This document shows positions 1 through 64,000 of a stretch of 64,000 nt of DNA, one piece after another. The notes below the pieces were generated by a model, which had not been told where the DNA came from, made no database searches, and saw only the letters and a list, made by a program, of their open reading frames with translations. The position numbers were made by a program, and so were the translations under genes. Source of the DNA: an uncultured virus (IMG/VR IMGVR_UViG_2645727837_000002) (lineage: Duplodnaviria; Heunggongvirae; Uroviricota; Caudoviricetes); the IMG/VR virus record IMGVR_UViG_2645727837_000002, positions 1 through 64,000 of that record; one strand, given 5' to 3'. The stretch's first letter is position 1, and every line of letters starts with the position of its first letter.

Positions 1-1275
1 ATGCCCCGCATCTTTCATGCGCTCGACGACGTCCAGATTCGTCATTGGGTGACCAAAGGGGAACCGGTCGCCAAGGCTGACGGCGACGGCCTGACTTTCA
101 CCCTATCTGCTGCCGGCACCGCGACCTGGGTGCTTCGCTACAGCCGTGGTAAGCGCCGCCGTGAGCTGACACTGGGCAACTACCCCGACCTTTCCCTCGC
201 AGCCGCTCGTAAGGCCGCTCGCGCGTACCGAGTGGCCATCGACAACGGCGAAGACCCTGCCGCCGACAAGAAGGTGGAGAAGACACGTACTGCCGCCGCG
301 GTCACGGTCAGCCAGCTGTGCGACGACTACGAGGAAAAATCCCTCACCGATCTGGCCGCGGGGACGGCCTACTACCGCAAGTGGGATCTGACGAACATCG
401 TGAGACCGAACCTTGGCTCGCTCGAAGTGCGCAAGGTCACGCCATCTGACATCGTTCACGTGATCGAGACCAGCAAGCGGTCATGGGTCGTCTCGAAGCG
501 GATGCTGACGACGATGACGCAGGTGTTCGACCATGCGGTCGGCAAGCGAATCATTGAATTCAACCCCGCCGCTGGCATCAAGCTGAAGTCGCTACTGGGC
601 AAGCGCCCGCCGACAAAGAAACGCCTGATGCTCAGCGAGGCCGAGCTGCGCATCCTGCTGCCGAATATCGACGAAAAGATCGGGCGCGAGAATGGATTGA
701 TGTTGCGCATCCTACTGGCCACCTGCGTCCGCACAAACGAGCTGGTCAAGGCGCGTAAGCAGCATATCAACCTGAAGCGCGGCACATGGTGGGTCGAGCC
801 TGAGACCGTCAAGACCCGCTCGGGGTTCTTGGTCCCGCTGGTCCCAACCGTGGTGAAGTGGATGGAGGAGCTGATCGCCCTCTCGGGCGATTCGGAGTGG
901 GTGCTGCCGACACGCAGCGGGAAGCGCCGCAACCGTTTAGGTGAAACTCATATCGGCAACACGACGTTGTGGGCCGCGATCACGAGGGCCTTCACCGCCA
1001 GCAAGCTGGAGATGCGCCGCTTCACGCCGCATGACACCCGCAGTACCGCAAAAGGCCACATGCGGAACATGGGCGTCTCGCGGGAAATCAGCGAGATCGC
1101 CCTGAACCACAAGGTGAAAGGTGTAGAGGGGATTTACGACGTGCGGGAGGAGATCCCGGAGAGACGGGCGGCAATGGAGCTGTGGGCAGCATTCGTGAGT
1201 GACTGCTGCGAGGGGAAAAATCCGCCTGCCGACGTTCAGCCGACGAATGTGTTGCTCTTCCGACGAGCGAGTTGA
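1..1275 (+). CDS. int: Tyrosine integrase, P4-like with N-terminal arm-binding domain
   Basis: N-terminal DGDGL..WVLRYS..RRELTLGNYPDLSLAAAR; catalytic motifs TCVRTNE, HDTRST, LNH..IY. Confidence 0.95.
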   Translation: MPRIFHALDDVQIRHWVTKGEPVAKADGDGLTFTLSAAGTATWVLRYSRGKRRRELTLGNYPDLSLAAARKAARAYRVAIDNGEDPAADKKVEKTRTAAAVTVSQLCDDYEEKSLTDLAAGTAYYRKWDLTNIVRPNLGSLEVRKVTPSDIVHVIETSKRSWVVSKRMLTTMTQVFDHAVGKRIIEFNPAAGIKLKSLLGKRPPTKKRLMLSEAELRILLPNIDEKIGRENGLMLRILLATCVRTNELVKARKQHINLKRGTWWVEPETVKTRSGFLVPLVPTVVKWMEELIALSGDSEWVLPTRSGKRRNRLGETHIGNTTLWAAITRAFTASKLEMRRFTPHDTRSTAKGHMRNMGVSREISEIALNHKVKGVEGIYDVREEIPERRAAMELWAAFVSDCCEGKNPPADVQPTNVLLFRRAS

Positions 1276-1323
1276 AACTGGGGTCCGATGCTTGATCCCG
1301 CCCCGCCCCAGTCCCGGCTGCGC

Positions 1324-2040
1324 TCAAATCTCGCCAAGAAGCGGCAACAGATCCAATGAAATAAGCCGCGCCTCGATGTTGTGCGCCGCAACCAAATGCT
1401 CTTCGTTGTCGACGGAGAACACCTCGTCCTTGATGCTGACAACAATCGTGCCGAGCCGCTTCTTGCCATCCGCGGAGGCGACGGCAATGAGTTCCTGCGC
1501 CTCCGGGACTTGTTGGGCGGTAAGTTCGACAGGCAGATACAGCATCCATCCGACGCCGGGACGATCATCAAACGCCTGCTTTTGCTCATAGCCCTCAGGC
1601 GCCGCAGTAACAACAGCGGGTGAAAACTCCAGCACAATCTGCTTCACGACGGCGACGGCGTGCTCCTTGTTCTCTGCGAACGCGCCTCGTGCGCCAACCG
1701 TAACCGTGTCAGGAAAGTCTCCACCACACGCAAAGACCGTGATCGACGCGCCAACATCATCGACCGCACCGCCATCCCATATCCCAACAGTGGACCCGAT
1801 TTCACCACGATATTCACTTTCCAGCGCCTCTAGCGCCGTGTTACTCGGCTGACCGTCCACCTGATAAACCTCACTACGCCGAGCCTCTTCTAGAGAATCC
1901 CCTTTCATTCGCCAGTTTGGCCGTGCAAGCGCCGGTTCACCTGCCGCCATCACGTCAATGATTGCACCTGTCTTGGTCAGAATTTGAGCGAAGTCCGTTG
2001 CAGCGACCCCTCCACTCCTGATAATGGCTTCAAATTTCAT
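1324..2040 (-). CDS. Imm52-family immunity protein (TsiT-like)
   Basis: Directly downstream of the REase toxin; FDDRPGVGWMLYLP and C-terminal IEARLISLDLLP resemble Imm52. Confidence 0.8.
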   Translation of the reverse strand: MKFEAIIRSGGVAATDFAQILTKTGAIIDVMAAGEPALARPNWRMKGDSLEEARRSEVYQVDGQPSNTALEALESEYRGEIGSTVGIWDGGAVDDVGASITVFACGGDFPDTVTVGARGAFAENKEHAVAVVKQIVLEFSPAVVTAAPEGYEQKQAFDDRPGVGWMLYLPVELTAQQVPEAQELIAVASADGKKRLGTIVVSIKDEVFSVDNEEHLVAAHNIEARLISLDLLPLLGEI

Positions 2041-2049
2041 AGCGGTATC

Positions 2050-2661
2050 TTACGGAAGATATTCTGACTCGATTGACATCAACCTAAGCAACTTCGACAT
2101 CTTTTGATACGTCAGTGGACCCTGAAAATAATACCTTAACCGGGTCGGCGGATTCGGCTTCACTATGCGCGCACGTTTGCGCGCCTGATCCCCCATCCGA
2201 TCGAGCCCCTTAAAAAATTCGTCCGACTTCGGAATCGACCCATCAAGGAACTGATCGTAGTTCCCCTTGGCCTCTTGTAATAGGCACTCATTTGGCCTGA
2301 ACCCGTCGAACTCGATTCCTAACCACTCCCACTCGTCACTCCATCGACAATTTTCAGTATCAAAGGCGAAGCCGGTCACGCGGGCTTGATAGCGATACGC
2401 CGGCCAGTTGACGCCGTGATTGTTTCGCACGAGCACACCCGTCTGCTCCGGCGGACACTTCCTGCAAGGCTCCGTAGAGTCGGCTGTAGTCCGCGATTCC
2501 GTTTTGGTCTTCGCCTGCTCATCCATCTTGCTAACATCGCCCCGCATACTACCGATGCCCGCTACCGCCGTCCCTCCCAATAAAGCGCTTCCAATAGCTG
2601 ACAATGCCGGCCCCACTTCCGCCGCTACGGCTATCAATAGGGGGATAAACGGTGCTGCCAT
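2050..2661 (-). CDS. Tox-REase-5 nuclease T6SS effector (TseT-like)
   Basis: CxxC (CRKC), YQARVTG and FDGF..CLLQEAKGNY (PD-(D/E)xK); hydrophobic N-terminus. Confidence 0.88.
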   Translation of the reverse strand: MAAPFIPLLIAVAAEVGPALSAIGSALLGGTAVAGIGSMRGDVSKMDEQAKTKTESRTTADSTEPCRKCPPEQTGVLVRNNHGVNWPAYRYQARVTGFAFDTENCRWSDEWEWLGIEFDGFRPNECLLQEAKGNYDQFLDGSIPKSDEFFKGLDRMGDQARKRARIVKPNPPTRLRYYFQGPLTYQKMSKLLRLMSIESEYLP

Positions 2662-3019
2662 GTGGGACTCCCTTCAAGCTATCTGGATGTTGTGATCGCC
2701 AAGTGACTTCTTGGACGTAGACGTGAAAACGCTCATCGGCACTGCGACCGGGCTTCGTGAGCCAAGCCCGCGTCGCGGGTTTCGCGTAGAAGCCTGGCGA
2801 ATAAGCCTCAACCTTCAGGAACTGGACTAGGTGCTCGCTGTCCTTGATGCCGAGCGAGCGCGCGGCCTGATATGCGTCCCACAATCGGTTGGGTAGATCG
2901 ATGTCCTGTGCCAAAGCAGGATCGGCCTTGATCAGATCGCGACGCACACCGTCAACGAAGTTGCGGGCCTCGCCTGCGGCGAGCGCCGAAAGATGGGCGG
3001 GTGTGAGATTAAGCGGCAT
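2549..3019 (-). CDS. Putative effector co-chaperone (co-TecT position)
   Basis: Lies between DUF4123 and the toxin, as in the PAAR-TecT-coTecT-TseT-TsiT gene order; overlaps the toxin 5' end. Confidence 0.6.
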   Translation of the reverse strand: MPLNLTPAHLSALAAGEARNFVDGVRRDLIKADPALAQDIDLPNRLWDAYQAARSLGIKDSEHLVQFLKVEAYSPGFYAKPATRAWLTKPGRSADERFHVYVQEVTWRSQHPDSLKGVPHGSTVYPPIDSRSGGSGAGIVSYWKRFIGRDGGSGHR

Positions 3020-3506
3020 GGGGGTGCGCCCTAAATAGCTGTCCGTCGATCTCGATCAGCCAATCGAAGGTAGGGGAAAAGAACATAGTCCGCTCTGCCG
3101 AACTCAACGCCGGCGCGAAGTACCGCATCACGCGTGCGTCGTAATAGCGCAGCATCGCCGTCCGACCGTCTGGCAATGTAGCATCCAGTCGTTCGCGAAG
3201 CTCATCCGCAAGCAGGCGCGGTTGGTAGGCGCTGATGATCCAGTTCAACCCGTATTCGCCTTGAGCTAAGCGCGTCAACACGTCGCGCGTCGTGCTGTTC
3301 GTCTGCTCGTAATCAAAGAACCACGGGCCGGCATCGGCAAGCGACGCGTCTGGGGTTCCGTCAAGCAGCGCCATCGCCGATTCACCCGAGCGCACTGGTG
3401 CTGAACCGCTCGATTCTGAATACAGCAGACCATCCGCGAGCGCGAATAGGCGGAGCGGAAGACTGGCGCGCGCCTGCCACGAAGAGAAAATGACCTGAAT
3501 ACTCAC
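3009..3506 (-). CDS. DUF4123 T6SS effector chaperone (TecT-like)
   Basis: LFALADG, ADAGPW and MLRYYDARV motifs typical of DUF4123. Confidence 0.88.
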   Translation of the reverse strand: MSIQVIFSSWQARASLPLRLFALADGLLYSESSGSAPVRSGESAMALLDGTPDASLADAGPWFFDYEQTNSTTRDVLTRLAQGEYGLNWIISAYQPRLLADELRERLDATLPDGRTAMLRYYDARVMRYFAPALSSAERTMFFSPTFDWLIEIDGQLFRAHPHAA

Positions 3507-3512
3507 GGCGCG

Positions 3513-3944
3513 TCACCCGCGAACGACCATTGACGCTGCATTCTTAGCAGCAGCAAGCATGCAGGACAGACAGAAGCCCTGCGACGGCTTCGGTGTACCC
3601 GAATCAAGCACCATGCGCCCACCGTCTGCGGCGAAACCCATCCCGAGAAGCTGATGCGATTCAAAGCTCTCATACATGGTGTCTTGCGAAGCAATCATCG
3701 ATGGGCGTGGGCTGCACCCGCAAGCAACCCTGTCCCCCTCAAGAGCGGCCTGATGACCCATCATTTCACCGGGCCATCGCGGCCCCTCGGCAACGATAAC
3801 ACCAAGCTGTTTACAAGCCGGACAGGTTACTTTTGCGCCGATGTAAGTTAGTTCGCGCCCATAGCAAGTCGTAGATGGGATGCCATCGACAACAACACCG
3901 CCGGACGACGAGTAATCGCCAACCCGAAGAAAGTTTCGCTTCAA
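3513..3944 (-). CDS. PAAR-domain T6SS spike tip protein with C-terminal extension
   Basis: RVGDYSSSGGVV..VTCPACK..AALEGDRVACGC..MIASQ; C-terminal CLSC extension. Confidence 0.88.
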   Translation of the reverse strand: MKRNFLRVGDYSSSGGVVVDGIPSTTCYGRELTYIGAKVTCPACKQLGVIVAEGPRWPGEMMGHQAALEGDRVACGCSPRPSMIASQDTMYESFESHQLLGMGFAADGGRMVLDSGTPKPSQGFCLSCMLAAAKNAASMVVRG

Positions 3945-4197
3945 CTGGTAGCCCTCTCAGTTTCGAATGGTCCGACTAATACCTGAAGACAAACCGGTTG
4001 TCGATATCGTCAGAACGCGATTTTGACTAAAAATGACATTTATCGACTCAAACCCAGCAATACTTACAGGGTAGACCTCCAAACATGTGTTTTTAGAATT
4101 CGGCGGGCTTCGCTAACGGTCTGTACTGCATTCGAGTGCCGCCTGAATGCCGAGCCGTGCATTCGCTCGGCAACGGCAATCGACGGCGGTCAGGGCG

Positions 4198-4530
4198 TTA
4201 GCTCCAGCTGTAACCCTTGCAGGCTATGCGCAGGCGATCACGCAAATATCGTTTACGTTTCGCAATGACGACGAGGCGCTGTTCTCGGCGCACGATGACC
4301 ATGTAGACCACGACCGTTACCGGCGAGAGCAGGAAGACCAGGAACAGCGCCAGCCACGCGATGAGCCAGCCGAACAGCTCGAACAACGAGCGGCTGATAT
4401 CCCGCAGCTCTCGGCGGATTGCATACCAATCGGTGTACGTGAGCCAGCCCGTCAGCGCCCCGGTGACAACGGTCTTGAGCGACCACCAAAACGACGGCAT
4501 GACCGGGTACTTGTCGTCGAAGTAGCTCAC
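4198..4530 (-). CDS. Hypothetical membrane protein
   Basis: GTG start overlaps the upstream stop; long hydrophobic stretch. Confidence 0.55.
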   Translation of the reverse strand: MSYFDDKYPVMPSFWWSLKTVVTGALTGWLTYTDWYAIRRELRDISRSLFELFGWLIAWLALFLVFLLSPVTVVVYMVIVRREQRLVVIAKRKRYLRDRLRIACKGYSWS

Positions 4531-4865
4531 ATGACCTCCCTGACGTCGACGTTCTCGGGTTCGAAGTCGAAAGGTTCGAAGTCCACGACCCTGATTCCGT
4601 GCGTGCCGCTGATCGGTGGCCACCCCTCGATGTCGCCTTTATCGAAGGCAGCAACCGGGTCCATGAACTCGATGCAGGCGTCCATGAATGTCGTGCAAAA
4701 CATCATTAGTACGGCGTTCAGCACGCCGTCACGCGCCGCACGGGAAGCTGCGCCTCCCCAAAAGCTGTTGATCTCGTGTAGCTGCTCGTCGGTCATGATC
4801 GAATGATCGATCTCAACCTTCATCCGGTAGCCGTCCGCGTACGTGAGTTCGTAGATCTTCTTCAC
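4527..4865 (-). CDS. Phage protein, DUF2528-like
   Basis: VEIDHSIMTDEQLHEINSFW..IEGWPP pattern; translationally coupled operon. Confidence 0.6.
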   Translation of the reverse strand: MKKIYELTYADGYRMKVEIDHSIMTDEQLHEINSFWGGAASRAARDGVLNAVLMMFCTTFMDACIEFMDPVAAFDKGDIEGWPPISGTHGIRVVDFEPFDFEPENVDVREVM

Positions 4866-5095
4866 GTCTTGACCTCCATGTTCGTGGTCAGCGCTTCAAT
4901 CGGGCCGACTTCCACGATTCGGATGCCGTGATAGCCGCTACCCTGGATCAAGTTACGTATCCTCCCCCTCGCAGACTCGGTCCCCTGCCTGTAGACCTGC
5001 GAAAGCTGGCACTCCGGTCCCCAGCTACCGACCTTGACTTCGAGCGTGACGGTCACTCGCGCTGACGTAGTAAGACGCACGGTCGGGCGGCTCAT
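4862..5095 (-). CDS. Hypothetical phage protein
   Basis: ATGA overlap with the upstream gene (MSRPTVRL). Confidence 0.55.
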   Translation of the reverse strand: MSRPTVRLTTSARVTVTLEVKVGSWGPECQLSQVYRQGTESARGRIRNLIQGSGYHGIRIVEVGPIEALTTNMEVKT

Positions 5096-5310
5096 GCGTT
5101 CACTCCTGCCAACAGCCGCCGCTCCAGCTCCTTGTTTCGCTTCGGCAGCGCGGCCCACGCGAGGAAATACTGGCCAACCTCGCCCTGCCACACGCCGGTG
5201 ATCGCAATTCCGCCGATCGTCAGCAACAGGCACTTCGCACCACCGTGCTGCGGCTTCTCATACACCCATTCGGAGACGGGTGCGGTCACATAGTTCTTGC
5301 CGAGAGTCAT
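5092..5310 (-). CDS. Hypothetical phage protein
   Basis: Coupled ORF with an RBS. Confidence 0.6.
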   Translation of the reverse strand: MTLGKNYVTAPVSEWVYEKPQHGGAKCLLLTIGGIAITGVWQGEVGQYFLAWAALPKRNKELERRLLAGVNA

Positions 5311-5535
5311 TCAATCCTCCTGCGGAAATGCGGTGCGCTGCGCGTTGTGGCTCACTTCGAGCATGCCGCCGCAGACGTTGTCCGTGAACATCTCGCCCTT
5401 GAAGTCGCCGGCTTCGAGTTCGAGCAATCGGCCGCAGTGTGGGCATTTCACGTAGATGTCGTTGCTGTTGCTCCCGCGGTGATACGTTTTCACCGCGAGG
5501 ATTTCGTCGATAGCCGTCAGCGCGTCATTGCTCAT
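5311..5535 (-). CDS. Small Zn-ribbon-like protein
   Basis: CPHC..CGG motif; coupled ORF. Confidence 0.55.
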   Translation of the reverse strand: MSNDALTAIDEILAVKTYHRGSNSNDIYVKCPHCGRLLELEAGDFKGEMFTDNVCGGMLEVSHNAQRTAFPQED

Positions 5536-5779
5536 GCTCTTTTCCATTGAAGTGCTCGAAGCGCACGGCACGCAGATGGGTATCCAACCGGTCGAGCGAC
5601 TGGTTGACGTCTTCCATCTCGCGCCTCACGTCGTCCATGTTTGTGCTTTCCGGTCGATCCGGGTGGTAGCTGAACCATCCGAAGCGTCGGGCCTTCATAA
5701 GCGCCAGAATCAACTCCCCCATCTCTTCGATCGCGCGATCGATGGGGTCACCAATGTGGGCGAATTCGGGATGGCTCAT
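5525..5779 (-). CDS. Small MazG-like (all-alpha NTP pyrophosphatase) protein
   Basis: EEMGEL..EMEDV, an ExxE..ExxD pattern. Confidence 0.55.
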   Translation of the reverse strand: MSHPEFAHIGDPIDRAIEEMGELILALMKARRFGWFSYHPDRPESTNMDDVRREMEDVNQSLDRLDTHLRAVRFEHFNGKEHEQ

Positions 5780-6045
5780 CCTCGGCCCTCCTCAGCCCGC
5801 ATCTCCTGCCAGCGGCTCAACGTGTCGATCGACTCCTGGATGTCCTTGGCGATGTCCTTCTGGCCACGACCACCAGCGACCAGCAGCTTCTTGACTGCAT
5901 GCTGGATACACGGATCGGTCACCTTGAACAGTTCAAGCACGCGGTAGACGTCGATGCTCGGGTACGGGCAAGCCTTGTGGTAGTGGGAGTGCTTGCGCTG
6001 CACGTGCGGGGCTTGTGCAGCTTGCGCAGGAGAATCGATCATCAT
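5776..6045 (-). CDS. Conserved phage protein (DUF3310-like)
   Basis: HSHY..IDVY..HAVKKLLVAGGRGQKD..DIQE. Confidence 0.5.
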   Translation of the reverse strand: MMIDSPAQAAQAPHVQRKHSHYHKACPYPSIDVYRVLELFKVTDPCIQHAVKKLLVAGGRGQKDIAKDIQESIDTLSRWQEMRAEEGRG

Positions 6046-6959
6046 GCCTCGACCTCCCCGCGCTGCGCGACCAGAGCGCGATGCAATCGGACCTCGTCGT
6101 TGGTCCATTGCCGGCGCAGGACGGCCTGCACTTCACCATCCATCGCGCGGGCCTTCTCGACGTCCTGGCGGTGCTGAAGCCAGCCGTCGAAGTTGCCGCC
6201 CTTCTGCGTCGACGAGAAAGCCGGTGTCGCTTGGTGCTCGGTCGGAGATGCGTGGATCGGGCGCGCGCCGACCAGCTTCACGTAGCGCTCGAACTCCTTC
6301 GCGTGGCTCGCGTCGCCGTCGAACGGGTCGTAGGAGATCCGCGCGCAGCGCGCGACGGACAGCTTGATCTGTTCTTCGATCGGCAGCGCCTCGCGCTCGG
6401 ACTGGAGGACGTACGGCAGGTGCCATTCGGCGATGCGAAACCGGCGCGGCACGCTGACCTCGATCGCGGTCATGATCTCGACGGCCAGGATCTGCATCGT
6501 CGGGTCGGCGTCAGGATGGCAGCGCAGCTCGTCGAAGTTGCCCCAGTCCGTCGAGGAGATCAGGACGTTGATGTACTGGTACGGCTCGGTGACGCGGTTG
6601 GCGATTTGCTTGTGCGCGCCGAACTTCATGAGCAGCCAGCTATGCAGCGCGGCGAAGCGCGCAGCGCTGCGCCACATGGCCTTCGCGGCCCACAGACGCC
6701 AACCTTGAAGCTCCGCTCCCGCCTGCATACCCGGCTGGTTGGTGCCCCACTCCGCGGGGCACGCCGGCCGCGACCAGACTTGGCGCAACATGCGACGGGT
6801 AGGGATAGCGCGGGAGCTGCCCGCGTTGCGGGAGAACTTGCGGTGCGTCATCAGCTCGCTATGGATGATGCGCGGATACCGCACTTCAACGGTCGTGAGG
6901 CGCACGCCGTTCGAGGCGATCGAGTCTTCGATCACCTTGGCCAGAATGATAGGTTTCAT
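6042..6959 (-). CDS. thyX: Flavin-dependent thymidylate synthase
   Basis: ELMTHRKFSRNAGSSRAIP, SVARCARISY and HASPTEHQA motifs of phage ThyX. Confidence 0.88.
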   Translation of the reverse strand: MKPIILAKVIEDSIASNGVRLTTVEVRYPRIIHSELMTHRKFSRNAGSSRAIPTRRMLRQVWSRPACPAEWGTNQPGMQAGAELQGWRLWAAKAMWRSAARFAALHSWLLMKFGAHKQIANRVTEPYQYINVLISSTDWGNFDELRCHPDADPTMQILAVEIMTAIEVSVPRRFRIAEWHLPYVLQSEREALPIEEQIKLSVARCARISYDPFDGDASHAKEFERYVKLVGARPIHASPTEHQATPAFSSTQKGGNFDGWLQHRQDVEKARAMDGEVQAVLRRQWTNDEVRLHRALVAQRGEVEA

Positions 6960-7006
6960 CTTGTTTTGAGGGCCGGTGGTGGTCGGCCCTTCCTGCGTGT
7001 GGTGGA

Positions 7007-7585
7007 TTACGAGTTGCGTGCGTCCAGCCCGCCCTTGTCGGCGCGCGCTTCAGCTGCTGCGTTCGTGTATGCGTTCGGGAAGCGCTGCTTCAGCTTCGCG
7101 ATGTTCGAGGACATGACCTCTTCGAGCGGCATGTCGAGCGCGTCGCATGCATGGGCCACGCCGCTGAGGATGTTCACGAGGCTGCGCATCGCACCAGTGC
7201 GGGCGCGCGGATCTTGATGCAGCGGCACTTCGTACGTAAAGAAGCCGATCTCGACCGAGATGCGATTCGCGACGATCTGGAGCTGTTCCGCGAGCGGTAG
7301 CGCGCTGAGGTCGAAGTCAAAGAGATGCTGGTATTCGGGGATCTCGAAGTCGAGGGCGTCGGCACCGATGGCCACGTACCAGAGGATGTCGCCCAGCTCT
7401 TCGAAGATGTGTTCGCGCATCTCCTGCGTGAGCGGCTTCTGATACGCCCAAAGCCGTTTGACTTCGGTGGTGAACTCGCCGTGTTCGGTCGTGAGACCGA
7501 GAGATGCGTGTTGCAGGCGCAGCAGAGAAGTTGCCAGAGGCTTCTCGGTGCGAAGCGCCAGGGGCTTGTATTGTTCGAAGTTCAT
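7007..7585 (-). CDS. MazG-like nucleotide pyrophosphohydrolase
   Basis: LGLTTEHGE..EELGDILWYVA..NIAKLKQRFP. Confidence 0.85.
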   Translation of the reverse strand: MNFEQYKPLALRTEKPLATSLLRLQHASLGLTTEHGEFTTEVKRLWAYQKPLTQEMREHIFEELGDILWYVAIGADALDFEIPEYQHLFDFDLSALPLAEQLQIVANRISVEIGFFTYEVPLHQDPRARTGAMRSLVNILSGVAHACDALDMPLEEVMSSNIAKLKQRFPNAYTNAAAEARADKGGLDARNS

Positions 7586-7586
7586 T

Positions 7587-7934
7587 TTAGTAAGTCTCGG
7601 GTGGTGCGGTAAACCAGAGTCGGCGCGGAACAGGACGTTCGACGGGCATCGCGTATTGGATGATCATGTCGTCATCTCGAACCTGAACCATCGTGATCAG
7701 CCCTTTGTCGTGCTTCTCACGTGCGCTTGCCAGAATCCGTTCAAACCTTTCATTCCAGCGGCGTTCCGCAGGGTACTTGCGCGCAATGATGAAGGCGTAA
7801 TTTCCAGGGTTTCCCCAGCCGAAGAGTTCCATTTTGTTCATCTCTTCGACGACACGTTCCAGGGTGGTGTCAAGGAACGTGGCGATAAGCTGGGGGGTGA
7901 AGTTTTGATCAAGTAGCGTTTTGATGGACTCCAT
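7587..7934 (-). CDS. Hypothetical phage protein
   Basis: Operonic ORF with an RBS. Confidence 0.65.
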   Translation of the reverse strand: MESIKTLLDQNFTPQLIATFLDTTLERVVEEMNKMELFGWGNPGNYAFIIARKYPAERRWNERFERILASAREKHDKGLITMVQVRDDDMIIQYAMPVERPVPRRLWFTAPPETY

Positions 7935-7941
7935 TAATTCC

Positions 7942-9954
7942 TCATGCGGCCTCTTTCAAAGGGAGAGTGAAGATGTGGTCTGCGATCGGACGCTTGTGCG
8001 TAACAATGATCACCTGCTTGATGGTCTCCTTCAGACGTTGCAGACACTCGGCGGTGTACTGAGCACGTTGTGCGTCCATCGACTCGTCGAACTCGTCGGC
8101 CATGAAGACGGAGAACACACCATTGGTCAGCACCTGACCGAGACCAATCCGGAGTGCGAGATTCGCGACAGCCTTTCCGGAACCGGACAGCGTTTGCACT
8201 GCTTGGCCGTCGACCGTGATGTTGAAATCTTCATCCACCACAATCGACGTACGTGCGCCACCGGTCATCTGGTTGAGCAGCACGGACGCTACCTTATTGA
8301 GCGACGGTACGAGATGCGACTTGATCACGAGCTTCGCTTCCGCTACCGCTGCCTTCGCGGCGGCCTTGTCATCGGCCGTTGCATTCAACGCATCGAGCTT
8401 CGCCTTGTCGACGCTGTACGTGGCCAGCTGCGCCTCGTACGTGCCCACGGCCTGCTCGTAGGCGCGCGCCTCGACCAGCTGCGCGTCCAGCTTGCCCAGC
8501 TCGGCCTCGACGCCGGCCAGCTCGGCGACGCGCGCCTCGCGCTCGGCCAGCTTCGCGAAGAACTCGTTGTAGCTGAGCACCTGCGCGTGGTGCGCGACGA
8601 GCTGGCCTTCGTACGCCTGACGCTCCTTCAGGTCATCGCTGCGATCGGGCGTGTTGTCAATCGCGTTCTGAAGGGTCAAGACCGCTTCGGAAGTCTCGGC
8701 GACCTGCTGTTCGGCCTTGACGATCTTCGCCTTTTGGGCGTCCATCGCGGCCTGCGTTTCCTGCTTGGTGCGCTCGATGCGCGCGCGCAGCTCGACGACT
8801 TCCTGCGTGAGCGCCGCGCGGCGCTCGGTGTTGCTGTGCAGCGCGCGCTGGGCGTTCAGCTCGACGCGCGTCAGCGACGGCGCTGCGGTCTCGACCACCG
8901 CTGCGTACTGCTCCAGCGCGGCCGACGCGATTGGCCAGTGGTGGTCGCAGCTGGGGCACACGTGCTCGCCCTGCCCCAGCAGCTTCTGCTTCTGCACCCA
9001 CATTTCGCGATCGACGTGCTGCTGCTCCAGCGCCGCAATCTCGTCGATCGTCAGCGCCGGCTCGGCCAGCCCAGCGATCTGCTTCTCGATGCGGCCGACC
9101 TCGGCCTCCAGACGGGCAACAGTGCCGTCCGTGGTCACTGCCGTGAGTCCGTCGACCAGACGCTTCAGCGAAGCCCGCTGGTCGGCCGCTGCGCTCTCCA
9201 GCGTGCCCTTCGCCGAAACCAGCTCGTTGCGGGCCGCAATCAGGCTCTGGAGCGTCTCGACGGTCTCGCTGACGGTGCAGGTAGGAGCGACCGGTTCGGA
9301 CGGCTTGTGGGCCACCATACCGCGCAGCTGGTTCAGCTCGTTGACCAGGGTCGCGACGTTGTCGCGCTTCTGCCCGAGCGTCGTGCTCGACTCGAAGTCG
9401 GCCGGCTGCTCGGGCTTGATCGGCTCGCGCAGCACCGCGGCGATGCCGTCAGCCTGATTGCGGAACGCGAGCGCCTGCTTGCCGAGGTCGGTCACGATGT
9501 CGTCGAGCACGTTCAGGCCGATCGTCTGGTCGACGATCTTGCGGCGCTCGGTCGGCTTCGCGTCCGACAGCTTCTCGATCTGGCCTTGCAGCACAGCGTT
9601 GGCCATCGTGAACACGTCGTAGTCGTAGCCGAACAGCTCGCGGATCTTCGCGTTGACCGGCTTCGTGCCCGTCGCGACGTCTTCACCAGCGCGGGTCAGC
9701 TTCGCGTTCTTCGTCGTGCGGATGATGCGATACGTCTGATCGCGCACGAGGAAATCGAGCGTCACTTCGAGCTTCTTGTAGTCGTCGGCCGCGCCTCGCA
9801 GCGCGACGCTGCCCCACAGCGCGAACAGGATCATCTCCAGCGTGACACTCTTGCCCGACTCGTTCGGCCCCGTGATCGCGGTCTGGCCGATCGGGAAGAC
9901 GAAGGTCGAGTTCGGGTGACGGTAGCCGTTCTTGATATTCAGGTTCAGCAGCAT
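7942..9954 (-). CDS. SbcC/Rad50-like (gp46-like) ATPase
   Basis: Walker A GPNESGKS, coiled coil with CPSC hook, LSGSG signature, Walker B FMADE. Confidence 0.9.
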   Translation of the reverse strand: MLLNLNIKNGYRHPNSTFVFPIGQTAITGPNESGKSVTLEMILFALWGSVALRGAADDYKKLEVTLDFLVRDQTYRIIRTTKNAKLTRAGEDVATGTKPVNAKIRELFGYDYDVFTMANAVLQGQIEKLSDAKPTERRKIVDQTIGLNVLDDIVTDLGKQALAFRNQADGIAAVLREPIKPEQPADFESSTTLGQKRDNVATLVNELNQLRGMVAHKPSEPVAPTCTVSETVETLQSLIAARNELVSAKGTLESAAADQRASLKRLVDGLTAVTTDGTVARLEAEVGRIEKQIAGLAEPALTIDEIAALEQQHVDREMWVQKQKLLGQGEHVCPSCDHHWPIASAALEQYAAVVETAAPSLTRVELNAQRALHSNTERRAALTQEVVELRARIERTKQETQAAMDAQKAKIVKAEQQVAETSEAVLTLQNAIDNTPDRSDDLKERQAYEGQLVAHHAQVLSYNEFFAKLAEREARVAELAGVEAELGKLDAQLVEARAYEQAVGTYEAQLATYSVDKAKLDALNATADDKAAAKAAVAEAKLVIKSHLVPSLNKVASVLLNQMTGGARTSIVVDEDFNITVDGQAVQTLSGSGKAVANLALRIGLGQVLTNGVFSVFMADEFDESMDAQRAQYTAECLQRLKETIKQVIIVTHKRPIADHIFTLPLKEAA

Positions 9955-9964
9955 GATGGTGTCC

Positions 9965-10969
9965 TCAAGCAGCGTTACGTCGTTCTTGGTACATGATGAG
10001 CACTTCGTTCGAAGTCTCGGCGGTGACGTTGTGCTTCGTCAGGCAGCGCGACAGGATGTCGAGCATGTCGAACGACTCGGTCTGCATGGTGATGTCGACG
10101 TACTCTTCGCCGTTGTCGGCGATCGGCTTCGTCGTCAGTGCCCATGCGTCGACCGGGAAATCGATCTGCTCACCCGGCTTGAGCAGCACGCGCACGGCCA
10201 CATCGTGGAACTGGGCCGGCGTGGTAGCAACGACGGCGCGCAGCTCATCGAGCGTGAGCGTAACGTAGCGACCGTCTTCGTCGTTCTCGCCGTGGGCGTA
10301 TGGTTGCATCGAGCCGGGGAAGACGACACGCACGCCGTTGAGCACTTCGTCGTACGGCCGGTGATCGTGGCCGCTGACGACCAGCTTCGTGAGCGGCCGA
10401 AGCTCGAACAGCGGGATCGCGTTGTGCGGGTTGTCCTCGAACGTGACGCGGTCCCAGTGTCCGATGACCAGATCGAACTCCTTGTAGCCGTCGTCGACCA
10501 GCTTGCGCGCCATGTCCTTCGAGTTGATGAATGGGTGCCAGGGCACGACGCCCAGGCGGAAGATGCCGTGTTCGACGACCTGGACGTCATCCTTCGCGAT
10601 GACGATGTTCTCGACGCCGTCGAGCAGCTGGTACAGCAGGTCGAACGAGCTGCGCTTGTCGGCGTCGCGCGAAGCGTCATGGTTGCCACGCGTGAGGATG
10701 AACCACGTGCTGGGTCGAGCGCGCGCTGCCTCGCGGTATGACGACGCGACGGCCAGAACGATCTCAGGAGGAACAACGAACGTGTCGAAGATGTCGCCGA
10801 GGCAGATGTTCACGTCGACGTCCGCGAACAACGACTCGACGAATTCGTGCATCTGCGTTCGCTCGCGCTCGCCACGACGATCAAGAGGGACACCAGTCAG
10901 GAAAGCACGACCGAGATGGGGGTCGCCAAGAAAGCCGACCCGGAGGCCGGCGATAGTTTCGATTTTCAT
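9965..10969 (-). CDS. SbcD/Mre11-like (gp47-like) metallophosphoesterase nuclease
   Basis: GDPHLG, LGDIF, GNHD, GHDH and PGS motifs; adjacent to the SbcC-like gene. Confidence 0.9.
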   Translation of the reverse strand: MKIETIAGLRVGFLGDPHLGRAFLTGVPLDRRGERERTQMHEFVESLFADVDVNICLGDIFDTFVVPPEIVLAVASSYREAARARPSTWFILTRGNHDASRDADKRSSFDLLYQLLDGVENIVIAKDDVQVVEHGIFRLGVVPWHPFINSKDMARKLVDDGYKEFDLVIGHWDRVTFEDNPHNAIPLFELRPLTKLVVSGHDHRPYDEVLNGVRVVFPGSMQPYAHGENDEDGRYVTLTLDELRAVVATTPAQFHDVAVRVLLKPGEQIDFPVDAWALTTKPIADNGEEYVDITMQTESFDMLDILSRCLTKHNVTAETSNEVLIMYQERRNAA

Positions 10970-11037
10970 GATTCACAACCTAGTGAAGTGGTGGTACAGC
11001 GCGCCGTAGCGCGCTGCTCTCTCGGTTGCGCTACCGC

Positions 11038-11640
11038 TTATGCTTCGACGACGTCGCCGGCTGCTGCGAGGCTCGGGTGCTTCGTGGAGTGGTCACGCAC
11101 TGCGTAGAGGACCTTGAGCTGGTGGAGCACGTCGAACAGTGCGCTGTGGGCGTCGCCTTCGAACGGGATGTTGCGTTCGAACTCGGGCGGTTGCTGCGGC
11201 CAGTAGCGTCCGCGAATCCACGAATTCATGTCGTTGGTGTCGCGGTAGTGGAACGGGTTGCCGATCTCGAATTCCTTGAAGTAGCTTTCGAGGAACGGGT
11301 ATTCGAAGTGCGAAGGCTTCGCCCACAAGCGCAGCTTCTCGTTGTAGGTGTCGACGTCACGCAGCAGGAAGTCGCGGAAAGCCTGCATAACGACTTCCGG
11401 CCGCTCCATGCGCGCGTAGATACCTTGCAGGATCTCGCGCTTGTCCTTGAGCCACCAGTTGCGGGTCTCTTCGTCGAAGAAGCGACCATGCGGGATCATC
11501 AGGCAGCGGTTGAACATATCGGGCATGATCTCGCCCGATGCAAAATCGAAGCGAACCGCCGCGATTTCGATGATTGCCGTGCGCTCAGGCTGAGTGCCAG
11601 TCGTTTCGAGGTCGACCATCACGTCGAGATACTTGGTCAT
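11038..11640 (-). CDS. DEDDh 3'-5' exonuclease
   Basis: VMVDLETTG..RDT..HSALFD. Confidence 0.85.
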   Translation of the reverse strand: MTKYLDVMVDLETTGTQPERTAIIEIAAVRFDFASGEIMPDMFNRCLMIPHGRFFDEETRNWWLKDKREILQGIYARMERPEVVMQAFRDFLLRDVDTYNEKLRLWAKPSHFEYPFLESYFKEFEIGNPFHYRDTNDMNSWIRGRYWPQQPPEFERNIPFEGDAHSALFDVLHQLKVLYAVRDHSTKHPSLAAAGDVVEA

Positions 11641-11653
11641 GCTTTGATCCTTG

Positions 11654-12061
11654 TTAGATGAGGTAGCCGTCGATCTCGTGCCAGCGGATCGATTTGGCCG
11701 TATGGGTGATGAATACGACTGCCGGGACGACGTACCAGCGCTTCGTCGTCTCGCGGCGAATGTAGAAGCGGTAATGCCCGCCAGCTGCGGTGACCATTCG
11801 GGCTGCTGCCCACTGGCTCTTCTTGATCATGCTGAAGGGGAACGACGGCTCGCTTTGAGTGCTCTTGACCTCAGCGTAGAACGTGGTCCCTTCAAGGGTG
11901 ATGATGTAGTCAGACGGTTGCGCATCCTTGAAGGATGCGGCCCGCCCTGTCGAACCGCGAACGTACGCGGTGTCGGTCAAGCGCTGCACATGCGCGCGCT
12001 TGCCGAAGGGCGCGAAGAACGATTCGAACTCGCTCTCCGCGTCTTTCCATACAATGCTCAT
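11654..12061 (-). CDS. RecU-like Holliday junction resolvase (PD-(D/E)xK)
   Basis: PSDYII..FYAEVKST..SQW. Confidence 0.7.
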   Translation of the reverse strand: MSIVWKDAESEFESFFAPFGKRAHVQRLTDTAYVRGSTGRAASFKDAQPSDYIITLEGTTFYAEVKSTQSEPSFPFSMIKKSQWAAARMVTAAGGHYRFYIRRETTKRWYVVPAVVFITHTAKSIRWHEIDGYLI

Positions 12062-12138
12062 TTTTCTTTTACTGATGTGGTGGTGGTGTGCTAAGCATTA
12101 TATGGAGATAACCATCGCAGAAGTTCTGCAACTATATG

Positions 12139-13428
12139 CTAGTTGCCGTCAGGGAAACGCAGGAAGACCGGGTTGCGCAGCGCGTTCTTCTTCGTCACCT
12201 CCGTGTACTCGACTTCAGCCATCCGGCCTATCACCATCTCCGGATTCTTGAAGAACAGCTCGCGCTGGTCGTCAGTGAAGCCACCGCCGCAGTTGGTCTT
12301 GATCTCGGTGCCGTTCTCGATCGTGCCCTCCAGTTCGAAGCCACCGAGACGGTGTTCGTTCCGGCTCTTCTTATTGCCGGCGTAGATACCCACGATCTTC
12401 AACGTGGCCGTGTGCAGCGGCTTCGCCTTCAGCCAGGATGTCGAACGGTCCCACTCATACATCGCGGTCGGGTCCTTGATGATCAAGCCCTCGTAGCTGA
12501 GTGCGAGCGCTTTGTCGAACATGGCGTTGACCTCGGCGCGGTCCTTGACCGTCGCTTTGTACGAAGGAAGGATCTTGGTGAGTTCGAGATCACTGATCGC
12601 CGCGTCGAGCATCAGGCTACGCAGCTCTTGGTTGCGCGAGCATTGACGCTTCACCCACTCCGACATCGGCAACCAGTCGTAGGCGTAGTAGCCCAGCTTC
12701 GAGCGGTCAGCACCCTCCTTCTTGCAGTTCATCGTGGCCGTCCACGAAGGATGCTTCTTCGTCGGGTCGACCACGTGAACCATCGCCTCGCCGTCGAGGA
12801 CCATCGCCTCGTCGCCGCAGAGGCGCTGGCGAATCGCCTGCATCTCGTCGTCGAACAGGCCCTCGATCCACGGTTGGCGCAGGCCTTCGCGCGAGTAGTG
12901 CTCGCACGGCTGGCCGGGGATGATGAAGACCGTATCGCGCTGGCCGTCCATCTTGAACTCTGCCTGAGCCGGGTACGTGATGTCGGTGACGCCCGGTTCC
13001 CACTTCTCTGCCAGCATCACGTCGAAGACCGGGATCAGGTCCGGGAAGACCTTGTTGATCTCCGTCGCACCGATGCCGATGCGCAGCTCCTTGCGCAGCA
13101 CGCAGGCCAGGTTATCGGCGGTCTCGTGCGTGTAGTGCGACAGCACGTTCGCGATTGCCGACTGCGCGGCTTTCCCGGTGTAGTTGCGCACCGCAAGGTC
13201 GTCCAGCAGTTGGAGGAACATCACGCCAGCGTCAACGTTCTCCACCGCGAAACCAGTCGGCATGTCGAAGTTCTTCACGCCATAGGTCACAAATGGCGAC
13301 AGCGCAGCGACCAGCATCGTCTTCGCGAATTCATCTTCGTTCGCGCCGAGCTTCGTCAGAGCTTCCGTCTTCTCGATGCGAGACGTGGTTGCACGGCACT
13401 CGGCCATGAGTCGGTTAAAGCGGTACAT
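12139..13428 (-). CDS. lig: ATP-dependent DNA ligase
   Basis: EFKMDGQR (KxDG), LDGE, EGLIIK, WLKAK, LRNPVF; start placed at MYRFN after the GAAGGA RBS. Confidence 0.92.
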   Translation of the reverse strand: MYRFNRLMAECRATTSRIEKTEALTKLGANEDEFAKTMLVAALSPFVTYGVKNFDMPTGFAVENVDAGVMFLQLLDDLAVRNYTGKAAQSAIANVLSHYTHETADNLACVLRKELRIGIGATEINKVFPDLIPVFDVMLAEKWEPGVTDITYPAQAEFKMDGQRDTVFIIPGQPCEHYSREGLRQPWIEGLFDDEMQAIRQRLCGDEAMVLDGEAMVHVVDPTKKHPSWTATMNCKKEGADRSKLGYYAYDWLPMSEWVKRQCSRNQELRSLMLDAAISDLELTKILPSYKATVKDRAEVNAMFDKALALSYEGLIIKDPTAMYEWDRSTSWLKAKPLHTATLKIVGIYAGNKKSRNEHRLGGFELEGTIENGTEIKTNCGGGFTDDQRELFFKNPEMVIGRMAEVEYTEVTKKNALRNPVFLRFPDGN

Positions 13429-13586
13429 GATTGGTCCTTCGTGGTGGTGTTCTTCAGGGTGGCCAGTTCCTGGCCTTGTTCGTGGATCGTCAGCAGGAGG
13501 TCCAGCACGACCCGCGGAATACACATCTTCCGCAGGTCATTTCGCTGCTCACGCGTCAGATCCTGGAGCGTGAGCTTCGACTTCAC
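13356..13586 (-). CDS. Hypothetical phage protein
   Basis: GTGA coupling with the upstream gene. Confidence 0.5.
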   Translation of the reverse strand: MKSKLTLQDLTREQRNDLRKMCIPRVVLDLLLTIHEQGQELATLKNTTTKDQSCTALTDSWPSAVQPRLASRRRKL

Positions 13587-13801
13587 GACGTCAGATCCTT
13601 CTCGACGGCAGCGGTGGCCTCGGCGACGATCTCGGCGACCCTCGCCTTGTCACCGTTGATGGTCATGACACGGACGATCTCGCGCAGGCCCCATTCCAGC
13701 GCCTCGGTGCCGGGGCGATTCTGCGAGCCGGCGCGCGACTCGTAGCCGCTCATGGTTTCGAACGCGACCATCGTGGTCGACTTGGTGACTTTGTTGCTCA
13801 T
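13583..13801 (-). CDS. Hypothetical phage protein
   Basis: ATGA overlap with the polymerase stop. Confidence 0.6.
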   Translation of the reverse strand: MSNKVTKSTTMVAFETMSGYESRAGSQNRPGTEALEWGLREIVRVMTINGDKARVAEIVAEATAAVEKDLTS

Positions 13802-16482
13802 GCTGCGCACTCCACTGCTTCGTTAGCTGCGACGGGCATGCCGTCGAGGATGTAGTTGAGGATCGCCAGACGCTCTTCGCGCGTGGCTCGTTGTTCCCAG
13901 CGGTCTTCGGCGACGCACGGCAGGCCCCTCTGCATCTCCATTAGTTCGATCTGGCCATCCGGGGCCTTCTTGAGATCCCACGGCTGCATCGTGCGGCCGA
14001 TCGCGAGCGACGAGTCGAGCTTCAGGTTCTTGATCAGGCCGGCGTCTTCGATCATCACTTCGTACAGCGTTTCGCAGAAGTCGAGCACCTGCGAGCGCGG
14101 GACGGAGTAGATCAATTCGTCGTGGACCAGCAGGTAGAAGCGGGCGCGGTATCCCATCTCCTTGATCTTGGCCTTCATGCGCTTCATCGCACGCTTCGCG
14201 AGCGCCGCGCACAAGCCCTGAACCTTCGCGTTGACCGACTGGTTGCCGGCGCGACGGTTGATCTTCTTGATCACCAGCTCCCCGAACGCAGCAATGGCCG
14301 GGTCACCGTACGACGCGAACTTCTGCCGCATGACGTTCACCCACTCGTACGACGACTCGTAGCGATCGCGCCGATGGTGGTCGGGCAGCTCCACGTAGCC
14401 GTTGTCGCGGGCTTCCTGGATCGTGTCGACACGCCACTGCTCTGCGTCCGGGAACGTGCCCCGGTAGCGATCGACCATCTCCCACATGAAGTCGCTCGAC
14501 CAGCCGAGCTTCTCGCCCACGGTGCCCAGTGCGCCCGAGTACCAGTAGTTGAAGTTGGCCACCTTGCCGACGTCGCGACGCAGCATCTTCCGATCAGGGT
14601 GGACGGCGTACTCTTCGTCGGTGAGGTTCATCAGACCGGTCACGGCCTTCTTGTGAAGATCGGCGTGCGGGCGCTGGCCGTAGGCCTCACGGAAGCCCGA
14701 GTCGTTCGAGTAATCGCCCACGATTACCAGCTCGACAGCGGACCAGTCGGCCGACACCAGCACGTGCTCCTCGCCTTCGGCGTCGTCGTCGTCGGCTTCG
14801 AAGAAGCCGCGCACGTACACCGACTCGCCGTACTTGCTAAGCTGCTGCCCATTCGGGTCCTGGCACGAGCTGCGGCGCGTCGCGAGCAGCGAGCGCAGCT
14901 GCGGGTACACACGGCCCGTGTCAGGGTCCACGAGGCGCAGGTAAGGCGTCAGGTAGAGCTTCATCCGCTGCGAGATCGAGGCCAGCTCGTCGTAGCACTG
15001 GAAGATCGTCATGCCGGCTTCGAAGTGATCGATCTGCATACGCTTGTTCAGCGTAATGCCCAGCTTCAGCGCCGGGGCCACTTCGCCCTTGTCGTCGATC
15101 TCCAGACCAGCGTCGCGGTGACGTTTGATCCAGCGGCGCTTCAGCTCTTCGCGGCAGTCGCCGTCGCTTTGCGTCTTGCCGTTGGACTGCATGTACGAGC
15201 CACGCATCAGGTCGTAGATGATCGTCCGCATCGGCATGTAATGGACGAGGTTGACGCCCGTCGATTCGCGCACCTTGCGCTCCAGCGCCCACGCGTTCGA
15301 AACCGGGCCGCGTGTCTGCATGCACTGAATGAAGTCGTCGTCGCTGTCCGACAAGTTCGCCCACTTCTCGATCTGAGCGCGATACGTCTGCCACTTCGCG
15401 TACCACTTGTCGTACTTCAGCAGCTTGTCGTGCGGCTCGTCCGGGAACGGCAGCATCGCGCGCACCGCGGCCTTCATCTTGCGCAGACACGCGGCTTCGT
15501 TGGCACGCTCTTCGTCCCGGCGACGCAGCACGGCCGGCCCGTTCAGCTTGATGCCGTGGCCCCACGTCTCGGCCGCGATGCGGACAAACGGCATCTCCTG
15601 CTCCATGAACGTGCTGAAGACCGCAGGGTTTGTCTCCATCATGTGCTGAAGTACGCGGTGGAACAGCTGCACGCACCAGTACGCGTCGTCGACGCCGTAT
15701 TCATAGACTTCCTCGCCGGTCAGCATGCCCATGTGGACTTCTTCACCCAGCGTCTCTTCGAACGTGGCCATCGCGTAGCCGAACCAGCTCTTCACGGCTC
15801 GCTTCAGGTCGTAGCCGATCCGCATCGAATCGACGTAGCCGTTCCAGCTATGCGCGGCCTTCGATTCCTTGCCGATGACCTTCTGCAACAACTCTTCCTG
15901 CTCGGAGTTCAGGTCTTGGCCGGGTTGGTATCCGGAGAACACGCGGGCGACCACGGGCAGGATCTTCTCGATGCCGCCGAGACCGGGTTCCATGAACTTG
16001 TCGCGGAAGTAGGTGTCGGGCGAGTACGCCGAGACGCACAACTGCAACGAGCATATGACGCGATCTTCCGGGAGGTCGTAGCCGAGCGACTTCATCATCA
16101 TGACCCACTCGAACTGAGCGTTGTGGATGATGAAGAAGGAGTCGGGTTGACGCGCGTCGAGGATCTGACGCGCGATCTCCCAGGGCACACGGTTCTCGAC
16201 GTCGGCGTGCGCGAGGTTGACGTAGTAGCCGAGATGGTTGCCGTCCGGGTAGACCGAAAAGCCGCACACGGTCGTGCGGTTCGTGTCGAAGATGAGCTTC
16301 TTGTTCGTCCCCCTGCCCTCGTCGTCGACCTTCATGATCTCGGCGAGGCCTGCGTGCCTGCGCGAGTCTTCGGTCTCGATGTCGAAACCGATGAATCCGG
16401 CCGACGCTACTTCCGCGATGATCTGCGGAAGGAGTGCGTCGATGTTGCGCGCATCGACAAGGACTTTGCGATCCTTGTCCAT
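13798..16482 (-). CDS. Family A DNA polymerase with 3'-5' exonuclease domain
   Basis: Exonuclease motifs FDIETE, HNAQFE, YGVDD; polymerase motifs ADWSAVEL, RRDVGKVANFNYWY, LVHDEL. Confidence 0.93.
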   Translation of the reverse strand: MDKDRKVLVDARNIDALLPQIIAEVASAGFIGFDIETEDSRRHAGLAEIMKVDDEGRGTNKKLIFDTNRTTVCGFSVYPDGNHLGYYVNLAHADVENRVPWEIARQILDARQPDSFFIIHNAQFEWVMMMKSLGYDLPEDRVICSLQLCVSAYSPDTYFRDKFMEPGLGGIEKILPVVARVFSGYQPGQDLNSEQEELLQKVIGKESKAAHSWNGYVDSMRIGYDLKRAVKSWFGYAMATFEETLGEEVHMGMLTGEEVYEYGVDDAYWCVQLFHRVLQHMMETNPAVFSTFMEQEMPFVRIAAETWGHGIKLNGPAVLRRRDEERANEAACLRKMKAAVRAMLPFPDEPHDKLLKYDKWYAKWQTYRAQIEKWANLSDSDDDFIQCMQTRGPVSNAWALERKVRESTGVNLVHYMPMRTIIYDLMRGSYMQSNGKTQSDGDCREELKRRWIKRHRDAGLEIDDKGEVAPALKLGITLNKRMQIDHFEAGMTIFQCYDELASISQRMKLYLTPYLRLVDPDTGRVYPQLRSLLATRRSSCQDPNGQQLSKYGESVYVRGFFEADDDDAEGEEHVLVSADWSAVELVIVGDYSNDSGFREAYGQRPHADLHKKAVTGLMNLTDEEYAVHPDRKMLRRDVGKVANFNYWYSGALGTVGEKLGWSSDFMWEMVDRYRGTFPDAEQWRVDTIQEARDNGYVELPDHHRRDRYESSYEWVNVMRQKFASYGDPAIAAFGELVIKKINRRAGNQSVNAKVQGLCAALAKRAMKRMKAKIKEMGYRARFYLLVHDELIYSVPRSQVLDFCETLYEVMIEDAGLIKNLKLDSSLAIGRTMQPWDLKKAPDGQIELMEMQRGLPCVAEDRWEQRATREERLAILNYILDGMPVAANEAVECAA

Positions 16483-16485
16483 CGC

Positions 16486-16674
16486 TTACCCCGCCACTTC
16501 GTCGGCAGCTTCAGCGCCGACCAGCGCGAGTGCCATCATCGCGTGAGTCGGTTCCGCATCGAGCATCGCCCGGAACTGGGCGGCGATGCCGTCGATCTTG
16601 GTACGATCATCTTCGGGGAGCTTCGAAATCTCGTCTTGAATGACGAGCAGCTGAATACGTTCAGCAGAGGCCAT
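16486..16674 (-). CDS. Hypothetical phage protein
   Basis: AAGGA RBS; operonic position. Confidence 0.65.
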   Translation of the reverse strand: MASAERIQLLVIQDEISKLPEDDRTKIDGIAAQFRAMLDAEPTHAMMALALVGAEAADEVAG

Positions 16675-16696
16675 GTTTTGATCCTTGTGGTGGTGG

Positions 16697-17473
16697 TCAC
16701 ATCATGAAATCTGAGAGGATGTGGTTGATCGCTTTGTCGTCGTGTTGGCCGACAACCAGGTGCTTTGCGATCAGGTCCGGGTCAACTTCGTAGAAGCCCG
16801 TGATCTCCCACATGCCTTTCAGTGCTGCTTCGTTTTCCTTCACCCACGCCAGCGGCTTCTTGCTGAGGTAGAAGGAGCCGGCTTCGCTATCCCAGCAGGG
16901 CGCGTAGCCCTCGGTGAAGAACTGCATCCAGCGCTCGCGGTCGCAGTGCTCCCACGCCACGTCGCCGAAACCGGGGATACCGGTGATCTTGTCGGACTTG
17001 TCACCAACGAGCGTCTTGTACAGGCGCACTTCGGTGAAGTTGGTGTTGTCGTACTGAACCTTGTCGCGTCCTTCGAGCTTCGTGTGCTTGCCGTCGCACA
17101 GCGCGAGGTAGTCGCCGTCAGTCGAGTGGATGGTGATCGAGTCCGTCTGGTCTTTGTAGAGACGATGCAGTGTGGCAATAACGTCGTCCGCTTCCCATGT
17201 GGGGATCTCAAGCGACATGCAGCGCGTGAAGCGCAGCACCTGCTTGAACAGGTCCATCGTCTTGTAGAACTCGTCTACGGCGCTTTGCCGGCCGACCTTG
17301 TATCCGGGGTAGAGCGCGCGGCGTCGGTCCTTCGCGCCGTGTCCATCCCAAACCCAAATGATGGTGTCGAACATCGGCAGCATCTTCATGTCGACCAGCA
17401 CGTTGCGAATCGAGCCGCTGGTTTCGAAGATGGTGCGGAAACGGTTGTTTCCGTCGATGAAATGCAAACCCAT
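16697..17473 (-). CDS. 5'-3' exonuclease / flap endonuclease
   Basis: IDGNN, YKVGR, EADDVIA, STDGD and GDKSDKITGIPGFG (H3TH). Confidence 0.9.
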   Translation of the reverse strand: MGLHFIDGNNRFRTIFETSGSIRNVLVDMKMLPMFDTIIWVWDGHGAKDRRRALYPGYKVGRQSAVDEFYKTMDLFKQVLRFTRCMSLEIPTWEADDVIATLHRLYKDQTDSITIHSTDGDYLALCDGKHTKLEGRDKVQYDNTNFTEVRLYKTLVGDKSDKITGIPGFGDVAWEHCDRERWMQFFTEGYAPCWDSEAGSFYLSKKPLAWVKENEAALKGMWEITGFYEVDPDLIAKHLVVGQHDDKAINHILSDFMM

Positions 17474-17491
17474 GATGACCTCGCAGGACAT

Positions 17492-17524
17492 AAAAAAGCC
17501 GCGAGCTTTTGACTCGCGGCTTTC
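17492..17524 (-). terminator. Intrinsic terminator after the SSB gene
   Basis: AAGCCGCGAG-loop-CTCGCGGCTT followed by a T tract on the minus strand. Confidence 0.85.
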
Positions 17525-17539
17525 CGTACAGCTTGTGGC

Positions 17540-18253
17540 TTACGCCGGCTCGGCTTCCGCTTCGATGCCCTGGTATTCCCAGGTCATGATGCCCCACGCG
17601 TTGTTGTTCTTGTTGGTCATCCGGAGGAAGCCGACCTTCACGTCCACGCGCTGGCCACCAGCGTTCGCTTCCATGACCTTCTGGTAGAAGTCCTGCCACG
17701 CGCGCCAGTTGGTCGTCGACGTCGCGTAGCCGACGCGCTGACCAGCCTTGGCCAGCACTTCACCGTCTGCGGAGACGATGTCGGCCGTCAGGATCATCGG
17801 CACGTCGGCACTGCGGTACGCGCGGGCCTTCGCGTCGAGCGCGATGGCCTTGGCTTGCGCTTCGGACCAGGGGATGCCCTTGTCGCTCGTGACGCCGTCG
17901 TACGTCGACCAGTATTGCGCCGGGTTGCCGGCCTTGATCGACATCTTGACCATGAAGCCCGTGCCTTCCGTCATGTCGATAACCGCCTCGAACGACTGCA
18001 CGAGCTTTGCGCTTGCGCCGACCTGGAGACCGAATTCCTTCGGCTTGATCCAGAGGTCGACCGCCATGCCTGCCGACATCAGTTGCTCCATCGAGAGCTT
18101 CTGGCCGGGAACTGCGACAGCACCGCCGGCCGCGCCGACTGCTGCGACCGCCGTGCCGGTCGTCGGCGCTGCTGCTGCACCTGCTGCTGCATTTGCGATG
18201 GCGCCAGCCGCCGCATCCTTCGCGCGCTGCATTGCTGCTTGGATCGGGTCCAT
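17540..18253 (-). CDS. Putative single-stranded DNA-binding protein
   Basis: Sits between the helicase and exonuclease/polymerase; beta-rich core, acidic tail, strongly biased codons, own terminator. Function inferred from context. Confidence 0.5.
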   Translation of the reverse strand: MDPIQAAMQRAKDAAAGAIANAAAGAAAAPTTGTAVAAVGAAGGAVAVPGQKLSMEQLMSAGMAVDLWIKPKEFGLQVGASAKLVQSFEAVIDMTEGTGFMVKMSIKAGNPAQYWSTYDGVTSDKGIPWSEAQAKAIALDAKARAYRSADVPMILTADIVSADGEVLAKAGQRVGYATSTTNWRAWQDFYQKVMEANAGGQRVDVKVGFLRMTNKNNNAWGIMTWEYQGIEAEAEPA

Positions 18254-18396
18254 AAAATTCCTTCAAATGTTAGCTGTTTATGCGTCTGTTTCTGCTTCTG
18301 CTCTCTCGCCGTGGTGGTGGACACGTCGAGGAATAAGATCGTACCTTCGTGCTACTAACTACACAATGCTGCTCTATACGATAGATCGCGCCCTCC

Positions 18397-19881
18397 TTAC
18401 GCGAATTCGGCCATCGAGATCTTCCGATCAGTAGCCTTGGTTGAATCGAACATTTCCTCTTCCTGCTGCCGGCGCTGTTCCGACAACCTGAAGACTTCCT
18501 TCGTCGGGTCGACGAGGTTTGCATCACGCGACTTGTTCTCGATGATCTGCATGATCCGCTGATCGATCGAGTCGCGGTACTCCAGCACGTAGATCCGCAG
18601 CGGTCGCGCGCGCTTGCCACGGATGCCCCGGCGATAGGCCTGCACGAATGAGTCGTCCATGTAGTTCAGCGAAGTGAAGACCATCGTTTCAAGGTGGTGC
18701 CAGTTGAAGCCGACACCGGCCGTATCCGGCGATGCAACCACGCAGTCGAGATCGCCGCGGCGAAACGCCTCGTCGATGCGTGCCCGCTGCGTCGATGACA
18801 CGTGGCCGTTGATCAACGCAGTGCGCAGGCCCATCGACTTCGCAATGGCGACGATGCGTTCTTGCTCGGGGACGAGCGCGGCGAACACCGCGATCGGTTC
18901 CCCGGACACGACCGCGTCCGCAAAGTGGATCTTCAAGCGCTCGTCCTTGCCGGTCGTCTCACCCTTGGCCAGCCCGAAAGTCTCGGGGTGAGCCATGATC
19001 TGCCGGCAACGCATCGCATTGACGGCGGGCGACTGGCCTTCAAGGAACTCGTCTTCCAGCTCGACGAGCGCCATTTCCTCCATCTCCTCGTACGCCTTGC
19101 GCTGTTTCGGCGACATGTCGCACAGCTCGGTGACGATGACCTTTGCTTCGGGGCCGTGAACCTCTTCGAACGTGTGGCGCACGGCCACGTGCTGAAGGAT
19201 CTGGCCGAGTCTCTGATGGTTGTGCCACCCGATCGTCGTGCCATACTCGTCCTGAAGCCGGTGTTGGGCAAGGAACGCACCGTACGTGCCGTAGAAACGC
19301 GGCTCGATCACCTGTAGCGCGGGGTACGCGCTCGCGAGCGTGCCCTTGATGATCGTGCCGGTCATGGCCATGAAGCGCTCGATGCTGCGCATCGCGACGT
19401 ACATGTTTTGCGTCCGTCCCGAGTCGTGGCCCGAGTAGCCAAGGTGCCACTCGTCGAAGATCGCAGCGTTCAGCTGGGGGTGCCATTGCTTCATCCGTTG
19501 CCAGTCGTCGGAGAAGCGCTGGAAGCCCATGATGAACACCTTCGCGTCTTCGTTACGCATTTGACGCTCGCGCCGTTTCGCCTCGCCGTCGATGATCTGG
19601 ATCTCACGAGGATGGAAGTTCGTGAATTCCAGCAGCTCGTCCTTGTTCTTCCGCAGTAGCGACATCGGCATGACGAAGTAAGACTTGAATCCCAGTTCGT
19701 CCCACAGGTACTGCGTGTACATGCAGGCCGAGCCAGTCTTCTGCGTCGCCGGGTCCGACAGGTTCATGCAGCGAGGTGTCATGATGTAGAAAGCGAGATC
19801 TGCGATCTGGTGCTCGCGCGGAACCTTCTTCTCGATCGTCACTTGTTCCTGCTCCTGTCTCGAAAATCCCAACGTTGCCAC
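18397..19881 (-). CDS. SF2 (SNF2-like) helicase
   Basis: DPATQKT, FDEWH, MTGT, AGVGFN and QAYRRGIR motifs. Confidence 0.85.
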   Translation of the reverse strand: MATLGFSRQEQEQVTIEKKVPREHQIADLAFYIMTPRCMNLSDPATQKTGSACMYTQYLWDELGFKSYFVMPMSLLRKNKDELLEFTNFHPREIQIIDGEAKRRERQMRNEDAKVFIMGFQRFSDDWQRMKQWHPQLNAAIFDEWHLGYSGHDSGRTQNMYVAMRSIERFMAMTGTIIKGTLASAYPALQVIEPRFYGTYGAFLAQHRLQDEYGTTIGWHNHQRLGQILQHVAVRHTFEEVHGPEAKVIVTELCDMSPKQRKAYEEMEEMALVELEDEFLEGQSPAVNAMRCRQIMAHPETFGLAKGETTGKDERLKIHFADAVVSGEPIAVFAALVPEQERIVAIAKSMGLRTALINGHVSSTQRARIDEAFRRGDLDCVVASPDTAGVGFNWHHLETMVFTSLNYMDDSFVQAYRRGIRGKRARPLRIYVLEYRDSIDQRIMQIIENKSRDANLVDPTKEVFRLSEQRRQQEEEMFDSTKATDRKISMAEFA

Positions 19882-20126
19882 TCGTTCTCCGGCAGTTCAT
19901 CTTTGACCTGTCTGCCTGCCCACTTTTCAAACGTCTCACGGGTCACGACCGGATAACGTCGCCCAATCCCGACAGCAGGGCCGTCGTATGTGATTGCGCC
20001 GAGGAAGTTGATGTGAATGATCATCCTGTCATTCACAAACCCGTTCGCGTTTGAAGGATGCTTCGCGCGCCACACTTGACCGACGTGGAGCGCCTTGCTT
20101 TCTTCAGGGGTTGTCCTATCGTTCAT
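19839..20126 (-). CDS. Hypothetical phage protein
   Basis: Operonic ORF (MNDRTTPEE). Confidence 0.55.
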   Translation of the reverse strand: MNDRTTPEESKALHVGQVWRAKHPSNANGFVNDRMIIHINFLGAITYDGPAVGIGRRYPVVTRETFEKWAGRQVKDELPENEWQRWDFRDRSRNK

Positions 20127-20158
20127 TTCGGTTCCCACACTCCGTTCAGGAGGTCGTC

Positions 20159-20326
20159 ATGAATTGGCTTTGCATCAGGTGCCACCTCGAATTTCCATTT
20201 GATGCCGAAAAAGTCGGAATCGACTCGTTCGGCATCTACGTTTTCTGCCCGCACTGCGGCCGACGCAACAAGCTCATCAACATCGGGAAGCGCGGTCATA
20301 TCGTTCTTCAGCAGACGGGCACGTAA
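20159..20326 (+). CDS. Small Zn-finger protein, antisense to the surrounding operon
   Basis: CAGGAGG RBS then MNWLCIRCH..FCPHCG (two CxxC motifs). Confidence 0.65.
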   Translation: MNWLCIRCHLEFPFDAEKVGIDSFGIYVFCPHCGRRNKLINIGKRGHIVLQQTGT

Positions 20327-20330
20327 CGGA

Positions 20331-20681
20331 TCAGGTCAGCAACCCCGAAACGCTCGTGAAGTAGCTGTGCATCTGACGCAGAAGACGCAACTGCTCGCTC
20401 GTCAACACGCGCTTGGACAGTTCGTGGCCGAGGTGATAAACGGCCTTGATCATGTACTCCCGCGTATACGACGGGCCGAAGCTGTAGAGACGAACGTTGT
20501 GACCAACCCGGTAATACGACGGCACCGTGTTGTTCCAGATCATCTTCAGCGTGTTGAACACGTGACGGGTCTCCATCTTTGCCGGATCGTGCCTGTCGCC
20601 GTGTCGGTCGCGCCAGCGGAACGTGACGTCGATGTGCGTCCGGCGCTCGATATGCGTGCGGAGTTCGACTGCGGTGCTCAT
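20331..20681 (-). CDS. Hypothetical phage protein
   Basis: Coupled ORF. Confidence 0.6.
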   Translation of the reverse strand: MSTAVELRTHIERRTHIDVTFRWRDRHGDRHDPAKMETRHVFNTLKMIWNNTVPSYYRVGHNVRLYSFGPSYTREYMIKAVYHLGHELSKRVLTSEQLRLLRQMHSYFTSVSGLLT

Positions 20682-21406
20682 GCTGCCCTCCCTCGGGCGG
20701 TGGGTAGATCGGAAAGCATGTCCTCGCGACGCGCATAGCGCCGCAATACAGCCACGCCAAGGCTTTCGAGGGGGAGCGACACTATCAGCCCCTCCTCGCC
20801 GGCCAGCAGGGCCGTCTTGAGACGCTGTGCCGGCTTGCGCGCGACGACGTCATACGTGCCTGTGATAATCACGCGACGCGGCATGTACACCGACTGATCG
20901 ATGATCGCGTCAACGACCTTCTGGTACTTCGGGTTGGCCTGCGTCAACACCAGCGGCTGGACGTTGGTTCGCTCCAGCTCTGCACTGATGTCGTTCGGTG
21001 AGAAGTGCCATATCGGCCGCACAATCGGCTGGATAGGGCTGCTCATGCGCGAGAGCGTGAGCAGCGTGAGCGTCATCTCGTCGTTCGTGTCCTCCATCAC
21101 GAACACCCCAGCCTCACCGTCCCCCTTCGGGATTGGCAGCATGACCCTGACCAGCGGGTCCCGAGCCAGAGCCTGGAATTGCTTCCAGTGCGTCGGGTCC
21201 GGAACCGCCGCGCTCACGGGGAAAAGGTGGTTGCATGCAAGCCTGCGCGCCGGCACCACCGCATACGGGGATGGTGCCTTGAGCGACAGGAAGTTCGATG
21301 CGTTGCGACCTTGATGCAGGTACGCAACGCCTTCAGCGTTCCAGTGGATTCCGTACGTCCGTACTTCGATCTTGTGGTCTGCTTCCTCGTTGTGTTGGTC
21401 CTTCAT
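20678..21406 (-). CDS. Hypothetical phage protein
   Basis: 242-aa coupled ORF. Confidence 0.65.
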   Translation of the reverse strand: MKDQHNEEADHKIEVRTYGIHWNAEGVAYLHQGRNASNFLSLKAPSPYAVVPARRLACNHLFPVSAAVPDPTHWKQFQALARDPLVRVMLPIPKGDGEAGVFVMEDTNDEMTLTLLTLSRMSSPIQPIVRPIWHFSPNDISAELERTNVQPLVLTQANPKYQKVVDAIIDQSVYMPRRVIITGTYDVVARKPAQRLKTALLAGEEGLIVSLPLESLGVAVLRRYARREDMLSDLPTARGRAA

Positions 21407-21807
21407 AGCCGTATCAATTCACCGACGTGCTTCTTCGTGTATCCCGAAAGGTCCATGAGATCCGTGAGCGTCACTTCGTAACGTCCGGTCTCGACGGCCG
21501 CGACCTTATGAACGGTCCAACCGAGCCGTTCGGAAGCTTCCTTTCGGGTGTGTTTGAGTTCGATCGCTCTGCTGAACGCAAGCGTCTCGCCAAGCCGCTC
21601 ATGAGTGCGGCCAAGCGTACGTCTCACAGGTTGTCCCTGTTGTTCAGCGTTCTCTACCTTCTTCCGCTGAGACGCCTTGACTCCCTTGGCAGCGATGATT
21701 GCCCTGATCGACGGAATCGACAGAGCGAAATCACGAGCGAGAGCCGAGGCTGACTTGCCGTCGACGTAGAGATCCGCGATCTGTTGATCGCGTTCCTCCT
21801 TCGTCAT
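21403..21807 (-). CDS. Transcriptional regulator with two HTH domains (Mor-like plus XRE-like)
   Basis: RDQQIADLY..SALARDFALSIPSIRAII and RKEASERLGWTVHKVAAVETGR. Confidence 0.7.
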   Translation of the reverse strand: MTKEERDQQIADLYVDGKSASALARDFALSIPSIRAIIAAKGVKASQRKKVENAEQQGQPVRRTLGRTHERLGETLAFSRAIELKHTRKEASERLGWTVHKVAAVETGRYEVTLTDLMDLSGYTKKHVGELIRL

Positions 21808-21815
21808 CGCAAGGC

Positions 21816-22043
21816 TCAGACTTTCATGTAGGGGAAACGAGTCGGGTGCTTCTTGATGAGGCTGCTGAAGGCCGCGCCAAACGATTCGGCCACGACCAGC
21901 TGGTCGACGACTTCCTTCGGCACGTTGCTGTACTGGTACTCGTCGCCGTTCTTGACGAAGACGATGTTGAGTCGCTGATCTTGTTCGTTATATGCGAATG
22001 CGGAGATCTGCGACGAAGTCACAGACGTGTAGCCAGATTTCAT
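21816..22043 (-). CDS. KTSC-domain protein
   Basis: VTSSQISAFAYN..LNIVF..YQYSNVP..LVVAESFG. Confidence 0.85.
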   Translation of the reverse strand: MKSGYTSVTSSQISAFAYNEQDQRLNIVFVKNGDEYQYSNVPKEVVDQLVVAESFGAAFSSLIKKHPTRFPYMKV

Positions 22044-22157
22044 GTTTCGATCTCTTATAGATTGAAGGTTGCTGTTCAGGTGGTGGTGACACCCGTTGCT
22101 ACGGTGAGCCTTTACGGGAAGCGTGGTGGTGGGTCGCTTACCGTGGGGCTTTACTGC

Positions 22158-22418
22158 TTAACCTGCGTACAACACGATCTCTTCCGGCACTTCGATCGCA
22201 ACAGGCGGTTGTCCGATGCCAAACACCGTCAGCTTGATCGTTGCACCGTTACGCAGCTTCTCGATGTCCTCCTGGCTCGGTTGCCAGTACGACATCCAGA
22301 CGTTCTGCTCGTTGTCGCGCACGACGGGTAGAGACCTGCACTTACCATCGCGGTCCTCATTCCAGCCGACCGGCCGGCCGAGGTCGTGGGTCGTGCGCGC
22401 GGTCTTGACGGGCGTCAT
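22158..22418 (-). CDS. Hypothetical phage protein
   Basis: GRPVGW..CRSLPV..SYWQP..LRNG pattern; coupled ORF. Confidence 0.6.
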   Translation of the reverse strand: MTPVKTARTTHDLGRPVGWNEDRDGKCRSLPVVRDNEQNVWMSYWQPSQEDIEKLRNGATIKLTVFGIGQPPVAIEVPEEIVLYAG

Positions 22419-22627
22419 CACGTCGCTGCCCTCCACCCGTCACGCCAGAAGGTCCAGTAGCGGTGAACTTCCGAGTTGGTGTACCCGTCGTCCTTCGGGT
22501 CACGTTCGAGCGACAGGCCTTCGAGCCATTCGTGCTGCTCGAATTCCCGGCGCATCCGATCGTTCTCCGTGGCTTCGTGTGCGGCAGCGACGATCGCAAG
22601 GTTGCGAGCCAGTGGTGATTGACTCAT
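22418..22627 (-). CDS. Hypothetical phage protein
   Basis: Coupled ORF. Confidence 0.55.
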   Translation of the reverse strand: MSQSPLARNLAIVAAAHEATENDRMRREFEQHEWLEGLSLERDPKDDGYTNSEVHRYWTFWRDGWRAAT

Positions 22628-22896
22628 GCCTTCACCTTCGTGCGTCGGAGTTCATCGCGCAGGCGCTTCAGACGCGCGATCTGTTTCTTGTCCAGCAGGC
22701 CGGAGTTGATCGTGTTCGAGACGGCCGAGTACCACGTTTCACGCGAGATCGGGGATTCCTTGCCTTGGTCGTCGGCGACGTTCACGTTCGCGAATTTGCG
22801 GAGCGCTTCACCGGTCTTGACCAGTGCGTCGACAGCTTTGGGTACATCGGCCAGCGGGTGAGGTCTCGCCTCAGTGGTGGTGGTGGTGGTGTTCAT
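22624..22896 (-). CDS. Hypothetical phage protein with poly-Thr N-terminus
   Basis: ATGA overlap with the upstream gene; begins MNTTTTTTE. Confidence 0.6.
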   Translation of the reverse strand: MNTTTTTTEARPHPLADVPKAVDALVKTGEALRKFANVNVADDQGKESPISRETWYSAVSNTINSGLLDKKQIARLKRLRDELRRTKVKA

Positions 22897-23192
22897 TCTG
22901 ATTCCGTACGGAAGATTCCAACTACGGCGGGCGTCTCCATCGATTGCCCGAACCAGTATCCAGGATCGAGACGTGCGTTGACAAGGGTTTTTATCTCCTC
23001 CCACATCCGCAATCCTTCGTCCTGCCAAAACGGGTGATCGTGCATGCGTATCGCCCGCTTCAGTCCGTGTGGCAGGTACTTCTCCTTCAGGTCGACGAAG
23101 GCATTGATGTCGACCTTCAGGAGCACAACGAGCGCGACGTCGACGACGTCGCGCATCTTGCCGCTCTCGGCGCGATAGACGAAGACTTCCAT
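22893..23192 (-). CDS. Hypothetical phage protein
   Basis: Coupled ORF. Confidence 0.55.
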   Translation of the reverse strand: MEVFVYRAESGKMRDVVDVALVVLLKVDINAFVDLKEKYLPHGLKRAIRMHDHPFWQDEGLRMWEEIKTLVNARLDPGYWFGQSMETPAVVGIFRTESE

Positions 23193-23408
23193 CTATCGCA
23201 TCTCGATCTTCGCGCCTTCCGGGATATAGCCCACCGGGAGGACAAAGAAAGTCTTGATGACCCGAAGCTTCTCCAAAGTCCGCATGGTCCGCACCCACGC
23301 GGCGAGCACATGATCGTGGGTGAAATACTTCGGTTCCATGTGGTTATCCAGGTGGTGGACCTGTATCACCTGCGGCGGATTCAACAAGGTGTCCTTTTCC
23401 GATGTCAC
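23193..23408 (-). CDS. Hypothetical phage protein
   Basis: AAGGAGG RBS and GTG start. Confidence 0.55.
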   Translation of the reverse strand: MTSEKDTLLNPPQVIQVHHLDNHMEPKYFTHDHVLAAWVRTMRTLEKLRVIKTFFVLPVGYIPEGAKIEMR

Positions 23409-23946
23409 GTAGTACCTCCTTTATCAGCTCGGGTTGGAAATCGACCATGTACGGGTGATTCACAACGTCCACAAAGGAACGAGGCTGCGTCACCGCAAGC
23501 ATGTTCTCCAGCAACTCGACACATGCTTCCTTCAGCACGGCCATCGCGTCCGCGGGACTGCCCCCTTCCCCGGACACTTGCGTCGGTGGGCCGTTGTCGA
23601 TGAAACGCCAGTGTGTGTAGTTGCAGCACAGCGTGTTACCGCATTCGTTCACGAGCCTGTAGCGGTCGGACTTTGCGACGTCAGGGGTCGCCCACTCGTA
23701 GACGATCTTATGCACGACCTTGCGCCTTCCCCTGCCAACCTTCACAAGCCCATACGACGTCACGACCGTGGGCTGGTAGAAGGGAACCATATCGCTTGTT
23801 CGCACCATCTTCAAGCGCGGACCAGCTTTCGTTTTGGCTCCCCTCCACGGCCAGCAAATATCGAGTTGGCCGAAGTTGTCGATCCGGTCCTTGATACGTG
23901 CGACCAGCGCCGCCAGATCGGCCTTACTGTCGACGGCCTCAGTCAT
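23344..23946 (-). CDS. HNH-like (His-Cys) endonuclease-fold protein, possibly degenerate
   Basis: CWPWRGA..YG..HKIVY..NECGNTLCCNYTH; the usual His before the first Cys is Asn here. Confidence 0.6.
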   Translation of the reverse strand: MTEAVDSKADLAALVARIKDRIDNFGQLDICWPWRGAKTKAGPRLKMVRTSDMVPFYQPTVVTSYGLVKVGRGRRKVVHKIVYEWATPDVAKSDRYRLVNECGNTLCCNYTHWRFIDNGPPTQVSGEGGSPADAMAVLKEACVELLENMLAVTQPRSFVDVVNHPYMVDFQPELIKEVLRDIGKGHLVESAAGDTGPPPG

Positions 23947-24841
23947 AGTCGGGGCAACCGTCAGCGATGTACGTCGACGCCTTGCCGATCATCTGCTTCG
24001 CCTCGCTGATGATCTGTTTGTTCACGCTCCACGCACCCTGATCGATAACAGCGTCGATATGCGACGACACGAGCTGGTCGAGATACTGCGGCGGCAAAGC
24101 ATCAAGCTCCCAACTGGATTCGCCGTACTGGTCAAGATACGTCTTGAACCGGGCGTCCGTGGACTTCGCCGGATTCTCGGGCGGGTTCAGTTCCTCGACT
24201 TGAGCCATGTTGAGCGCGATGCGCTTCAGCTCGAATGAGTGCCCTCCGAACATCCGGAGCCGTTCGAGCAGATCGCGCGTCATATCGATCCCGCTCGGGT
24301 CGTGATCGCCAAGATGCAGAATGAGACCGCGTTGGCCTTCACGCATGCTGGGGATGATGTCGCTCAGCGCGAACTCGCGCAACACCGTCGACGACGGGTA
24401 GCCACGCGCGGCGAGCAGCGGGGTATCATAACGATGGCACACACGTTCGAGCACCCCGACGAGCGCTTCTTTCTCGACGATGACGAACACACGGCGAGAT
24501 TGACCGATCCAGAGGTCCTGATGGTACTGGTCCGCGCACGCGTCGATGATCGACGTCGGGGACGTCCAGCGCGAACGGCGGATGAACGCACGCGTTCGAT
24601 CTTCGAGCATGTCCCAGTCGATCAGGCCCGCAAGCTTTCCGTCGTTGATGATCGACGCCGCGCGCTTGTACTCCTGCAAATTGTTGGGAATGATGTCGCG
24701 AGCGACGAGCTGGTAATACAGCTGACGCGTGGTCAAGACGTACCCTTGGTTCTGATATTCGCGAACGATGTCGTTGATGATTCCGATCAGTTCGAGGGTA
24801 GACGGTTTGAACCGCTTCTCCTCATACTTTTGAGTGGCCAT
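23939..24841 (-). CDS. Topoisomerase VI-A/Spo11-like WHD-TOPRIM protein (Mini-A-like)
   Basis: TTRQLYY (catalytic Tyr region), IVEKEA, RGY, GDHDPSG (DxD), WELDAL. Confidence 0.78.
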   Translation of the reverse strand: MATQKYEEKRFKPSTLELIGIINDIVREYQNQGYVLTTRQLYYQLVARDIIPNNLQEYKRAASIINDGKLAGLIDWDMLEDRTRAFIRRSRWTSPTSIIDACADQYHQDLWIGQSRRVFVIVEKEALVGVLERVCHRYDTPLLAARGYPSSTVLREFALSDIIPSMREGQRGLILHLGDHDPSGIDMTRDLLERLRMFGGHSFELKRIALNMAQVEELNPPENPAKSTDARFKTYLDQYGESSWELDALPPQYLDQLVSSHIDAVIDQGAWSVNKQIISEAKQMIGKASTYIADGCPDYD

Positions 24842-24865
24842 GTTTTCTCTCGAAAATGTCGAAAT

Positions 24866-24895
24866 AAAAGCCGCATGGCTCAAACCATGCGGCTT
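24866..24895 (-). terminator. Intrinsic terminator
   Basis: AAGCCGCATGG-loop-CCATGCGGCTT followed by TTTTATTT on the minus strand. Confidence 0.8.
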
Positions 24896-24924
24896 CAGTT
24901 CGATGAACTACTACGCTTCAGCGA

Positions 24925-25332
24925 TTACTGCGTCTTCAGCAGCGTCGGTTGGAGCTTGTAGTGCTTCGAGAGGTACGTCAGGATCGCGTCGCCGTGCTCC
25001 GCGAGGTTGGCCAGCAGCTGCTCTTCGGTCGCCGCGACCGGCAGAGCGTAACCTTCGGTGATCACGGTGCCGTCCGCGCCCTTCACCGCCTCGATGTGAA
25101 CCGGCTTCACGCCGTGCAGCATGAGGTCAGCGATCTTCTTCAGCGACGTGGTGCGCTCGGCGACGAAGGCTTCACGGGCCTTCTGCTGCTCCTGGAAGCG
25201 GGCTTCGTCCGCGGCCGACCAGTTCGATGCAGCCTTCGGAGCGCCGCGCAGCGCGCGCGGGGACTTGCCGTCGTTGCCGCCCTTGTTCTTCTTCGGAGCA
25301 GCGGAGTTCTTGGTCGTGGTGGTGGGTTCCAT
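24925..25332 (-). CDS. Hypothetical phage protein
   Basis: GAAGGA RBS; strongly biased codons; own terminator. Confidence 0.65.
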   Translation of the reverse strand: MEPTTTTKNSAAPKKNKGGNDGKSPRALRGAPKAASNWSAADEARFQEQQKAREAFVAERTTSLKKIADLMLHGVKPVHIEAVKGADGTVITEGYALPVAATEEQLLANLAEHGDAILTYLSKHYKLQPTLLKTQ

Positions 25333-25393
25333 CTTCAATTCCTTCAGGGTTTGTTTTGGTTGAGAGAGGTGATCAGCCTGCCAGGTCGGCCAA

Positions 25394-25774
25394 TCAGGTA
25401 CGGCCTCTCATCGACACGGGTAGCAATCCCGTGTCGATGAGATGGTTCAGGACAACGACCGGCGTGGAAACCGGGAACGTCCTGACACATTCGCTGAGAC
25501 CCAGTGCGATGGCATCGATGGCCTTTTTACGCACAGTCGCAGCTTCAGCTTCGGTGGGTCGCGGGAGGTAAGGCACGAGCGCGCGGCAGATCTGCTCGGC
25601 CCGCTCAATCAGCCCGTCCGTGATGTCGGTCTCGCTGATGTCGCGATAAGCAAACGTGCTCACGACGGCTTCGACAGACGCCCGCTGATGGGCCTCTACT
25701 TCTTCCTTGCGCGATGCCAGTTCGCGCAGCAGACGCTCGTCGTCGTCCGTCCAGGTTGTGGTGGTGGTGGTCAT
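25394..25774 (-). CDS. Hypothetical phage protein with poly-Thr N-terminus
   Basis: Begins MTTTTTTW. Confidence 0.6.
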   Translation of the reverse strand: MTTTTTTWTDDDERLLRELASRKEEVEAHQRASVEAVVSTFAYRDISETDITDGLIERAEQICRALVPYLPRPTEAEAATVRKKAIDAIALGLSECVRTFPVSTPVVVLNHLIDTGLLPVSMRGRT

Positions 25775-25832
25775 GTCTCAATCCGCGACACATCGACAAG
25801 GGCCAGCTTATCGGTGCATCGGTATTCTTTCT

Positions 25833-26066
25833 TTACAGGTGACGGTTGTCCGAGATCTCGTTGTTGAACGCGCGGCCCCGCGCGGTGTTGCCACGCAATG
25901 CGAAGGCATCCTTCTCATTCTCGAACTTCTTGCCGATGTACTGGCGCAGCTCGACGCCATCCCAATCGGCAGGCATGTGCTCGATGCGCTTCATCACGTC
26001 ATCCTGCACATTCTTGATGAGGTCTTTCACGAACTTTCGTTTCTGTGCTGCCGTCTGCAATGCCAT
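25833..26066 (-). CDS. Hypothetical phage protein
   Basis: AAAGGTG RBS; MPADWDGVELRQYI. Confidence 0.6.
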   Translation of the reverse strand: MALQTAAQKRKFVKDLIKNVQDDVMKRIEHMPADWDGVELRQYIGKKFENEKDAFALRGNTARGRAFNNEISDNRHL

Positions 26067-26228
26067 CTTGCTATCACCTTTGGATCGCTAGATCATACAT
26101 TAGATGATCGTTATTTTGTTGAAATATTAACCGTGCAGTTTGCTATAACCGTTGATCCCGGCATTGCCTACCGCGTCGGTTGATGGAGATGCCATTCTAT
26201 TGAAGAAACGCTCCTCCTTCCATCTTGA

Positions 26229-26939
26229 CTATACGATAGTCGGCACGTCCCGTTCGGCCCAATGCCGACGTTCAAGCTCCTCCCTTTTATTGGCCTCTTG
26301 CGCGGTTTTCACCTGAAAAATCAGGCTCTTTGCGCATTCGAACGCGACAGCCACATGGCAGTCCTTGTACGACTCGACGCCACCCACGCTGTCGCTGAAG
26401 CGCTCGTCTTCGACGAGTTCACCTTCATCGTTTGTACGAAGGAGCGTCACCTTGACCCACATGTATTCCCATTGGTCATTACACCATTGGAGGAGAAATT
26501 CGAAATCGCGGCGAACGGCTTCTGCGCGAATTTCTCCACTCGTTAAACGTTTGCTGGGATCTCTTCCAGGCGTTTCCACGGTTTCCCAATCAAGACGAGG
26601 CACGCGCAAACCATTGACGACCTGATATTGGGCACGCTTTACGCGTCGCACGCGCTTTCTGGATAGCCGCTTGATCAATTCCGCCTGATCTTCCTCGCTC
26701 AAACCCCATCCGTCATTCTTGGCGATCTGGTTAGACGCCGCGATGTCGTAATAGCGGCGCGAGGCACGATCCGACACCAGCAGGACTTCGCCGGGCCGTT
26801 TGTCCCGACGCGTCCAGTCCGACACGACGCCGTGGCCGTCGTGGTTGTTCCACGGCTCGCTGATGTCGTCGTCTCGTTCAAACTGAACCTTGAAGCTATA
26901 TCCTTCAAGCTCGAATGTCTCTCCGTTGTACAGGCGCAT
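26229..26939 (-). CDS. Hypothetical early phage protein
   Basis: 236-aa ORF in the leftward cluster. Confidence 0.65.
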   Translation of the reverse strand: MRLYNGETFELEGYSFKVQFERDDDISEPWNNHDGHGVVSDWTRRDKRPGEVLLVSDRASRRYYDIAASNQIAKNDGWGLSEEDQAELIKRLSRKRVRRVKRAQYQVVNGLRVPRLDWETVETPGRDPSKRLTSGEIRAEAVRRDFEFLLQWCNDQWEYMWVKVTLLRTNDEGELVEDERFSDSVGGVESYKDCHVAVAFECAKSLIFQVKTAQEANKREELERRHWAERDVPTIV

Positions 26940-26946
26940 GGTGTAC

Positions 26947-27261
26947 CTACTTTGTGATCCCCGCCGCCTTTAACGCCTTCGGCCACCAGCGACGTGCCCG
27001 GTCGTTGGCAGGGTGCAGGGAGATGTTGCGGAAGGAGCCGTCACGATGATCGCGCTCCCCGTGAGAAGTGATCCAGCGGGGGTTCGGAGACGGGTAGTCG
27101 CTCGGTTCAGCACCGGCGTATTCGAAACTGAGCAGCTGAACCAGCTCCTTGAACGTGTATGAAACGTCTTGCCAGTCGAAGCCCGTCTCCTCGGCATCCC
27201 CCTGTTCAGCACTCTCGGCCGTGATGACCTCATAGGTCTGGTGGAATTTCATTGCCGTCAT
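26947..27261 (-). CDS. Hypothetical early phage protein
   Basis: YEVITAESAEQGDAEETGF; coupled ORF. Confidence 0.6.
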   Translation of the reverse strand: MTAMKFHQTYEVITAESAEQGDAEETGFDWQDVSYTFKELVQLLSFEYAGAEPSDYPSPNPRWITSHGERDHRDGSFRNISLHPANDRARRWWPKALKAAGITK

Positions 27262-27422
27262 ACGATGATCCTTGCCATTGCGCGGACGTCTGCATCCGAC
27301 ATGTCATGAAACTGCTGCGTGACGAGGGAACGAAACGATTCCTCGAAACCGACCTTGCGTGCTTGCTCAACAGTCGCCGCTACGAGGTACGTCCGCAAAA
27401 CTTGCGTATCAGACATGAACAT
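27258..27422 (-). CDS. Hypothetical small protein
   Basis: AAGGA RBS downstream of the terminator; start shortened from the ORF track. Confidence 0.45.
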   Translation of the reverse strand: MFMSDTQVLRTYLVAATVEQARKVGFEESFRSLVTQQFHDMSDADVRAMARIIV

Positions 27423-27454
27423 GTGCAGATCCTTTTGTGCTGAATTGAGAAAAT

Positions 27455-27480
27455 AAAAAGCCCACCGATCGGTGGGCTTT
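27455..27480 (-). terminator. Intrinsic terminator after the lipoprotein gene
   Basis: AAAGCCCACC-GATC-GGTGGGCTTT followed by a T tract. Confidence 0.85.
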
Positions 27481-27507
27481 GAACATGGTGTAGCGACTAG
27501 ACGTCGC

Positions 27508-27921
27508 TCATTCAAGGGCAGGTTGCAACAACACCCCGCTCGATGAGTCGAGCCGGTATGTTTTGTATCGACTTGGAACGTTGATCACGATGGACTGAGG
27601 CTCAATGCTTGTCCACACGCCGTTGCGCGCAGAAAGCATGTGCTCGCCAGCGGGAAGGTATAGATCGACGCGCTCATCGGTCGCCATTGATGCGATCTTC
27701 ATACCATCGGCCAATAGTTCATAGCGCGCACCCCCACCCGAGATAAACGAGCCACCAGTGCGTATAACCGTGATCTTCTGCGCACCTTCCACTGGTTGCG
27801 CAAACTTCGTCGAATAGACCCTGTCCGCAGGAACGTCCTTTGCCTGCTCAAGTGGAAGAGTTCTAGACGCACACGCCGTCAAACACCCCGTAAGAGCAAT
27901 GCAGAGAATCACCTTGTTCAC
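27508..27921 (-). CDS. Lipoprotein, moron-like
   Basis: Signal peptide MNKVILCIALTGCLTA-C (lipobox); own terminator; lower GC. Confidence 0.75.
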   Translation of the reverse strand: MNKVILCIALTGCLTACASRTLPLEQAKDVPADRVYSTKFAQPVEGAQKITVIRTGGSFISGGGARYELLADGMKIASMATDERVDLYLPAGEHMLSARNGVWTSIEPQSIVINVPSRYKTYRLDSSSGVLLQPALE

Positions 27922-27965
27922 TTCCGCCCTCTCTGTCTATAAAAGGACTAGAAGTATGCCCTACC

Positions 27966-28724
27966 TCAGTCGAGAAGGTCTCGCGCTATCTCTTTAATGA
28001 CACCATCCATGTAGATGACTTGCCCCGTCGTGCAGCGGCCCCACACGATGAGGCCGCAGATGTCGCGATTGACCATCTCACCCTGCTCTTCGAGTTTGCC
28101 CGCCAGCCAACCGGAAACGATCCAGTGCTCGCATGCTTCGCACTTGTTCGGGGTGATCCTGTTCGTCTCGCACGCTGCACGCCATGCTTCTTGTTCGTCG
28201 TTGTACCAGTCGTCGGCGTAGTGTTTGTTGAGGTACGACGTCAACACCGCATGTTCGGTTTCTGCCTCGAAGAACATTCCATCGGTATCGCCACTGTCTT
28301 CACGCGCCTTCGCGATTGCGATGATGTCGCCGATCTTCGCCTGATCGGGCGCATCCAGTTCTTTGATCTCGTCGACCGATTCTTCCGAGAGGACGTAGAA
28401 CTTCCCGGCGTGTTCGAAGTATTCGAGGTTGTCGAGAGTGAGATTCCCCTTTACATCGTCTTCCGGCTGAAGTGCGACGTACTCTCCGTATTCGTTCTCG
28501 AACAACACGTAGTCTTCGTCTTCAGCTGCGGACTTGTAGTCGTCCTGGACGCAGATACCGATTAGTTCATCTTGGTCGACACTTACCTCACGCAGTACGC
28601 TGGAATCGGCACTAGCGACCAGCTTGCTGAGGTCGCTGATCAACATGCTGACACACGCATGCACTTCTTCGCGGACGAGCTGACGCGCGCGCTCGTCGAG
28701 CGCGGACTGATCAATATTGGTCAT
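27966..28724 (-). CDS. Highly acidic hypothetical early protein
   Basis: Asp/Glu-rich centre; C-terminal EHWIVSGWLAGKL..WGRCTTGQ. Confidence 0.7.
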   Translation of the reverse strand: MTNIDQSALDERARQLVREEVHACVSMLISDLSKLVASADSSVLREVSVDQDELIGICVQDDYKSAAEDEDYVLFENEYGEYVALQPEDDVKGNLTLDNLEYFEHAGKFYVLSEESVDEIKELDAPDQAKIGDIIAIAKAREDSGDTDGMFFEAETEHAVLTSYLNKHYADDWYNDEQEAWRAACETNRITPNKCEACEHWIVSGWLAGKLEEQGEMVNRDICGLIVWGRCTTGQVIYMDGVIKEIARDLLD

Positions 28725-28799
28725 CGTTGTGGTGGTGGTTTGTTAGCGGTTTCGGTGACCGAGGCGCGTGGCCAGACGAGCCTCGTTCAACTTGAACTT

Positions 28800-29030
28800 T
28801 CAGATCGCAGCTGCCATCGAGGCTTGAGCTTCGCGCCGATATTGGCGCTCGTCGTCGGAGACGTGCGCAGCCAAGCGGGCTTCGCGTGCCTCAAGCTTCG
28901 CGACTTCTGCCTGGAAATGTTCGAGTGCGCCACGCGCTTCGAGCAGCGCGAGGCGCGTCATGCGCAGCTGGTTCTTCGCTTCTTTAGCGGGCGACTTGCC
29001 CGTGAACATCGTGATGATTGCACTCAACAT
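28800..29030 (-). CDS. Hypothetical coiled-coil protein
   Basis: GAGGT RBS. Confidence 0.6.
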   Translation of the reverse strand: MLSAIITMFTGKSPAKEAKNQLRMTRLALLEARGALEHFQAEVAKLEAREARLAAHVSDDERQYRREAQASMAAAI

Positions 29031-29052
29031 GGTGGTTACCTCGGTGTGGTGG

Positions 29053-29322
29053 TTATGCTTTCCGCTCGATACAGAGGAGGTAGCGAATCTCCCCGACGCG
29101 CGTTGCCATAACTGCGGTGAAAAGGTTTGTACTGAATTTCGAGTCGCGCATTTCCGCCGGCCTACGGCTGGCTGGGGTATTGATGGTTCTCATCAATTGC
29201 GGGTAACCCTCAACAGTCGTTTCTATGTAGTGGCGCTCGCCCACTTCCATCATGGAAAGCATTTCGTTCCATGATCCGGCTCTTACCCCGTATGACTTTC
29301 GGGGTCTATCTTCGGTGGTCAT
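29053..29322 (-). CDS. Hypothetical phage protein
   Basis: Start just after the upstream stop (MTTEDRP). Confidence 0.55.
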   Translation of the reverse strand: MTTEDRPRKSYGVRAGSWNEMLSMMEVGERHYIETTVEGYPQLMRTINTPASRRPAEMRDSKFSTNLFTAVMATRVGEIRYLLCIERKA

Positions 29323-29324
29323 GT

Positions 29325-30002
29325 TTACCCTTGGTGAATCAACCCGTCGTCGCCGATGCATAGCTCTCTGCTTCCGGCGTCGCGTGCTGCGGCGGATAGC
29401 TGATCACGCAACTCGCGCGGCAACTGATCACGATCCCAATACCCCGCTCCATGTCCGGCGCGCGTGAGCCAGAGATCGTGTCCAGCCTGGGCCGCTCCAT
29501 AGCCGGTGCAATCAATTGCACGGCGCAACTGCGGCTCAGCGAAGTCACAGAAATCCTTGCAGTCCTCGCGGAACTTCGTTTTCGTATCTTCGTGCAGCTC
29601 GTAACCATCATCGAGATGCACTGTTTCCTCCTCCCCGTTGTCGTTTTTTATTGTGTCGATGCTCGACCACAACGCGGCTTCTTGGTAACCGGTCAAAAAC
29701 TCCTCGAACCAGCGCTCGCGTGGCGTGTCGATGATTTCCGCGTTCGGATACAGTTCGCGGACGTCTTCCAGTACCGTCCAGCGGTCGTTGCCGCGCAGGA
29801 AGAACTCGACGTTCCCCTCGGGTTCGATAGCCCGCCACAACGGCTCCCCCGCGCCCCAATACGCCCCTCCTTCATCGTAGTCGCCGTCGACGAATGGGCA
29901 GTGATGGACGATCAGCTTGATGCGGGCATCGTAGTCACCGTGGGTGTCGAGGCGACCCATTGGGGCGCCGCGCGAGCTATCCAGGTGCGATAGTGGTCTC
30001 AT
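29325..30002 (-). CDS. Hypothetical early phage protein
   Basis: GAPMGR..DGDYDEGGAYWG and AGHDLWLTRAGHGAGYWDR blocks. Confidence 0.65.
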   Translation of the reverse strand: MRPLSHLDSSRGAPMGRLDTHGDYDARIKLIVHHCPFVDGDYDEGGAYWGAGEPLWRAIEPEGNVEFFLRGNDRWTVLEDVRELYPNAEIIDTPRERWFEEFLTGYQEAALWSSIDTIKNDNGEEETVHLDDGYELHEDTKTKFREDCKDFCDFAEPQLRRAIDCTGYGAAQAGHDLWLTRAGHGAGYWDRDQLPRELRDQLSAAARDAGSRELCIGDDGLIHQG

Positions 30003-30184
30003 ATCGGCTTCGCCCCCAACTCGCGCTTGCAGAGTCGCGTCATGGCATTCATGAAGTCGGTCACCGAGTCCCGCTCCGTTGTTTCCTTCGCGATCTCCGT
30101 GACGACGCCCAGTTCGATGGCGCGGTGCATGGCGTCACGCAGTTCGATCAGCGAGGTGAACTGGGCCGCAGTTAGCATCTTCAT
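29999..30184 (-). CDS. Hypothetical phage protein
   Basis: Coupled ORF. Confidence 0.55.
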   Translation of the reverse strand: MKMLTAAQFTSLIELRDAMHRAIELGVVTEIAKETTERDSVTDFMNAMTRLCKRELGAKPI

Positions 30185-30675
30185 ACGGCCTCCGCGAGTT
30201 CATCAGGCAGTTCGATCTCGGCCCCGCAGATCGAGGCCACGTAGCAGCGCATCGCGGCGATGAGCGCGGTCGGGCCGTACGTCAGGCTTGCCACGTAAAA
30301 CTGATACATCGCGTCATGCTGCTGATGCTCGGTCGATTCGGACCAGGTTTGCTGTCCGCGCTCGGCGCACCATACCGGGATACGGACATTGTTGGTGTAG
30401 CCTTGCGCATCCCTGCCCCAGTCGTCATCGCTGCGAATGATGCTGATACCCTCGCGCTCAACGATCTCGAACCCCTGGTCGCGATCGGTCGACGGGCTGA
30501 AGCGGTGGTAATACGGAGCAGAGCCAGGGGAATTCTCGCGCTCGATCCACGCGGGAGTCGTTGCCTCCACTCGGCAGATCTTCACCACGCGGGCTTCCTT
30601 GAACTGCGTCTCGAGCGCCGCGGAGACTGCCCAGTCGAGCGCCGCACCTTTGAGTTCTTTTGTTTTGACTTTCAT
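30181..30675 (-). CDS. NinX/DUF2591-like phage protein
   Basis: ELKGAALDWAV..FSPSTD..GPTALIAAMRCYVAS. Confidence 0.75.
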   Translation of the reverse strand: MKVKTKELKGAALDWAVSAALETQFKEARVVKICRVEATTPAWIERENSPGSAPYYHRFSPSTDRDQGFEIVEREGISIIRSDDDWGRDAQGYTNNVRIPVWCAERGQQTWSESTEHQQHDAMYQFYVASLTYGPTALIAAMRCYVASICGAEIELPDELAEAV

Positions 30676-30678
30676 GGG

Positions 30679-31086
30679 TTATCCGAAGACGATGTCGTTG
30701 AACAGTCCCGCCTGCACGATCGAGTCGACAATCTCGCCGTCGATGAGGTCGGAGTCGGAGTCGAGAACTGCGCGCAACAGTCGGCCCGCTGTCTCGTCAC
30801 TTGCGAAGACCTCGCCCTTCAGCAGCCGCTCGATACCCTGATGGATTGTGTGACCATCGATTTCGAAGCTGCGCTTTGTCGTGCGATTGAGTTCTTCGAT
30901 GAGCGCGACATGCACGCCGACGATGTCGGTATCGTCGTAATCCTTGAAGTCATGGCCGTTCATCGTGACCATGTCGGGCTCGCACCACGATGCGATCACT
31001 GGCGATTCACACAAGACGTTGAACAGCGATTGCATGAACTCGTTCGTGAGTTCCTTTTCGAATGTGAACTTGATAAGCATGGTCAT
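30679..31086 (-). CDS. Hypothetical acidic phage protein
   Basis: ATGA coupling; C-terminal DSIVQAGLFNDIVFG. Confidence 0.6.
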   Translation of the reverse strand: MTMLIKFTFEKELTNEFMQSLFNVLCESPVIASWCEPDMVTMNGHDFKDYDDTDIVGVHVALIEELNRTTKRSFEIDGHTIHQGIERLLKGEVFASDETAGRLLRAVLDSDSDLIDGEIVDSIVQAGLFNDIVFG

Positions 31087-31472
31087 GTCCCCGTGCCGCT
31101 CAAAATGGCTTCTGCTTGTTCGATGACGGCGGAAATTCGACCGCGGCGGCAGTCGCAAGCCTTGTGGAACTCCGACTCAGCTGCGCACATCGAATGGTGC
31201 GTGATGTGTTGCCGGGCTTCCTTCAACGAGTCGAGCAACTTTGCATTCGACTGTTCGAGCTGCCAGATGCGGTAGCGCAGCTGCTCCTTGTCGGCTTCTT
31301 CACGCGTCAGCGTGTGCAGCAGCAGCTCGGCCTCTTCCTTCTTCAGCAGCTCGTCGCTGTAGCGGCCACCGACCTTCGCGCGGGAGATGACGTAACGCGG
31401 CGGCTCGCCTACACGTTGCAGGGTCTCGATCGTGAACGGATGTGTTGTGAAGTAACGGATGGGTTCTTTCAT
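31083..31472 (-). CDS. Hypothetical phage protein
   Basis: Coupled ORF. Confidence 0.55.
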   Translation of the reverse strand: MKEPIRYFTTHPFTIETLQRVGEPPRYVISRAKVGGRYSDELLKKEEAELLLHTLTREEADKEQLRYRIWQLEQSNAKLLDSLKEARQHITHHSMCAAESEFHKACDCRRGRISAVIEQAEAILSGTGT

Positions 31473-31474
31473 GA

Positions 31475-32140
31475 TCACCACCGTTGAATGTCAGCGCTGC
31501 TCAAACCGCGCAAGTTGCACTGTTCCCGAATGAACTTCAGGACGTCGTTGAGTGACGTAAGTGGTTTGAGCGTTTCGCGGCAGTAGTCGGTTCCGTCGTC
31601 ATTCTTGAATACGATCTGCCACTTGATACCGGCATATGCCAGCGTGTTCTCGGCGAGCGCGCGGTTGTAGCTGTGCGTGACCTTGATCGGCTTCGGCGGG
31701 GGCGGCTCGGGGCGCTTCACGGAATCGATCAGCTCGGCGATCTTGCGATTCGCGAACTCGTCGACATCCACGAGGTAGTTCTGCTGTTCGTCCTCGCTGC
31801 GGGATTCCCAGTCAGCGTCGAACTCGTCGACCCACTGCTTCACGAGGTCGCACACACCGCGTGAGCCATCGACGTGGTCCATGATGTCGCCCATCAGCTG
31901 GTCCGAGAACGTGTTCCAGCGGTTGCCGAGCGTGAACGAAAGGTCGAAGATGATCTCTTGCTTGCGCAACAGCTCGGGGTACTCGTTGACGGCCTGCTTG
32001 ATGTACGCGGCGTGCTCTTGCATCTGCGGCGTACGGTCGAACTCGCAGATCACCTGCTCGCCGACCTCCTTAAGCAGCAAGCCCGTACCTTCGTGGTCGG
32101 ACTCGGACAGGATGAGCGGGGTCTTGAAGGGACTGCTCAT
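31475..32140 (-). CDS. Hypothetical phage protein
   Basis: 221-aa coupled ORF. Confidence 0.6.
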   Translation of the reverse strand: MSSPFKTPLILSESDHEGTGLLLKEVGEQVICEFDRTPQMQEHAAYIKQAVNEYPELLRKQEIIFDLSFTLGNRWNTFSDQLMGDIMDHVDGSRGVCDLVKQWVDEFDADWESRSEDEQQNYLVDVDEFANRKIAELIDSVKRPEPPPPKPIKVTHSYNRALAENTLAYAGIKWQIVFKNDDGTDYCRETLKPLTSLNDVLKFIREQCNLRGLSSADIQRW

Positions 32141-32601
32141 TTCAGCGCCTCCCGCCCCAGTGCCAGGACAGCTTGAGCATTCGCGATCATCTGCGGATTC
32201 GCCAGCGCGTCGTCATGCCAGTCGTCGATCGAGAGCATGCTTTCAAGCGCGTCGACCAGTTGCTTGGTGAGCGCGAGATTGTCTACTGGCGCGATTCCCC
32301 CGAATTGGTTCAGCTTGAACCATTCGACGCGGCCCGCCTTGGTGACGATCGCCATCTTGTCTTCCTTGATGACGATCTTGCCTGCGTCAGTTGCCCCCTG
32401 CTCAGCCAGCTGGGCCATCTTCTTGCCCAGGATCGATTCGCGTTCCTGCCTGAAGTGGTCGTTCATCTGGTCGACTTTCTTCGCGAGATCGAACAGCTCC
32501 GCTTCAGCGTGCTTCTTGCCTTCTTCGGTGCCATCGCGCAACGAAGCGACGAGCACGCCCATGACGCCCGACCAAGTCGGGGTCAATACGATAGTTTTCA
32601 T
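32137..32601 (-). CDS. Hypothetical phage protein
   Basis: Start MKTIV downstream of the terminator, preceded by ACCACCAC. Confidence 0.6.
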   Translation of the reverse strand: MKTIVLTPTWSGVMGVLVASLRDGTEEGKKHAEAELFDLAKKVDQMNDHFRQERESILGKKMAQLAEQGATDAGKIVIKEDKMAIVTKAGRVEWFKLNQFGGIAPVDNLALTKQLVDALESMLSIDDWHDDALANPQMIANAQAVLALGREALK

Positions 32602-32625
32602 GGTGTGTGGTGGTGATGAGGGTAT

Positions 32626-32657
32626 AAAAAAGAGCGCACTGGCCAGAGCGCACTCTT
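32626..32657 (-). terminator. Intrinsic terminator after the DUF1640 gene
   Basis: AAGAGTGCGC..GTGCGCTCTT followed by a T tract on the minus strand. Confidence 0.7.
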
Positions 32658-32676
32658 CCTTAATCAACCGACTGAA

Positions 32677-33039
32677 TCAGCGCAGGAACGCCCTCGAAGC
32701 GATCTGCGCAGCGGTAGCGAGAACTGTCAGGGTCACGAGCCACGTGATCATCGAGGTTTTCGCTTTCTCGATTTCGACACGGAAATCCCCCCGCGTCTCC
32801 GAGAGGCCGAGCTTCATGTCTGCGCGGACGCTGTCGATCTCACGACGCAGATCGGTACGCGTCGCATCGACCTTCTGCTCAACCGCCGTCTGCGTGTTGA
32901 GCAGGTCTTGCTTTGTCGCCAAGGTCTGGTCGATCGCGTCAGCCAGCGCCTCGGCTTGCATCACCGCAGTCTCGCGCGGGACCCCGCCTTGTTCGAGGCG
33001 CTTGACGTAAGCCAAGGTGTCGAAAGCGACAGACATCAT
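32677..33039 (-). CDS. DUF1640/CCDC90-like coiled-coil membrane protein
   Basis: FDTLAYVKRLEQGGVP..AEAL..LATKQDL; C-terminal TM helix; AAGGAG RBS. Confidence 0.8.
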   Translation of the reverse strand: MMSVAFDTLAYVKRLEQGGVPRETAVMQAEALADAIDQTLATKQDLLNTQTAVEQKVDATRTDLRREIDSVRADMKLGLSETRGDFRVEIEKAKTSMITWLVTLTVLATAAQIASRAFLR

Positions 33040-33073
33040 GATTTCTCCTTGTACTTTGTAAGGTGATTCTACG

Positions 33074-33289
33074 CTATGCGGAAGCGGTTTCGGGAGCGCA
33101 GCGGCCCCAATTGCTGACTACTTTGTGGCTGGTCGCCGTCGTGCGCTCGACGTAGCCATACCCGCCCTCGTTGGCGAGCTGCTTGGCATGGGTCTCAGCG
33201 TTCTTCTGCGACCGGAATTCCCGGACGCGGTACTTGCCGGCCGTGGTCGTGAAGCGGGTGCGGTAGATCGGTTTGCTCATATTTTTCAT
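33074..33289 (-). CDS. Hypothetical phage protein
   Basis: Coupled ORF. Confidence 0.5.
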   Translation of the reverse strand: MKNMSKPIYRTRFTTTAGKYRVREFRSQKNAETHAKQLANEGGYGYVERTTATSHKVVSNWGRCAPETASA

Positions 33290-33492
33290 GATGTGAAATT
33301 CGGATCATGCAGGGTGTGCCACGCGGCATCCCGAGCCTTTCGGCCCGACATCCCCTGCCTCTTGAACTGTTCGGTCAGCTGCCGGCGCGCACGCCGGTCG
33401 GCCATATCCGGGTTCGCGTACAGATCCAGCTCCAGTTCAGCGATACGCGCCTCCAGGCGCTGGATGTACTCCAGCAGTTGCTCCGGGTTCAT
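33286..33492 (-). CDS. Hypothetical phage protein
   Basis: Coupled ORF. Confidence 0.55.
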   Translation of the reverse strand: MNPEQLLEYIQRLEARIAELELDLYANPDMADRRARRQLTEQFKRQGMSGRKARDAAWHTLHDPNFTS

Positions 33493-33818
33493 CCGTGCCG
33501 CTCTTCCAGCTGGTTGGCCAGTTCAGTCGCTCCCTTGAGGACGTCTTCCAGGCACACATGGTGATCGGAGATCACGTCCCACCCGTCGTTACCGTAGACG
33601 AGCGTCACCGTGCCGACGATCACATCGAATTTCCAGAAGCGCAGATATTCGACTTCGCATGCAAAGAGTTGGGCGAGTATCTTGTCCTTGTCCGTGCTCT
33701 TCGATATCGCGGTTTCTTCTCCGTCGAATACACTGAGCTTGAAGCCTGCGGCCACGGCGTCGACGACGATCTTTTCGACGATCTGCTTCTCAATCTCGAT
33801 TCGTTGTTCCACATTCAT
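33489..33818 (-). CDS. Hypothetical phage protein
   Basis: AAGGA RBS; LVYGNDGWDVISD. Confidence 0.65.
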   Translation of the reverse strand: MNVEQRIEIEKQIVEKIVVDAVAAGFKLSVFDGEETAISKSTDKDKILAQLFACEVEYLRFWKFDVIVGTVTLVYGNDGWDVISDHHVCLEDVLKGATELANQLEERHG

Positions 33819-34008
33819 GTCGTCATCCTTGGTTCAAGTTGAACTTGAGACGTACAGCAGCCAATTGTGGCGGTCGTTCATTTCCAGTAGTCCCTATAAC
33901 GGAGGATCTTTCGTTGCCGCGGCGTCATGGGGTAGCGCTTGAGCAGGTAGGTCGAGACCATTCGACGCATGCCCCACGACGGGAATCGGCGCTTGAGGTG
34001 GCGAACCT

Positions 34009-34281
34009 TCATACGTGCAGGCGCCGGTTATCGAAAGCAAAGTTCTCAGCTTCGTCCAGCCCTGCGTTGAAGGGGCCGATCACGTCATAGATCAGCACCG
34101 ATTTCGCACCGTTCGCAAACAGCTGCAACGCCTTCGTATCGCGACTGGTTTCCTGGTAGTGCGTATCGATCGACCACTCGTCCTTCTCGTTGATCCACTC
34201 GACCGCATAGAAGGTTCGCGTCTCATCACTTGCGAAGTCGAGCGAGGGCAAGCGCGGGATTTTGGGGTGATTCAGACTCAT
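34009..34281 (-). CDS. Hypothetical phage protein
   Basis: Coupled ORF. Confidence 0.5.
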   Translation of the reverse strand: MSLNHPKIPRLPSLDFASDETRTFYAVEWINEKDEWSIDTHYQETSRDTKALQLFANGAKSVLIYDVIGPFNAGLDEAENFAFDNRRLHV

Positions 34282-34457
34282 GCCGGTGCATCTCCCTCGT
34301 GAGCGGTAGCGTGTCCACTGCCCTCGTAGTCAAAAGCTTCGGAGCCTTGCCGTTCGTACGCGTTCAGCGCTGCCTGCTTCGCTTCTTCCACGCTGGACGC
34401 CTCGAATTCGTGCGTGTAGTACGTTGGCCGCACAACCGTGATGGTGAATCTAGCCAT
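34278..34457 (-). CDS. Hypothetical small protein
   Basis: GGAG RBS then MARFTITV..EASSVEEA. Confidence 0.5.
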   Translation of the reverse strand: MARFTITVVRPTYYTHEFEASSVEEAKQAALNAYERQGSEAFDYEGSGHATAHEGDAPA

Positions 34458-34884
34458 GTGTGCTCTCCCCACGGATCAGCGCATCAATACGTTCCGCGAC
34501 TTCCGAAGGTTCCGTCGCACGTCCAACCTCGTACTTGTGATGCGAGAACAGATGATCGGCCGTGGGTCGGTCGATCTCGAAGAAGTTGCACACGGCGACC
34601 CACGACTCTTCACCCTCGTACGTCGGGCTGAGTGCCGAGCTGTAGCACACCGTGTCCCACTTATAGTTGAGACCTTGGGCCTGGAACTCAGGCATCATGC
34701 AGGCCCAACCAACCGCGCACGCCGTTGTGCCGCAGTCGACGATGCGCTGACGGAGATCGTCGTTGGGGATAGCCAGTGCCTCACGGGTGGACCACGGGCT
34801 GTCAACCCAGTCACCGAGATCGAAGTGGTTCGGATTGACGGTCTTGAGCATGCTGCTCAGCATCTTGAGACGTTCGATGTGCAT
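34450..34884 (-). CDS. Hypothetical phage protein
   Basis: FDLGDW..CGTTACAVGW pattern. Confidence 0.65.
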   Translation of the reverse strand: MHIERLKMLSSMLKTVNPNHFDLGDWVDSPWSTREALAIPNDDLRQRIVDCGTTACAVGWACMMPEFQAQGLNYKWDTVCYSSALSPTYEGEESWVAVCNFFEIDRPTADHLFSHHKYEVGRATEPSEVAERIDALIRGESTHG

Positions 34885-34885
34885 G

Positions 34886-35161
34886 TCAGTGCTCCCCGTA
34901 CGCAGATTCGATCTTCTCGCCAGTTTGCGAGCAGGTCAGGGTTGAGTCTTCCCAGTTGATGTCCATCGCGATCAGCTTCCAGCCGCTATGCTTGTCGTTC
35001 GTGATGATCGCGTCACGAATCAGGCCGGCGTTCTCCTGCGCAGCTTTGAATGAAAGCGCCTCGCAGTCGGAGGTGATGAAGTAGCACGGATAGCCACCGG
35101 GCCATGCATATGGCCCGTGGTCCAGCGCCTTGTTGAAGTCGAAGACGTGGCGGATGTTCAT
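34886..35161 (-). CDS. Hypothetical phage protein
   Basis: YAWPGGYP..INWED..IESAYG. Confidence 0.65.
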   Translation of the reverse strand: MNIRHVFDFNKALDHGPYAWPGGYPCYFITSDCEALSFKAAQENAGLIRDAIITNDKHSGWKLIAMDINWEDSTLTCSQTGEKIESAYGEH

Positions 35162-35168
35162 CGTCGCA

Positions 35169-35477
35169 TCAGAAGACGTATTCGTCGTTGTGGTAGATAG
35201 TCAGCGCCACCGGCGTGTCGGCCGTCGTGTACGGGTTGTAGGTGATACCCGTAATCTTCGCGCCCGTCTCGCTCTCGAATCGGGCAATCGCCCGCTTGAT
35301 GTGCTCGCTCAGTTGAAATTGGAGCAGATCGCGAGCGAACTTCACTTCGCGCCTCGTGTACGGCGCAGGAGGTTCAACTTGAACCGTTGCGTTCGTGATG
35401 AGTTTGTCGACGTCAGCCGCGACCGCTGTATTGACGTCAACTTCAGTCGTATTCTTGGCCAGTTCTTGGGTGCTCAT
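35169..35477 (-). CDS. Hypothetical phage protein
   Basis: Start preceded by CACCACCACCACGGATCAAAAC. Confidence 0.65.
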   Translation of the reverse strand: MSTQELAKNTTEVDVNTAVAADVDKLITNATVQVEPPAPYTRREVKFARDLLQFQLSEHIKRAIARFESETGAKITGITYNPYTTADTPVALTIYHNDEYVF

Positions 35478-35499
35478 GTTTTGATCCGTGGTGGTGGTG

Positions 35500-35685
35500 T
35501 TAGCTTTTGAGCGCGTCCTTTACGCGTTTTTCACCGAGCGGGGTGATACCGTCCAGCATGTCGATATAGCCGAGCTGATAGAGCGTCATGAAGTCGTGCT
35601 CTCGGGTTCCGCACTCAACGTCTTCAACACGAGAACCTCGGTAAAGCGCGAGCAGGATCATCAACTGATTGCAGGTCAGCCTCAC
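35500..35685 (-). CDS. Hypothetical small protein
   Basis: GTGA coupling. Confidence 0.5.
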   Translation of the reverse strand: MRLTCNQLMILLALYRGSRVEDVECGTREHDFMTLYQLGYIDMLDGITPLGEKRVKDALKS

Positions 35686-36326
35686 GCCGGCACTCCTTCG
35701 CGCGCTTCACGTGCCCTGTCGTAGCTCGGGTCGTTGTACTTCGCGAACAGATGCGGAAACGCTTCTTCGATTCGACGACAGTTCGACATGTCAGCGTTGA
35801 TCCATGCGTGGGCCAGCTTCTGCGCGAAGCCACCGGCGAAGTCACGCATGTTGAATGCCATGCGCTGCCGCTCAGCGTAGGGCCGCGACGAGATCGGATG
35901 CGGACGCTGCTTCAGGCACATACGGCCGTGTTGTGCGTACATGGCTGCGAGCCGTTGTTCGTGGGTTTCCTGCATACCCGCGAAGTGCTCCAGCATCGCC
36001 GTCAGGTGGAGAATCACGTCGCGTTCATTGAGCGATTCGGCTCGATCGGTCACGGTGCGTTGATCGTCCAGCTCGTAGTACCAAGCCTTGCGCAGTCGCG
36101 GGCCGTCCTCGTGGTTCTTGATGACCATGCCGCACTGCTTGGCCATGTTGTCGATGAGCACGTCGAGCGGCAGGTTCACGTCACGTTGTTCATCGTTCAG
36201 TTGCTCGAACACGCTTGCAGTAAGCACGATCTGCATCGCTCGTTCGACGTACGGTGCGCGCTGGCCAGCATCGCTCATCATCTCTTCGAAACTGTCAAAC
36301 GGGCCGTAGGTGGTGGTGTTGCCCAT
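35682..36326 (-). CDS. Hypothetical phage protein
   Basis: AAGGA RBS; GGFAQKLAHAWINAD..IEEAFP. Confidence 0.65.
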   Translation of the reverse strand: MGNTTTYGPFDSFEEMMSDAGQRAPYVERAMQIVLTASVFEQLNDEQRDVNLPLDVLIDNMAKQCGMVIKNHEDGPRLRKAWYYELDDQRTVTDRAESLNERDVILHLTAMLEHFAGMQETHEQRLAAMYAQHGRMCLKQRPHPISSRPYAERQRMAFNMRDFAGGFAQKLAHAWINADMSNCRRIEEAFPHLFAKYNDPSYDRAREAREGVPA

Positions 36327-36343
36327 GATGTTTGATCCTTGGT

Positions 36344-36622
36344 TCAGGTTGAACCAATCAGAGCGTCGAACTCGTCTTGGTCAAGGTGGTAGTTGCGTTG
36401 GGATTGCGCGTCCTCGATTACGAGTCGTGCAGCGTCTTCCCAGGTCTCAGCCGTACTGCGCTGGCAACCGTAGACGAAGTAGTCCCAATACCCGTCTTCG
36501 CGCGGCACGATGAAGACCGGTAAGCCTTTCACCAGCGCGCAATCGACGATAGGCTTGCCCATGAGGCTCGGGCATCGACCTTTTCGCCACTCGACGGGAT
36601 TGGGGCGACGTGAGAACCACAT
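36344..36622 (-). CDS. Hypothetical phage protein
   Basis: AGGAGG RBS; stop lies inside a palindrome. Confidence 0.6.
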   Translation of the reverse strand: MWFSRRPNPVEWRKGRCPSLMGKPIVDCALVKGLPVFIVPREDGYWDYFVYGCQRSTAETWEDAARLVIEDAQSQRNYHLDQDEFDALIGST

Positions 36623-36643
36623 GCCCCCTCCTAGATAATTCGA

Positions 36644-36934
36644 TCAGCTATAGACCGGCTCAAGCGGCAGGTGCGTAGCTGCGTTGCTGAATTCCTGCAA
36701 CACGTCACGGATGACTCGTGCGTTGCGCCGATTGAGAACCAGCGTTGCGCACATACGGTCGAACGTTGCCTGCTCGATCTTGCTTGTGATCGCGCCATGC
36801 TCTTCCTGATAGAACTTGAGCAGGCGCTGCCTCAATTTCGCCGGGACCGTGGTCGAGCATTCGTGTTCGGCACATTCGCGCTGCGTGGCGAACTCCCTAC
36901 CGTCGGAGCTGGTGTACTTGCGGATCTCGCGCAT
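36644..36934 (-). CDS. Hypothetical phage protein
   Basis: YTSSDGREFATQRECAEHE, similar to the next ORF. Confidence 0.55.
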   Translation of the reverse strand: MREIRKYTSSDGREFATQRECAEHECSTTVPAKLRQRLLKFYQEEHGAITSKIEQATFDRMCATLVLNRRNARVIRDVLQEFSNAATHLPLEPVYS

Positions 36935-36938
36935 CGCA

Positions 36939-37247
36939 CTACCCCTGTTGCGACTGGGAACGTTGGGTGACCTGCTGTACGCTTTCCAACCCATCGAGTT
37001 CAGCCCTGCCACTCTTGATCTGTTCAAGGATCGTCTCGACGTGCTGGATGTTGTTGATGACCCCGTCGACGATCTTCATCAGCGGCTCGTCCTGCAACGC
37101 AACGCCGCACGACGCCTTCGCATACTCGTCGTTGATGATCTGCGCCAGGTTGTCGGGCAATACCACGGTCACTTCGTGGCGCAGTGCCTCGACGTAGTCG
37201 GTGAACTGCCGGCCATCGGCCGTCACATATGTCTCGATAGTCTTCAT
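36939..37247 (-). CDS. Hypothetical phage protein
   Basis: YVTADGRQFTDYVEALRHE. Confidence 0.6.
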   Translation of the reverse strand: MKTIETYVTADGRQFTDYVEALRHEVTVVLPDNLAQIINDEYAKASCGVALQDEPLMKIVDGVINNIQHVETILEQIKSGRAELDGLESVQQVTQRSQSQQG

Positions 37248-37443
37248 GGTGGTGGGTTCTCTTCAGGGAATGCAGGCCGATCGATGTCAGCTCGCGAACA
37301 CGGTCAAGATCGGTCGAATGTCCTGTTCACTGTCTTCACGCGACTTGAACAGTTCGTCGATTGCGTCAAACAGCTGGGGAGCTTCGGAATAGATTGCGTT
37401 CATGGTGTTCGTCGTTTCTTCTTGTTGGTTCTCAGGCGATGGT

Positions 37444-37836
37444 TCAAGTTGAACCTATCGGGTATGGGTCGACTTCCTGAAACAGCGCGTGGTGAAACAC
37501 ATCGTGCAGGTAGTCCTTGATGCTGTTCCGGTTACGGCCAGTGATCCGGATAACAGCCCCCGTGTCCAGCGATGGCGTGACGATCACGTGGTGTTCCGAC
37601 CATCCGTCGTACATCCCGTGTCCGTTCATGTGATGAAAATCGGCTTGAAATACCAGCTTGTTGCTCTTGCACTCGTCTTCGAGCAGTTGCGTGCCTGAGT
37701 CAAGGCCCGAGCCTGAAGGAAGCATGTCGAGCAGCTTTCCGAGGCGCACTTCATGGCTGGGAAGGTAGGGGCTGCGCGTGGACTTGCAGCGCTCGATAGT
37801 CGCGAGCGTGGACGCAATCGCGGCATAAAGCGGCAT
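37444..37836 (-). CDS. Hypothetical phage protein
   Basis: LPSGSGLDSG..FHHMNGHGMYDGW; stop lies inside a palindrome. Confidence 0.65.
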   Translation of the reverse strand: MPLYAAIASTLATIERCKSTRSPYLPSHEVRLGKLLDMLPSGSGLDSGTQLLEDECKSNKLVFQADFHHMNGHGMYDGWSEHHVIVTPSLDTGAVIRITGRNRNSIKDYLHDVFHHALFQEVDPYPIGST

Positions 37837-37975
37837 GGTGGTGGTGATCACGATTCCTATCGGAATGGTTTTGTCAGAGGCTCTATATGCCGCTGGCGTT
37901 GTTTTTGGCTAGGTGGGTATACGGGAGATCCCGAAAGGCCCACCTGCACCTGGAAAAACGGTCTGGCCCGCTGAT

Positions 37976-38347
37976 TCAGCCGAAGATGTACGTCCACACT
38001 CCGATCACGGCCAGGATCACGGTCGCGAGGACGCACAGTCTGCCGATGGTGCGATCGGCGGAATCGGCGGTAGCCAGCTCGCGAGCGGTGAGTTCCACCC
38101 GTACGTTCCAGCCGCGGATGGTTCGAGTCGTCGAGACCGTGGTCGTCCGCACATAGGCTCGGGCGTCGTGGATGGAACGCGGAGCACGAGCTGGAGCGAA
38201 GACGACGAGCGCGCGGCCTGCTACGGGAGCACGAGCTGGAGCTAGAGCACGAGCTGGAGCGGTAGCGAGCAGCGCGTTGCTATGTGCGGTCTCGATTACT
38301 TGCTGCGAGGGGGACAAGCATATCCGGTTTACAGGTGTAATTTTCAT
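37976..38347 (-). CDS. Hypothetical membrane-anchored protein with APARA repeats
   Basis: Three GAGCACGAGCTGGAGC repeats; C-terminal TM helix. Confidence 0.45.
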   Translation of the reverse strand: MKITPVNRICLSPSQQVIETAHSNALLATAPARALAPARAPVAGRALVVFAPARAPRSIHDARAYVRTTTVSTTRTIRGWNVRVELTARELATADSADRTIGRLCVLATVILAVIGVWTYIFG

Positions 38348-38413
38348 CGTCGTTGGTATTTATCGTATAAATGCGACAGAAACGCGATTCGGAAGCGCGT
38401 CGCGAATTCAGGA

Positions 38414-38860
38414 GGGACAAGGATGGAGGTCTGATTCGTTTCTTATATAAAACTAGAACTATCAGATAGATGCGATTTCGCAATGAAGTCGACTTTGACG
38501 CCCATCCTTGTCCCCTCTCTTTTCTTCTTTGGAACAGAAAGGGAAAGAGAAAAAGAAGAGAAGTTGAATACGTAAGTTTTTGATTTACAAAGACAATCCA
38601 AGGCAACTATCAGATAGTTGCCGCTGCGCTCTGCACCCCTCCTGGCCCTCTACCCGAGCTGGAGCCGGAGGGGGCGTGGTAGCGAACCGGGGACAAGGAA
38701 AACTATGTTGCATAGAAACAACATAGTTTCGGGCACCGGGTTACGCTCCGCACATTCGCTACCGCTCCCACAAAATCGCCCGCTCCAACTATCAGATATA
38801 TGCGTGCGTTTCGCGTGACGCGGAATGCTGCGCAATTAACCATTTCGGTTCAAGTTGAAC
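38414..38860. promoter_or_regulatory. Non-coding control region with three direct repeats, an IHF site and palindromes (candidate cos/pac or origin)
   Basis: AACTATCAGATA at 38457, 38605, 38787; IHF consensus at 38573-38585; inverted repeats 38414-26/38502-14, 38602-22 and 38700-10/38719-29. Confidence 0.6.
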
Positions 38861-38950
38861 GTTTGCACTCGCTTTATTTCCCACTTGTCGAGCGCTCCCC
38901 ATGCCAATAGCGACACGATCGCCAATCCCGCTACCGCTCCAGCGACCATG

Positions 38951-39331
38951 TCAGCGCCCTCCCCGCAGCGCGCGCAACGTCGCGCCGTCGCGCACGGTCG
39001 CTCCCCACGCTTCGACGAGCCGGCCGAGATCGCACCGGACCTCCTGGACCTGGACTTCGCGCCGGTATCGCGCCTCAGCTGCCCGCTGCCGCTTCCGCGT
39101 CATGGGCCGCGCTACCGCTTCTGCCGCGGGAGCGGTAGCGGTTTCACGAGCGAACTCGGGCCATTCCTCTTCCGGAAGGTTGGCGCGGATCATCGCGATG
39201 CACGCCAGCCGCTCTGCACGCTCGCCGTGCTGCTGATCGAACCGGAACGCGCGCTGATACTGGCGCTGCGCATCAAGGCCGCTGGAAATCGCTTTCGAAT
39301 AGTTGCTGATCGTCGGATCAAGGTAGCGCAT
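38951..39331 (-). CDS. Hypothetical protein
   Basis: GGAG RBS; preceded by a palindrome variant. Confidence 0.5.
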   Translation of the reverse strand: MRYLDPTISNYSKAISSGLDAQRQYQRAFRFDQQHGERAERLACIAMIRANLPEEEWPEFARETATAPAAEAVARPMTRKRQRAAEARYRREVQVQEVRCDLGRLVEAWGATVRDGATLRALRGGR

Positions 39332-39569
39332 CGGAATTCTCCGGATGGTTCAACTTGCACTTTTCATCCAGTTTCTGGATCAAGCCGCCTACTGGGCGCT
39401 ACTACGCCTGCCGCAGAGGCATGACCGGATTCGTGGATACGTGGATGCCCCAGCGACAGGCGCATGAACGGTAGCGCCGGCCCCTATAGGGAGAAGAAAA
39501 AGGAACGACTCACGCCACCACGCGCGAGCCGTTCAAACCCGCCCAGTCTGGCAACTGGACGGGGTTGAC

Positions 39570-40328
39570 TTATGCCGCTACCGTTTCGGTTTCGGCGACT
39601 GCGATATTCAGGGCTGCTGCTGCCTGAACGTCGGCGAGAATCGTTTGTGCAAAGAACTGCCGATCCGCATCGGTCATACCCGCCATGACGGCGCGCACGG
39701 ATTCAGCGAAACGCGCCGCGTTTTCGCGCGATACGTCTGCAACGCTGCGGTTATCCGCTTCATTCACCTCAGCGGCGGGCGTTTGTGCGGGCTGTGCATC
39801 GCTCGCGGGCGCTTCAGGCGTGCTGCTCGTTACTTCAGACGGAGTTTTCGCGGTTGCGCCTTTCGGCTCGCGCTTACCCGCCGCTTTAGCGAACCCGAAC
39901 GCGGCAAACAACGCGTCTTGCGACGTGCAGCCCATGCCGAGAAGCCACGCGCGCACGATGCCGGCCGCGTCTTCGTCTTTCTCTGCGTTCGCAATTTCAG
40001 TCACGGGCGCGCCCTTGTCGGCTGCTTGCTTCGCGATGCCAACCGATTTTTCCGCGTAACGCTTCGCGGTCGGAAACGCGGCACGCGTGGCGCTTACGCG
40101 ATCGGCCGCGCCCATGTCCGCCCACTTTTTACCGGCGCGTTGCTCGGCGATTTGCTCGCTCAACACGTCAATCAAGCGAGCCGCATAGCCGCGCGCGCCG
40201 TGATTGTCGTCGCGAAGGCACAAGGCAACGATTGCCGAGTAAGCGCGCGTGATTGCGCTGCGTTCCGTGCCGATGATTTCCTTCGCGGCATAGGTTGCCG
40301 CGCCCGATGCAATTTGAAACTCAGCCAT
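39570..40328 (-). CDS. Hypothetical Ala-rich protein, first gene of the leftward early cluster
   Basis: 252-aa ORF with AGGGG RBS; two palindrome variants upstream. Confidence 0.65.
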   Translation of the reverse strand: MAEFQIASGAATYAAKEIIGTERSAITRAYSAIVALCLRDDNHGARGYAARLIDVLSEQIAEQRAGKKWADMGAADRVSATRAAFPTAKRYAEKSVGIAKQAADKGAPVTEIANAEKDEDAAGIVRAWLLGMGCTSQDALFAAFGFAKAAGKREPKGATAKTPSEVTSSTPEAPASDAQPAQTPAAEVNEADNRSVADVSRENAARFAESVRAVMAGMTDADRQFFAQTILADVQAAAALNIAVAETETVAA

Positions 40329-40808
40329 GTTAGTACCCCTAAGCGTAGGTTGCGAATGGCGCGGGATTGCGCCGTTTGCTTTGGTTCAACTTGCACCTTT
40401 CATCTACTGCGCTGCGAAAGGTTCAACGTTGCACCTTTGGGACTGACCCGTGCGCAAGGCGCACGTCTCCCCCAGCGACCACGGGGCGCATGCCCCGTGG
40501 TCGCTGCGTTACTGCATCTACCACGGTTATAAGGATACTATGATTTAACACGAAGGGGTTGCGCTGCGGTTTCGACTATGCTAGGTACACTGCGTTTGAT
40601 TTTTTCGATTTTCCAACCATAGTATGCTTTATACTATTCCCGCTACCGTCCCTGCCCCCGATCCTGCACGAGCAGATGGCGCGCGCCGTCGCAGCCGAAA
40701 CATTCCGTAACAATATTTCCGGGGCCAGATACTGCGACGTTGGCGAGTTGGACTCCGAACGGTCTAGCCCCTAGTTAGCGAGGCGGTGCACGAATACATG
40801 ACGACGAG

Positions 40809-41384
40809 ATGACGATGGAGAAAGAGAAACTTAAGCGCCAGGACTTTACGGTTGAGATGGCTCGCGAGCACTTTGGCTACGACCCAGCAGCAGGTCGCGT
40901 TATTCGTCTGACAAACAGTCCGAGAGGGCCTAGATCTGCCGGAAAAATCGCCAGCTCCTTACACAAACCATCAGGTTTTCGGCAGGTAGTTTTCAAAGGG
41001 TTAGTCATCTATGAACATCATCTCGTATGGGCACTCGCCTATGGATACTGGCCTACAGGCTCGATTCGCCATCGAGACGATGACAAGCAAAACAACCAGG
41101 TTGAGAACCTGTTTGACCCCGCCCAAGTTGTAACCGTAAGTAACCTTGCGGACACGAAAGACGCTTTCCCAGGAGTCATCGTCACCAACTCCGGGAACTA
41201 CAGGGCCACCATTTATCGAGATAAAGCAATCCACCTTGGCACGTTCTCAAGTCCTGTAGAAGCGCATGAGATGTACCTTGCAGCCAAGGTCGTTCTTCAT
41301 AGTCCTCTTAACAGAGGAGTAAGTACCGATGAATTGCTAAAACCTCTTTTGATAAGCCGAAAGGGACTTGCAAAGGTAGGTTGA
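40809..41384 (+). CDS. HNH endonuclease with AP2-like DNA-binding domain
   Basis: HHLVWAL..IRHRDDDKQNNQVENL; FPGV..YRATI..HLGTFSSPVEAHEMY; low GC. Confidence 0.85.
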   Translation: MTMEKEKLKRQDFTVEMAREHFGYDPAAGRVIRLTNSPRGPRSAGKIASSLHKPSGFRQVVFKGLVIYEHHLVWALAYGYWPTGSIRHRDDDKQNNQVENLFDPAQVVTVSNLADTKDAFPGVIVTNSGNYRATIYRDKAIHLGTFSSPVEAHEMYLAAKVVLHSPLNRGVSTDELLKPLLISRKGLAKVG

Positions 41385-41396
41385 GACAGGTAAAGT
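41368..41396 (+). promoter_or_regulatory. Sigma70-type promoter of the candidate sRNA
   Basis: TTGCAA (41368-73), 17-nt spacer, TAAAGT (41391-96). Confidence 0.65.
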
Positions 41397-41402
41397 TAAC
41401 AA

Positions 41403-41568
41403 AGTGCTTGATGATCTGTGGTGGTGAGTCAAGCATGGCAAGTTGAGAGACTTGTCTTAGGCAGTCGAGGTGGCCAGCCTCACTGTCAGCCCTCTTCAGG
41501 GGCATGTTTTGATCAATGTTAGCTGTTAGGTCGCCCCGAGGATTAGCTACCCTCGGGGCGATTTTTTT
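41403..41568 (+). ncRNA. Candidate multi-seed trans-acting small RNA
   Basis: Promoter, four hairpins, an unpaired U-rich tract and a terminator; loops and tract are complementary to motifs at many phage start codons. Confidence 0.75.
41531..41568 (+). terminator. Intrinsic terminator of the candidate sRNA
   Basis: TCGCCCCGAGG, 9-nt loop, CCTCGGGGCGA, then T7. Confidence 0.9.
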
Positions 41569-41616
41569 CGTACTCGCGTTTCTAGTAGTTCTCTTCGCGG
41601 TTATACATGCTCAGCA

Positions 41617-44136
41617 TCAAGCGGCGATGGGCTTCGCGCCAGAAGGGGCCGTCGATGTACTCTGCGAACCCAACGATCCCACAAGTGTGAGGTTTTCGTA
41701 CTGAATCTCCTGTCCCCCCAGCTCCGTGTTTCTGATCGTAAGCTTGAATCCGAACTCGGTAGCCAATTCCCGCATCTTGGCTCTGAACTGCGTCGATCCA
41801 ACAGGCTTGGCACTTCCCGGCCCTACGCAGAAGGACCAGTATGTCTGATAGAGCTTCGTTTCCACCACCGAGATGGGGGCTGAACTCTTCGACCCAGCGG
41901 ATGCCTCCGGTTGGAGAGCGCCCATCCGCACCTTGCCACTCTCCGTGAGAAAAAACCGGACGCTGTTGTTGAGGTTGGCGACTTCACGCATGGTCTGCTT
42001 ATGCGAATCGGGCAACGTGAACTCGTTGTGCGCCTTCAACCGACTCATCGATTGCACGGCCCACGCGACGATCGCTTCACGCTCCTCGACGACGATCACA
42101 TCCCCGAGGTCCAGGCGGCGCTCAGAGGCCTTCACGGGCCGGTTGAACTGAAGCACGAGCCAGCGACGGTTGAAGCCCTCAGACGTGTCTTCCGTGCGCG
42201 GATAGTGGTTCGACGCGAACCAGTGCGTGCAGATCGGCCGGAAGCGGAAGATCTGGCCACCCTTCATCTGCCCTGACATCTCCGCGCCGTCGATAATGTC
42301 CTTGAAGCGCTGGCCGTCGACCAGTTTCTTCTCGCTCAGCTCACCCGCGACGTTGATGATCTTCTCGAACATCTGCGTCGGCAGGAACTTGTCGGCCCAC
42401 TCGTTCGGCGGCACCGCAGCGCGCGCGTTGTCGGGCACGAGCGACTGTGCGATCTTCAACAACTGGCTCTTCCCGGACTTCGGCGCACCCTGAAGCAGCA
42501 CGGCGCGCTGGAAACGCGGGCCGAGACCGAACAGCGTGACGGCCAGCGCCTCTTGAATAGCGTCAAGCTTCTGCTGGTAGTCCTCATCCTCACCCCAGCT
42601 CTTCTTCAGGAATTCGAAGAACATCGGGCAATTTCCCGAGATTTCGGGCAGGTAACGGAACGGCAACGTGTAGATCATGCCGTAGCCGGGGTCGTGATTC
42701 AGCAGCTTCAGGTCTTCCGTGAGGAAGCCGTTCGCGAAGTTCACCCCGCGCACGTCGAGCGTGCGAATACCCTGCGGCAAGATGGTCTTCATCAGGTTGT
42801 GAATGCCGCGGATGTCGTTGAACTTCTTGCACGCTGTCAGATGGCCATAGTCGGCCGAGATCTTCGACAGCACGTAGTTGTCGTCGAGCTTTTCCCAGTG
42901 CGAACCGGCCCACTTCCAGAGAAAGCCGTTATGCGCGCGCACGGGGAACATCTGTTCGAGATCCTTGATAACGGCGCGCGCCACTTCCGACTGATCTTGA
43001 CCCTTGATCTCGCCCATACGCAGCTCTTTGATGCGCGCCTTGAGCGAAGAGAGCTTCAGACCCATGCCACCCGACGTCGAAATGAAGTCAAGGATGCGGT
43101 CCTCTTCGAGCTTGTTGAGGCTCGACGTCGTGGCCACCTTGTGCAGCGCCTTGTCGATCGACTGGCTGCGCTGCGGCGAATCCTTCGGAAAACGCTCGAA
43201 TTCGTCCAGGAGGAACTGCTTGAGGTCGTCGAACCCCCATTCTTCCTGCTCTTTCGTGAAGTCGAGGCTGTACGCCTGCTTCTCTTCGTCGGTCAGACCG
43301 TCGTCCCAACCACTCGGCAGCACCTTCTGCTTGTCGTAGACGTCACGGTGCAGGAACTTGATCATGTTCTTGACGTGCTTGTCGACGTCGATCGGATCAC
43401 CTGCAACGTTCTCCACGAAGTCGGCCGCGTACGCCTGAAGCATACCGATGGCTTCCTTCAACGAGCGGTCGCCGCGCATGACCGCGTACGCGAAGAGGCC
43501 TGCGCGTTCCGTCAGCGACGTGTCGCGCGAGCCGGCCGACGCAAAGTCAACCACGCGCGTCCAACCCGAGTGCGACAGCTCGACGCCGGCTTCCTGCAAC
43601 GCGGCGCGCAGCATCGATTCGATCTGCGGGTCGAGCGCCGGCAGCATGTGGACGACGTCGACCAGCTCGCAGTTCGCCTCGTACGGGCGCTTCGTGTCCG
43701 GGTGGATAGACGGCGGCAGTACGGACTGCGTGCGAGCCGACAGCATTTCGCAGATCGTCTCGCCCGACGTGTTCTTGATACGGAAGGTCTTCAGGCCCGT
43801 GTACTTGAACGCGAGCATCATCCCCTTCTTGCCGATACGGCACCACGGCGACGCCGGCAGCAGACTCTGGATGATCGACGTCAACCGCTGGTCGACCGTG
43901 TCGATGTCCATCATGACGATGCCCGACTGCGGGCCGAGCACGATACCGATGTTCGACGTCGGGCACTGCTCGATCCACACCTGCTGTTGCTCAGGCTCGA
44001 CCGGATGATCGAAGTAACGCGACCAGTCGTTCGGGATCGGCTTCTTCTCTTCGGGGTAAAGCGGGATGACGGGCAGGCCCTTCGCGTAGTACCTCGGTGC
44101 GGTCTGCGCAAAGATCGGTTGACGTTCAGTTCTCAT
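41617..44136 (-). CDS. Bifunctional primase-polymerase fused to a D5-like SF3 helicase
   Basis: N-terminal VIPL..KKP..NIGIVLG..MDID..VLPPSIHP; C-terminal Walker A GAPKSGKS, FASNH, FNRRW. Confidence 0.9.
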   Translation of the reverse strand: MRTERQPIFAQTAPRYYAKGLPVIPLYPEEKKPIPNDWSRYFDHPVEPEQQQVWIEQCPTSNIGIVLGPQSGIVMMDIDTVDQRLTSIIQSLLPASPWCRIGKKGMMLAFKYTGLKTFRIKNTSGETICEMLSARTQSVLPPSIHPDTKRPYEANCELVDVVHMLPALDPQIESMLRAALQEAGVELSHSGWTRVVDFASAGSRDTSLTERAGLFAYAVMRGDRSLKEAIGMLQAYAADFVENVAGDPIDVDKHVKNMIKFLHRDVYDKQKVLPSGWDDGLTDEEKQAYSLDFTKEQEEWGFDDLKQFLLDEFERFPKDSPQRSQSIDKALHKVATTSSLNKLEEDRILDFISTSGGMGLKLSSLKARIKELRMGEIKGQDQSEVARAVIKDLEQMFPVRAHNGFLWKWAGSHWEKLDDNYVLSKISADYGHLTACKKFNDIRGIHNLMKTILPQGIRTLDVRGVNFANGFLTEDLKLLNHDPGYGMIYTLPFRYLPEISGNCPMFFEFLKKSWGEDEDYQQKLDAIQEALAVTLFGLGPRFQRAVLLQGAPKSGKSQLLKIAQSLVPDNARAAVPPNEWADKFLPTQMFEKIINVAGELSEKKLVDGQRFKDIIDGAEMSGQMKGGQIFRFRPICTHWFASNHYPRTEDTSEGFNRRWLVLQFNRPVKASERRLDLGDVIVVEEREAIVAWAVQSMSRLKAHNEFTLPDSHKQTMREVANLNNSVRFFLTESGKVRMGALQPEASAGSKSSAPISVVETKLYQTYWSFCVGPGSAKPVGSTQFRAKMRELATEFGFKLTIRNTELGGQEIQYENLTLVGSLGSQSTSTAPSGAKPIAA

Positions 44137-44677
44137 TCGAAGACTCTTGTGTGGTGGTGGACGCAGCGTCATCGTCGGAACGACGAGTGTTGATTGCGCT
44201 GCGCAGGCGTTCCATGACCTCAGTGCGCTGATCCGGCGACATGCACTCTTCCATGATGCTCAGGACGGTGTCCTGGAAGTCGCGAATCTGCTTGATCCCC
44301 AGTGCACGCTCACGAGCTGTCACCAGACGTTCGAGAAGACTGGTCGCCGTGCGAAAGTACGCCATCCGCTCCGTCTGGTCTGATTGAGGGATGGTCTTGC
44401 CGTAGTTCTTCAGGTCGGCGAAGACTCGATACAGGTCGATGTCGAGACTCGAATCGATCTGGTCCTCGGTGATCTCGAAATCCGCTATGTCAACCTTCTT
44501 TTGTTCAGGTTGAACCTGACGATGAATCAGGTTCGAGATCACTTTCTTGAAATCGACACCGTAAGGGCATGCTTCATCGTCAAGATAGGCCGCATTCTCC
44601 GTGGCCAAGGTAATGATCATCTTGATCGACCACTCGACATGATCGGTAATGACCGGGTAGTGAAAGTCGTTGCTCAT
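44126..44677 (-). CDS. Hypothetical protein divergent from the large terminase (possible small terminase)
   Basis: 183-aa helical ORF coupled to the primase; function inferred from position only. Confidence 0.5.
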   Translation of the reverse strand: MSNDFHYPVITDHVEWSIKMIITLATENAAYLDDEACPYGVDFKKVISNLIHRQVQPEQKKVDIADFEITEDQIDSSLDIDLYRVFADLKNYGKTIPQSDQTERMAYFRTATSLLERLVTARERALGIKQIRDFQDTVLSIMEECMSPDQRTEVMERLRSAINTRRSDDDAASTTTQESSNEN

Positions 44678-44882
44678 AGGGTTCTCGCTGAAGAGGAGTG
44701 CAAGGATACCGGCCAGCCCCTCCGCGAAGAATGGAAATCACGACGTTTATCTGCTAAACGCTCGCCTCTATCATCTGAAGCCAGCGAAAGGGACAACAAC
44801 AGACACGCCCGTCAGATTTTCTTTGTGCTCCGATGACCGGCCGCGTGAGAATAGCGCCTGCTTAGATGGCCGAATCATCCCT

Positions 44883-46667
44883 ATGTCAAACCAGTATCTC
44901 CAACAGCTCTACGAACGCGCAGCGAACCGTTGGTCGAAGGACCGCGCGTCGATGACCTATGGTGACTGGATCTGTGCAAACACCACGCACAACGACAGGG
45001 CTTTCTCGTTCAAGCGCTACCCGTTCCAGAAGCAGATCGCGGACGACATGCACGACAACCTCGACTGCATCAAGCCGTCGCAGGTTGGCCTGACCGAAGT
45101 ACAGATCCGCAAAGTGCTCGCGTTCATCGCTCGAAACCGTGGCGTGAACGTCATCTACACGCTGCCCGACGAGGCCATGATGGAGCGCATCTCTGTCGGC
45201 CGGGTTCGACCACTCGTCGACGAGGAACACGCGTTCAACCTCGAATCGCTCGGTGGCAAAAAGCCGACGCGCACAAAAGAGATCATTCAGGTCGGCAAGA
45301 GCTTCCTCTACCTCACGGCTGCTGGTGAAGGGGCCGCGACGTCCATCTCCGCAGACATGGTCGTGAACGACGAGGTGGACTTGACCGATCAGTCGATGCT
45401 TGCCCTCTTCAACTCGCGACTTCAAGGTTCCGACTGGAAGCTGAACCACCGGTTTTCGACGCCGACCTTCCAGGACTACGGCATCGACCAGACGTACAAG
45501 GTTAGCGACCAGCACGAGTACATGTTGAAGTGCGCCTGCTGCAACCACTGGCAGGTGCCTGACTTCGAGCGCCCGTTCGTCCGAATCCCTGGCCTTCCCG
45601 ACAGTCTGGACTTCGAGGAGATTGAAGAGGCGATGATCGACGCCGGCACGATCGACCTCGACGCCGTCTCGATCCACTGCGAGCACTGCGGTGCGCCGCT
45701 GAACCTTGGCGACCACGAGCGCCGCGCATGGGTGCCGAAGTACCCGCAGCGCAAGCACGCGCGCGGCTATCGCGTGCGCGCCTTCTCGACCGAGCGCCTG
45801 CCGCCGAAGTACATCCTGCGGCAGCTCTTCATCTACAAGCGCAAGGACTTCATCCGCGGCTGGTACAACACCGTGCTCGGGCGCTCCCACACCGGGGGCG
45901 ACCAGCGCCTGAACGACGCGGACATCAACGCGGCCTTCACCGAGTTCCAACTGGTCCGTCCGTCGAGCAACACGATGCCGGCGTGGCTCGGCATCGACAT
46001 CGGCCAGACCTGTCACATCGTCGTCGGCGAAGGCTACGACGTGTCGTCGATCCACGTGGTCGAGTTCCTGACAGTGCCGGTCGGCCGCTTGTTGGAGGAG
46101 ATCGCGCGCATCCTGACCACGTACCGCCTCGTTGCCGGTGGTTGTGACCGTCACCCGTACACGCCGACCGCCGAGGCGGTGCGCGATGCGTCACATCGCC
46201 GCGTCCTGCCGAACGAGTACCGTGGCTCGAAGGAAATCAATCTCGTCAAGGACCCCGCCGGCGAGATCACGCACATGCAATCCAACCGGACACTCCTGCT
46301 CGACGAAGTGGCCCGAGCCATCCGGCTGCGCAAGATCAAGTTCTCCGGCTACGGGACGCACCGCTCGGCGATCGTTGAGCACCTGAAAGACATGGTTCGC
46401 AACGAAGAACCTGAGAAAGAAGCGGAATGGAAGAAGCTGAACGGCAACGATCACTTCTTCCACGCGCTGGGCTTCATGTTGTCTGCCGTGAAGCTGCACA
46501 CCACCAACGCATCCGCACTCTTCAACACGGAAACGCGCAGTGTCATCCAGATCGTCGGCGCGACCGTGGGCATGAACGAGACCAGTCAACTCACGCTGGC
46601 CAATACCAAACACACCACTGGCAACTTGATCTATGGCAACGACCACCACCCCCAAGTCTTCTTCTAA
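44883..46667 (+). CDS. terL: Terminase large subunit (lambda gpA-like)
   Basis: KPSQVGLTE, VNDEVD, FSTPT, CACC/CEHC Zn motifs, LGIDIG, DHFFHA. Confidence 0.9.
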   Translation: MSNQYLQQLYERAANRWSKDRASMTYGDWICANTTHNDRAFSFKRYPFQKQIADDMHDNLDCIKPSQVGLTEVQIRKVLAFIARNRGVNVIYTLPDEAMMERISVGRVRPLVDEEHAFNLESLGGKKPTRTKEIIQVGKSFLYLTAAGEGAATSISADMVVNDEVDLTDQSMLALFNSRLQGSDWKLNHRFSTPTFQDYGIDQTYKVSDQHEYMLKCACCNHWQVPDFERPFVRIPGLPDSLDFEEIEEAMIDAGTIDLDAVSIHCEHCGAPLNLGDHERRAWVPKYPQRKHARGYRVRAFSTERLPPKYILRQLFIYKRKDFIRGWYNTVLGRSHTGGDQRLNDADINAAFTEFQLVRPSSNTMPAWLGIDIGQTCHIVVGEGYDVSSIHVVEFLTVPVGRLLEEIARILTTYRLVAGGCDRHPYTPTAEAVRDASHRRVLPNEYRGSKEINLVKDPAGEITHMQSNRTLLLDEVARAIRLRKIKFSGYGTHRSAIVEHLKDMVRNEEPEKEAEWKKLNGNDHFFHALGFMLSAVKLHTTNASALFNTETRSVIQIVGATVGMNETSQLTLANTKHTTGNLIYGNDHHPQVFF

Positions 46668-48216
46668 GGGAATCGGCGGGGCGCTCGGCGCGGCGCTCTC
46701 CATTATCCTGCCACGTCGCTCTGCGAAGGGCGGCATGTCGATGCCGGGCACTTATAACCCGAGCGCGCCGACTCAGCTGCTCACGATGCCGACGTATCGT
46801 GAGCACCTGACCGACATCTTCAGCTCGCGCACGGCGAGCGACTCGCGCGCCCTGATCAAGACCCTGCTCGTCCAGGACCCGGACGTGTCGGCCGCAGCCA
46901 ACGCCTACCTAACCGTGGCCAACACCGACCTGATGGCAGTCGTCTACGACGTGAACGGGATGATCGACCGCGACGGGCAGAAGATCCTCAACGCAGTGAT
47001 GCAAGGCTACGAGGTTCGCAACGACTACTCCAAGGGTTTCGACTTCAGGCCGTCGTTCAAGGAGCTGGCCGAGAACTTCCGGTACATGATCCTCGCCGGC
47101 GGATCGCTCCCGTGCGAAATGGTGCTCGACAAGACCTTCGTGCCGACCGAATTCCGCATGCTAGACCCGAAGACACTCTGGTGGATCGAACCTCAACCGG
47201 GCGTCTTCACGCCTGAGCAACGCACGTCGGCCGGCGACACCATCGACCTGACGATCCCGACGTTCTTCTGCAAGTTCTTCCGGCGTGACCCGACGACGAT
47301 CTACACCTACTCGCCGTTTGTGTCCGCGATCAACACGATCGCCGGCCGGCAGCAGGTGATCAACGACCTGTACCGGATCATGCAATTGACCGGCTACCCC
47401 CGTCTCGAAGTGAAGGTGCTGGAAGACGTCATCACGCGCAATGCGCCGCTCGACACGAAAGCCAACCCCGTCAAGTTGCAGCAGTACGTCGCGAGCGTGC
47501 TCAGCAGCATCAGTGGCCAGATTGCGAACATTCGGCCGGATCAGGCGTTCGTCCATACGGACTCGTCGGAGGTCAAGATGATCAACGACAAGGCACCGGG
47601 GATGGGTATCGACATCTCGTCGATCATCGAGACGCTGAACGCGCAGAACCAAGCCGGCCTGCGCACGATGGGGACGATTCTCGGCCGAGGCAACGCTGGC
47701 GTGAACACAGCCTCGGTCGAAGCGCGCCTCTTCAGCATGACGGCCGAAGAGATCAACCAGCCGATCGCTGACCTGTTCTCGGACATGTTGACGCTCGCGA
47801 TTCGCCTGCAAGGATCGCAGTCCCGCGTGGTATGCAAGTTCCGCCCTGCCGAGATGCGCCCGCTTACCGAGCTGGAACCGCAGCTCACGATGCGCGCGTC
47901 ACGCTTGAAGGCTGACCTGTCGCTGGGCATCATCGACGACGACGAGTACCACCTTGAGATGTACGGCCGCATCCGACCCGACTCGGCACCGATTCTTAGT
48001 GGTACGAACTTCATGCCTGGAACGAACGTCCAGGTCTTGACCGCTCAAGATAACCTTGACCAGCCGAACGCAAGCGGTTCTGGCGGAGACTCTGGAAAGA
48101 CGAACGGCCCGCACGGCCCCGACGTCAGCAAGGTCAGCCCCAACTCCGACCCGCTCGGCCGGTCGCTTTCGTCAAAAGGTTCGAAGTCGGCATCAAGTAA
48201 CTCGGTGAAGCCCTAA
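46633..48216 (+). CDS. Portal protein
   Basis: 527-aa ORF between the terminase and the protease/scaffold gene. Confidence 0.75.
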   Translation: MATTTTPKSSSKGIGGALGAALSIILPRRSAKGGMSMPGTYNPSAPTQLLTMPTYREHLTDIFSSRTASDSRALIKTLLVQDPDVSAAANAYLTVANTDLMAVVYDVNGMIDRDGQKILNAVMQGYEVRNDYSKGFDFRPSFKELAENFRYMILAGGSLPCEMVLDKTFVPTEFRMLDPKTLWWIEPQPGVFTPEQRTSAGDTIDLTIPTFFCKFFRRDPTTIYTYSPFVSAINTIAGRQQVINDLYRIMQLTGYPRLEVKVLEDVITRNAPLDTKANPVKLQQYVASVLSSISGQIANIRPDQAFVHTDSSEVKMINDKAPGMGIDISSIIETLNAQNQAGLRTMGTILGRGNAGVNTASVEARLFSMTAEEINQPIADLFSDMLTLAIRLQGSQSRVVCKFRPAEMRPLTELEPQLTMRASRLKADLSLGIIDDDEYHLEMYGRIRPDSAPILSGTNFMPGTNVQVLTAQDNLDQPNASGSGGDSGKTNGPHGPDVSKVSPNSDPLGRSLSSKGSKSASSNSVKP

Positions 48217-48223
48217 AAACTCT

Positions 48224-48252
48224 TTGACTCTCATTTAGCTCGTCGAAATAAT
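48224..48252 (+). promoter_or_regulatory. Possible sigma70 promoter for head genes
   Basis: TTGACT, 17-nt spacer, AATAAT. Confidence 0.4.
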
Positions 48253-48295
48253 ACGGGCTACATTCACCGGGCAGCATGAAAAGCACCACACTGGT

Positions 48296-49423
48296 ATGGC
48301 TAAGAGCGTTCCGATCACACCGAGAATTCAGAATCTGATCACCCGCAACACTGGGGGTGATCAGGTCGACTTCAACGCGATCGTCGTGTTCGAGGCCTCG
48401 GTCACTAACACGCGCCCGTTGACGAAGCCCGGTTCGATTTTCGACAAAGGCCAGATTCAGGTCGACACGCTCAACCAGATGGCCAGCTACCTCAACAGTG
48501 GCGGCTTCGTCCCCCTCCAGACCCTTCACCCGAACGGAGACGAACTCCCCCTCGGTCGTTTCTTCTACGGCGAAGTCCTCCCATCGACGCTCGGCGACGG
48601 ATCGAGCGAACTGGTCTGCCTCTTCTACCTGCCGAAAGACGACCCGAATGTCCCGAAGCTCGAAAACGGGATCATCGACGAGGTCAGCGTCGGGTTTGTC
48701 GGTCAACAGCTGCTCTGTTCGAAGTGCAGCTGGGACTGGCGTGGTCCCGAGGCCAGCTTCTCGAACTTCTACGACCGCGTGTGCGGGAATGATCACGTGC
48801 TCGGCGAAGACGGCGCGTATCTGAAGATCAACGGGCTGGATCGATGGACTGAAACGTCGCTCGTGTCGAAAGGCGCGGCGAACAACGCGAAGATTTTGGG
48901 CCGCACAAAGCAGCGGCTCGGCCAAGAGCAGTACGACCGCTTGGCAGCTTCGGGCGTCGCACCCGAGCATTTGATGCTGATTGCCACCACCACCACATCC
49001 CCTCGGAGTCCGAAGAAGATGGATAAGGAACTGATCGAAGAACTGGCCAACCTGAAGGCGGGCCAGAAGATCCACGAACACACGATTTCGCTGAAAGACG
49101 CGGAAATCGCGGCGCTCAAGACGACCAACGACGCGTTGAGCACCGAAAACAAGACGCTGAAGGAAGGCACGGAGCTGAAGGCCGCGCAAACCTCGCTGGC
49201 CGAGGCGCAAGCGAAGGTGACGGAACTGGAAGCTTCGGCAAAGACTGCTGAAACCGAGGTCGCCGATCTGAAGGCGAAGCTCGCAACCGCAGAAGCGCAG
49301 GTTGAAGTCCTGAAGGCGGGCGCTGGCAACGGCGGCCGCTCGCAAGGTTCCGATACCGGCACCGGTGCAACGAAGGGGACGACGCTTCACGCGTCGAGCG
49401 CGTTCAAGTCCGCGCCGCGTTAA
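48296..49423 (+). CDS. Prohead protease/scaffold protein
   Basis: H..GRF..EVSVGF..ETSLV protease-like N-terminal half; coiled-coil C-terminal half. Confidence 0.7.
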   Translation: MAKSVPITPRIQNLITRNTGGDQVDFNAIVVFEASVTNTRPLTKPGSIFDKGQIQVDTLNQMASYLNSGGFVPLQTLHPNGDELPLGRFFYGEVLPSTLGDGSSELVCLFYLPKDDPNVPKLENGIIDEVSVGFVGQQLLCSKCSWDWRGPEASFSNFYDRVCGNDHVLGEDGAYLKINGLDRWTETSLVSKGAANNAKILGRTKQRLGQEQYDRLAASGVAPEHLMLIATTTTSPRSPKKMDKELIEELANLKAGQKIHEHTISLKDAEIAALKTTNDALSTENKTLKEGTELKAAQTSLAEAQAKVTELEASAKTAETEVADLKAKLATAEAQVEVLKAGAGNGGRSQGSDTGTGATKGTTLHASSAFKSAPR

Positions 49424-49450
49424 GCGAACCCGCAACACGAGAGGTAATTC

Positions 49451-49873
49451 ATGAGCAACGCTATCGGTAACGGCGTCTCCCTTCGTGGTCTCTACGATGA
49501 GGATTCGCAGTACGCGTTCAACCTGGCCGCAGGCATCAAGAAAGGCCAGGACGAAGGCAAGGCCGTGTCGATCGACCCGACCGCGCCGAACACGGTGAAG
49601 CTGGCAGGCGACGGCGACTTGCTGGTCGGCCGACTCGAAACGATCGAAAACCGCGTGACCGAAGGCCTGAACGTGGGCACGGTCTCGCTGGAAGGCGGTC
49701 ACGACTTCCTGGTCAAAGCGGGCTACGCCGCGACGCCGGGTGATCGCCTCGTCGGCGGCGGCGGCGGCACGGTTCGCAAGGCCGATCCCGCGAAGGACGC
49801 CTTCGGCGGCTACTCGCCGTGGTGTGTCGTCGAAGTGCTCGCCAGCGGCAACGTGGTCGCCATCGAGCTGTAA
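49451..49873 (+). CDS. Head decoration/cement protein
   Basis: Gly-rich 140-aa ORF between the scaffold and the capsid gene. Confidence 0.6.
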   Translation: MSNAIGNGVSLRGLYDEDSQYAFNLAAGIKKGQDEGKAVSIDPTAPNTVKLAGDGDLLVGRLETIENRVTEGLNVGTVSLEGGHDFLVKAGYAATPGDRLVGGGGGTVRKADPAKDAFGGYSPWCVVEVLASGNVVAIEL

Positions 49874-49998
49874 AGAACGGCGGCAGATGACCTCGCCCAC
49901 CACCGGGGTCATCTGCTGGAAAAGCTGCAAAACCCTCGTCAGTTCCGACCACCACCGGGCTGTCGGGGGTTCAAAAACAACTGACAACGGATCAAAAC

Positions 49999-51192
49999 AT
50001 GGCAGATCTGATCGACATCGAGCGCAAGGCCCCTGCGGAGGTACTTGCGAACCTCAAGCCGAGCGACGCGCTCGACACCCAGCGCTCGGTTGACGCTGGC
50101 AAGCGCCTCGTGCGCCTTTCCGCCGAAGCTGGCCTGAACCTGCGTGACTACCTCACGCTCGCGATCGACCCGCGCAAGGCCGAAGACTCGGCCCGCTACG
50201 AAGGCCTGAACGGCTACGAAGCCGCCCTCGCCTACCTGAACCTGCCGGTTCGCCAGGATCTGTCGCAAGGCGTCCTGCTGCAAGCCGCTTCGGAAACGTT
50301 CCAAACGTATCCGGGCACCCGCGCGATGTTCCCGGAAGTCATGGACGACATCCTGCGCTGGAAGAACCGCCAGGACCAGATCGAACAGGTCGCTCCGCTC
50401 GTCGCACAGTCGCGCACGATCAACGGCACCGAGATGATCTCGACGTTCGTCGAAGACGACTCGAACGAGCGCACGACGCACACGATCCCGGAACTGGGCC
50501 GCATCCCGGTTCGCACGATCCGCACGTCGCAACAGACGGTCGGCATCTTTAAGCACGGCTCGGGCTACCGTACCTCGTACGAATTCAATCGCCGCGCTTC
50601 GCTCGACATCATGACGCCGTTTGCAGCGCGCGTCGGCCGCGAGCTGGAGATCTCGAAGGTGCGTGCCGCGACGGCCATCCTGATCAACGGCGACGGCGTC
50701 AACGGCGCAGCCGGCGTGGTCAAGGTGTCGGATTTCGGCGGCGACGCCAGCAAGGCGTTCTCGTCGAACTACAAGGCGCTCGCGAAGTGGCTCATGGCCC
50801 GCGCGAAGGCTGGCTACCCGATCGACACGATTATCGGCAACTACGACATGTTCGTGGAGCTGCTGTTCATGTTCCAGCCGGTGACGGGCATCTCGGGCGC
50901 GCACGCGACCGACATCGAAGCGCTGGTCGCGCAGGGTACGCCGAAGATCAACACGCAGGTGCCGATCCTCAACCAATCGGTGAACTTCCACCTGTCGTCG
51001 GCCGTGCCGGAAGGCAAGCTGGTCGGCTTCACGAAGGCTGAAACGCTGGAAGAGCTGATCGAAGCCGGCTCGAACATCTCGGAAAACGAGCGTTCGATCC
51101 TGAACCAGTCGATCACCTACGTGCGTACGGAAAACACCGGCTACAAGCTGGCGTTCCCGGACACGCGCCAAGTCCTCGACGTGACCGCGTAA
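49999..51192 (+). CDS. Major capsid protein
   Basis: 397 aa, position, strong codon bias, terminator follows. Confidence 0.85.
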   Translation: MADLIDIERKAPAEVLANLKPSDALDTQRSVDAGKRLVRLSAEAGLNLRDYLTLAIDPRKAEDSARYEGLNGYEAALAYLNLPVRQDLSQGVLLQAASETFQTYPGTRAMFPEVMDDILRWKNRQDQIEQVAPLVAQSRTINGTEMISTFVEDDSNERTTHTIPELGRIPVRTIRTSQQTVGIFKHGSGYRTSYEFNRRASLDIMTPFAARVGRELEISKVRAATAILINGDGVNGAAGVVKVSDFGGDASKAFSSNYKALAKWLMARAKAGYPIDTIIGNYDMFVELLFMFQPVTGISGAHATDIEALVAQGTPKINTQVPILNQSVNFHLSSAVPEGKLVGFTKAETLEELIEAGSNISENERSILNQSITYVRTENTGYKLAFPDTRQVLDVTA

Positions 51193-51212
51193 GGCCTTCG
51201 GTTGAGAGCCTG

Positions 51213-51242
51213 AAAGCCCGCCCCTCTCGGGCGGGCTTTTTT
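51213..51242 (+). terminator. Intrinsic terminator after the capsid gene
   Basis: AAAGCCCGCCC-loop-GGGCGGGCTTTTTT. Confidence 0.9.
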
Positions 51243-51260
51243 ATGCCATTTCATGGATAG

Positions 51261-51596
51261 ATGATGAAGATGAAGAAGATCCTCGCACACACCACTGGCA
51301 AGTTCATGTTGCTCGACGGCATGAGCGGCGACGAGCTGGACGCGTTCCGCCCCTCGGTCGTTCGTCAAACCCCGTTCATCAACACTCGTGTCGGTCTGAA
51401 TCAGGTTGAGATCGTCGCGGAGCTGAAGCCCGAGGCCACCGACGCCGAATACGTCCGCTTCTTGAAGGAAGCGGATGGCGACTTCGACGTGGCCAACGAA
51501 TCGTTCCTGGCCGTATACGGCATCGACGCCGAGCCGACCGAGGCAGGTGAAGACGCCGACGCCGCGCCGGCAACCTCCCGCCGTCGCCGCTCGTAA
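51261..51596 (+). CDS. Hypothetical virion-associated protein
   Basis: ORF directly after the capsid gene. Confidence 0.6.
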   Translation: MMKMKKILAHTTGKFMLLDGMSGDELDAFRPSVVRQTPFINTRVGLNQVEIVAELKPEATDAEYVRFLKEADGDFDVANESFLAVYGIDAEPTEAGEDADAAPATSRRRRS

Positions 51597-51607
51597 GGAG
51601 ACACGCC

Positions 51608-52336
51608 ATGCAGTGGTTCCAGGCTGGTGAAGACCTCACCTTCGAAGTCGAGCTGATGGCCGGTGGCGTTCAGGCCCAACCCGACGCCGGCTCCGTGACG
51701 TACACCGTGCGTGACCAGAGCGGCGCTGTCCTGGCCGGCCTGGACCACGCTGCGCTCAATGTACCGGGCACGACCGCCCACATCCTGCTGCCGGCGAGCG
51801 TGAACGGCATCGCAGCGGGAAACGACACCGAGACCCGGTTCGTCTCCCTCGCCTTCAAGACGTCGGGGCAGAGCCGTCAGCAGCAAGTGGCCTATGGTCT
51901 TCACCCCTTCATCCCGATGAGCGCCGATGCGGACGCTGTACGCGGTCTGATGGGGGTTTCCGTCGACGAGCTGCCCGACGAGGCGATCGAGCTGATCCCG
52001 GCGTACTACTCGCTGCGTGCCGACTACGGTACGGACTTCACGAACGCCCTCGTGGTCGGCGACAGCCGTACGCGCTCGGCCGCGAACCGCGCCCTCGCTG
52101 CGCGCGCCGCGATCGATGCGCTGCCCTCCTTCCAGCTGCGGCTCGTGCAGTCAAAGCAGGTTGAAAACTCGAACTTCTCCCGCTGGGACTGGGTCGACCT
52201 CGACAAGCTGAAGGAAGACCTCACAACTCAGCTCGGCGCGAGCCTCGCGCAGCTGAGCGACACACTGGCCCGAACCGTCGCCGTGACGCCGACGATCTTC
52301 GTGGTCTCCTCCCCCACTGACCCGGTGACAGGCTAG
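51608..52336 (+). CDS. Putative head-tail adaptor
   Basis: Position; AAGGAG RBS. Confidence 0.55.
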   Translation: MQWFQAGEDLTFEVELMAGGVQAQPDAGSVTYTVRDQSGAVLAGLDHAALNVPGTTAHILLPASVNGIAAGNDTETRFVSLAFKTSGQSRQQQVAYGLHPFIPMSADADAVRGLMGVSVDELPDEAIELIPAYYSLRADYGTDFTNALVVGDSRTRSAANRALAARAAIDALPSFQLRLVQSKQVENSNFSRWDWVDLDKLKEDLTTQLGASLAQLSDTLARTVAVTPTIFVVSSPTDPVTG

Positions 52337-52338
52337 TC

Positions 52339-52857
52339 ATGACCACTCTACCTCAGCTCACCCGAATCCTCGTGAACGTGTCGCGAGGCAACGCCAAGGT
52401 GTACGGCATCGTCTCCTCGCCATCCGCGAAGTCGTCGTCGGAGCAGTTCACGACGCCGCAGCGCATGCTTCACGTGCGCCGTGGTTCTGTCGCCAACCCC
52501 GGCGACACCATCAACGATCTCGGCTTCTACTACGTCCTCGGCGATTTCAGCCGAACGGCCAACGATGCGATCTTCCGTATGTTTCATCTCCCGTTCAACG
52601 GGGATGTTCAACGAATTTCGCACCAGACCGACCCCGTGTCCGGCTTCGCGCGCAATGAGGCTCTGTTGACGATCGGAAAGACGTGGTACGACGTGCGTCC
52701 GCTCGGCCAGACCACTGACGTCAGCAACTCCAAGCGTCAGCGCTATCACATTATCACTGGGTTCCCGCTTCAAGAGGGCGACCTGATCGGGCCGAACAAC
52801 TATCGCATCTCGAATGTGAAGTTCGAGCTGGGCGTCACCGTCGCCGAGGCAGAGTAA
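52339..52857 (+). CDS. Putative head closure protein
   Basis: Position in the neck module. Confidence 0.5.
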   Translation: MTTLPQLTRILVNVSRGNAKVYGIVSSPSAKSSSEQFTTPQRMLHVRRGSVANPGDTINDLGFYYVLGDFSRTANDAIFRMFHLPFNGDVQRISHQTDPVSGFARNEALLTIGKTWYDVRPLGQTTDVSNSKRQRYHIITGFPLQEGDLIGPNNYRISNVKFELGVTVAEAE

Positions 52858-53618
52858 TGGCAGACATCAAGGCTGTTCAAGACAGCGTGATGCAGTTCGT
52901 CCAGAACTTCATCTTCCAGAACGTCACGAACAGCCTTGCCGACTACGCCGACAAGGTCTCGCTGAAGATCAAGGACGAGATCACGAAGAAGCTGGACTCC
53001 TTCTTCATCGATCTCGTCGGGACAGGTTCGATCGGCTCGTCCGAGCCACCTATGTGGCTCGATCAAGTCGGGGCACACTGGAACGAGCTGACTTACTTCT
53101 ATCTCCATTACGAGAAGAATGATCACGTCAACTATTTCCAGTACAGCATCCTCCCGCGCCGGGTGAAGAACAGTCCCGAGTCGCGTCGTATGCGCCGCAA
53201 GCACATTGGTGACGCCAAGCAGATGAAGAACTCCCTGCGCAACGAGCTGATGCGTCTCGGCAACCCATCTCAGTATTTTGGCGAGGTCAAGGTGACGATC
53301 GACGCGACGCGCATGCAGGGTCTCGGCCGCTACCCCGCTGGGACGATGCGCAACGGGGTCAAGGTGGGTGGACGATACTACAGCCGCCCGTCCGACACCG
53401 TTCGCATCGTAGTCGACTGGCTCCCGAAGCTCAACCACATGAACGTGATGGTCGCCAACATGGTCGAGCAGTACCTGCCTGAGACAAACAACCTCGCCGC
53501 GAAGTTGACGAACAACCGGCGGGGTGCGTACCGCCCGCTGGTGAGCGCCTACATCCTCTGGTATCAGCAGAACATGATCTTTCCGATCATCAACCGAGCA
53601 GTTGAACCATACCTATGA
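52857..53618 (+). CDS. Putative tail completion/neck protein
   Basis: Position; coupled ORF. Confidence 0.5.
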   Translation: MADIKAVQDSVMQFVQNFIFQNVTNSLADYADKVSLKIKDEITKKLDSFFIDLVGTGSIGSSEPPMWLDQVGAHWNELTYFYLHYEKNDHVNYFQYSILPRRVKNSPESRRMRRKHIGDAKQMKNSLRNELMRLGNPSQYFGEVKVTIDATRMQGLGRYPAGTMRNGVKVGGRYYSRPSDTVRIVVDWLPKLNHMNVMVANMVEQYLPETNNLAAKLTNNRRGAYRPLVSAYILWYQQNMIFPIINRAVEPYL

Positions 53619-54076
53619 AAAGCGAAAACCTCTATGGCGATCACCTGTCGAGTCTCCTGAGATTCTGCGCAGACCAAGCGACCAGCCTTCAGGCCTCAAC
53701 GGGCATATCGCTTCAACCCGTCTTCTTCGACTCATACAACGACTACGACAAGCTACCATCCGGCAACCTGATCGGAGTCGCGCAGTATTCACTCGACTTT
53801 GACGAACATCTGACGACGGTATCGGCTGTCGTCGGAGTCGCGACCGAGAACGATACGAACGACTTTAATCTCACGCGAGTGATGAGCGCACTGGTTCAGC
53901 GGCTGCTACCGACGAAGTCGATCGACGTGCTCGATGCGTTGAAGGGGGACAAGCTGGGGACGATGGTGGTGCAAAACGGCGTTCGCGTCTTGCCAGTAGG
54001 TGGTGGGTTGGGACGATCCATGAAGTGGGTGGCGTTCATGGCATCGTCCACGGTTACTGCGGATCTTTCTTCGTAA
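53615..54076 (+). CDS. Putative tail terminator protein
   Basis: Position before the tail tube gene. Confidence 0.5.
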   Translation: MKSENLYGDHLSSLLRFCADQATSLQASTGISLQPVFFDSYNDYDKLPSGNLIGVAQYSLDFDEHLTTVSAVVGVATENDTNDFNLTRVMSALVQRLLPTKSIDVLDALKGDKLGTMVVQNGVRVLPVGGGLGRSMKWVAFMASSTVTADLSS

Positions 54077-54248
54077 TGCTGCTGATGAGCTTCTGATCGG
54101 CGCTCGTAGCGTTGTCGATCGCGGTTTCAAGCAGATGGATGATCTCTGCATTCCGCGTTCGACGGTTAACTCTCGCACGCTGCTTGATCTGAACATCGAG
54201 CGTGACAGGGATGCGTACCGTAAAGGCTTCTCGCTCTTCCAACTCCAT
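54054..54248 (-). CDS. Arc-like ribbon-helix-helix DNA-binding protein
   Basis: FTVRIPVTL..IKQRARVNRRTRNAEIIHLL; GGAGG RBS. Confidence 0.85.
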   Translation of the reverse strand: MELEEREAFTVRIPVTLDVQIKQRARVNRRTRNAEIIHLLETAIDNATSADQKLISSITKKDPQ

Positions 54249-54280
54249 TGCGTGGTTCCTCCATATACCAATAAAAACCT

Positions 54281-54309
54281 TTGATTCGCGAAGGTATCAC
54301 ACGTAGGAT
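54281..54309 (+). promoter_or_regulatory. Possible sigma70 promoter for the tail tube gene, divergent from the Arc-like gene
   Basis: TTGATT, 17-nt spacer, TAGGAT. Confidence 0.45.
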
Positions 54310-54343
54310 CGCCCCACCAGAATTTTAAACCGGAGAACTAACG

Positions 54344-55135
54344 ATGGCTGGTGAAGCAAAGTCCGAAAAATTCATGCTGGGGTCGGCCACCGTGATGATC
54401 GGCCCCCAAGCTGACCTGTTCAACCTCAATCCCGACGAGCACTCGATCGGTCTCGTGAAGAACTTCACGATCAGCGGCCAGCCGGCATACACCGAGCTGA
54501 CGCAGGGCGTGAAGAACAGCGTCGTGTACTCGGTGATGACCGGCAACCCCGTGACCGCCACGATGGAGGTGTTCGAGCACACGTCGAAGAACCTCGCGTA
54601 CGGCCTGGGCCTCGACGGTTCGGCGCTGACTCCGTCCACGATCAAGACCACGCTGAACGCCGACGTGCCGGCGAACGCTGCGGGCGCGGACACGCTGCCG
54701 GTCGCATCGGCCACCGGCTTCGCGGTCGGCGACTGGATTCAGGCGGTTGTGCCGGGTTATAGCGATCGGATGCTCGTCGCCAAGATCAAGACGATCGACT
54801 CGACGGCGAAGACGCTGCAAGTCGTCAGCTCGCAGAAGTTCGACTACCAGCTGCCGAACGGCACGGTGGTCCAGAAGGTGAACGTGGTGGGCATCGGCTC
54901 GAAGGCCAACCAGCCTTTCCTCGCCGCGAAGGTGGTCGGCAACCTCGCCGACAACACGCCGGTCGCGCTGCTGATCCCGAAGATCCGCATCACGGGCGGC
55001 TTCACGCTGGCGTTCAAAACCGACGCATTCGGCAATCTGCCGTACAAGTTCCAGCCGTACGATCTGGTCTCGACGGACCCGTTCTACGACGACTTCCTGC
55101 CGTTTGGGCAAGCGATGCTGGCGTCGGCGAACTAA
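54344..55135 (+). CDS. Major tail (tube) protein
   Basis: Position before chaperones and tape measure; strong codon bias; terminator follows. Confidence 0.75.
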   Translation: MAGEAKSEKFMLGSATVMIGPQADLFNLNPDEHSIGLVKNFTISGQPAYTELTQGVKNSVVYSVMTGNPVTATMEVFEHTSKNLAYGLGLDGSALTPSTIKTTLNADVPANAAGADTLPVASATGFAVGDWIQAVVPGYSDRMLVAKIKTIDSTAKTLQVVSSQKFDYQLPNGTVVQKVNVVGIGSKANQPFLAAKVVGNLADNTPVALLIPKIRITGGFTLAFKTDAFGNLPYKFQPYDLVSTDPFYDDFLPFGQAMLASAN

Positions 55136-55171
55136 GGTTCACTCCGGTACGGAGAAAAACCTTGAAGCACC

Positions 55172-55204
55172 AATCCCCGCGACTCATAATCGTGGGGATT
55201 TTTT
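55172..55204 (+). terminator. Intrinsic terminator after the tail tube gene
   Basis: AATCCCCGCGA-loop-TCGTGGGGATT followed by a T tract. Confidence 0.75.
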
Positions 55205-55220
55205 ATTCGGAAACCAAAAC

Positions 55221-55622
55221 ATGTCGACCACCACCACGCGACAATCCCCGTCCGCAAAAATCGAAATTACCCTGGCCGGCGAGAAGAAGAGCTTGTTCAT
55301 GTCTTTTGGCTTACTCAACGAACTGTGCCGTGGCATTGGCGATGCCCAAGGCGCGTTGCAAGTCACCGCCAACTCTCAACTTCGCGATTTCGTCCTGATG
55401 GTTGTGCTGTCCGATCGAGACGAAGAAGGCAATGTCGTCAAGCCGATCAACGTCAATCGAATCGAAATGTCGATCGATGACGGTGAACGCCTGCTCGACT
55501 GGGTATCGCAGCACGCGACTGATTTTTTCGTCCGGACGATGGAGAGAATCGTCACGGGGCACAAGGACAAGGAAAGCCGGTTGAAGGCTCTGAAAGAGCT
55601 GGCCGAAAACCCGGCAAGCTAA
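55221..55622 (+). CDS. Tail assembly chaperone (gpG-like)
   Basis: Between the tube and tape measure genes; slippery heptamer near the 3' end. Confidence 0.7.
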   Translation: MSTTTTRQSPSAKIEITLAGEKKSLFMSFGLLNELCRGIGDAQGALQVTANSQLRDFVLMVVLSDRDEEGNVVKPINVNRIEMSIDDGERLLDWVSQHATDFFVRTMERIVTGHKDKESRLKALKELAENPAS

Positions 55623-55933
55623 CCGCATACACGGACTGGTTCCGCGATCTCACATTCAGCGAGGCAGTGTGCTGGGCATTCGAAACGGTGCCTTCTGCAC
55701 TGCATATTATTTTCTGGAAGTACAGTCGCGAGGACATTAAAATCCGCACACGGTTGAAGCTCGGCGAATGCCAGGCAAACCACGTGCAACAGTTCCAGAC
55801 GTTGGCGATCCTTCTCTCCGAAGTCCTCGGCACAGGGACTGATTCGAGCACATCCGAACCCTCCCAAGAAAACGTGCCAAAAGACTTCGCGGACGCCCAA
55901 CGCCGGTTGGCAGCAGTCTTCGGGAAACGATAA
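55607..55933 (+). CDS. Tail assembly chaperone frameshift extension (gpT-like, -1 frame)
   Basis: The -1 frame is open across the gpG stop to 55933; A AAC CCG at 55607-55613. Confidence 0.6.
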   Translation, partial: KPGKLTAYTDWFRDLTFSEAVCWAFETVPSALHIIFWKYSREDIKIRTRLKLGECQANHVQQFQTLAILLSEVLGTGTDSSTSEPSQENVPKDFADAQRRLAAVFGKR

Positions 55934-58900
55934 ATGGCGGGCGAGAATCAAGTACAACAGGGGCAACTGGACCTATCCCTTGGTCCGAAGATCTTTCAGG
56001 ACGCGCAGTCCCTCTCGACCCTCCTCACTGAGATCTTCAAGCGCCTGAACGACATCAGCGGGATCGCGAAGCAAATCTCGATCCCCGGTGTCTCTTCCAC
56101 CGATCCGAGTCAGTCCAACATCCTGGCCGCGATCGGTGGTCTTCAGCGCGACATGCGAACCATGCTCGCGACCGTGCGATCGGGCGGGCCGCAGGCGCAG
56201 ATCAACCAAGCTCTCGTGCAAGGCACGCGCTCGCAAGCGCTTTTCGGCTCCGACAATCGCGCGCAGCTCGAACAGCTGACCGCGCTCAATGCCGCCGCCG
56301 AGCGCCGCGTGCTCCTTGAGCGACAACTTCAGGTCGCCCAGGAGGCGAACCGTGAATACTCGACGTCGCAGATGAGTGCCGCGACGCGGATCTACGAGAT
56401 CACCGCGCGGATCACCGACGCCCAGCAGCGCTACAAGCAAGCGATCATCGACAGCGACACCGCGACGCAGGCCGCGGCCAAGCGCGACATACGCGACGGC
56501 CAACAGCGTCTCGACCAGCTGAAGCAGGAAATCGATCTGCGCGAGCGCGGGGCGCGCGTGCGCCTCGGCCGCGCCCTCGACAGCGGCCAGAACGTTGATG
56601 TCGCGCAGGCCCAACTCGCGATCGTGAACGCTGACAAGGCGGATCTCTCGACGTCGCTGCGCACTACGGTCGGTGCTCAGCAACGCGCCGAACGCGAAGC
56701 GGCGAAAGCCCTTAGCAACGAGCGCAAGCAACTCGAAAAGGACTGGACCGCAGCGCTCACTGAGGAGCGTAGCCGGCAAGCCGCGATCGAGAAGGCATGG
56801 AATCAAGCCATTGTCGAAGACCGTCAGCGCACACAACGCGCCGACGCCACTTTCGAACGACAACTGCGCGCGGCGCAGGTTGAAGACCACAAGCGAGCGC
56901 GCGACGCCGAGGCATCGTTCGACAAGACGTGGAATTCAGCTCATCTCGAAAACCTCAAGCGCGACAAGGCCACCGAGCGGAAATTCCTGGCTGACTGGGA
57001 TGCCGCAATCCTTGAGGACCACCGACGCTCAAAGGCTGCGCAGAAGAAGCTCGAAGATGATTGGGACAGCGCCATTCGAGAGAATCGTCGCCGACAGCAG
57101 CAGGCAGACGAGGCAGCAGCTCGCGCCGCTGCTCAGTTCGGTCCCGATCGCGCGACGCTTATGCGGCTGCGTGATGCGCAAGCCGAGAGCAACCGTCGCA
57201 ACAGTACCGATTTTCAGGATCAACAGGACGCCGCTACGCGCGCTCGTCGCTATCGGCAGACATTTGGCGACGGTGGGGCGTCAATCGCGCTGACGCAGAC
57301 CGCCCTCCTCGCCAATTACAGCGTGACCCGTGGGGTGCAGACCGCGTTCACGTCGGCGTTGCAGAACACGATCCAGTACGAAGAAGCACTGGCTCACCTC
57401 AAGACGATCACGTCCGCGACCGATCTTCAGCTCGCCTCGCTCGCTTCGACCATCGAGACTGTCTCCAATGCGACACGCTACAGCGCCACGGATCTGACCA
57501 AGGCAGCTGCCGCCCTGTCGGAGACGGGCGTAACTACCAACCAGCTCGGTGTAGCTCTGCGCGGCGTGGCTGATCTTGCCACCGCCACGGGCGAAGACTT
57601 CAACAAGACGGTCGACACCGTCACCGGCTCGCTCGGCGCATTCAAGATGTCCGCGAGCGACACGGTTCAGGTAACGAACATGATCGCCCAGGCGGTCAAC
57701 TCGTCGCGCCTGACGATGAATAAACTGAAGACGTCGATCGAAACCGCTGGTGAGACTGCGAGTGAGGCAGGTGTCTCGTTCAAGGAAATGCTGTCAGCGA
57801 CAGTGGCCATCACGAACACCGGTACGGCCTCCGGTGCGACGCTCGGCGGTGGACTGCGTCAACTACTGATCGACCTCGAAAAGCCGAGCCAGAAGTTCAA
57901 GGCGACGCTGGATCAACTGGGTCTCACGCAGGAAGACATCAACGTCAAGTCGCAAGGTCTGTACGGTGCGCTGAAGAACCTGAAGGATGCCGGCTTTACT
58001 GCCGCCGATGCCATGCAGGCGTTCGAGGCGCGCAGCGCGTCGGCCTTCACGGCGCTCTCGGGCAACTTGTCCGAGATGAACGAATTTTCGTCGACGCTCA
58101 ACCACACGGATGCCGCAGTGCGCGCCAACGCCGAGCAGATGGAAACGCTCGGCGCGCAGTATGATCGCTTCAAGAACCAGACGTCGCTGCTGGTCGGTGA
58201 AGGCTTCACGCCGCTGCTCGACGGCCTGAAGCACCTGCTCGACCTTACGTCGAGTGCCGAGACCACGCTGAAGAACTACGCAGGTGTCACGGAGACGGTT
58301 GGCACGTTGATCGGCACCGGCGCACTCGCGGTCGGCCTGAAGTACGTCGGGGGGCTGCTCGGCGGCATCGCGGGCATGACGTTTGGCGGCTTCGAAGCCG
58401 CAGCTGGTCTCGCCGCAATGGGGGGGCAAGTCGGCCTTGTCCTCGGGGCCATCGCAGGTCTGACGGCTGGCGTCGTCTATCTCGTCAACAAGCTGAACGA
58501 CTCGAAGCAGGCCTTCGAGGACCAGCGCACGGCTGTCAACGCCGCGAAGGATGCAGTGACCTCGTCCAAGCAGTCGTACGACAGCATCGGCCGGCAGATC
58601 GACACCCTGCGCTACAAGATGGCCGCGCTCAACGAGCACCCGGAACAACTCAAGCGCGAGATCGACGACGTTAGCGTGCAGTTCGAGAAGTACGGCGTAA
58701 CGCTCGACAAGAGCGCGATCAGCAAGACCGAAGACCTGATTGATAGGCTGCAACGCCTGCAAGTCGAGCTGGGTAAGCGCTACGAGATGAACACGAGCGT
58801 GCTCGGCGCACAGCTCGACGTCATGGTTGAGCGCGCGAAAGAAGCCGCTGGCCAAGCTGCCGGTGATTTCCAAAAAGGGGCATTCTCCGGGCCGCGCGAC

Positions 58901-61792
58901 AAGCTTGAGCGCGCGCCGGGAATGAGCACCCCCGGCGTCGGCGTCATGGACGAGTCCGCATTGTCCGGGTATGAGCCGAGCCGCTTCAGTGCCCTGCCGG
59001 GAGGAAGGCGGTCGGCCGGATATCTGCCGATCGACGAGGGGGTGAACAAGGACACAATCCCGGCAATCATCCAGTACCTGAAGGATGCCGGCGCGGACGT
59101 GTCTGGCAAGGTCCAGGCGGGCTTGGTGGACGCTGCCGGTATCAACGGCCAGCCGCGCGACCTGGACGCCCAATCGGCCTTCGCAACAGCCGTGAACGCA
59201 GCAATCGCGAAGGCAATTCAGGCGCGGACCACGCCGGGGATCTCGGACGCCGAAAAGGCAAACACATACGCCGAAGAACAGGCACTGTCCAATCTCCTGA
59301 CGAATCTCCAGAAGGTTACGAACGGGCTGCAAACGGCACAGGGTTATCAGCACGATCTGGACCGCACGAACACATCGCTCGCGAACCAGCGTTACGCCAA
59401 CTCCAACCCGGCCGCGCAGGAGATCGTCAACGCGGTCACCGCAGCGGTAACGCGTACGAGGGGCGCCCTCGGCTCCCCGGAATCGCGCCTGGACGCGCTC
59501 TGGACTGCCCTGAAGACGCAGGAGAGCGGCAACCGGCAGTTCGACGCCAACGGGCGTCCGATCACATCGAGCAAGGGTGCAATCGGCATCGCGCAGGTGA
59601 TGCCCGACACTGCGCCAGAAGCTGCACAGTTGGCCGGCCTGCCGTGGGACGACAAGCGCTACCGGAACGACGCCGCGTACAACGAGGCGATCGGCCGCGC
59701 GTACCTCAACGCGCAGCTGAAGAAGTACGGCAACAACTCGACGCTCGCGCTCGCGGCCTACAACGGCGGTCCCGGCTACGTCGACAAGCTGCTGGCCACT
59801 ACGAGCGCGGATGGTCGCTCGATGGACTTCCGCAATCCGACCGGCGTCACTGAGACCGAGTTCGTCAACTCGCTCAAGCCTGAGACGCGCAACTACGTGC
59901 AGCGCATCGGCAGCGGCGCTGGCGCATTCGGCCGCTACCAAAGCCTCCTGAACAACCCGGATCTGGCAAACCAAGGCGCGGCCAACAGCCAGCTCATGCG
60001 TCAGCTTCAGACCCAGCTGGACGCGTCCGACGACGAAATCCAGAAGACGTTCCTGCGCGCTCAGATCGACCGGCTGAAGGTTGCGCAGAACGACATTCAA
60101 CGCAAGATCGAAAACGCGCGCGTCGAGGCTGCGCCGTCGCTGAAGGCGACAAACTCGGCCGCGCAACGCGCTCTTCAAGCACAGCTGGCCGAAGTCGACA
60201 CCCAGGCTGGTATCACCCGTGACCCGGAGAAGGCACGGCAGCTCGGCGACGTCGCCGTCGAACTGATCAAGAACCAGTACAACCGTGCGATCGACACGCT
60301 GAAGCGGACGAGCCCGACACTTCAGGTCGGCGACCATCGCGACTACGCAGACGACGTGAAGCAGCAGCTTCAGTCGTTGCAGGCCGAGATGGACGCGAAG
60401 GTTCGTTCGCAAATCGATAAGAACGCCGAGCGTGTGCGCAAGCTCAACGAGCAGATCAAGGCCGCGCAGTTCAAGGAGGACGAAGATCGGGCGCGAATGG
60501 CGTTCAACGCGTTCATGACCACGATCAAGGGCGACGAGAAGACACGGGCAAGCAATCAAGCGATCGAGCTGAAACGCAACTCTTACCCCGTGATTGCCGA
60601 TCAGGCAGCGTCGGCATACATGAGTGATCCACGCTACTCGGCCCAGTTCAGCCAGGTTCAACGTCAGTCGCTTAGCCTCAAGGCGGCGGCCGATCAGGAC
60701 GTCGTGGACGCGCGCAACCTCGTCACGTATCAGGCGAACATCGCCCAACTGCGCGGCGAGATTGAGCAATTGCGGAAACAGGTCAACGCCCGTACGGCGA
60801 TGCTTGGTGAGGAAGGTGACGGCGCTGGCGCACCCGCGACCGGCCTGTACGCGCAGCTCGCTGCTGCGAAGGCTGATCCTGCGAAACGGGAGGAACAGGC
60901 ACGCCTTGAAGCCACGATCGTGCGCCTCACCACGGAACGCACTACGCAGCAGGGCGAACTTAACGCGCTACAAGATAAGTCGAACGCATTGGTTGAGAGT
61001 CAGGAGCGTCTTCAAGAGAAGCTTGCAGCGAAGACTACCACTGGTTCCTTCTCGCTGATGCAGGGTATCAACGAGGCGAACAAGAACTTCCTCGACACGC
61101 ACAACGCGACCTCGATGGCGATCGACGGGTACGCCAACATGCTGAACGGGACCGACAACGCGTTGATCCAGTTCTTCGACGACCTGACCACCCATTCGAA
61201 GACCGCTGGTCAGGCAGTCAGGGACTTCGGCGTGTCGTTCCTGAAGATGGTCTTGCAGATCCTCGAACAGCAGGCCGCGCTGATGCTTATAAAGGGCGTC
61301 CTCAGCATGTTCGGGACGGCGGCTTCTGCTTCCGCTGCACCCGTGGCCACGGGCGGCTTCGATATGCCCTCCACTGGCACCGCGCTCGCCGTCCAGGGTG
61401 GCTCCGTCAGCAACGGTCTCGTCACCCGCTCGGCGGGCGTGAAGCGCTTCGTGTTGGGCGGCAGCGTGACGGGCGGGATGCCCGGTCGTGACTCCGTACA
61501 TGCTCTTTTGAAAGACGGCGAGTATGTGCTAAACGATGGGGCCGTGTCGGCGGTCGGCACCGACTTCCTCGACAACCTCAACGCACACGGCAACCGCGTC
61601 ATCTCGAAGAGCACACCTGCACCGAAGCCTGAACGCGAGAAGCAGCCGCAGCACGTCAACGTGTGGGTCGTTGCCCCGGATCAAAAGCCGCAGATGGGTC
61701 CGAATGACGTCGTCGCCGCGATCAGCAACGACATCGTCACGGGCGGCTCTACGAAGAAGCTGATCAAGCAAGTTGCACTGGGTCAAATGTAA
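55934..61792 (+). CDS. Tape measure protein with an internal lytic transglycosylase domain
   Basis: 1952 aa, Ala/Gln-rich and helical; QESG..GAIGIAQVMP..ALAAYNGG..ETRNYV. Confidence 0.92.
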   Translation: MAGENQVQQGQLDLSLGPKIFQDAQSLSTLLTEIFKRLNDISGIAKQISIPGVSSTDPSQSNILAAIGGLQRDMRTMLATVRSGGPQAQINQALVQGTRSQALFGSDNRAQLEQLTALNAAAERRVLLERQLQVAQEANREYSTSQMSAATRIYEITARITDAQQRYKQAIIDSDTATQAAAKRDIRDGQQRLDQLKQEIDLRERGARVRLGRALDSGQNVDVAQAQLAIVNADKADLSTSLRTTVGAQQRAEREAAKALSNERKQLEKDWTAALTEERSRQAAIEKAWNQAIVEDRQRTQRADATFERQLRAAQVEDHKRARDAEASFDKTWNSAHLENLKRDKATERKFLADWDAAILEDHRRSKAAQKKLEDDWDSAIRENRRRQQQADEAAARAAAQFGPDRATLMRLRDAQAESNRRNSTDFQDQQDAATRARRYRQTFGDGGASIALTQTALLANYSVTRGVQTAFTSALQNTIQYEEALAHLKTITSATDLQLASLASTIETVSNATRYSATDLTKAAAALSETGVTTNQLGVALRGVADLATATGEDFNKTVDTVTGSLGAFKMSASDTVQVTNMIAQAVNSSRLTMNKLKTSIETAGETASEAGVSFKEMLSATVAITNTGTASGATLGGGLRQLLIDLEKPSQKFKATLDQLGLTQEDINVKSQGLYGALKNLKDAGFTAADAMQAFEARSASAFTALSGNLSEMNEFSSTLNHTDAAVRANAEQMETLGAQYDRFKNQTSLLVGEGFTPLLDGLKHLLDLTSSAETTLKNYAGVTETVGTLIGTGALAVGLKYVGGLLGGIAGMTFGGFEAAAGLAAMGGQVGLVLGAIAGLTAGVVYLVNKLNDSKQAFEDQRTAVNAAKDAVTSSKQSYDSIGRQIDTLRYKMAALNEHPEQLKREIDDVSVQFEKYGVTLDKSAISKTEDLIDRLQRLQVELGKRYEMNTSVLGAQLDVMVERAKEAAGQAAGDFQKGAFSGPRDKLERAPGMSTPGVGVMDESALSGYEPSRFSALPGGRRSAGYLPIDEGVNKDTIPAIIQYLKDAGADVSGKVQAGLVDAAGINGQPRDLDAQSAFATAVNAAIAKAIQARTTPGISDAEKANTYAEEQALSNLLTNLQKVTNGLQTAQGYQHDLDRTNTSLANQRYANSNPAAQEIVNAVTAAVTRTRGALGSPESRLDALWTALKTQESGNRQFDANGRPITSSKGAIGIAQVMPDTAPEAAQLAGLPWDDKRYRNDAAYNEAIGRAYLNAQLKKYGNNSTLALAAYNGGPGYVDKLLATTSADGRSMDFRNPTGVTETEFVNSLKPETRNYVQRIGSGAGAFGRYQSLLNNPDLANQGAANSQLMRQLQTQLDASDDEIQKTFLRAQIDRLKVAQNDIQRKIENARVEAAPSLKATNSAAQRALQAQLAEVDTQAGITRDPEKARQLGDVAVELIKNQYNRAIDTLKRTSPTLQVGDHRDYADDVKQQLQSLQAEMDAKVRSQIDKNAERVRKLNEQIKAAQFKEDEDRARMAFNAFMTTIKGDEKTRASNQAIELKRNSYPVIADQAASAYMSDPRYSAQFSQVQRQSLSLKAAADQDVVDARNLVTYQANIAQLRGEIEQLRKQVNARTAMLGEEGDGAGAPATGLYAQLAAAKADPAKREEQARLEATIVRLTTERTTQQGELNALQDKSNALVESQERLQEKLAAKTTTGSFSLMQGINEANKNFLDTHNATSMAIDGYANMLNGTDNALIQFFDDLTTHSKTAGQAVRDFGVSFLKMVLQILEQQAALMLIKGVLSMFGTAASASAAPVATGGFDMPSTGTALAVQGGSVSNGLVTRSAGVKRFVLGGSVTGGMPGRDSVHALLKDGEYVLNDGAVSAVGTDFLDNLNAHGNRVISKSTPAPKPEREKQPQHVNVWVVAPDQKPQMGPNDVVAAISNDIVTGGSTKKLIKQVALGQM

Positions 61793-62185
61793 ATGGCAAC
61801 GTCACTCACTTTCGATTTTCCGAATCATCTGGTCGAAGAGAAGTACCCCGAGTCTGGAACGCGAATCCAGCTCGGGAACTCGTATGTATTCTCGACGCCG
61901 CCGACCGCTCCGGAACAACGCATCTTCATTCTCTCGTTCGAGACGATGTGGCGCGGGATCAACGCGGACGGCTCCGTGGACATCACCACGAATCCGCTCA
62001 ACAACATGGGTCTTCTCAAAGCCTTCTACGAAACGTACAGGCTCTACAAGACCTTCCAGTACAAGCACCCCTGGTTGGGGACCTTGAACGTCCGCTTCAA
62101 CAAGCCTCTCGAAATGCCGAAGGGTAAAAAAGGAGCCGACGGGTGGTCTGAGGCCTTCAGCGTCGAGTTCGTGGAGATGCCGTGA
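61793..62185 (+). CDS. Distal tail protein (gpM-like)
   Basis: Position directly after the tape measure gene. Confidence 0.65.
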   Translation: MATSLTFDFPNHLVEEKYPESGTRIQLGNSYVFSTPPTAPEQRIFILSFETMWRGINADGSVDITTNPLNNMGLLKAFYETYRLYKTFQYKHPWLGTLNVRFNKPLEMPKGKKGADGWSEAFSVEFVEMP

Positions 62186-62676
62186 GATCCGATCTTCCTG
62201 ATACCCATGTTTCCCAGTCCTTCGAGCTGTCAGCCGACGCACTGGTCGACCTATTCAAGATGGAACTCAACAGTATCTCCGGTGGCACGGTCCTTTGCAT
62301 GACAGCCAAGACTCAAGTCACGTGGCAAGGGATGGTGTTCGAGTCCATCCCTATCACCCTCGCCGGCGAGGGTGTTCGCACGGATGGTCAGTGGAATCGA
62401 CCGAAGCTCACGATCGCCAACCCGGACGGGCTCTTCTCTGCGTTTATCGCGCAGGGAAAGACCGACAGTGCAACGATCACACGCTACCGGTGTCATCTTG
62501 AGGATGTGAGAAACAATGTCGGCCGCTACCAGATCAACATCTGGCGCGTGTCGAAGACCCTGAGCATGAGCAATTCGATGGCTACCTTCGAACTGCGTAC
62601 CCCACTTGACGGGCAGATGTTCTACCTGCCGGCACGTGCCTTTTACCCACCGGAGTTCCCCCATGTCTCTCTATGA
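62182..62676 (+). CDS. Minor tail protein (gpL-like, short)
   Basis: VTWQG..PI..G..RPKLTIAN..TFELRTPLD..LPAR. Confidence 0.75.
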   Translation: MRSDLPDTHVSQSFELSADALVDLFKMELNSISGGTVLCMTAKTQVTWQGMVFESIPITLAGEGVRTDGQWNRPKLTIANPDGLFSAFIAQGKTDSATITRYRCHLEDVRNNVGRYQINIWRVSKTLSMSNSMATFELRTPLDGQMFYLPARAFYPPEFPHVSL

Positions 62677-63205
62677 AAAATACATCGAAGGGTTCGAGGG
62701 AATCCCGTACGTCGAAGGCCGCGACGATTGCTACGGCCTCGTGCGCAAATGGTTGGACAAGACCTATGGAATGAAGTTGACGAACTACGCTCGACCGTGC
62801 GCGTGGGAAAACGACGGCTTCAATCTGCTCGGCGACTACTTTAACCGTGAGGGCTTTGTCCTCATCAATACGCCACTGAATCGCTTGCAGATCGGCGACC
62901 TGTTGATGATGCACGTCGCCAGTAGGTCCGGCATCGCGAACCACATCGGCGTCTACGTCGGCAATCAGTACGTGTTGCATCACCTGTATGGCCAAGTCTC
63001 GAAAGCCGACCCACTGAACGACCGGTGGAAGAACCGCGTGCTCGATGTCATCCGGCATCCGGACATCGCAGCGAAGAATCAGGAACAAGCAGAGTCGGTC
63101 GATTTCATGACCCTCCTGCCACCACACTTGAGAGAGAAGTATGAACGACGACTTGTTGAAACTCTGGACTCCCCTGACCGAACGGTGCGGCTTCCTCCTA
63201 AATGA
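62663..63205 (+). CDS. NlpC/P60 tail peptidase (gpK C-terminal-like)
   Basis: GIPY..DCYGLVR..GDLL..NHIGVY..VLHH. Confidence 0.85.
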   Translation: MSLYEKYIEGFEGIPYVEGRDDCYGLVRKWLDKTYGMKLTNYARPCAWENDGFNLLGDYFNREGFVLINTPLNRLQIGDLLMMHVASRSGIANHIGVYVGNQYVLHHLYGQVSKADPLNDRWKNRVLDVIRHPDIAAKNQEQAESVDFMTLLPPHLREKYERRLVETLDSPDRTVRLPPK

Positions 63206-63509
63206 CGGATCGATCGTCGAGTGCCAAAACGTCCATGAGCAACCCGAAATAGGCTTTGAAATTACCCCCGCGTCTATCCGACAATACGAGGATCAGATTG
63301 CAGCCACATGGCACACGCATCCACGCACGGGGCCGAACCTATCTGCTCAGGACTACCGTGCATTTCAGGCGTGGCCAAGGTGGTTCCACTACATCATTGG
63401 CGAGCACGATGTCTGGTGCTACTACGTCAGAAACAACGCGGTAATTTTGCTCGATGAAGACGATCTTTCTGCATGGCTCCCTGAAGGAGCGGCACCCGGA
63501 GCCGATTAA
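63141..63509 (+). CDS. JAB/MPN-domain protein (gpK N-terminal-like)
   Basis: ERCG..WHTHP..LSAQD. Confidence 0.85.
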   Translation: MNDDLLKLWTPLTERCGFLLNDGSIVECQNVHEQPEIGFEITPASIRQYEDQIAATWHTHPRTGPNLSAQDYRAFQAWPRWFHYIIGEHDVWCYYVRNNAVILLDEDDLSAWLPEGAAPGAD

Positions 63510-64000
63510 AGTCCACGCCACCACGGCTGCTGAAGCGCTGACGGTGCTGAAGCAGCTTCCCGGCTTTGACGCCGAGAACCCCGTCGACGTGCGCGTCGAC
63601 GGCTTCGATTGCCGCGATGCACTGTTCGTGCAGACCGACAAGACCGAGTTGCACGTCTACCCCGCCCTGCGCGGCGCGGGCGGCAACGGCAGCTTCCTAC
63701 AGATCCTGATCGGGGCCGTGATGGTCGTGGTCGGCGCGATCCTCTGGTGGACCGGCCCGGTGGGCGGCACGATGGCTCAGGTCGGCATCGGCATGATGAT
63801 GGGGGGCGCGATGATGATGCTCGGCGGCATCATCTCAATGCTCGCTCCCCAACCAAAGCTGGGGGCGAGTTCAGCGACGAACTCCAGCTTGATCATTCCT
63901 TCCAGTCAGAACACCGTGAAAATCGGCACTCGACTTCCGCTCCTGTTCGGTCGGGTGAAGCACTTCGGTCATTACCTGTCGTTCAACGTCGACGCGAAGC
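63454..64000 (+). CDS. Tail assembly protein (gpI-like), truncated by the window end
   Basis: MKTIFLHGSL..TAAEAL..P.L.GAGG, Gly-rich hydrophobic segment; frame open to the end. Confidence 0.8.
   Translation, partial: MKTIFLHGSLKERHPEPIKVHATTAAEALTVLKQLPGFDAENPVDVRVDGFDCRDALFVQTDKTELHVYPALRGAGGNGSFLQILIGAVMVVVGAILWWTGPVGGTMAQVGIGMMMGGAMMMLGGIISMLAPQPKLGASSATNSSLIIPSSQNTVKIGTRLPLLFGRVKHFGHYLSFNVDAK

Follow-up and report, generated by a model that had tools for sequence, protein, structure and literature searches.

Why should a short repeat, ACCACCAC, stand at the starts of genes of all classes in an ~80-kb JWF-like Burkholderia prophage, and change strand where gene direction changes? The answer developed here is that a small RNA apparently encoded by the phage very probably base-pairs with these tags. 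Judged from sequence comparison, translation of the phage's genes is probably governed genome-wide by this one RNA.

A strand-specific tag at translation starts

The window, that is, the whole 64,000-nt stretch analysed, belongs to a record of 79,966 nt in which gene calling blind to the motif gave 107 genes; the caller used here favours Shine-Dalgarno (SD) sites in its choice of starts. Across the full record, ACCACCAC clusters number 24 in start windows (9,891 nt), three in CDS bodies (63,888 nt), none in antisense and three elsewhere (p=2e-18), and five of five control 7-mers were without start enrichment in the same full-record count. The initial annotation had proposed counting the motif by strand and distance to starts against a codon-shuffled null, and in such a count the enrichment lies far above synonymous, composition and shift nulls. 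Near a start lie 25 of the 30 clusters, as against a mean of 2.2 and a maximum of 10 in 3000 shifts. The tag falls within the first 13 codons of 8 genes, compared with 1.5 (maximum 5) and 3.2 (maximum 7) under two synonymous nulls of 2000 shuffles each, and CCACCAC lies upstream of the start in 18 genes, compared with 0.85 (maximum 6) in composition shuffles. Thr-Thr pairs are encoded as ACCACC in 18 of 34 N-terminal cases versus 14 of 93 within bodies. Tagged starts make up about 26-27 of 106-107 (about a quarter), across five regions and all gene classes. Their tags span -100 to +20 relative to the start, with pooled sites peaking at -25..-16 (45), -10..-6 (12) and 0..+9 (24); an upstream gap of more than 10 nt is found for 20 of 26 tagged genes versus 34 of 81 untagged ones. 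The sites in the window are as follows.

6975..7005, minus: two tags before the ThyX-like gene 6042-6959 (sequence scan)
10988..10995, minus: tag before the SbcD-like nuclease 9965-10969
12077..12088, minus: tag before the RecU-like resolvase 11654-12061
13441..13449, minus: tag before DNA ligase (start 13428)
16672..16697, minus: double tag (ACCACCAC, followed by GGATCAAAAC) ahead of gene 16486-16674 (G004 ortholog: GGATCGAAAC)
18311..18320, minus: tag 64 nt before gene 17540-18253
22041..22132, minus: two tags and a GATCGAAAC site before the KTSC-domain gene 21816-22043
22874..22891, minus: tag forming codons 3-8 (MNTTTTTT) of gene 22624-22896
23351..23358, minus: tag before gene 23193-23339, missing from the initial annotation
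25316..25325, minus: tag within the first codons (MEPTTTT) of gene 24925-25332
25758..25771, minus: tag within the first codons (MTTTTTT) of gene 25394-25774
28729..28739, minus: tag immediately before gene 27966-28724
29030..29053, minus: tags before gene 28800-29030
32607..32615, minus: tag immediately before gene 32137-32601
35475..35499, minus: double tag ahead of gene 35169-35477, giving the strongest guide-1 duplex (-28 kcal/mol)
36309..36338, minus: GGATCAAA before the ATG and an ACCACC tag after it, gene 35682-36326 (MGNTTT)
37247..37255, minus: tag abutting the ATG of gene 36939-37247
37836..37846, minus: tag at the start of gene 37444-37851
44151..44160, minus: tag before the primase-polymerase (start 44136)
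46642..46650, plus: tag within the first codons of the portal gene (MATTTT)
48984..49021, plus: tag 35 nt upstream of the in-frame internal Met 49019 (MDKE) inside gene 48296-49423
49897..50001, plus: two tags and GGATCAAAAC before the major capsid gene (start 49999)
55227..55237, plus: tag within the first codons of the tail chaperone (MSTTTT)
63119..63125, plus: tag 22 nt before the JAB-domain tail gene 63141

Clusters in the window comprise 20 on the minus strand in 6000-44700 (one of them the reverse strand of the RNA gene described below) and 4 on the plus strand in 44701-64000, with none on the opposite strands, in agreement with the earlier claim that the motif flips with gene direction. 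All 22 GTGGTGG coordinates given at that time (20 start-proximal, 8938 and 54000) are present in the sequence, and so are the 7 plus-strand copies, of which 48284 is the shorter CACCACA and not the full type. Relative to called starts, 18 of the 20 minus-strand sites fall at -46 to +16, with 18311 at -64 and 22123 at -86; on the plus strand the positions are 46642 (+9), 48284 (-12), 55227 (+6), 63119 (22 nt before ORF 63141), 49948 (-51) and 49897 (-102), and 48984 is intragenic. The poly-Thr N-termini (MNTTTTTT, MTTTTTT, MEPTTTT, MGNTTT, MATTTT, MSTTTT) had been quoted correctly. The motif had also been described as unseen at starts in the integrase or T6SS cargo. This is true of the cargo region (0 of 9 genes tagged) but not of the integrase in relatives: here its leader is outside view because the window begins at the integrase ATG, and the integrase leaders examined in relatives are tagged in 3 of 3 cases. 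The prophage has 10 copies of the 11-mer ACCACCACCAC, and the other 8.6 Mb of the host genome (G006) have 21.

A candidate small RNA beside an HNH gene

The initial annotation had proposed a small RNA as the partner of the motif. In the comparison of 12 copies it is present as a conserved, covarying structured element with an invariant loop, and its surroundings are arranged as follows.

39570..40328, minus: divergent gene behind a repeated palindrome, untagged and SD-bearing in all six genomes with the RNA
40809..41384, plus: HNH-family gene immediately 5' of the RNA; in relatives its nuclease motif is degenerate
41368..41396, plus: promoter-like site TTGCAA-17-TAAAGT before the RNA, 8 of 12 consensus matches, under the scanner threshold
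41402..41568, plus: candidate small RNA, ~165 nt, non-coding, five hairpins ending in a terminator (limits from the RNA model)
41413..41428, plus: guide 1, the loop GAUCUGUGGUGGUGAG, unchanged in all 12 copies and complementary to the ACCACCAC tag
41470..41478, plus: P3 loop GUGGCCAGC, invariant in 12 of 12 copies
41503..41516, plus: guide 2, single-stranded (CAU)GUUUUGAUC, complement of GGAUCAAAAC(AUG)
41528..41568, plus: intrinsic-terminator-like hairpin (loop of 9 nt, U tract) in which 7 of 13 pairs have changed on both sides

The predicted fold (z=-6.1) was equalled by 0 of 200 shuffles. Among the 12 copies, 17 of 34 modelled pairs have changed on both sides, and lengths vary from 160 to 169 nt with indels that are not in threes. 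The terminator-like hairpin was missed by the scanner because the latter allows loops of at most 8 nt. The promoter scanner called none at the RNA locus; in relatives the promoter-like site has 9 of 12 matches in 5 of 5 cases, at the same spacing and 7-10 nt upstream of the first stem. For the protein of the divergent gene 39570-40328, the predicted fold (pLDDT 48) had no PDB match, and the structure atlas gave unnamed clusters only.

The RNA had no credible match in Rfam at the gathering score or E<=10 (4227 families, including GcvB, c4, sar and P4 CI), and blastn against 50,697 phage records and a gapped pattern search of metagenomes returned nothing. The loop 16-mer occurs at 20 loci in viral contigs, 11 of them family members; the other 9, considered as relatives, lack the stem and look like chance. 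Copies with an altered loop 1 were sought among at least 119 candidate stretches, and none of the 80 loci scanned fit the RNA model. Neither did the flanks of 55 distant primase loci (35-62% identity), and 54 primase loci longer than 9 kb (3 of them clade members) held no convincing alternative tag beyond SD variants. Across 95 host-genus genomes the model matched in G006 alone, a lower bound with 29 candidates scored per genome. We found no description of the RNA or the tag in the article texts searched, and phage ncRNA catalogues in supplementary files could list either. Self-dimerization of the RNA, considered as a clue, is uninformative at about -12 kcal/mol in all six RNAs.

Complementarity between guides and tags

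In a blind 7-mer walk along the RNA, the start-enriched 7-mers of each genome turned out to be complements of the single-stranded parts of its RNA. The peaks coincide with both guides in 5 of 6 genomes (with guide 1 only in G003) and follow each RNA's own flanks. In 5 of 6 genomes no 7-mers are more enriched at starts than the guide-1 complements, which are enriched in the sixth as well. Guide 2, which is new here and was unseen in the initial annotation, matches through GUUUUGAUC the GGAUCAAAAC tag just 5' of AUG; its sites peak at -10..-6 (21), and its match GATCAAAAC occurs at 6 starts and in 0 bodies. In G004, guide 2 carries a U>C change and the tags read 6 G:1 A in tagged genes versus 3 G:14 A elsewhere (nominal p=0.004), the capsid ortholog included. 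This co-change is seen in one lineage of a set of related genomes, for which p-values are nominal, and it comes from guide 2 alone because guide 1 is invariant. The seed of the RNA is conserved and predicted to be accessible, and several distant mRNAs are complementary to it. The 7-mer walk, the co-change and the co-occurrence described below all point to the motif as the likely target of the RNA loop, as had been suggested.

Energies separate less sharply: guide-1 duplexes of -18 kcal/mol or better form at 25 of 107 starts versus 64 of 600 bodies, about a two-fold separation, and part of guide 1 is predicted to be weakly paired inside its own loop. The P3-loop complement CTGGCCA occurs at 10 starts and in 14 bodies here and is weak in relatives, and duplex energies for this loop are not enriched at mRNA starts. 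A cross-genome table of guide-2 energies was set aside as GC-confounded.

Several links to 16S rRNA were considered and rejected as unsupported. Mimicry or bridging by the terminator loop of this copy (a 14/15 match to 16S 780-794 that beats 60 of 60 shuffles) is kept in 0 of 5 relatives, and the likeness of guide 2 to 16S 10-19 in 3 of 6 RNAs. Loop 1 matches the host 16S 3' end in an ordinary way, 14% of shuffles being as good, and the tag itself, tried as an SD-like ribosome site, has no fixed spacing and no duplex with the 16S 3' end.

Tags and RNA come and go together

Tags accompany the RNA in all six whole genomes that carry it, with start/body tag counts of 24/3, 18/5, 17/5, 14/3, 12/3 and 7/4, and both are missing in JWF (1/2) and phage 2-1 (0/2). 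These Achromobacter phages share family and gene order with the prophage, have the HNH gene, and carry a hairpin cluster and terminator at the same place after it. However, their element is ~95 nt long, unlike the ~165-nt RNA here, and does not match the RNA model; the complements of their UUGAG loops are weakly enriched, and they have no ACCACCAC tags and stronger SD sites. Orthologs of tagged genes are tagged in 52 of 70 pairs among RNA-bearing phages versus 0 of 14 in JWF. The ThyX-like gene keeps its tag in 4 of 4 RNA-bearing orthologs and lacks it in JWF. In the capsid gene, G004 has GGATCGAAAC, G005 has GGATCAGAAC, and G003 is without a tag and has an SD; tail chaperone orthologs carry the tag before the ATG, after it or on both sides. 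The internal Met 49019 is conserved in 7 of 7 genomes and its tag is present in 5 of 6 RNA-bearing ones and absent in JWF; this tagged start probably opens a nested gene, whose scaffolding identity we infer.

The RNA occurs both in proviruses and in 3 records that lack an integrase: 3 of 5 complete relatives have no tyrosine or serine recombinase, and all three retain RNA and tags. The system is therefore probably more than a plain lysogeny switch. Absence of an integrase leaves the lifestyle uncertain, as JWF, itself integrase-less, is called temperate in a passage of PMC9959647.

The SD sites of tagged genes are weaker than those of their JWF orthologs (-3.0 vs -4.9 for 14 genes of this prophage, p=0.014; -2.9 vs -5.1 for 67 pooled pairs), while 31 untagged genes show -4.3 vs -5.0 (p=0.12). 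They are weaker also where tag and SD do not overlap (-4.4 and -4.3 vs -5.7). The tagged integrase leaders of relatives are nearly SD-less (0.2, -2.9, -0.7). Tagged leaders are less folded as well, at -4.7 to -5.8 vs -8.7 kcal/mol.

How the RNA may act

We somewhat favour repression of enhancer-like leaders by a two-guide, trans-acting RNA; transcription, pairing, repression and timing are all steps that we infer. The ACCACCAC repeats would serve as address tags for the RNA at 41402-41568, loop 1 pairing with ACCACCAC and guide 2 with GGAUCAAAAC at the SD position. The tagged leaders are unstructured, C/A-rich and weak in SD, and their openness probably drives initiation; the RNA, bound inside the 30S footprint, would block it. 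Many coupled blocks (replication, early, head, tail, lysis, integrase) would be stopped in this way at their first gene. A single RNA could thereby dampen the phage programme as a second layer beneath a DNA-operator system, whether during lysogeny or, in infection, by acting as a timer or setting a threshold. According to parts of PMC7534054, pairing at the ribosome-binding site and first five codons represses, and activation normally involves pairing upstream; PMC3879156 describes a C/A enhancer silenced by an sRNA. Because tagged leaders are less folded, no structure is left for an activator to open, and the tag crosses the ATG between orthologs, which also favours repression. Side observations lean both ways. 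The palindrome-linked gene (untagged in 6 of 6 genomes) and the cargo (0 of 9 tagged) fit repression; a constant repressor of primase and capsid would be odd in a phage unable to integrate, and SD loss without tag overlap fits dependence on the RNA equally well.

The same pairing might instead aid translation or stability, the RNA being an adaptor to the initiation machinery or a shield from nuclease or Rho. We consider this reading, in which the two invariant non-guide loops would bind a host or phage factor, unlikely. The weaker SDs of tagged genes than of their JWF orthologs, the nearly SD-less integrase leaders, the G003 capsid that lost its tag and has an SD, retention in 3 of 3 integrase-less relatives and a P3 loop invariant without clear mRNA targets would all suit a helper. 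Yet a duplex at these sites, which lie over the SD position and codons 2-6, should keep the 30S subunit out; their spacing is not fixed, the pairing of loop 1 with the 3' end of host 16S rRNA is no better than that of shuffled sequences, and the six RNAs do not share the 16S look-alikes. A private translation address system, in which tags partly replace the SD and the RNA, as a natural trans-acting adaptor of initiation, is required for translation or protection of tagged mRNAs, is likewise doubtful; if true, it would explain SD loss, the tagging of all classes, integrase-less retention and the invariant non-guide loops.

It is improbable that the tags function on their own, as a C/A-rich enhancer or as a binding site for a protein or Rho, with an RNA that has one or a few targets or is just the 3' end of the HNH gene, and whose broad complementarity lacks a broad effect. 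Tagged leaders are indeed unstructured and SD-poor, JWF leaders are A/C-rich too, and JWF N-terminal Thr codons also favour ACC (63/104). However, this leaves unexplained the strict co-occurrence of tag and RNA, the invariant complementary loop amid changing stems and the guide-2 co-change, the last of which also counts against the enhancer-only and protein-site-only alternatives of the initial annotation; in all five relatives, moreover, a separate promoter-like site precedes the RNA. An enhancer role is probably also real, as part of the same mechanism. Quite improbable, too, is pairing at the level of transcription or DNA, through P4 CI-like triggering or blocking of termination on nascent leaders, or through action with the degenerate HNH protein: some tags do lie 50-100 nt upstream, the tag is C-rich and unstructured, and a nuclease-degenerate HNH gene is fixed beside the RNA, but tags track start codons, including the nested internal one, and the HNH gene also occurs in tagless JWF and 2-1. 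Chance, codon bias or a protein-level preference for poly-Thr can be dismissed, even though some orthologous N-termini keep Thr runs with mixed codons, given the 18 genes tagged upstream of the start, the failure of codon nulls and the N-terminal excess of ACCACC.

Significance

Phage sRNAs, as passages of the review PMC12197685 present them, have host genes as their targets or else a single phage mRNA or a small number of them. In this prophage, roughly one start region in four seems to have been reshaped, down to the N-terminal codons, to match a single RNA, and guide and tag are seen to change together. Such a system would amount to an RNA switch acting genome-wide on the phage programme; should the RNA prove to be an activator, it would represent a new way of initiating translation. 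It would also offer a clean natural setting in which to follow how a seed with many targets is frozen amid target gain and loss. The tag is useful for annotation, having exposed a nested start. Reporter tests are feasible because the host is a culturable Burkholderia, and a near-identical prophage is present in a named B. paludis record.

Comparison with known systems

The CI immunity RNA of the satellite phage P4 acts on one leader via premature termination. The RNA described here shares with it a small, structured, phage-borne form that might restrain a lytic programme without a classic repressor; there is no sequence match between them, and this prophage additionally has a palindromic operator-like system. 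The c4 RNA has two separate guide segments. It confers heteroimmunity, whereas guide 1 here is invariant across the clade. Like c4 (P1/P7) and sar (P22), which passages of PMC12197685 describe as phage-encoded base-pairing RNAs acting on phage translation and tied to lysogeny, our candidate would act on phage translation, and c4 acts in trans, as proposed here. However, c4 and sar target antirepressor mRNA (same passages), whereas the starts tagged here belong to all classes; tags span five regions, unlike the single antirepressor or leader target of c4, sar and P4 CI.

The closest likeness is to enterobacterial GcvB, which, in the parts of PMC3879156 and PMC7534054 that treat it, has a G/U-rich single-stranded guide and many targets, and acts at freely placed C/A-rich elements close to starts, where it probably silences an enhancer. 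Our RNA likewise seems to set a G/U-rich seed against C/A-rich start elements. It has no Rfam or sequence match to GcvB and differs in being phage-encoded and aimed at the phage's own genes, with its guide in a hairpin loop, a second guide at the SD, and tags that are ACC rather than ACA repeats.

Distribution of the tags

The initial annotation described a motif that marks gene starts and flips with gene direction. Every coordinate it gave was verified in the sequence, and the tag, a short C/A-rich repeat near gene starts, is a real observation. With starts taken from a motif-blind caller made for this analysis (107 genes), 24 of the 30 ACCACCAC clusters fell within start windows, 3 within gene bodies and 3 elsewhere, with none antisense, and synonymous-codon, shift and composition nulls all failed to explain the tags. 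All in-gene copies (8/8) use the Thr frame; ACCACC encodes 18/34 of N-terminal Thr-Thr pairs versus 14/93 in gene bodies. Tags at 63119 and 48984 are no longer oddities, because the former precedes a JAB-domain gene missed by the motif-blind caller and the latter an in-frame Met conserved in 7/7 genomes, probably a nested scaffold start. The copies at 8938 and 54000, already named as exceptions, are still such. A probable nested gene with a coiled coil, 49019-49423, lies inside 48296-49423; its MDKE... start is retained by JWF and by every relative.

Tagged genes make up 8/21 in replication, 11/40 among early small genes, 1/4 in the control region, and 7/32 in virion and lysis. The cargo region has 0/9, its integrase leader being lost at the window edge. 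The view that integrase starts are untagged did not hold in relatives: integrase leaders of three of them (G001, G002, L142) carry the tag and are almost devoid of a Shine-Dalgarno (SD) site.

A candidate structured RNA element

The features discussed here are:
1-1275, integrase
1324-3944, PAAR, DUF4123 adaptor, Tox-REase-5 and Imm52 genes
39570-40328, untagged gene
40809-41384, HNH gene
41402-41568 (+), candidate small RNA ("the RNA")
41413-41428, loop 1 (guide 1)
41470-41478, P3 loop
41503-41516, guide 2 (third single-stranded stretch)

GTGGTGGTG at 41418 is part of a 167-nt element (fold z=-6.1) between the HNH gene and the primase gene end, and relatives whose primases are 78-100% identical keep it. 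Across an alignment of 12 copies, 96.6% of the modelled cells are paired; 17/34 pairs changed on both sides, exceeding 500/500 shuffles, a count that is not a probability since five of these copies are near-identical. Neither loop 1 nor the P3 loop varies, and the third single-stranded stretch is nearly invariant. A promoter-like site (8-9/12 consensus matches) lies 7-10 nt upstream in 6/6 genomes; a standard promoter scanner run on the window detected no promoter for the RNA.

The HNH gene holds its position across the clade and JWF. Its HNH histidine is replaced in 4 aligned copies and a later metal-binding residue looks lost, so the product is possibly a domesticated DNA-binding protein.

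Complementarity between the RNA and the tags

Loop 1 is complementary to the tag, and guide 2 to a second tag type just before AUG. All five whole relatives bearing the RNA have the tag; in the genomes of Achromobacter phages JWF and 2-1 we found neither. A tagged gene has a tagged ortholog in 52/70 pairs within the clade and 0/14 in JWF, an untagged gene in 23/195. A blind scan of every RNA, at a cut passed by <1% of all 7-mers, showed start enrichment for complements of loop 1 in 6/6 genomes and for those of the third stretch in 5/6. The enriched words run on into each RNA's own flanks, for instance across AUG in this phage and, in G001, into ACAAUGGAUC. In relative G004, guide 2 carries a U>C change, and its tagged genes, among them the orthologs of the capsid gene and of 16486-16674, read GATCGAA in 6/7 cases versus 3/17 elsewhere (nominal p=0.004). 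Such co-change, seen in one lineage, is not what a translation enhancer or a protein-binding site would predict. The proposal that the tag is the target of the RNA loop is supported at the sequence level, and the phage RNA and tags very probably constitute a pairing system. Of the copies of the 11-mer in one host genome with a prophage (G006), 10 lie within the prophage and 21 in the remaining 8.6 Mb, so the address is mainly the phage's own.

Tagging is weakest (14/123 genes) in G003 (L120-L124), a relative without integrase; its loop 1 is unchanged and its capsid leader has an SD instead. In JWF, 2-1 and L131 the RNA's position is occupied by another kind of hairpin cluster, ~95 nt long, with UUGAG-containing loops (positions 2316-2412 of locus L001 in JWF, 2461-2560 of locus L129 in 2-1). 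Enrichment at starts is weak for the complements of these loops (7 start and 7 body copies in JWF, 12 and 17 in 2-1), and the cluster is possibly an earlier form of the system or a separate one.

Proposed direction of the effect

An intergenic gap precedes 20/26 tagged genes versus 34/81 untagged ones, and tagged leaders are weakly folded. SD sites of tagged genes are weaker than in JWF orthologs, with no significant difference for untagged genes. We somewhat favor repression of tagged genes by the RNA, because sites concentrate over the SD position and codons 1-4, the tag shifts across the ATG between orthologs, and there is no leader structure to open. PMC7534054 describes pairing within this stretch as repressive, and PMC3879156 offers a GcvB precedent for a C/A enhancer doubling as sRNA site. 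That the RNA instead assists translation seems rather unlikely, although SD loss extends to genes whose tag does not overlap the SD, and 3/5 complete relatives lack integrase (two family searches) yet keep RNA and tags, both of which fit such assistance and count against repression. No conserved ribosome-bridging signal emerged from a comparison with the 16S gene of a host-genus genome.

The terminator loop (41539-41553) matches L127 16S 780-794 at 14/15 in the window's copy only, and guide 2 resembles 16S 10-19 in 3/6 RNAs, hence that 16S stretch, too, is a complement of the GGAUCAAAAC tag. Not conserved across RNAs, both likenesses are probably chance.

In 6/6 RNA-bearing genomes the 39570-40328 gene lacks the tag, has an SD and follows a palindrome that is particular to each phage and occurs at 7-11 places in its genome. 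Here the palindrome (15 bp, <=2 mismatches) has 9 sites, mostly in the early region (18696, 32307, 33831, 35371, 36341, 37441, 38847, 39347, 40383). The palindrome differs in sequence from one RNA-bearing relative to the next (7-11 sites each), and a copy always precedes the ortholog; palindrome and gene resemble a rapidly evolving operator-regulator pair.

Relatives, host and known systems

The window covers bases 1-64000 of a virus record that is 79,966 nt long. By polymerase and capsid, the closest kin are JWF and 2-1 (64-74% identity), with Lumi, Seuss and Acinetobacter phages more distant. Four records near-identical to the phage are proviruses, and a named B. paludis contig carries a primase 96% identical to the window's. 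The untagged PAAR, DUF4123, Tox-REase-5 and Imm52 block adjoining the integrase is predicted interbacterial effector-immunity cargo. Orthologs of 51608-52336 and 74064-74681 in G003-G005 are in some cases much longer (e.g. G004 13670-16003, 38005-42222), which suggests fusions or insertions.

Rfam and a blastn search of phage records returned no match to the RNA, and the literature, partially covered, yielded no description of RNA or tag. Its seed type is like that of GcvB, but the RNA falls outside the GcvB family. PMC12197685 describes c4 and sar as phage RNAs that act against phage mRNAs, as the RNA would, but they come from families to which it does not belong. The RNA-tag system would represent multi-target sRNA control in a new form and of unusual breadth.

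Follow-up and report, generated by a model that had tools for sequence, protein, structure and literature searches.

The window, by which we mean the whole 64,000-nt stretch of the uncultured virus record IMGVR_UViG_2645727837_000002, carries behind an HNH gene a plus-strand segment (41403-41568) that, judged from its sequence, is a real feature: a candidate small-RNA gene of a prophage. The best reading of the segment is a self-contained plus-strand unit in a Burkholderia-type prophage of a JWF-like temperate phage. Its predicted elements are collected in Table 1, together with the putative target sites of the RNA. An earlier sequence-only reading had proposed here a phage master-regulator RNA whose loops are antisense to the start regions of dozens of phage genes, and all the strings it reported were found at their positions in the window.

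Table 1. Predicted elements of the small-RNA gene and putative target sites in the window.
Feature	Position	Strand	Remarks
Predicted sRNA transcript, ~166 nt	41403..41568	+	5' end inferred from the -10 position; 3' end at the T7 run
Sigma-70-like promoter: TTGCAA 41368-41373, 17-nt spacer, TAAAGT 41391-41396	41368..41396	+	
Hairpin 1, covarying stem, invariant loop GATCTGTGGTGGTGAG at 41413-41428 (seed 1)	41404..41436	+	
Hairpin 2	41437..41456	+	Stem kept in every homologue, stem and loop sequences varying by lineage (10 homologues folded independently, plus alignment)
Hairpin 3, invariant GGTGGCCAGC at 41469-41478, loop with palindrome UGGCCA	41460..41487	+	
Hairpin 4, covarying stem, loop not conserved	41489..41503	+	Both-side changes in 4/5 pairs
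Single-stranded linker, near-invariant GTTTTGATC at 41506-41514 (seed 2)	41504..41527	+	
Rho-independent terminator: 14-bp G+C-rich stem, 9-nt loop with conserved UAGCUA, then T7	41528..41568	+	
Seed-1 target ACCACCAC, 15-22 nt before primase ATG 44136	44151..44158	-	5/5 RNA-bearing genomes; absent from JWF and 2-1
Seed-1 target in hairpin loop (GGGCCG-ACCACCAC-CGGCCC) upstream of thymidylate synthase ATG 6959	6976..6983	-	Leader hairpin with CCACCAC loop and covarying stem in 5/5 genomes
Seed-1 target ACCACCACCAC before Holliday-junction resolvase ATG 12061	12077..12087	-	5/5 genomes
Seed-1 target before DNA ligase ATG 13428	13441..13448	-	G000 and G001 only
Double target, 62-aa gene (ATG 16674): ACCACCACCAC, then GGATCAAAACATG	16672..16697	-	4/4 genomes with the gene
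Double target, 102-aa gene (ATG 35477): ACCACCACCAC directly followed by GGATCAAAACATG	35475..35498	-	
GATCGAAACATG (G:U variant) at ATG of 75-aa KTSC-domain gene; ACCACCAC 46 nt upstream	22041..22087	-	
Seed-1 target 5 nt before ATG 28724 (252-aa gene)	28729..28739	-	
Seed-1 target TCACCACCACA (11 nt) before ATG 32601	32606..32616	-	
Capsid leader: hairpin presenting ACCACCAC 49948-49955; GATCAAAACATG 49990-50001 including the start codon	49948..50001	+	Both elements in 5/5 genomes; the G004 version GGATCGAAAC matches its own RNA
Seed-1 target in codons 4-6 of portal gene (ATG 46633)	46642..46649	+	
Seed-1 target in codons 3-6 of 133-aa gene (ATG 55221)	55227..55237	+	

The predicted -35 hexamer is still within the upstream HNH gene, at its 3' end. 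Both hexamers proposed in the sequence-only reading are present, and -35-like and -10-like hexamers spaced by 16-17 nt stand 16-19 nt upstream of GATCTG in all 13 homologues (scores of 8-9 out of 12), but a promoter scan with a threshold of 9/12 gave the window site 8/12 and called no promoter. Since the scan score falls below the threshold, it is positional conservation that argues for the promoter instead. An operator of TTGAGAG-like repeats around the promoter was considered and rejected, as neither an excess of such repeats nor a cluster of at least four in 150 nt occurred in any genome.

The plus strand of the RNA region folds with -73.9 kcal/mol (z = -4.77). The loop of hairpin 1 comprises 16 nt and presents, as had been noted, the core GUGGUGGUG at 41418-41426; its unpaired element GAUCUGUGGUGGUGAG is invariant, and the stem pairs show GC, CG and AU changes on both sides in 3-5 of 12 sequences. 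Hairpin 4 and the AUGUUUUGAU that follows it were flagged as terminator-like by the scan. The linker contains CATGTTTTGATC (41503-41514), and its unpaired element GUUUUGAUC stands just before the terminator. The latter, described earlier as strong, has a stem at 41528-41564 in which 7 of 13 pairs are compensatory and a T7 run to 41568 (U3-U8 in relatives). With U7 after a 14-bp stem and the U/A-rich linker AUGUUUUGAUCAAUGUUAG ahead of it, the 3' end has the form expected of an Hfq-dependent sRNA, and the RNA may bind Hfq and depend on it. A switch based on read-through from the converging primase operon was considered but given up, as L009-L011 and L015 have a terminator that appears to work in both directions. 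In the one RNA run found, a soil metatranscriptome, the HNH gene was covered by one 152-nt contig (40973-41122) and the RNA by none, which is uninformative either way.

Thirteen homologous sequences, 12 of them distinct, were collected from JWF-like phages and prophages. One of the sources is a named prophage, that of Burkholderia paludis MSh1, which is 91-93% identical to the phage of the window and integrated in the chromosome. With model R1 of the RNA, G001-G005 each gave a single match (E 1e-32 to 1e-40), and B. paludis scored 172.6 bits. The same five-hairpin layout (four hairpins and the terminator) was obtained in independent folds of nine out of ten homologues. Among 408 pair cells 96.8% are paired, and both-side (compensatory) changes occur in 17 of the 34 modelled pairs, a value that none of 500 shuffles equalled; sliding the partner as a control lowered pairing to 36-52%. 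Conserved structure with compensatory changes, a property by which membership in the class of trans-acting base-pairing sRNAs was judged, was thus found. Invariant or nearly invariant unpaired elements are loop 1 and the linker; the hairpin-3 loop UGGCCA and the terminator loop UAGCUA, both palindromes, are invariant as well.

The region lies directly 3' of the HNH gene in 11 of 14 related loci, the remaining three contigs ending too early to tell, and it could on this account be nothing else than the 3' UTR and terminator of that gene; a minus-strand ORF of 65 aa (41308-41505), which starts in the same GATCAAAACATG context, has to be considered as well. We regard both as very improbable. The HNH protein diverges down to 46-55% identity while the loops of the RNA are invariant, the substitutions are compensatory for RNA stems, and the positioned candidate promoter is kept. 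L009-L012 have another sequence in place of the minus-strand ATG, antisense ORFs inside the RNA reach just 15-42 codons with differing lengths, and a Pfam search of the minus-strand ORF found nothing, in keeping with the earlier statement that the unit holds no convincing ORF. A plus-strand RNA gene is therefore the reading followed below.

A blastn search of the locus against 50,697 phage records gave no match. The related phages JWF, 2-1, Lumi and Seuss were scanned with R1 both over their complete records and, unfiltered, over the syntenic locus; no homologue was detected, the complete records giving a single terminator-like match, in 2-1. An exact 16-mer scan of viral contigs yielded 20 loci, of which 11 were relatives already in the set and none of the other nine matched R1 at E up to 0.001. 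In the corresponding scan of genome contigs (80 loci listed of at least 120), B. paludis MSh1 was the sole true homologue among the matches listed, and a genus-wide R1 search with 30 candidates scored per genome found the RNA in at least one of 95 genomes, which is a floor. In metagenomes, a first pattern gave 0 matches and with a second none of 80 loci matched R1 among the matches listed (of at least 119).

Two unpaired parts of the RNA, loop 1 and the linker, are by sequence comparison complementary to motifs that are concentrated at phage gene starts, ACCACCAC and GGAUCAAAAC respectively. This holds in all five whole genomes analysed, with internal and antisense controls near zero. The whole record contains 42 copies of the ACCACCAC motif where about 3.1 are expected; on the plus strand of the window ACCACCAC occurs 6 times and GTGGTGGT 29 times, consistent with the more than 25 sites that had been claimed. 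The motif stands either upstream of the start, at distances between a few and about 50 nt, or within the opening codons, and sometimes in a hairpin loop. With gene starts taken from our own crude caller, 19 of 30 motif clusters fall within -60..+30 of a same-strand start, a zone covering 5.1% of the sequence (binomial P = 9e-18), and the pooled figure for the five genomes is 79 of 134 ACCACCAC clusters in 5-6% of the sequence, although the genomes are related and their counts therefore not independent. Where the motif lies in the first codons it also encodes a run of Thr, and for this subset selection at the protein level is possible.

Enrichment at start regions over controls had been put forward as a test of the proposal, and contiguous matches are indeed enriched for both loop 1 and the linker. 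Such counts were used in place of energy tests: whole-RNA duplex energies were equal for start regions, controls and shuffles, and with loose cut-offs on seed energy, start regions were no richer in matches than internal windows. Contiguous Watson-Crick matches of loop 1 of at least 9 nt are present in 13/90, 11/91, 14/105, 12/104 and 6/98 start regions (-40..+20) of the five genomes, as against 0/363, 0/383, 1/393, 0/405 and 0/375 internal windows and 0-1 antisense windows. With the flanks of the motif included, the match to the actual loop grows to as much as 14 nt (CTCACCACCACAGA), and matches of at least 10 nt occur in 43 of 84 clusters where 16% would be expected (P = 2e-13).

It may be asked whether ACCACCAC is a signal independent of the sRNA, such as an enhancer or a protein site, with the RNA serving elsewhere (as a sponge, or on targets in the host) and complementary to it by coincidence. 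C/A-rich elements can enhance translation by themselves (PMC3879156), and the invariant loops UGGCCA and UAGCUA lack a start-region partner in the phage, which implies that the RNA has at least one interaction left unexplained. We nevertheless judge this reading to be quite improbable, since the motif flanks match the specific loop beyond the repeat and the RNA and the motif excess occur together in five of five genomes versus none of four: the five RNA-bearing genomes contain 42, 36, 37, 24 and 29 copies of ACCACCAC, JWF, 2-1, Lumi and Seuss 8, 10, 7 and 5. As at the primase, the motif is found in the start regions of the thyA, resolvase and capsid orthologues in 5/5 genomes and at none of these places in JWF and 2-1. 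The 8.6-Mb B. paludis genome has two copies of the 12-mer TCACCACCACAG, each of them in the prophage, and the host flanks of this prophage have 0-2 motif copies per 10 kb compared to 2-10 inside it. A further argument is that the second seed, unrelated in sequence, shows the same targeting of starts together with a compensatory change.

This second seed is the linker, whose motif GGAUCAAAAC stands directly before AUG. CAT plus the GTTTTGATC of the linker covers GATCAAAACATG in the targets; as had been reported, GATCAAAACATG lies at the capsid ATG (49990), with its complement at 16672 and 35475 and G:U variants at 11638 and 22041. Five of the six copies of GATCAAAAC outside the RNA gene stand 9-21 nt before a called start. 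Linker matches of at least 9 nt are found in 6/90, 5/91, 4/105, 4/104 and 3/98 start regions versus 1, 0, 1, 0 and 0 internal windows, and they are specific to the lineage, with own-genome counts of 4, 4, 2, 2 and 0 at 11 nt or more and most cross-lineage cells at 0. In G004 the linker reads GUUUCGAUCC (U to C), and four start regions of the same genome read GGATCGAAAC (A to G). Seed and targets that change together, the covariation suggested earlier as a check, were accordingly seen for the linker; since loop 1 is invariant, the main seed is beyond the reach of this test.

The proposal of a multi-seed RNA thus stands in its core at the level of sequence, in five genomes, with two of about six suggested seeds, loop 1 and the linker, retained; these are the unpaired elements with start-enriched complementarity. 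The hairpin-3 loop is invariant but matches by at least 8 nt in just 0-2 start regions per genome in the five genomes, and like the terminator loop it does not show such enrichment. The loops of hairpin 2 (GTTGAGAGA) and hairpin 4, also named as seeds, are not conserved among relatives. The perfect 13-mer AATGTTAGCTGTT, reported upstream of the SSB ribosome-binding site, is present at 18266 but is not supported as a seed, since the corresponding segment of the RNA has a different sequence in other lineages; by a rough hand estimate, about 0.3 chance occurrences of such a match are expected per genome. Copies of CTTCAGGG, another reported motif, were located at 13452, 20102, 25342 and 37261. 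The predicted targets do include early, replication and morphogenesis genes, whose start regions are antisense to the unpaired parts of the RNA.

The start regions that carry the motif differ from the others in one more respect. Their mean anti-Shine-Dalgarno (anti-SD) duplex is -2.46 kcal/mol (n = 63) and 6% of them reach -6 or lower, compared to -5.57 (n = 406) and 48% for other starts (P = 1e-13), and the motif is predicted to be unpaired with P = 0.85 versus 0.43. As the target genes are almost without Shine-Dalgarno (SD) sequence, the accessible C/A-rich element is probably a ribosome landing or enhancer site. The anatomy of the RNA, its conservation and covariation, the enriched complementarity at gene starts and the seed-target compensation are in our view best explained by a trans-acting base-pairing sRNA, which probably uses two seeds on start-region motifs for a coordinated repression of translation. 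In this mechanism, host RNA polymerase would transcribe the RNA from its own promoter and stop at the Rho-independent terminator. Loop 1 and the linker would then pair in vivo with the two short motifs kept at the starts of about 15-25% of the phage genes, and pairing with the C/A-rich element, or with AUG itself in the case of seed 2, would prevent initiation and repress all these genes in concert. Among them are primase, thymidylate synthase, resolvase, ligase, capsid, portal and many small genes.

The sign of the effect could also be the reverse. The same RNA and the same pairing at ACCACCAC may aid the 30S start on SD-less messages, as an adaptor or SD stand-in, or protect them from decay. 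Motif and SD are almost mutually exclusive, even where the motif lies downstream of AUG (n = 19, mean -3.08), and the absent SD could mean that the motif, or the bound RNA, is needed for initiation. JWF orthologues of the targets have SD-like purine runs where the RNA-bearing clade has the motif. SD-like GGUG/GGUGA strings are visible by eye in loops 1 and 3 of the RNA, merely 4-6 nt long, and its UGAUCC is complementary to GGAUCA in what we take to be the 3' tail of 16S rRNA, a sequence that may not be that of the host. We consider a positive effect unlikely, however, because motif and start region are already predicted to be open (P unpaired 0.85 and 0.57), leaving no inhibitory structure to melt, and because seed 2 covers AUG in the window, a kind of cover that normally blocks initiation. 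In the sRNA and phage literature searched, no bacterial trans-acting stand-in for SD recognition was found described. Slightly less probable still is a private initiation channel, in which about a fifth of the genes lack SD and their translation depends on the RNA bound beside the start codon, as an adaptor or licence factor and not as a repressor; if true, this would make the expression of a whole gene set conditional on one phage transcript.

Under the preferred repression reading, the purpose may be the silencing of leaky lytic genes in the lysogen or the timing of expression during infection. Within it, a role as the main immunity or lysogeny factor, an RNA repressor comparable to P1 c4 or P4 CI that would shut off about 20 lytic genes in the lysogen, is possible but appears doubtful to us. 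The phage of the window is integrated, with an integrase at 1-1275 and the 91-93% identical prophage of B. paludis as a chromosomal relative, the predicted promoter belongs to the sigma-70 type of the host, and primase and structural genes are among the targets. No clear CI-type repressor was recognised in 57 early-region proteins, with a sub-threshold HTH_31 match (21406-21807) as the only hint, although the absence of a repressor among unannotated small proteins is weak evidence. On the other hand, RNA and regulon are equally found in G003, G004 and G005, all without a detectable tyrosine integrase (PF00589), and G004 and G005 have no homologue of the integrase of the window.

As the sequence evidence points, one phage RNA would be wired to about 15-25 of its own start regions via two dedicated motifs. 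This wiring is kept across six lineages with one visible seed-target compensation, and in the target genes the Shine-Dalgarno sequence is replaced by an accessible C/A-rich element. If confirmed, it would represent a viral regulon on the GcvB principle and a natural test bed for SD-independent initiation, since the motif could be assayed both in the presence and in the absence of its RNA. A single RNA combined with a tag of 8-9 nt would form a compact, orthogonal translational switch, and the RNA may explain how the lytic genes stay quiet in a large temperate siphovirus that has no evident CI repressor.

The RNA was also compared with known systems. In the Rfam search proposed earlier, the 64-kb window contained no family reaching its gathering score; with E up to 10, the region 41200-41700 gave four chance-level matches (E 0.6-2.2), with GcvB and C4 not among them, and a tRNA/tmRNA scan found none. 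In sRNAs of the DapZ and MicL type, derived from 3' ends, the promoter lies inside the upstream coding region. The phage RNA resembles these in having its predicted -35 in the last HNH codons and a terminator shared with the HNH gene, but its upstream gene is fast-evolving, homing-endonuclease-like and without evident functional link to the RNA. P4 CI is a phage-encoded, structured immunity RNA acting on its own transcripts, and both this RNA and P1/P7 c4 control one operon via two or three sites and are cut from a longer precursor. The phage RNA, in contrast, matches about 15-25 start regions genome-wide, has its own predicted promoter and terminator and gives no Rfam C4 match. What it shares with c4 and P4 CI is to be phage-encoded and highly structured, with loop-presented complements to transcripts of its own phage, P1 c4 being a phage antisense RNA that presents complementary loops (PMC12197685). 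The phage small RNAs described so far are reported to have one or few targets, mostly host genes (review PMC12197685). VpdS (vibriophage VP882) and PreS (lambda) are trans-acting, have a terminator-type 3' end, bind Hfq and shift mRNA levels for the phage; with lengths of about 50 and 88 nt, they are described as acting chiefly on the host, on its genes or sRNAs (e.g. dnaN), and the sections consulted mention no dedicated motif across the start regions of their own phage (PMC12197685).

The closest likeness is to GcvB, an sRNA with many targets, in which a GU-rich seed acts by silencing the CA-rich enhancer elements found at ribosome-binding sites (PMC3879156), so that, with P1 c4 as a loop-presenting phage antisense RNA, the earlier statement that no equivalent had been described was too strong. 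GcvB, an enterobacterial Hfq-dependent sRNA, differs in being chromosomal and regulating amino-acid transport and metabolism rather than the genes of a virus, in having a linear seed region where seed 1 of the phage RNA is a hairpin loop, and in targets that keep their Shine-Dalgarno sequence while those of the phage RNA are nearly without. In both, one RNA appears to address dozens of targets through a conserved, unstructured G/U-rich seed against C/A-rich elements inside or just upstream of the ribosome-binding site, which in GcvB targets are translation enhancers regulated by silencing (PMC3879156). With GUGGUGGUG facing ACCACCAC at start regions, the likeness is one of action and not of family membership, and by this analogy the RNA may best be read as a phage counterpart of GcvB, in which a G/U-rich seed would silence C/A-rich initiation elements.

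The RNA gene, predicted on the plus strand, lies in the 232 bp that separate an HNH endonuclease gene from a converging primase gene (see table). The source record is an IMG/VR provirus of 79,966 bp, of which the window covers bases 1-64000. Among named phages it comes closest to Achromobacter phages JWF and 2-1, with 68-70% identity in the primase and 74% in the capsid; Xylophilus phage Lumi and Caulobacter phage Seuss come next. The Burkholderia paludis MSh1 chromosome harbours a prophage that shares 91-93% identity with the window (~183-260 kb of NZ_JPGL01000001.1). A type VI secretion cargo cassette adjoins the integrase (1327-3944, minus strand).

Features of the window and of the predicted RNA (window coordinates)
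Feature	Position	Strand	Basis or remark
Integrase	1-1275		PHROG + Pfam scans
Imm52 immunity protein	1327-2040	-	type VI secretion cargo cassette
Tox-REase-5 nuclease toxin	2053-2661	-	type VI secretion cargo cassette
DUF4123 adaptor	3012-3506	-	type VI secretion cargo cassette
PAAR	3516-3944	-	type VI secretion cargo cassette
Long replication/nucleotide block		-	thymidylate synthase, MazG, SbcCD, exonucleases, resolvase, ligase, DNA polymerase, helicase, topoisomerase (PHROG + Pfam)
Hairpin upstream of thyA	6965-6995		(A)CCACCAC in loop
Candidate repressor, 134-aa ORF	21406-21807	-	HTH_31, E = 2.5e-4, below Pfam cut-off
HNH endonuclease gene	40809-41384	+	PHROG + Pfam
Predicted RNA	41403-41568	+	hairpins 1-4, linker, terminator
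Loop 1 (seed 1)	41413-41428	+	GAUCUGUGGUGGUGAG; invariant or nearly so
Hairpin-3 loop	41469-41478	+	GGUGGCCAGC; invariant or nearly so
Linker (seed 2)	41506-41514	+	GUUUUGAUC(C), GUUUCGAUCC in one lineage; invariant or nearly so
Terminator loop	41541-41551	+	GAYUAGCUAYC; invariant or nearly so
Prim-Pol/DUF5906 primase	41617-44136	-	PHROG + Pfam
Terminase, portal, capsid	from 44883 onward	+	PHROG + Pfam
Hairpin upstream of capsid gene	49940-49965		(A)CCACCAC in loop

Every string quoted in the sequence-only reading, which had proposed a multi-seed antisense RNA at this locus, was recovered at its position. The predicted fold of the plus strand has an energy of -73.9 kcal/mol (z = -4.77, equalled by 0 of 200 shuffles) and comprises four hairpins, a single-stranded linker and a terminator; the minus strand folds worse (z = -3.34). 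Fourteen related loci were gathered through the primase: eleven contain the complete element, two are cut by the end of the contig and keep just its 3' part, and in the last the contig stops within the primase gene. Adding the window itself and the copy in B. paludis gives 13 sequences, 12 of them distinct, from about six lineages. In the alignment, the 34 modelled pairs are 96.8% paired, with both-side changes in 17 (16 compensated pairs by RNAalifold), values matched by none of 500 shuffles, and pairing drops to 36-52% when partner columns are slid by 1-3. Individual folds recover the five-hairpin layout in nine of ten homologues, and hairpin 2 is part of the shared layout although its sequence differs wholly between lineages. 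Window scans, including the Rfam search that the sequence-only reading had called for, found no tRNA, tmRNA or Rfam family. The RNA gene is very probably real, and the RNA is a new RNA family.

Promoter-like hexamers (TTGCAA/TTGCCA/TTGCGT and TAAAGT/TATAGT/TATATT at -35- and -10-like positions, with 16-17-nt spacing) stand 16-19 nt upstream of the loop string in all 13 sequences. The site in the window matches the consensus at 8 of 12 positions only; a stricter scan calls no promoter there, and gives no call for the RNA terminator because its loop measures 9 nt. Hairpin 4 followed by AUGUUUUGAU (41489-41514) is terminator-like by scan, and a shorter RNA of ~105 nt, without seed 2, is conceivable. 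An A-tract precedes the terminator stem in related loci L009-L011 and L015, where the terminator therefore looks bidirectional; it is missing from the window (41528-41568), so antisense read-through of the RNA gene from the primase operon may occur in some lineages only. The minus-strand ORF at 41308-41505 lacks conservation: L009-L012 have another sequence in place of its ATG, antisense reading frames inside the RNA range from 15 to 42 codons, and no Pfam match was found.

The flanking HNH protein falls to 46-55% identity, but four unpaired elements of the RNA show no or almost no variation (see table). Among the seeds named in the sequence-only reading, loop 1 and the linker hold up, being both conserved and enriched in complementarity at start regions. 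The hairpin 2 and hairpin 4 loops are lineage-specific, as is the 3' half of the linker, in which the proposed 13-mer sits. The hairpin-3 loop, like the terminator loop, showed no start-region enrichment of complementarity in five genomes. Both of these partnerless apical loops contain a 6-nt palindrome (UGGCCA and UAGCUA, respectively), and GAUC is present in both seeds; loop-loop dimerisation or a protein site could lie behind this.

Complementarity was examined in five whole genomes (the window's own record and the RNA-bearing relatives G001, G002, G004 and G005), with genes called by a simple composition-based script. The motif ACCACCAC occurs 42, 36, 37, 24 and 29 times on both strands, against ~3 expected. 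Of its clusters, 19/30, 18/31, 17/27, 13/24 and 12/22 fall between -60 and +30 relative to a start on the same strand, a zone comprising 5-6% of the sequence (binomial P from 9e-18 to 5e-10, the five genomes being related). The predicted enrichment of pairing at starts was borne out for loop 1, as contiguous complementarity of at least 9 nt was found in 13/90, 11/91, 14/105, 12/104 and 6/98 start regions (-40..+20), whereas internal windows (363-405 per genome) gave 0-1 and antisense windows likewise 0-1. For the linker, the corresponding values were 6/90, 5/91, 4/105, 4/104 and 3/98, versus 0-1 in controls. The longest match is 14 nt (CTCACCACCACAGA). When the sequence next to the core motif is included, complementarity to the real loop reaches at least 10 nt in 43 of 84 clusters (16% expected for random flanks) and at least 11 nt in 21 (5% expected). 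Outside the RNA gene, five of the six copies of GATCAAAAC in the window lie 9-21 nt upstream of a called start, and in three of these the match extends through the ATG. The sixth (TTGATCAAAAC, an 11-nt linker match at 7902-7912, minus strand) is far from called starts and falls 22 nt within the uncalled ORF 7587-7934. The ATG at 44136, rather than the one at 44172, is most likely the primase start, since the alignment of its relatives begins at that residue; ACCACCAC sits between the two. A TATAAT box precedes the ACCACCAC of the resolvase leader (12040-12100) by ~10 nt in all five genomes, and JWF shares the TATAAT, so the motif may stand at the extreme 5' end of the resolvase mRNA.

An excess of the motif co-occurs with the RNA among relatives. 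The search model of the RNA (R1) detected none in JWF, 2-1, Lumi and Seuss, which contain only 8, 10, 7 and 5 copies of ACCACCAC. In B. paludis, 0-2 copies per 10 kb are found in host flanks versus 2-10 within the prophage, and the 12-mer TCACCACCACAG has only two copies in the 8.6-Mb genome, both within the prophage. The motif is kept in the orthologous leaders of primase, thymidylate synthase, resolvase and capsid genes in five of five RNA-bearing genomes, and in four of four for the 62-aa gene; none was found at these genes in JWF and 2-1. Seed-target covariation, named as a check in the sequence-only reading, was observed for the linker: G004 carries GUUUCGAUCC, and GGATCGAAAC is present in four of its start regions (capsid, 61/62-aa, 129-aa and 90-aa genes), where orthologues in other lineages have GGATCAAAAC or variants allowing a G:U pair. 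At a threshold of 11 nt, linker matches to own-lineage start regions number 4, 4, 2, 2 and 0, with cross-lineage comparisons mostly 0. The lineage-specific flank ACAATGGATCAAA is common to the G001 linker and its targets. Upstream of thyA and the capsid gene, a hairpin with a stem that covaries among five genomes presents the motif in its loop, which suggests a loop-loop contact. The RNA very probably pairs with start regions of its own phage.

The integrase is present in the window's phage and two relatives, and no PF00589 integrase was found in G003, G004 and G005, which have both RNA and motif. As the 57 early-region ORFs searched gave a single weak HTH-type match, an RNA-based immunity function is possible.

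Motif-bearing starts form weak anti-SD duplexes (mean -2.46 kcal/mol, n = 63, 6% at or below -6) compared to other starts (mean -5.57, n = 406, 48%; Mann-Whitney P = 1e-13), and the 19 genes with the motif directly downstream of the AUG are equally Shine-Dalgarno-poor (mean -3.08). The motif is predicted to be unpaired with a probability of 0.85, versus 0.43 for a control stretch. Instead of repressing, the RNA could be needed for initiation on these SD-less messages, but target start regions are already open (predicted openness 0.57 versus 0.47 in other genes) and pairing runs across the AUG. The RNA is probably a repressor; a C/A-rich, SD-independent initiation element would define the regulon that it represses, with seed 2 covering the AUG in a subset of targets. 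In the literature consulted, no description was found, for JWF-like or Burkholderia phages, of the RNA or of ACCACCAC as a motif of start regions. A 2025 review of phage sRNAs covers VpdS, PreS, 24B_1, c4 and others; in the parts consulted, none of them is described as having a dedicated motif at start regions throughout its own phage's genome (PMC12197685). The repressor reading is based on GcvB, whose conserved unstructured GU-rich region is reported to pair with CA-rich translation enhancers that lie inside or close to ribosome-binding sites, the sRNA acting by silencing them (PMC3879156); as far as that account goes, the SD-poor starts, the unpaired C/A-rich motif and the RNA of this phage fit the same pattern.

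Follow-up and report, generated by a model that had tools for sequence, protein, structure and literature searches.

The leader of the major capsid protein gene and a small RNA encoded elsewhere in the same phage genome are, we conclude with high confidence from sequence comparison, a real, conserved and covarying pair. On balance the leader is probably a high-affinity operator of this RNA, a phage-made, trans-acting antisense molecule that would repress, at the level of translation, between a quarter and a third of the phage genes. The window, the whole 64,000-nucleotide stretch that was analyzed, corresponds to bases 1–64000 of a 79,966-base virus record (G000) classed as a provirus and opens with a tyrosine integrase gene (1–1275, + strand). 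The 397-aa capsid protein (gene at 49999–51192, +) is 74% identical to that of Achromobacter phage JWF and 50% identical to that of Caulobacter phage Seuss; judged by its sequence, the phage is a temperate, Burkholderia-type, JWF/Seuss-like phage. Because Burkholderia paludis carries a prophage with 96% primase identity to the window's phage, the host is probably a Burkholderia. Adjoining the integrase, a cargo cluster (1324–3944, −) encodes PAAR, DUF4123, Tox-REase-5 and Imm52 proteins, an interbacterial toxin–immunity module; the other genomes tested yielded neither its toxin nor its immunity gene. An Arc-like gene (54054–54248, −), conserved in JWF, opposes the late operon, and a radical SAM gene conserved in the window's clade and the JWF group lies between the tail and lysis genes, outside the window (G000 70413–71765).

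The capsid leader occupies the 125-nt gap between the stop codon of a 140-aa gene homologous to JWF gp10 (49451–49873, +) and the capsid start. Both hairpins proposed there by the first-pass annotation are present. In hairpin 1, 49883–49895 pairs with 49904–49916 through 12 Watson–Crick pairs and one G·U around the loop CCCACCAC, and the stem extends to 15 pairs (49881–49918, +), so that a G–C pair closes the 8-nt loop NCCACCAC at 49896–49903. Hairpin 2 (49931–49971, +) presents ACCACCAC at 49948–49955. Both loops carry CCACCAC, are predicted to be fully unpaired, and lie 50 and 100 nt 5′ of the AUG, outside the ribosome footprint; the leader fold beats 200 of 200 shuffles (z −4.3). Across eight aligned capsid leaders the hairpin 1 loop is invariant and the stems are divergent. 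Among 28 capsid loci, 12 have a loop-and-tag leader (one with a single hairpin) in which the stems vary and the loops stay NCCACCAC, and 15 more distant loci have ordinary leaders. Downstream of the hairpins, an A/C-rich run with the tag GGATCAAAAC leads into the AUG at 49999–50001 (49972–50001, +), with a Shine-Dalgarno core GGA at 49989–49991. When coding sequence is included, a 6-pair hairpin of CGGAUC with GAUCUG (49988–50010, +) is also predicted to enclose the AUG.

The candidate RNA, of ~165 nt, spans 41404–41568 (+), its ends being placed by prediction, and folds with a z-score of −4.7 into four hairpins followed by 24 unpaired nucleotides and a terminator: H1 at 41404–41436, H2 at 41437–41456, H3 at 41460–41487, H4 at 41489–41503, the single-stranded tract at 41504–41527 and the terminator at 41528–41568. 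A putative sigma-70-like promoter, TTGCAA-17-TAAAGT (41368–41396, +), matches the consensus at 8 of 12 positions in the window and at 9 of 12 in six homologues, and a promoter-like site matching 8–10 of 12 occurs in 13 of 13 units. A consensus scanner called neither the promoter, which fell under its cut-off, nor the terminator, whose loop exceeds its limit. Two segments qualify as guides. Guide 1, GAUCUGUGGUGGUGAG (41413–41428, +), is complementary to CCACCAC tags and invariant in 12 of 12 homologues, and its complement is enriched at gene starts in all seven RNA-bearing genomes. Guide 2, the CAUGUUUUGAUC tract (41503–41527, +), is complementary to a Shine-Dalgarno core, spacer and AUG. The tip of H3 carries a third invariant element, GUGGCCAGC (41470–41478, +), in a self-complementary loop; its complement is enriched solely in the window's genome and in G002/G003, and it is a possible minor third guide. 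Together with GUUUYGAUC, GAUCUGUGGUGGUGAG and GUGGCCAGC are the elements invariant across the 12 homologues, in which both sides have changed in 20 of 36 consensus pairs and the terminator stem covaries. Pairing is preserved in 94.9% of cells, far above slid controls, the structure having been derived from the same alignment. No conserved ORF occurs in the RNA among its homologues, and Rfam gave no match at gathering score in the window and chance-level hits only in the homologues. The H3 loop UGGCCA (41470–41478) and the terminator loop UAGCUA (41544–41549) are each self-complementary; CTGGCCA occurs near nine starts in the window's genome, and TAGCTA repeats precede the integrase in G002 and G003.

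The RNA gene lies directly 3′ of an HNH endonuclease gene (40809–41384, +), an arrangement found in seven of seven RNA-bearing genomes, and converges on the primase gene; no tagged gene start lies shortly downstream of it, unlike the G022-type units described below. JWF and phage 2-1 have the HNH gene without the RNA. A short structured stretch 3′ of the HNH gene in JWF was weighed as a possible variant of the RNA and rejected, the start motifs of JWF being ordinary Shine-Dalgarno sequences and a palindrome only. Searched with a model of the RNA, 85 sources (1.62 Mb) yielded one partial hit, to the terminator only, and no full-length homologue outside the window; a metagenome primase scan confirmed 0 of 43 candidates. 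Nine metagenome matches to the RNA pattern were set aside as chance, since no phage genes adjoin them and the eight that were checked lack a model match. The literature searched, mostly non-subscription papers without supplements, holds no earlier description of the RNA or the motif.

The first-pass annotation had also aligned the end of the leader with the RNA tract, and this match is confirmed: 49976–50001 corresponds to the reverse complement of 41503–41527, with a perfect 12-mer at 49990–50001 and ~22 pairs in total. The computed duplex energy is −24.5 kcal/mol for leader positions −28 to +3 and −25.8 kcal/mol for −32 to +6, against a mean of −8.2 kcal/mol for shuffled tracts, none of which reached the observed value in 2000 trials. 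The 7-bp loop seed as a free duplex is worth −12.1 kcal/mol, and in the predicted fold of the RNA a weak 3-pair helix holds the final GG of the seed and would need to open. Only one such loop is available per RNA, and a leader with two would therefore be captured faster or bind two RNA molecules; that the self-complementary H3 and terminator loops could allow an RNA dimer is speculation. The pairing itself is further backed by lineage-specific covariation and has strong comparative support. Masking of the start codon is our leading reading as well; loop–loop kissing ahead of that occlusion, as the first-pass annotation has it, is a possible route. The accompanying claim that the capsid leader is the single strongest target is overstated. 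It ranks second among 88 starts on either measure: tract energy, where the exonuclease gene at 11640 leads, and tract plus best loop, where the gene at 35477 does. It is better described as one of the top few targets in a regulon of ~27 genes.

Both capsid-leader motifs recur at other gene starts. On the sense strand of the whole genome, 29 of 35 CCACCAC sites fall within −110 to +27 of a start (16% expected), and the motif lies near 27 of 88 gene starts; five starts other than that of the capsid gene have two or more tags within −120 to +27. These figures rest on a purpose-made gene caller whose 68 predictions for JWF recovered 58 of its 76 RefSeq starts, and starts were corrected or added by hand, eight for the site count and thirteen for the 88-start ranking. 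The 12-mer also precedes the genes starting at 16674 and 35477. Tagged genes include those for primase, resolvase, SbcD, ligase, thymidylate synthase, portal, tail chaperone and excisionase, and many small early genes; the excisionase gene, outside the window at G000 78799, has three tags. Among the predicted targets on the − strand, the early-gene leader at 35477–35500 carries both tags, the exonuclease leader spans 11640–11670, and the primase leader (44136–44160) has CCACCACCAC and no Shine-Dalgarno sequence. In the Holliday-junction resolvase leader (12061–12090, −), CCACCACCAC replaces the Shine-Dalgarno sequence seen in JWF.

Most tags cluster at −24 to −12, within a full range of −100 to +24, and some lie in codons 2–8. 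Their presence goes with weaker Shine-Dalgarno sequences: 31% of 118 tagged genes have one, against 53% of 467 untagged genes. The difference is larger for near tags (21% of 67 genes vs 53% of 447 untagged) and weak for far tags (41% of 49, p 0.10). Relative to their JWF orthologues, 13 tagged genes have Shine-Dalgarno sites weaker by a mean of 2.0 kcal/mol and 20 untagged genes by 0.0 (p 0.04), strong sites having been lost from primase, resolvase and MazG. Much of this loss arises because the tag occupies the same stretch of the leader. Wobble variants of the CCACCAC core are not enriched, and the tag alone is therefore no proof of RNA pairing.

Comparison of close relatives ties the tags to the RNA. 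A 16-mer of the RNA is found in 5/5 and 1/5 records of the two sets tested. In a quick, midpoint-rooted tree of 30 genomes the RNA-bearing genomes form a single clade whose sister is the JWF group and whose earliest branch is the window's phage. Of 585 called starts in the seven RNA-bearing genomes, 112 have CCACCAC nearby; in GC-rich relatives that lack the RNA, 20 of 1177 do. For CACCAC the density near starts is 1.7–3.9 per kb in those seven and 0–0.7 in eight others. Scanned along the RNA, enrichment of the complement at starts centers on the H1 loop (7/7 genomes) and the tract (5/7), other hits being scattered, and some leaders of G009 match 13 bases of H1 exactly. One relative, G001, has the RNA and an untagged capsid leader with an ordinary Shine-Dalgarno sequence; it also has the fewest tags and no integrase.

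The tract and its targets change together. In G004 the tract reads GUUUCGAUCC and the capsid gene is preceded by GGATCGAAAC; with C in the tract, G occupies the facing position at 8 of 8 called sites, whereas genomes with U have A at 32, G at 7 and another base at 3, each wobble switch representing a single evolutionary event. For five distinct tracts, the cognate assignment of tract to capsid leader is the best of 120 permutations, and for seven lineages it ties for best at 6/5040; this test omitted G001, whose leader is untagged, and L004, whose tract is identical to another, and paired RNA L034 with leader L008, which lie on different contigs matched by primase similarity. The tract falls short of the AUG in G001, G002, G003 and G009. 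This joint change of RNA and tags across relatives suggests that the RNA probably switches off many phage genes at once.

The same layout recurs with other sequences in a separate clade made up of Pseudoalteromonas phage KB12-38 and five IMG/VR genomes. In KB12-38, GGATTGAC precedes ~27 starts, and one inverted copy sits in a 167-nt gap, flanked by TTGACT-17-TACTAT on one side and by a hairpin ending in a U-rich tail on the other. This promoter–RNA–terminator unit (L127 13765–13933, −) is complementary to the GGATTGAC tags, and its U-rich tail also mirrors the AAACTAAA motif found 5′ of many of them. The five IMG/VR genomes (G022, G023, G025, G027 and G029) have GGAAATYGAC at 25–34 starts and one inverted copy each. 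That copy lies in an ~85-nt unit (G022:C1 65750–65835, + and its equivalents in the other four) that begins with TTGACA-17-TAGTAT or TAATCT, is complementary to GGAAATYGACGATG and has hardly any sequence other than guide and terminator. Opposite an A in the RNA, the tag has T at 95 of 96 sites and never C; opposite a G, T occurs at 35 sites and C at 22, the mixture that G·U wobble predicts. Pooled over the tract-type tags of 13 genomes, 142 transitions keep pairing through G·U and 22 do not, a count to be read in light of the relatedness of the genomes, the few independent events and the additional constraint on GG from Shine-Dalgarno pairing. Two or more bases of the AUG are predicted to pair at 27 of 34 sites in G022 and 21 of 31 in G029. 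Since the KB12-38 and G022-type units lie ~90 nt 5′ of a tagged gene, a cis fold is possible there.

The model of the window's RNA has no match in KB12-38, G022 or G029, and the sequences suggest that the design arose in at least two clades and three sequence families. Milder start motifs occur in G007, in G021 (GAGGATCACATG at five starts) and in G024 (AATCCG..AGGATCA at ~12), and no convincing inverted unit was found in these three genomes. In KB12-38, the gap at 32430–33045 turned out to be a + strand gene that had gone uncalled. Uncalled genes also overwhelmed a blind sliding-window search for antisense units, and the KB12-38 capsid as query returned no further relatives.

Taken as an antisense repressor, the RNA would be made by host RNA polymerase from the sigma-70 promoter early in infection and in the lysogen. 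The G/U-rich H1 loop would dock on exposed CCACCAC tags, with the two tag-bearing hairpin loops of the capsid leader raising the chance of capture, and the single-stranded tract would then pair over the GGA, spacer and AUG and keep the 30S subunit off. Without the RNA, the A/C-rich, weakly structured leaders would be translated well despite a short Shine-Dalgarno sequence. The RNA would thus serve as a global brake on the lytic programme, released once target mRNA outnumbers it. Repression is the fairly likely sign of regulation: the guides cover the GGA at Shine-Dalgarno spacing and usually the AUG, tags also sit in first codons, and guide and terminator make up nearly the whole of the short RNAs. 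Silencing of C/A-rich enhancers in the manner of GcvB would explain the tagged genes that lack a strong Shine-Dalgarno sequence.

The opposite sign, a translational activator that acts as an adaptor bringing 30S subunits to tagged mRNAs in place of a Shine-Dalgarno sequence, is unlikely but accounts for several of the same observations. The H1 loop GGUGGUGA could pair with the 16S 3′ tail until a perfect tag displaces the tail and leaves the 30S at the start, or a dimer formed through the self-complementary loops could bridge tag and 16S. Such an adaptor also predicts that tags replace Shine-Dalgarno sequences and that sites are weaker than in JWF orthologues; the richest leader, with no more than GGA as its Shine-Dalgarno sequence, belongs to the capsid gene, whose output has to be highest; pairing of H1 with the 16S tail of Burkholderia is computed at −10.8 kcal/mol; GGATCA occurs at 16S position 1520; and the RNA is retained in phages without integrase. 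However, initiation could begin only once duplexes of ~20 kcal/mol had been cleared from GGA and AUG, tag positions spread from −100 to +24, much of the Shine-Dalgarno loss is explained by the tag lying where that sequence would be, with a weak difference at far tags, and no effector part is obvious in the KB12-38 and G022-type RNAs. The 16S complementarity of four RNAs was nowhere longer than 9 nt. We know of no bacterial precedent for such an activating adaptor.

Rather unlikely is a scheme in which pairing acts mainly through premature termination, cleavage or decay, or in which the capsid leader is a late sponge that locks in lysis. P4 CI RNA does act by termination, the capsid loops lie beyond the ribosome footprint and are kept while their stems change, and the HNH gene stands directly 5′ of the RNA in every RNA-bearing genome. 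Against this, the bulk of the tags sit at −24 to −12, the tract covers the ribosome-binding site, and the HNH gene is also present in the RNA-less JWF and 2-1. It is improbable that the tags are protein-binding sites on RNA or DNA, of the stoperator kind, with the inverted copies acting as a decoy or as additional sites. Like the stoperators of mycobacteriophage L5 and the SAS motifs (PMC3203893), the tags lack symmetry, follow the direction of transcription and sit at gene starts, and the CCACCAC core tolerates no wobble variants. But a protein-site reading leaves aside that complements of two different tags occur in one structured 165-nt unit, made antisense by a promoter and a U-tailed terminator, that flanks beyond the core covary with the capsid leader, and that transitions in 13 related genomes keep G·U pairing by 142 to 22. 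Chance, or a tract that is merely the leader of a small − strand gene (ORF 41308–41505, 65 codons, starting at the tract), is very improbable, given the failure of all 2000 shuffles, a start codon missing in 4 of 12 homologues (L009–L012) and stems that covary on the + strand.

For the preferred antisense repressor, a role in lysogeny or immunity is plausible at somewhat less than even odds. It is favored because integrases are common, excisionase genes are tagged and the integrase-less G001 has the fewest tags. Integrase genes are present in the window, G002, G003, KB12-38, G022, G023, G027 and G029, that is, in three of six complete genomes of the window's clade and five of six of the other clade, whose sixth is 81% complete. 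G001, G004 and G005 are complete, lack an integrase and keep the RNA, and G004 has as many tags as the temperate genomes; the branching order suggests that integrase was lost in G001 and in G004/G005. The tag system was not found in four temperate relatives (G007, G019, G020 and G026). Its retention without integrase and its absence from these relatives indicate that it is neither limited to lysogeny nor required for it. Integrase genes are themselves tagged in G002 and G003, which counts against such a role, integrase being needed to establish lysogeny. An S24-type repressor was found in 0 of 27 genomes, small HTH genes occur in most of the genomes examined for repressors, and the presence of a repressor does not split the groups. 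The early region of the window also contains a palindrome, GGTTCAA(C/G)TTGAA, at 28785, 33831, 35371, 37441 and 38847; the palindromes of JWF, KB12-38, G004 and G022 differ from it. By analogy with ESAS repeats, these palindromes are probably operators of a phage regulator.

We entertain, without holding it to be the likelier case, that the small RNA is a master switch, either a CI-replacing repressor that masks ribosome-binding-site tags or, with low probability, a trans-acting Shine-Dalgarno adaptor. In the repressor form, guide changes may act as immunity types. If the RNA represses, the lytic programme would be held silent by translational control in phages that yielded no CI-type repressor; activation would represent a new route of translation initiation in bacteria. 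Either way, one RNA appears to have co-evolved with tags at 20–35 of its own phage's start sites, a one-base guide change being matched genome-wide. The capsid leader and its natural variants offer ready allele-specific test pairs. Such a design may explain unexplained start-associated motifs in other phages and bears directly on the question, raised in 2011, of what binds them.

The closest known systems, by analogy, are the C4 RNA of P1, GcvB and the SAS motifs of mycobacteriophages. P4 CI RNA is likewise a structured phage RNA with two target-binding segments and functions in immunity and lysogeny. The C4 RNA of P1 and P7 (PMC5320573) serves immunity and lysogeny through two segments, an upstream one for specificity and one that occludes a ribosome-binding site; the window's RNA similarly has two separate leader-complementary segments, the H1 loop and the tract over the ribosome-binding site. 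C4 is a cloverleaf cut by RNase P and targets one antirepressor operon, whereas the window's RNA has a different fold with its own terminator and ~27 targets genome-wide. The C4 Rfam model has no match at E ≤ 5 in three homologous loci and none at gathering score in the window, and no antirepressor is named among the 61 proteins scanned, a part of the genes.

Phage antisense RNAs in the portions of the literature covered act on one or two phage transcripts. Among them sar of P22, OOP and aQ of lambda and STnc6030 of BTP1 lower phage gene expression and affect lysogeny or superinfection (PMC12197685, PMC7067206). Each acts on one gene or transcript, mostly from its opposite strand; the window's RNA, in contrast, is encoded apart and would reach a regulon through shared tags. 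In the passages covered, the 2025 phage sRNA review (PMC12197685) describes no such regulon, and PMC5737381 and PMC7067206 present nothing closer.

In Cluster K mycobacteriophages the SAS is an asymmetric motif over ribosome-binding sites, preceded at a subset by the inverted repeats of the ESAS; PMC3203893 reports a single opposite-orientation copy in four genomes and leaves open whether RNA or protein is the binder. KB12-38, the five IMG/VR genomes and the 12-mer of the window's tract match this layout, although the SAS sequence and its phages are unrelated to the window's, so that the link is a lead only. In phage Angelica the single inverted SAS copy (L272 535–547; 58634–58646) lies within annotated gene 92, in the predicted loop of a hairpin that follows another hairpin, and marks a candidate anti-SAS RNA; no inverted copy within two mismatches occurs in Pixie or TM4. 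GcvB uses a G/U-rich seed to pair with C/A-rich leader elements of many mRNAs, elements that enhance translation and that the RNA silences (PMC3879156). The window's RNA resembles it in seed and tags; GcvB is a host RNA acting on host genes, whereas the phage RNA would target the phage's own genes with a hairpin-loop seed and a near-exact tag. A conserved, accessible seed with covarying targets, which marks trans-encoded base-pairing sRNAs, is what we find in the window's RNA, and by these comparisons it would work most like the C4 RNA of P1, with the reach of GcvB.
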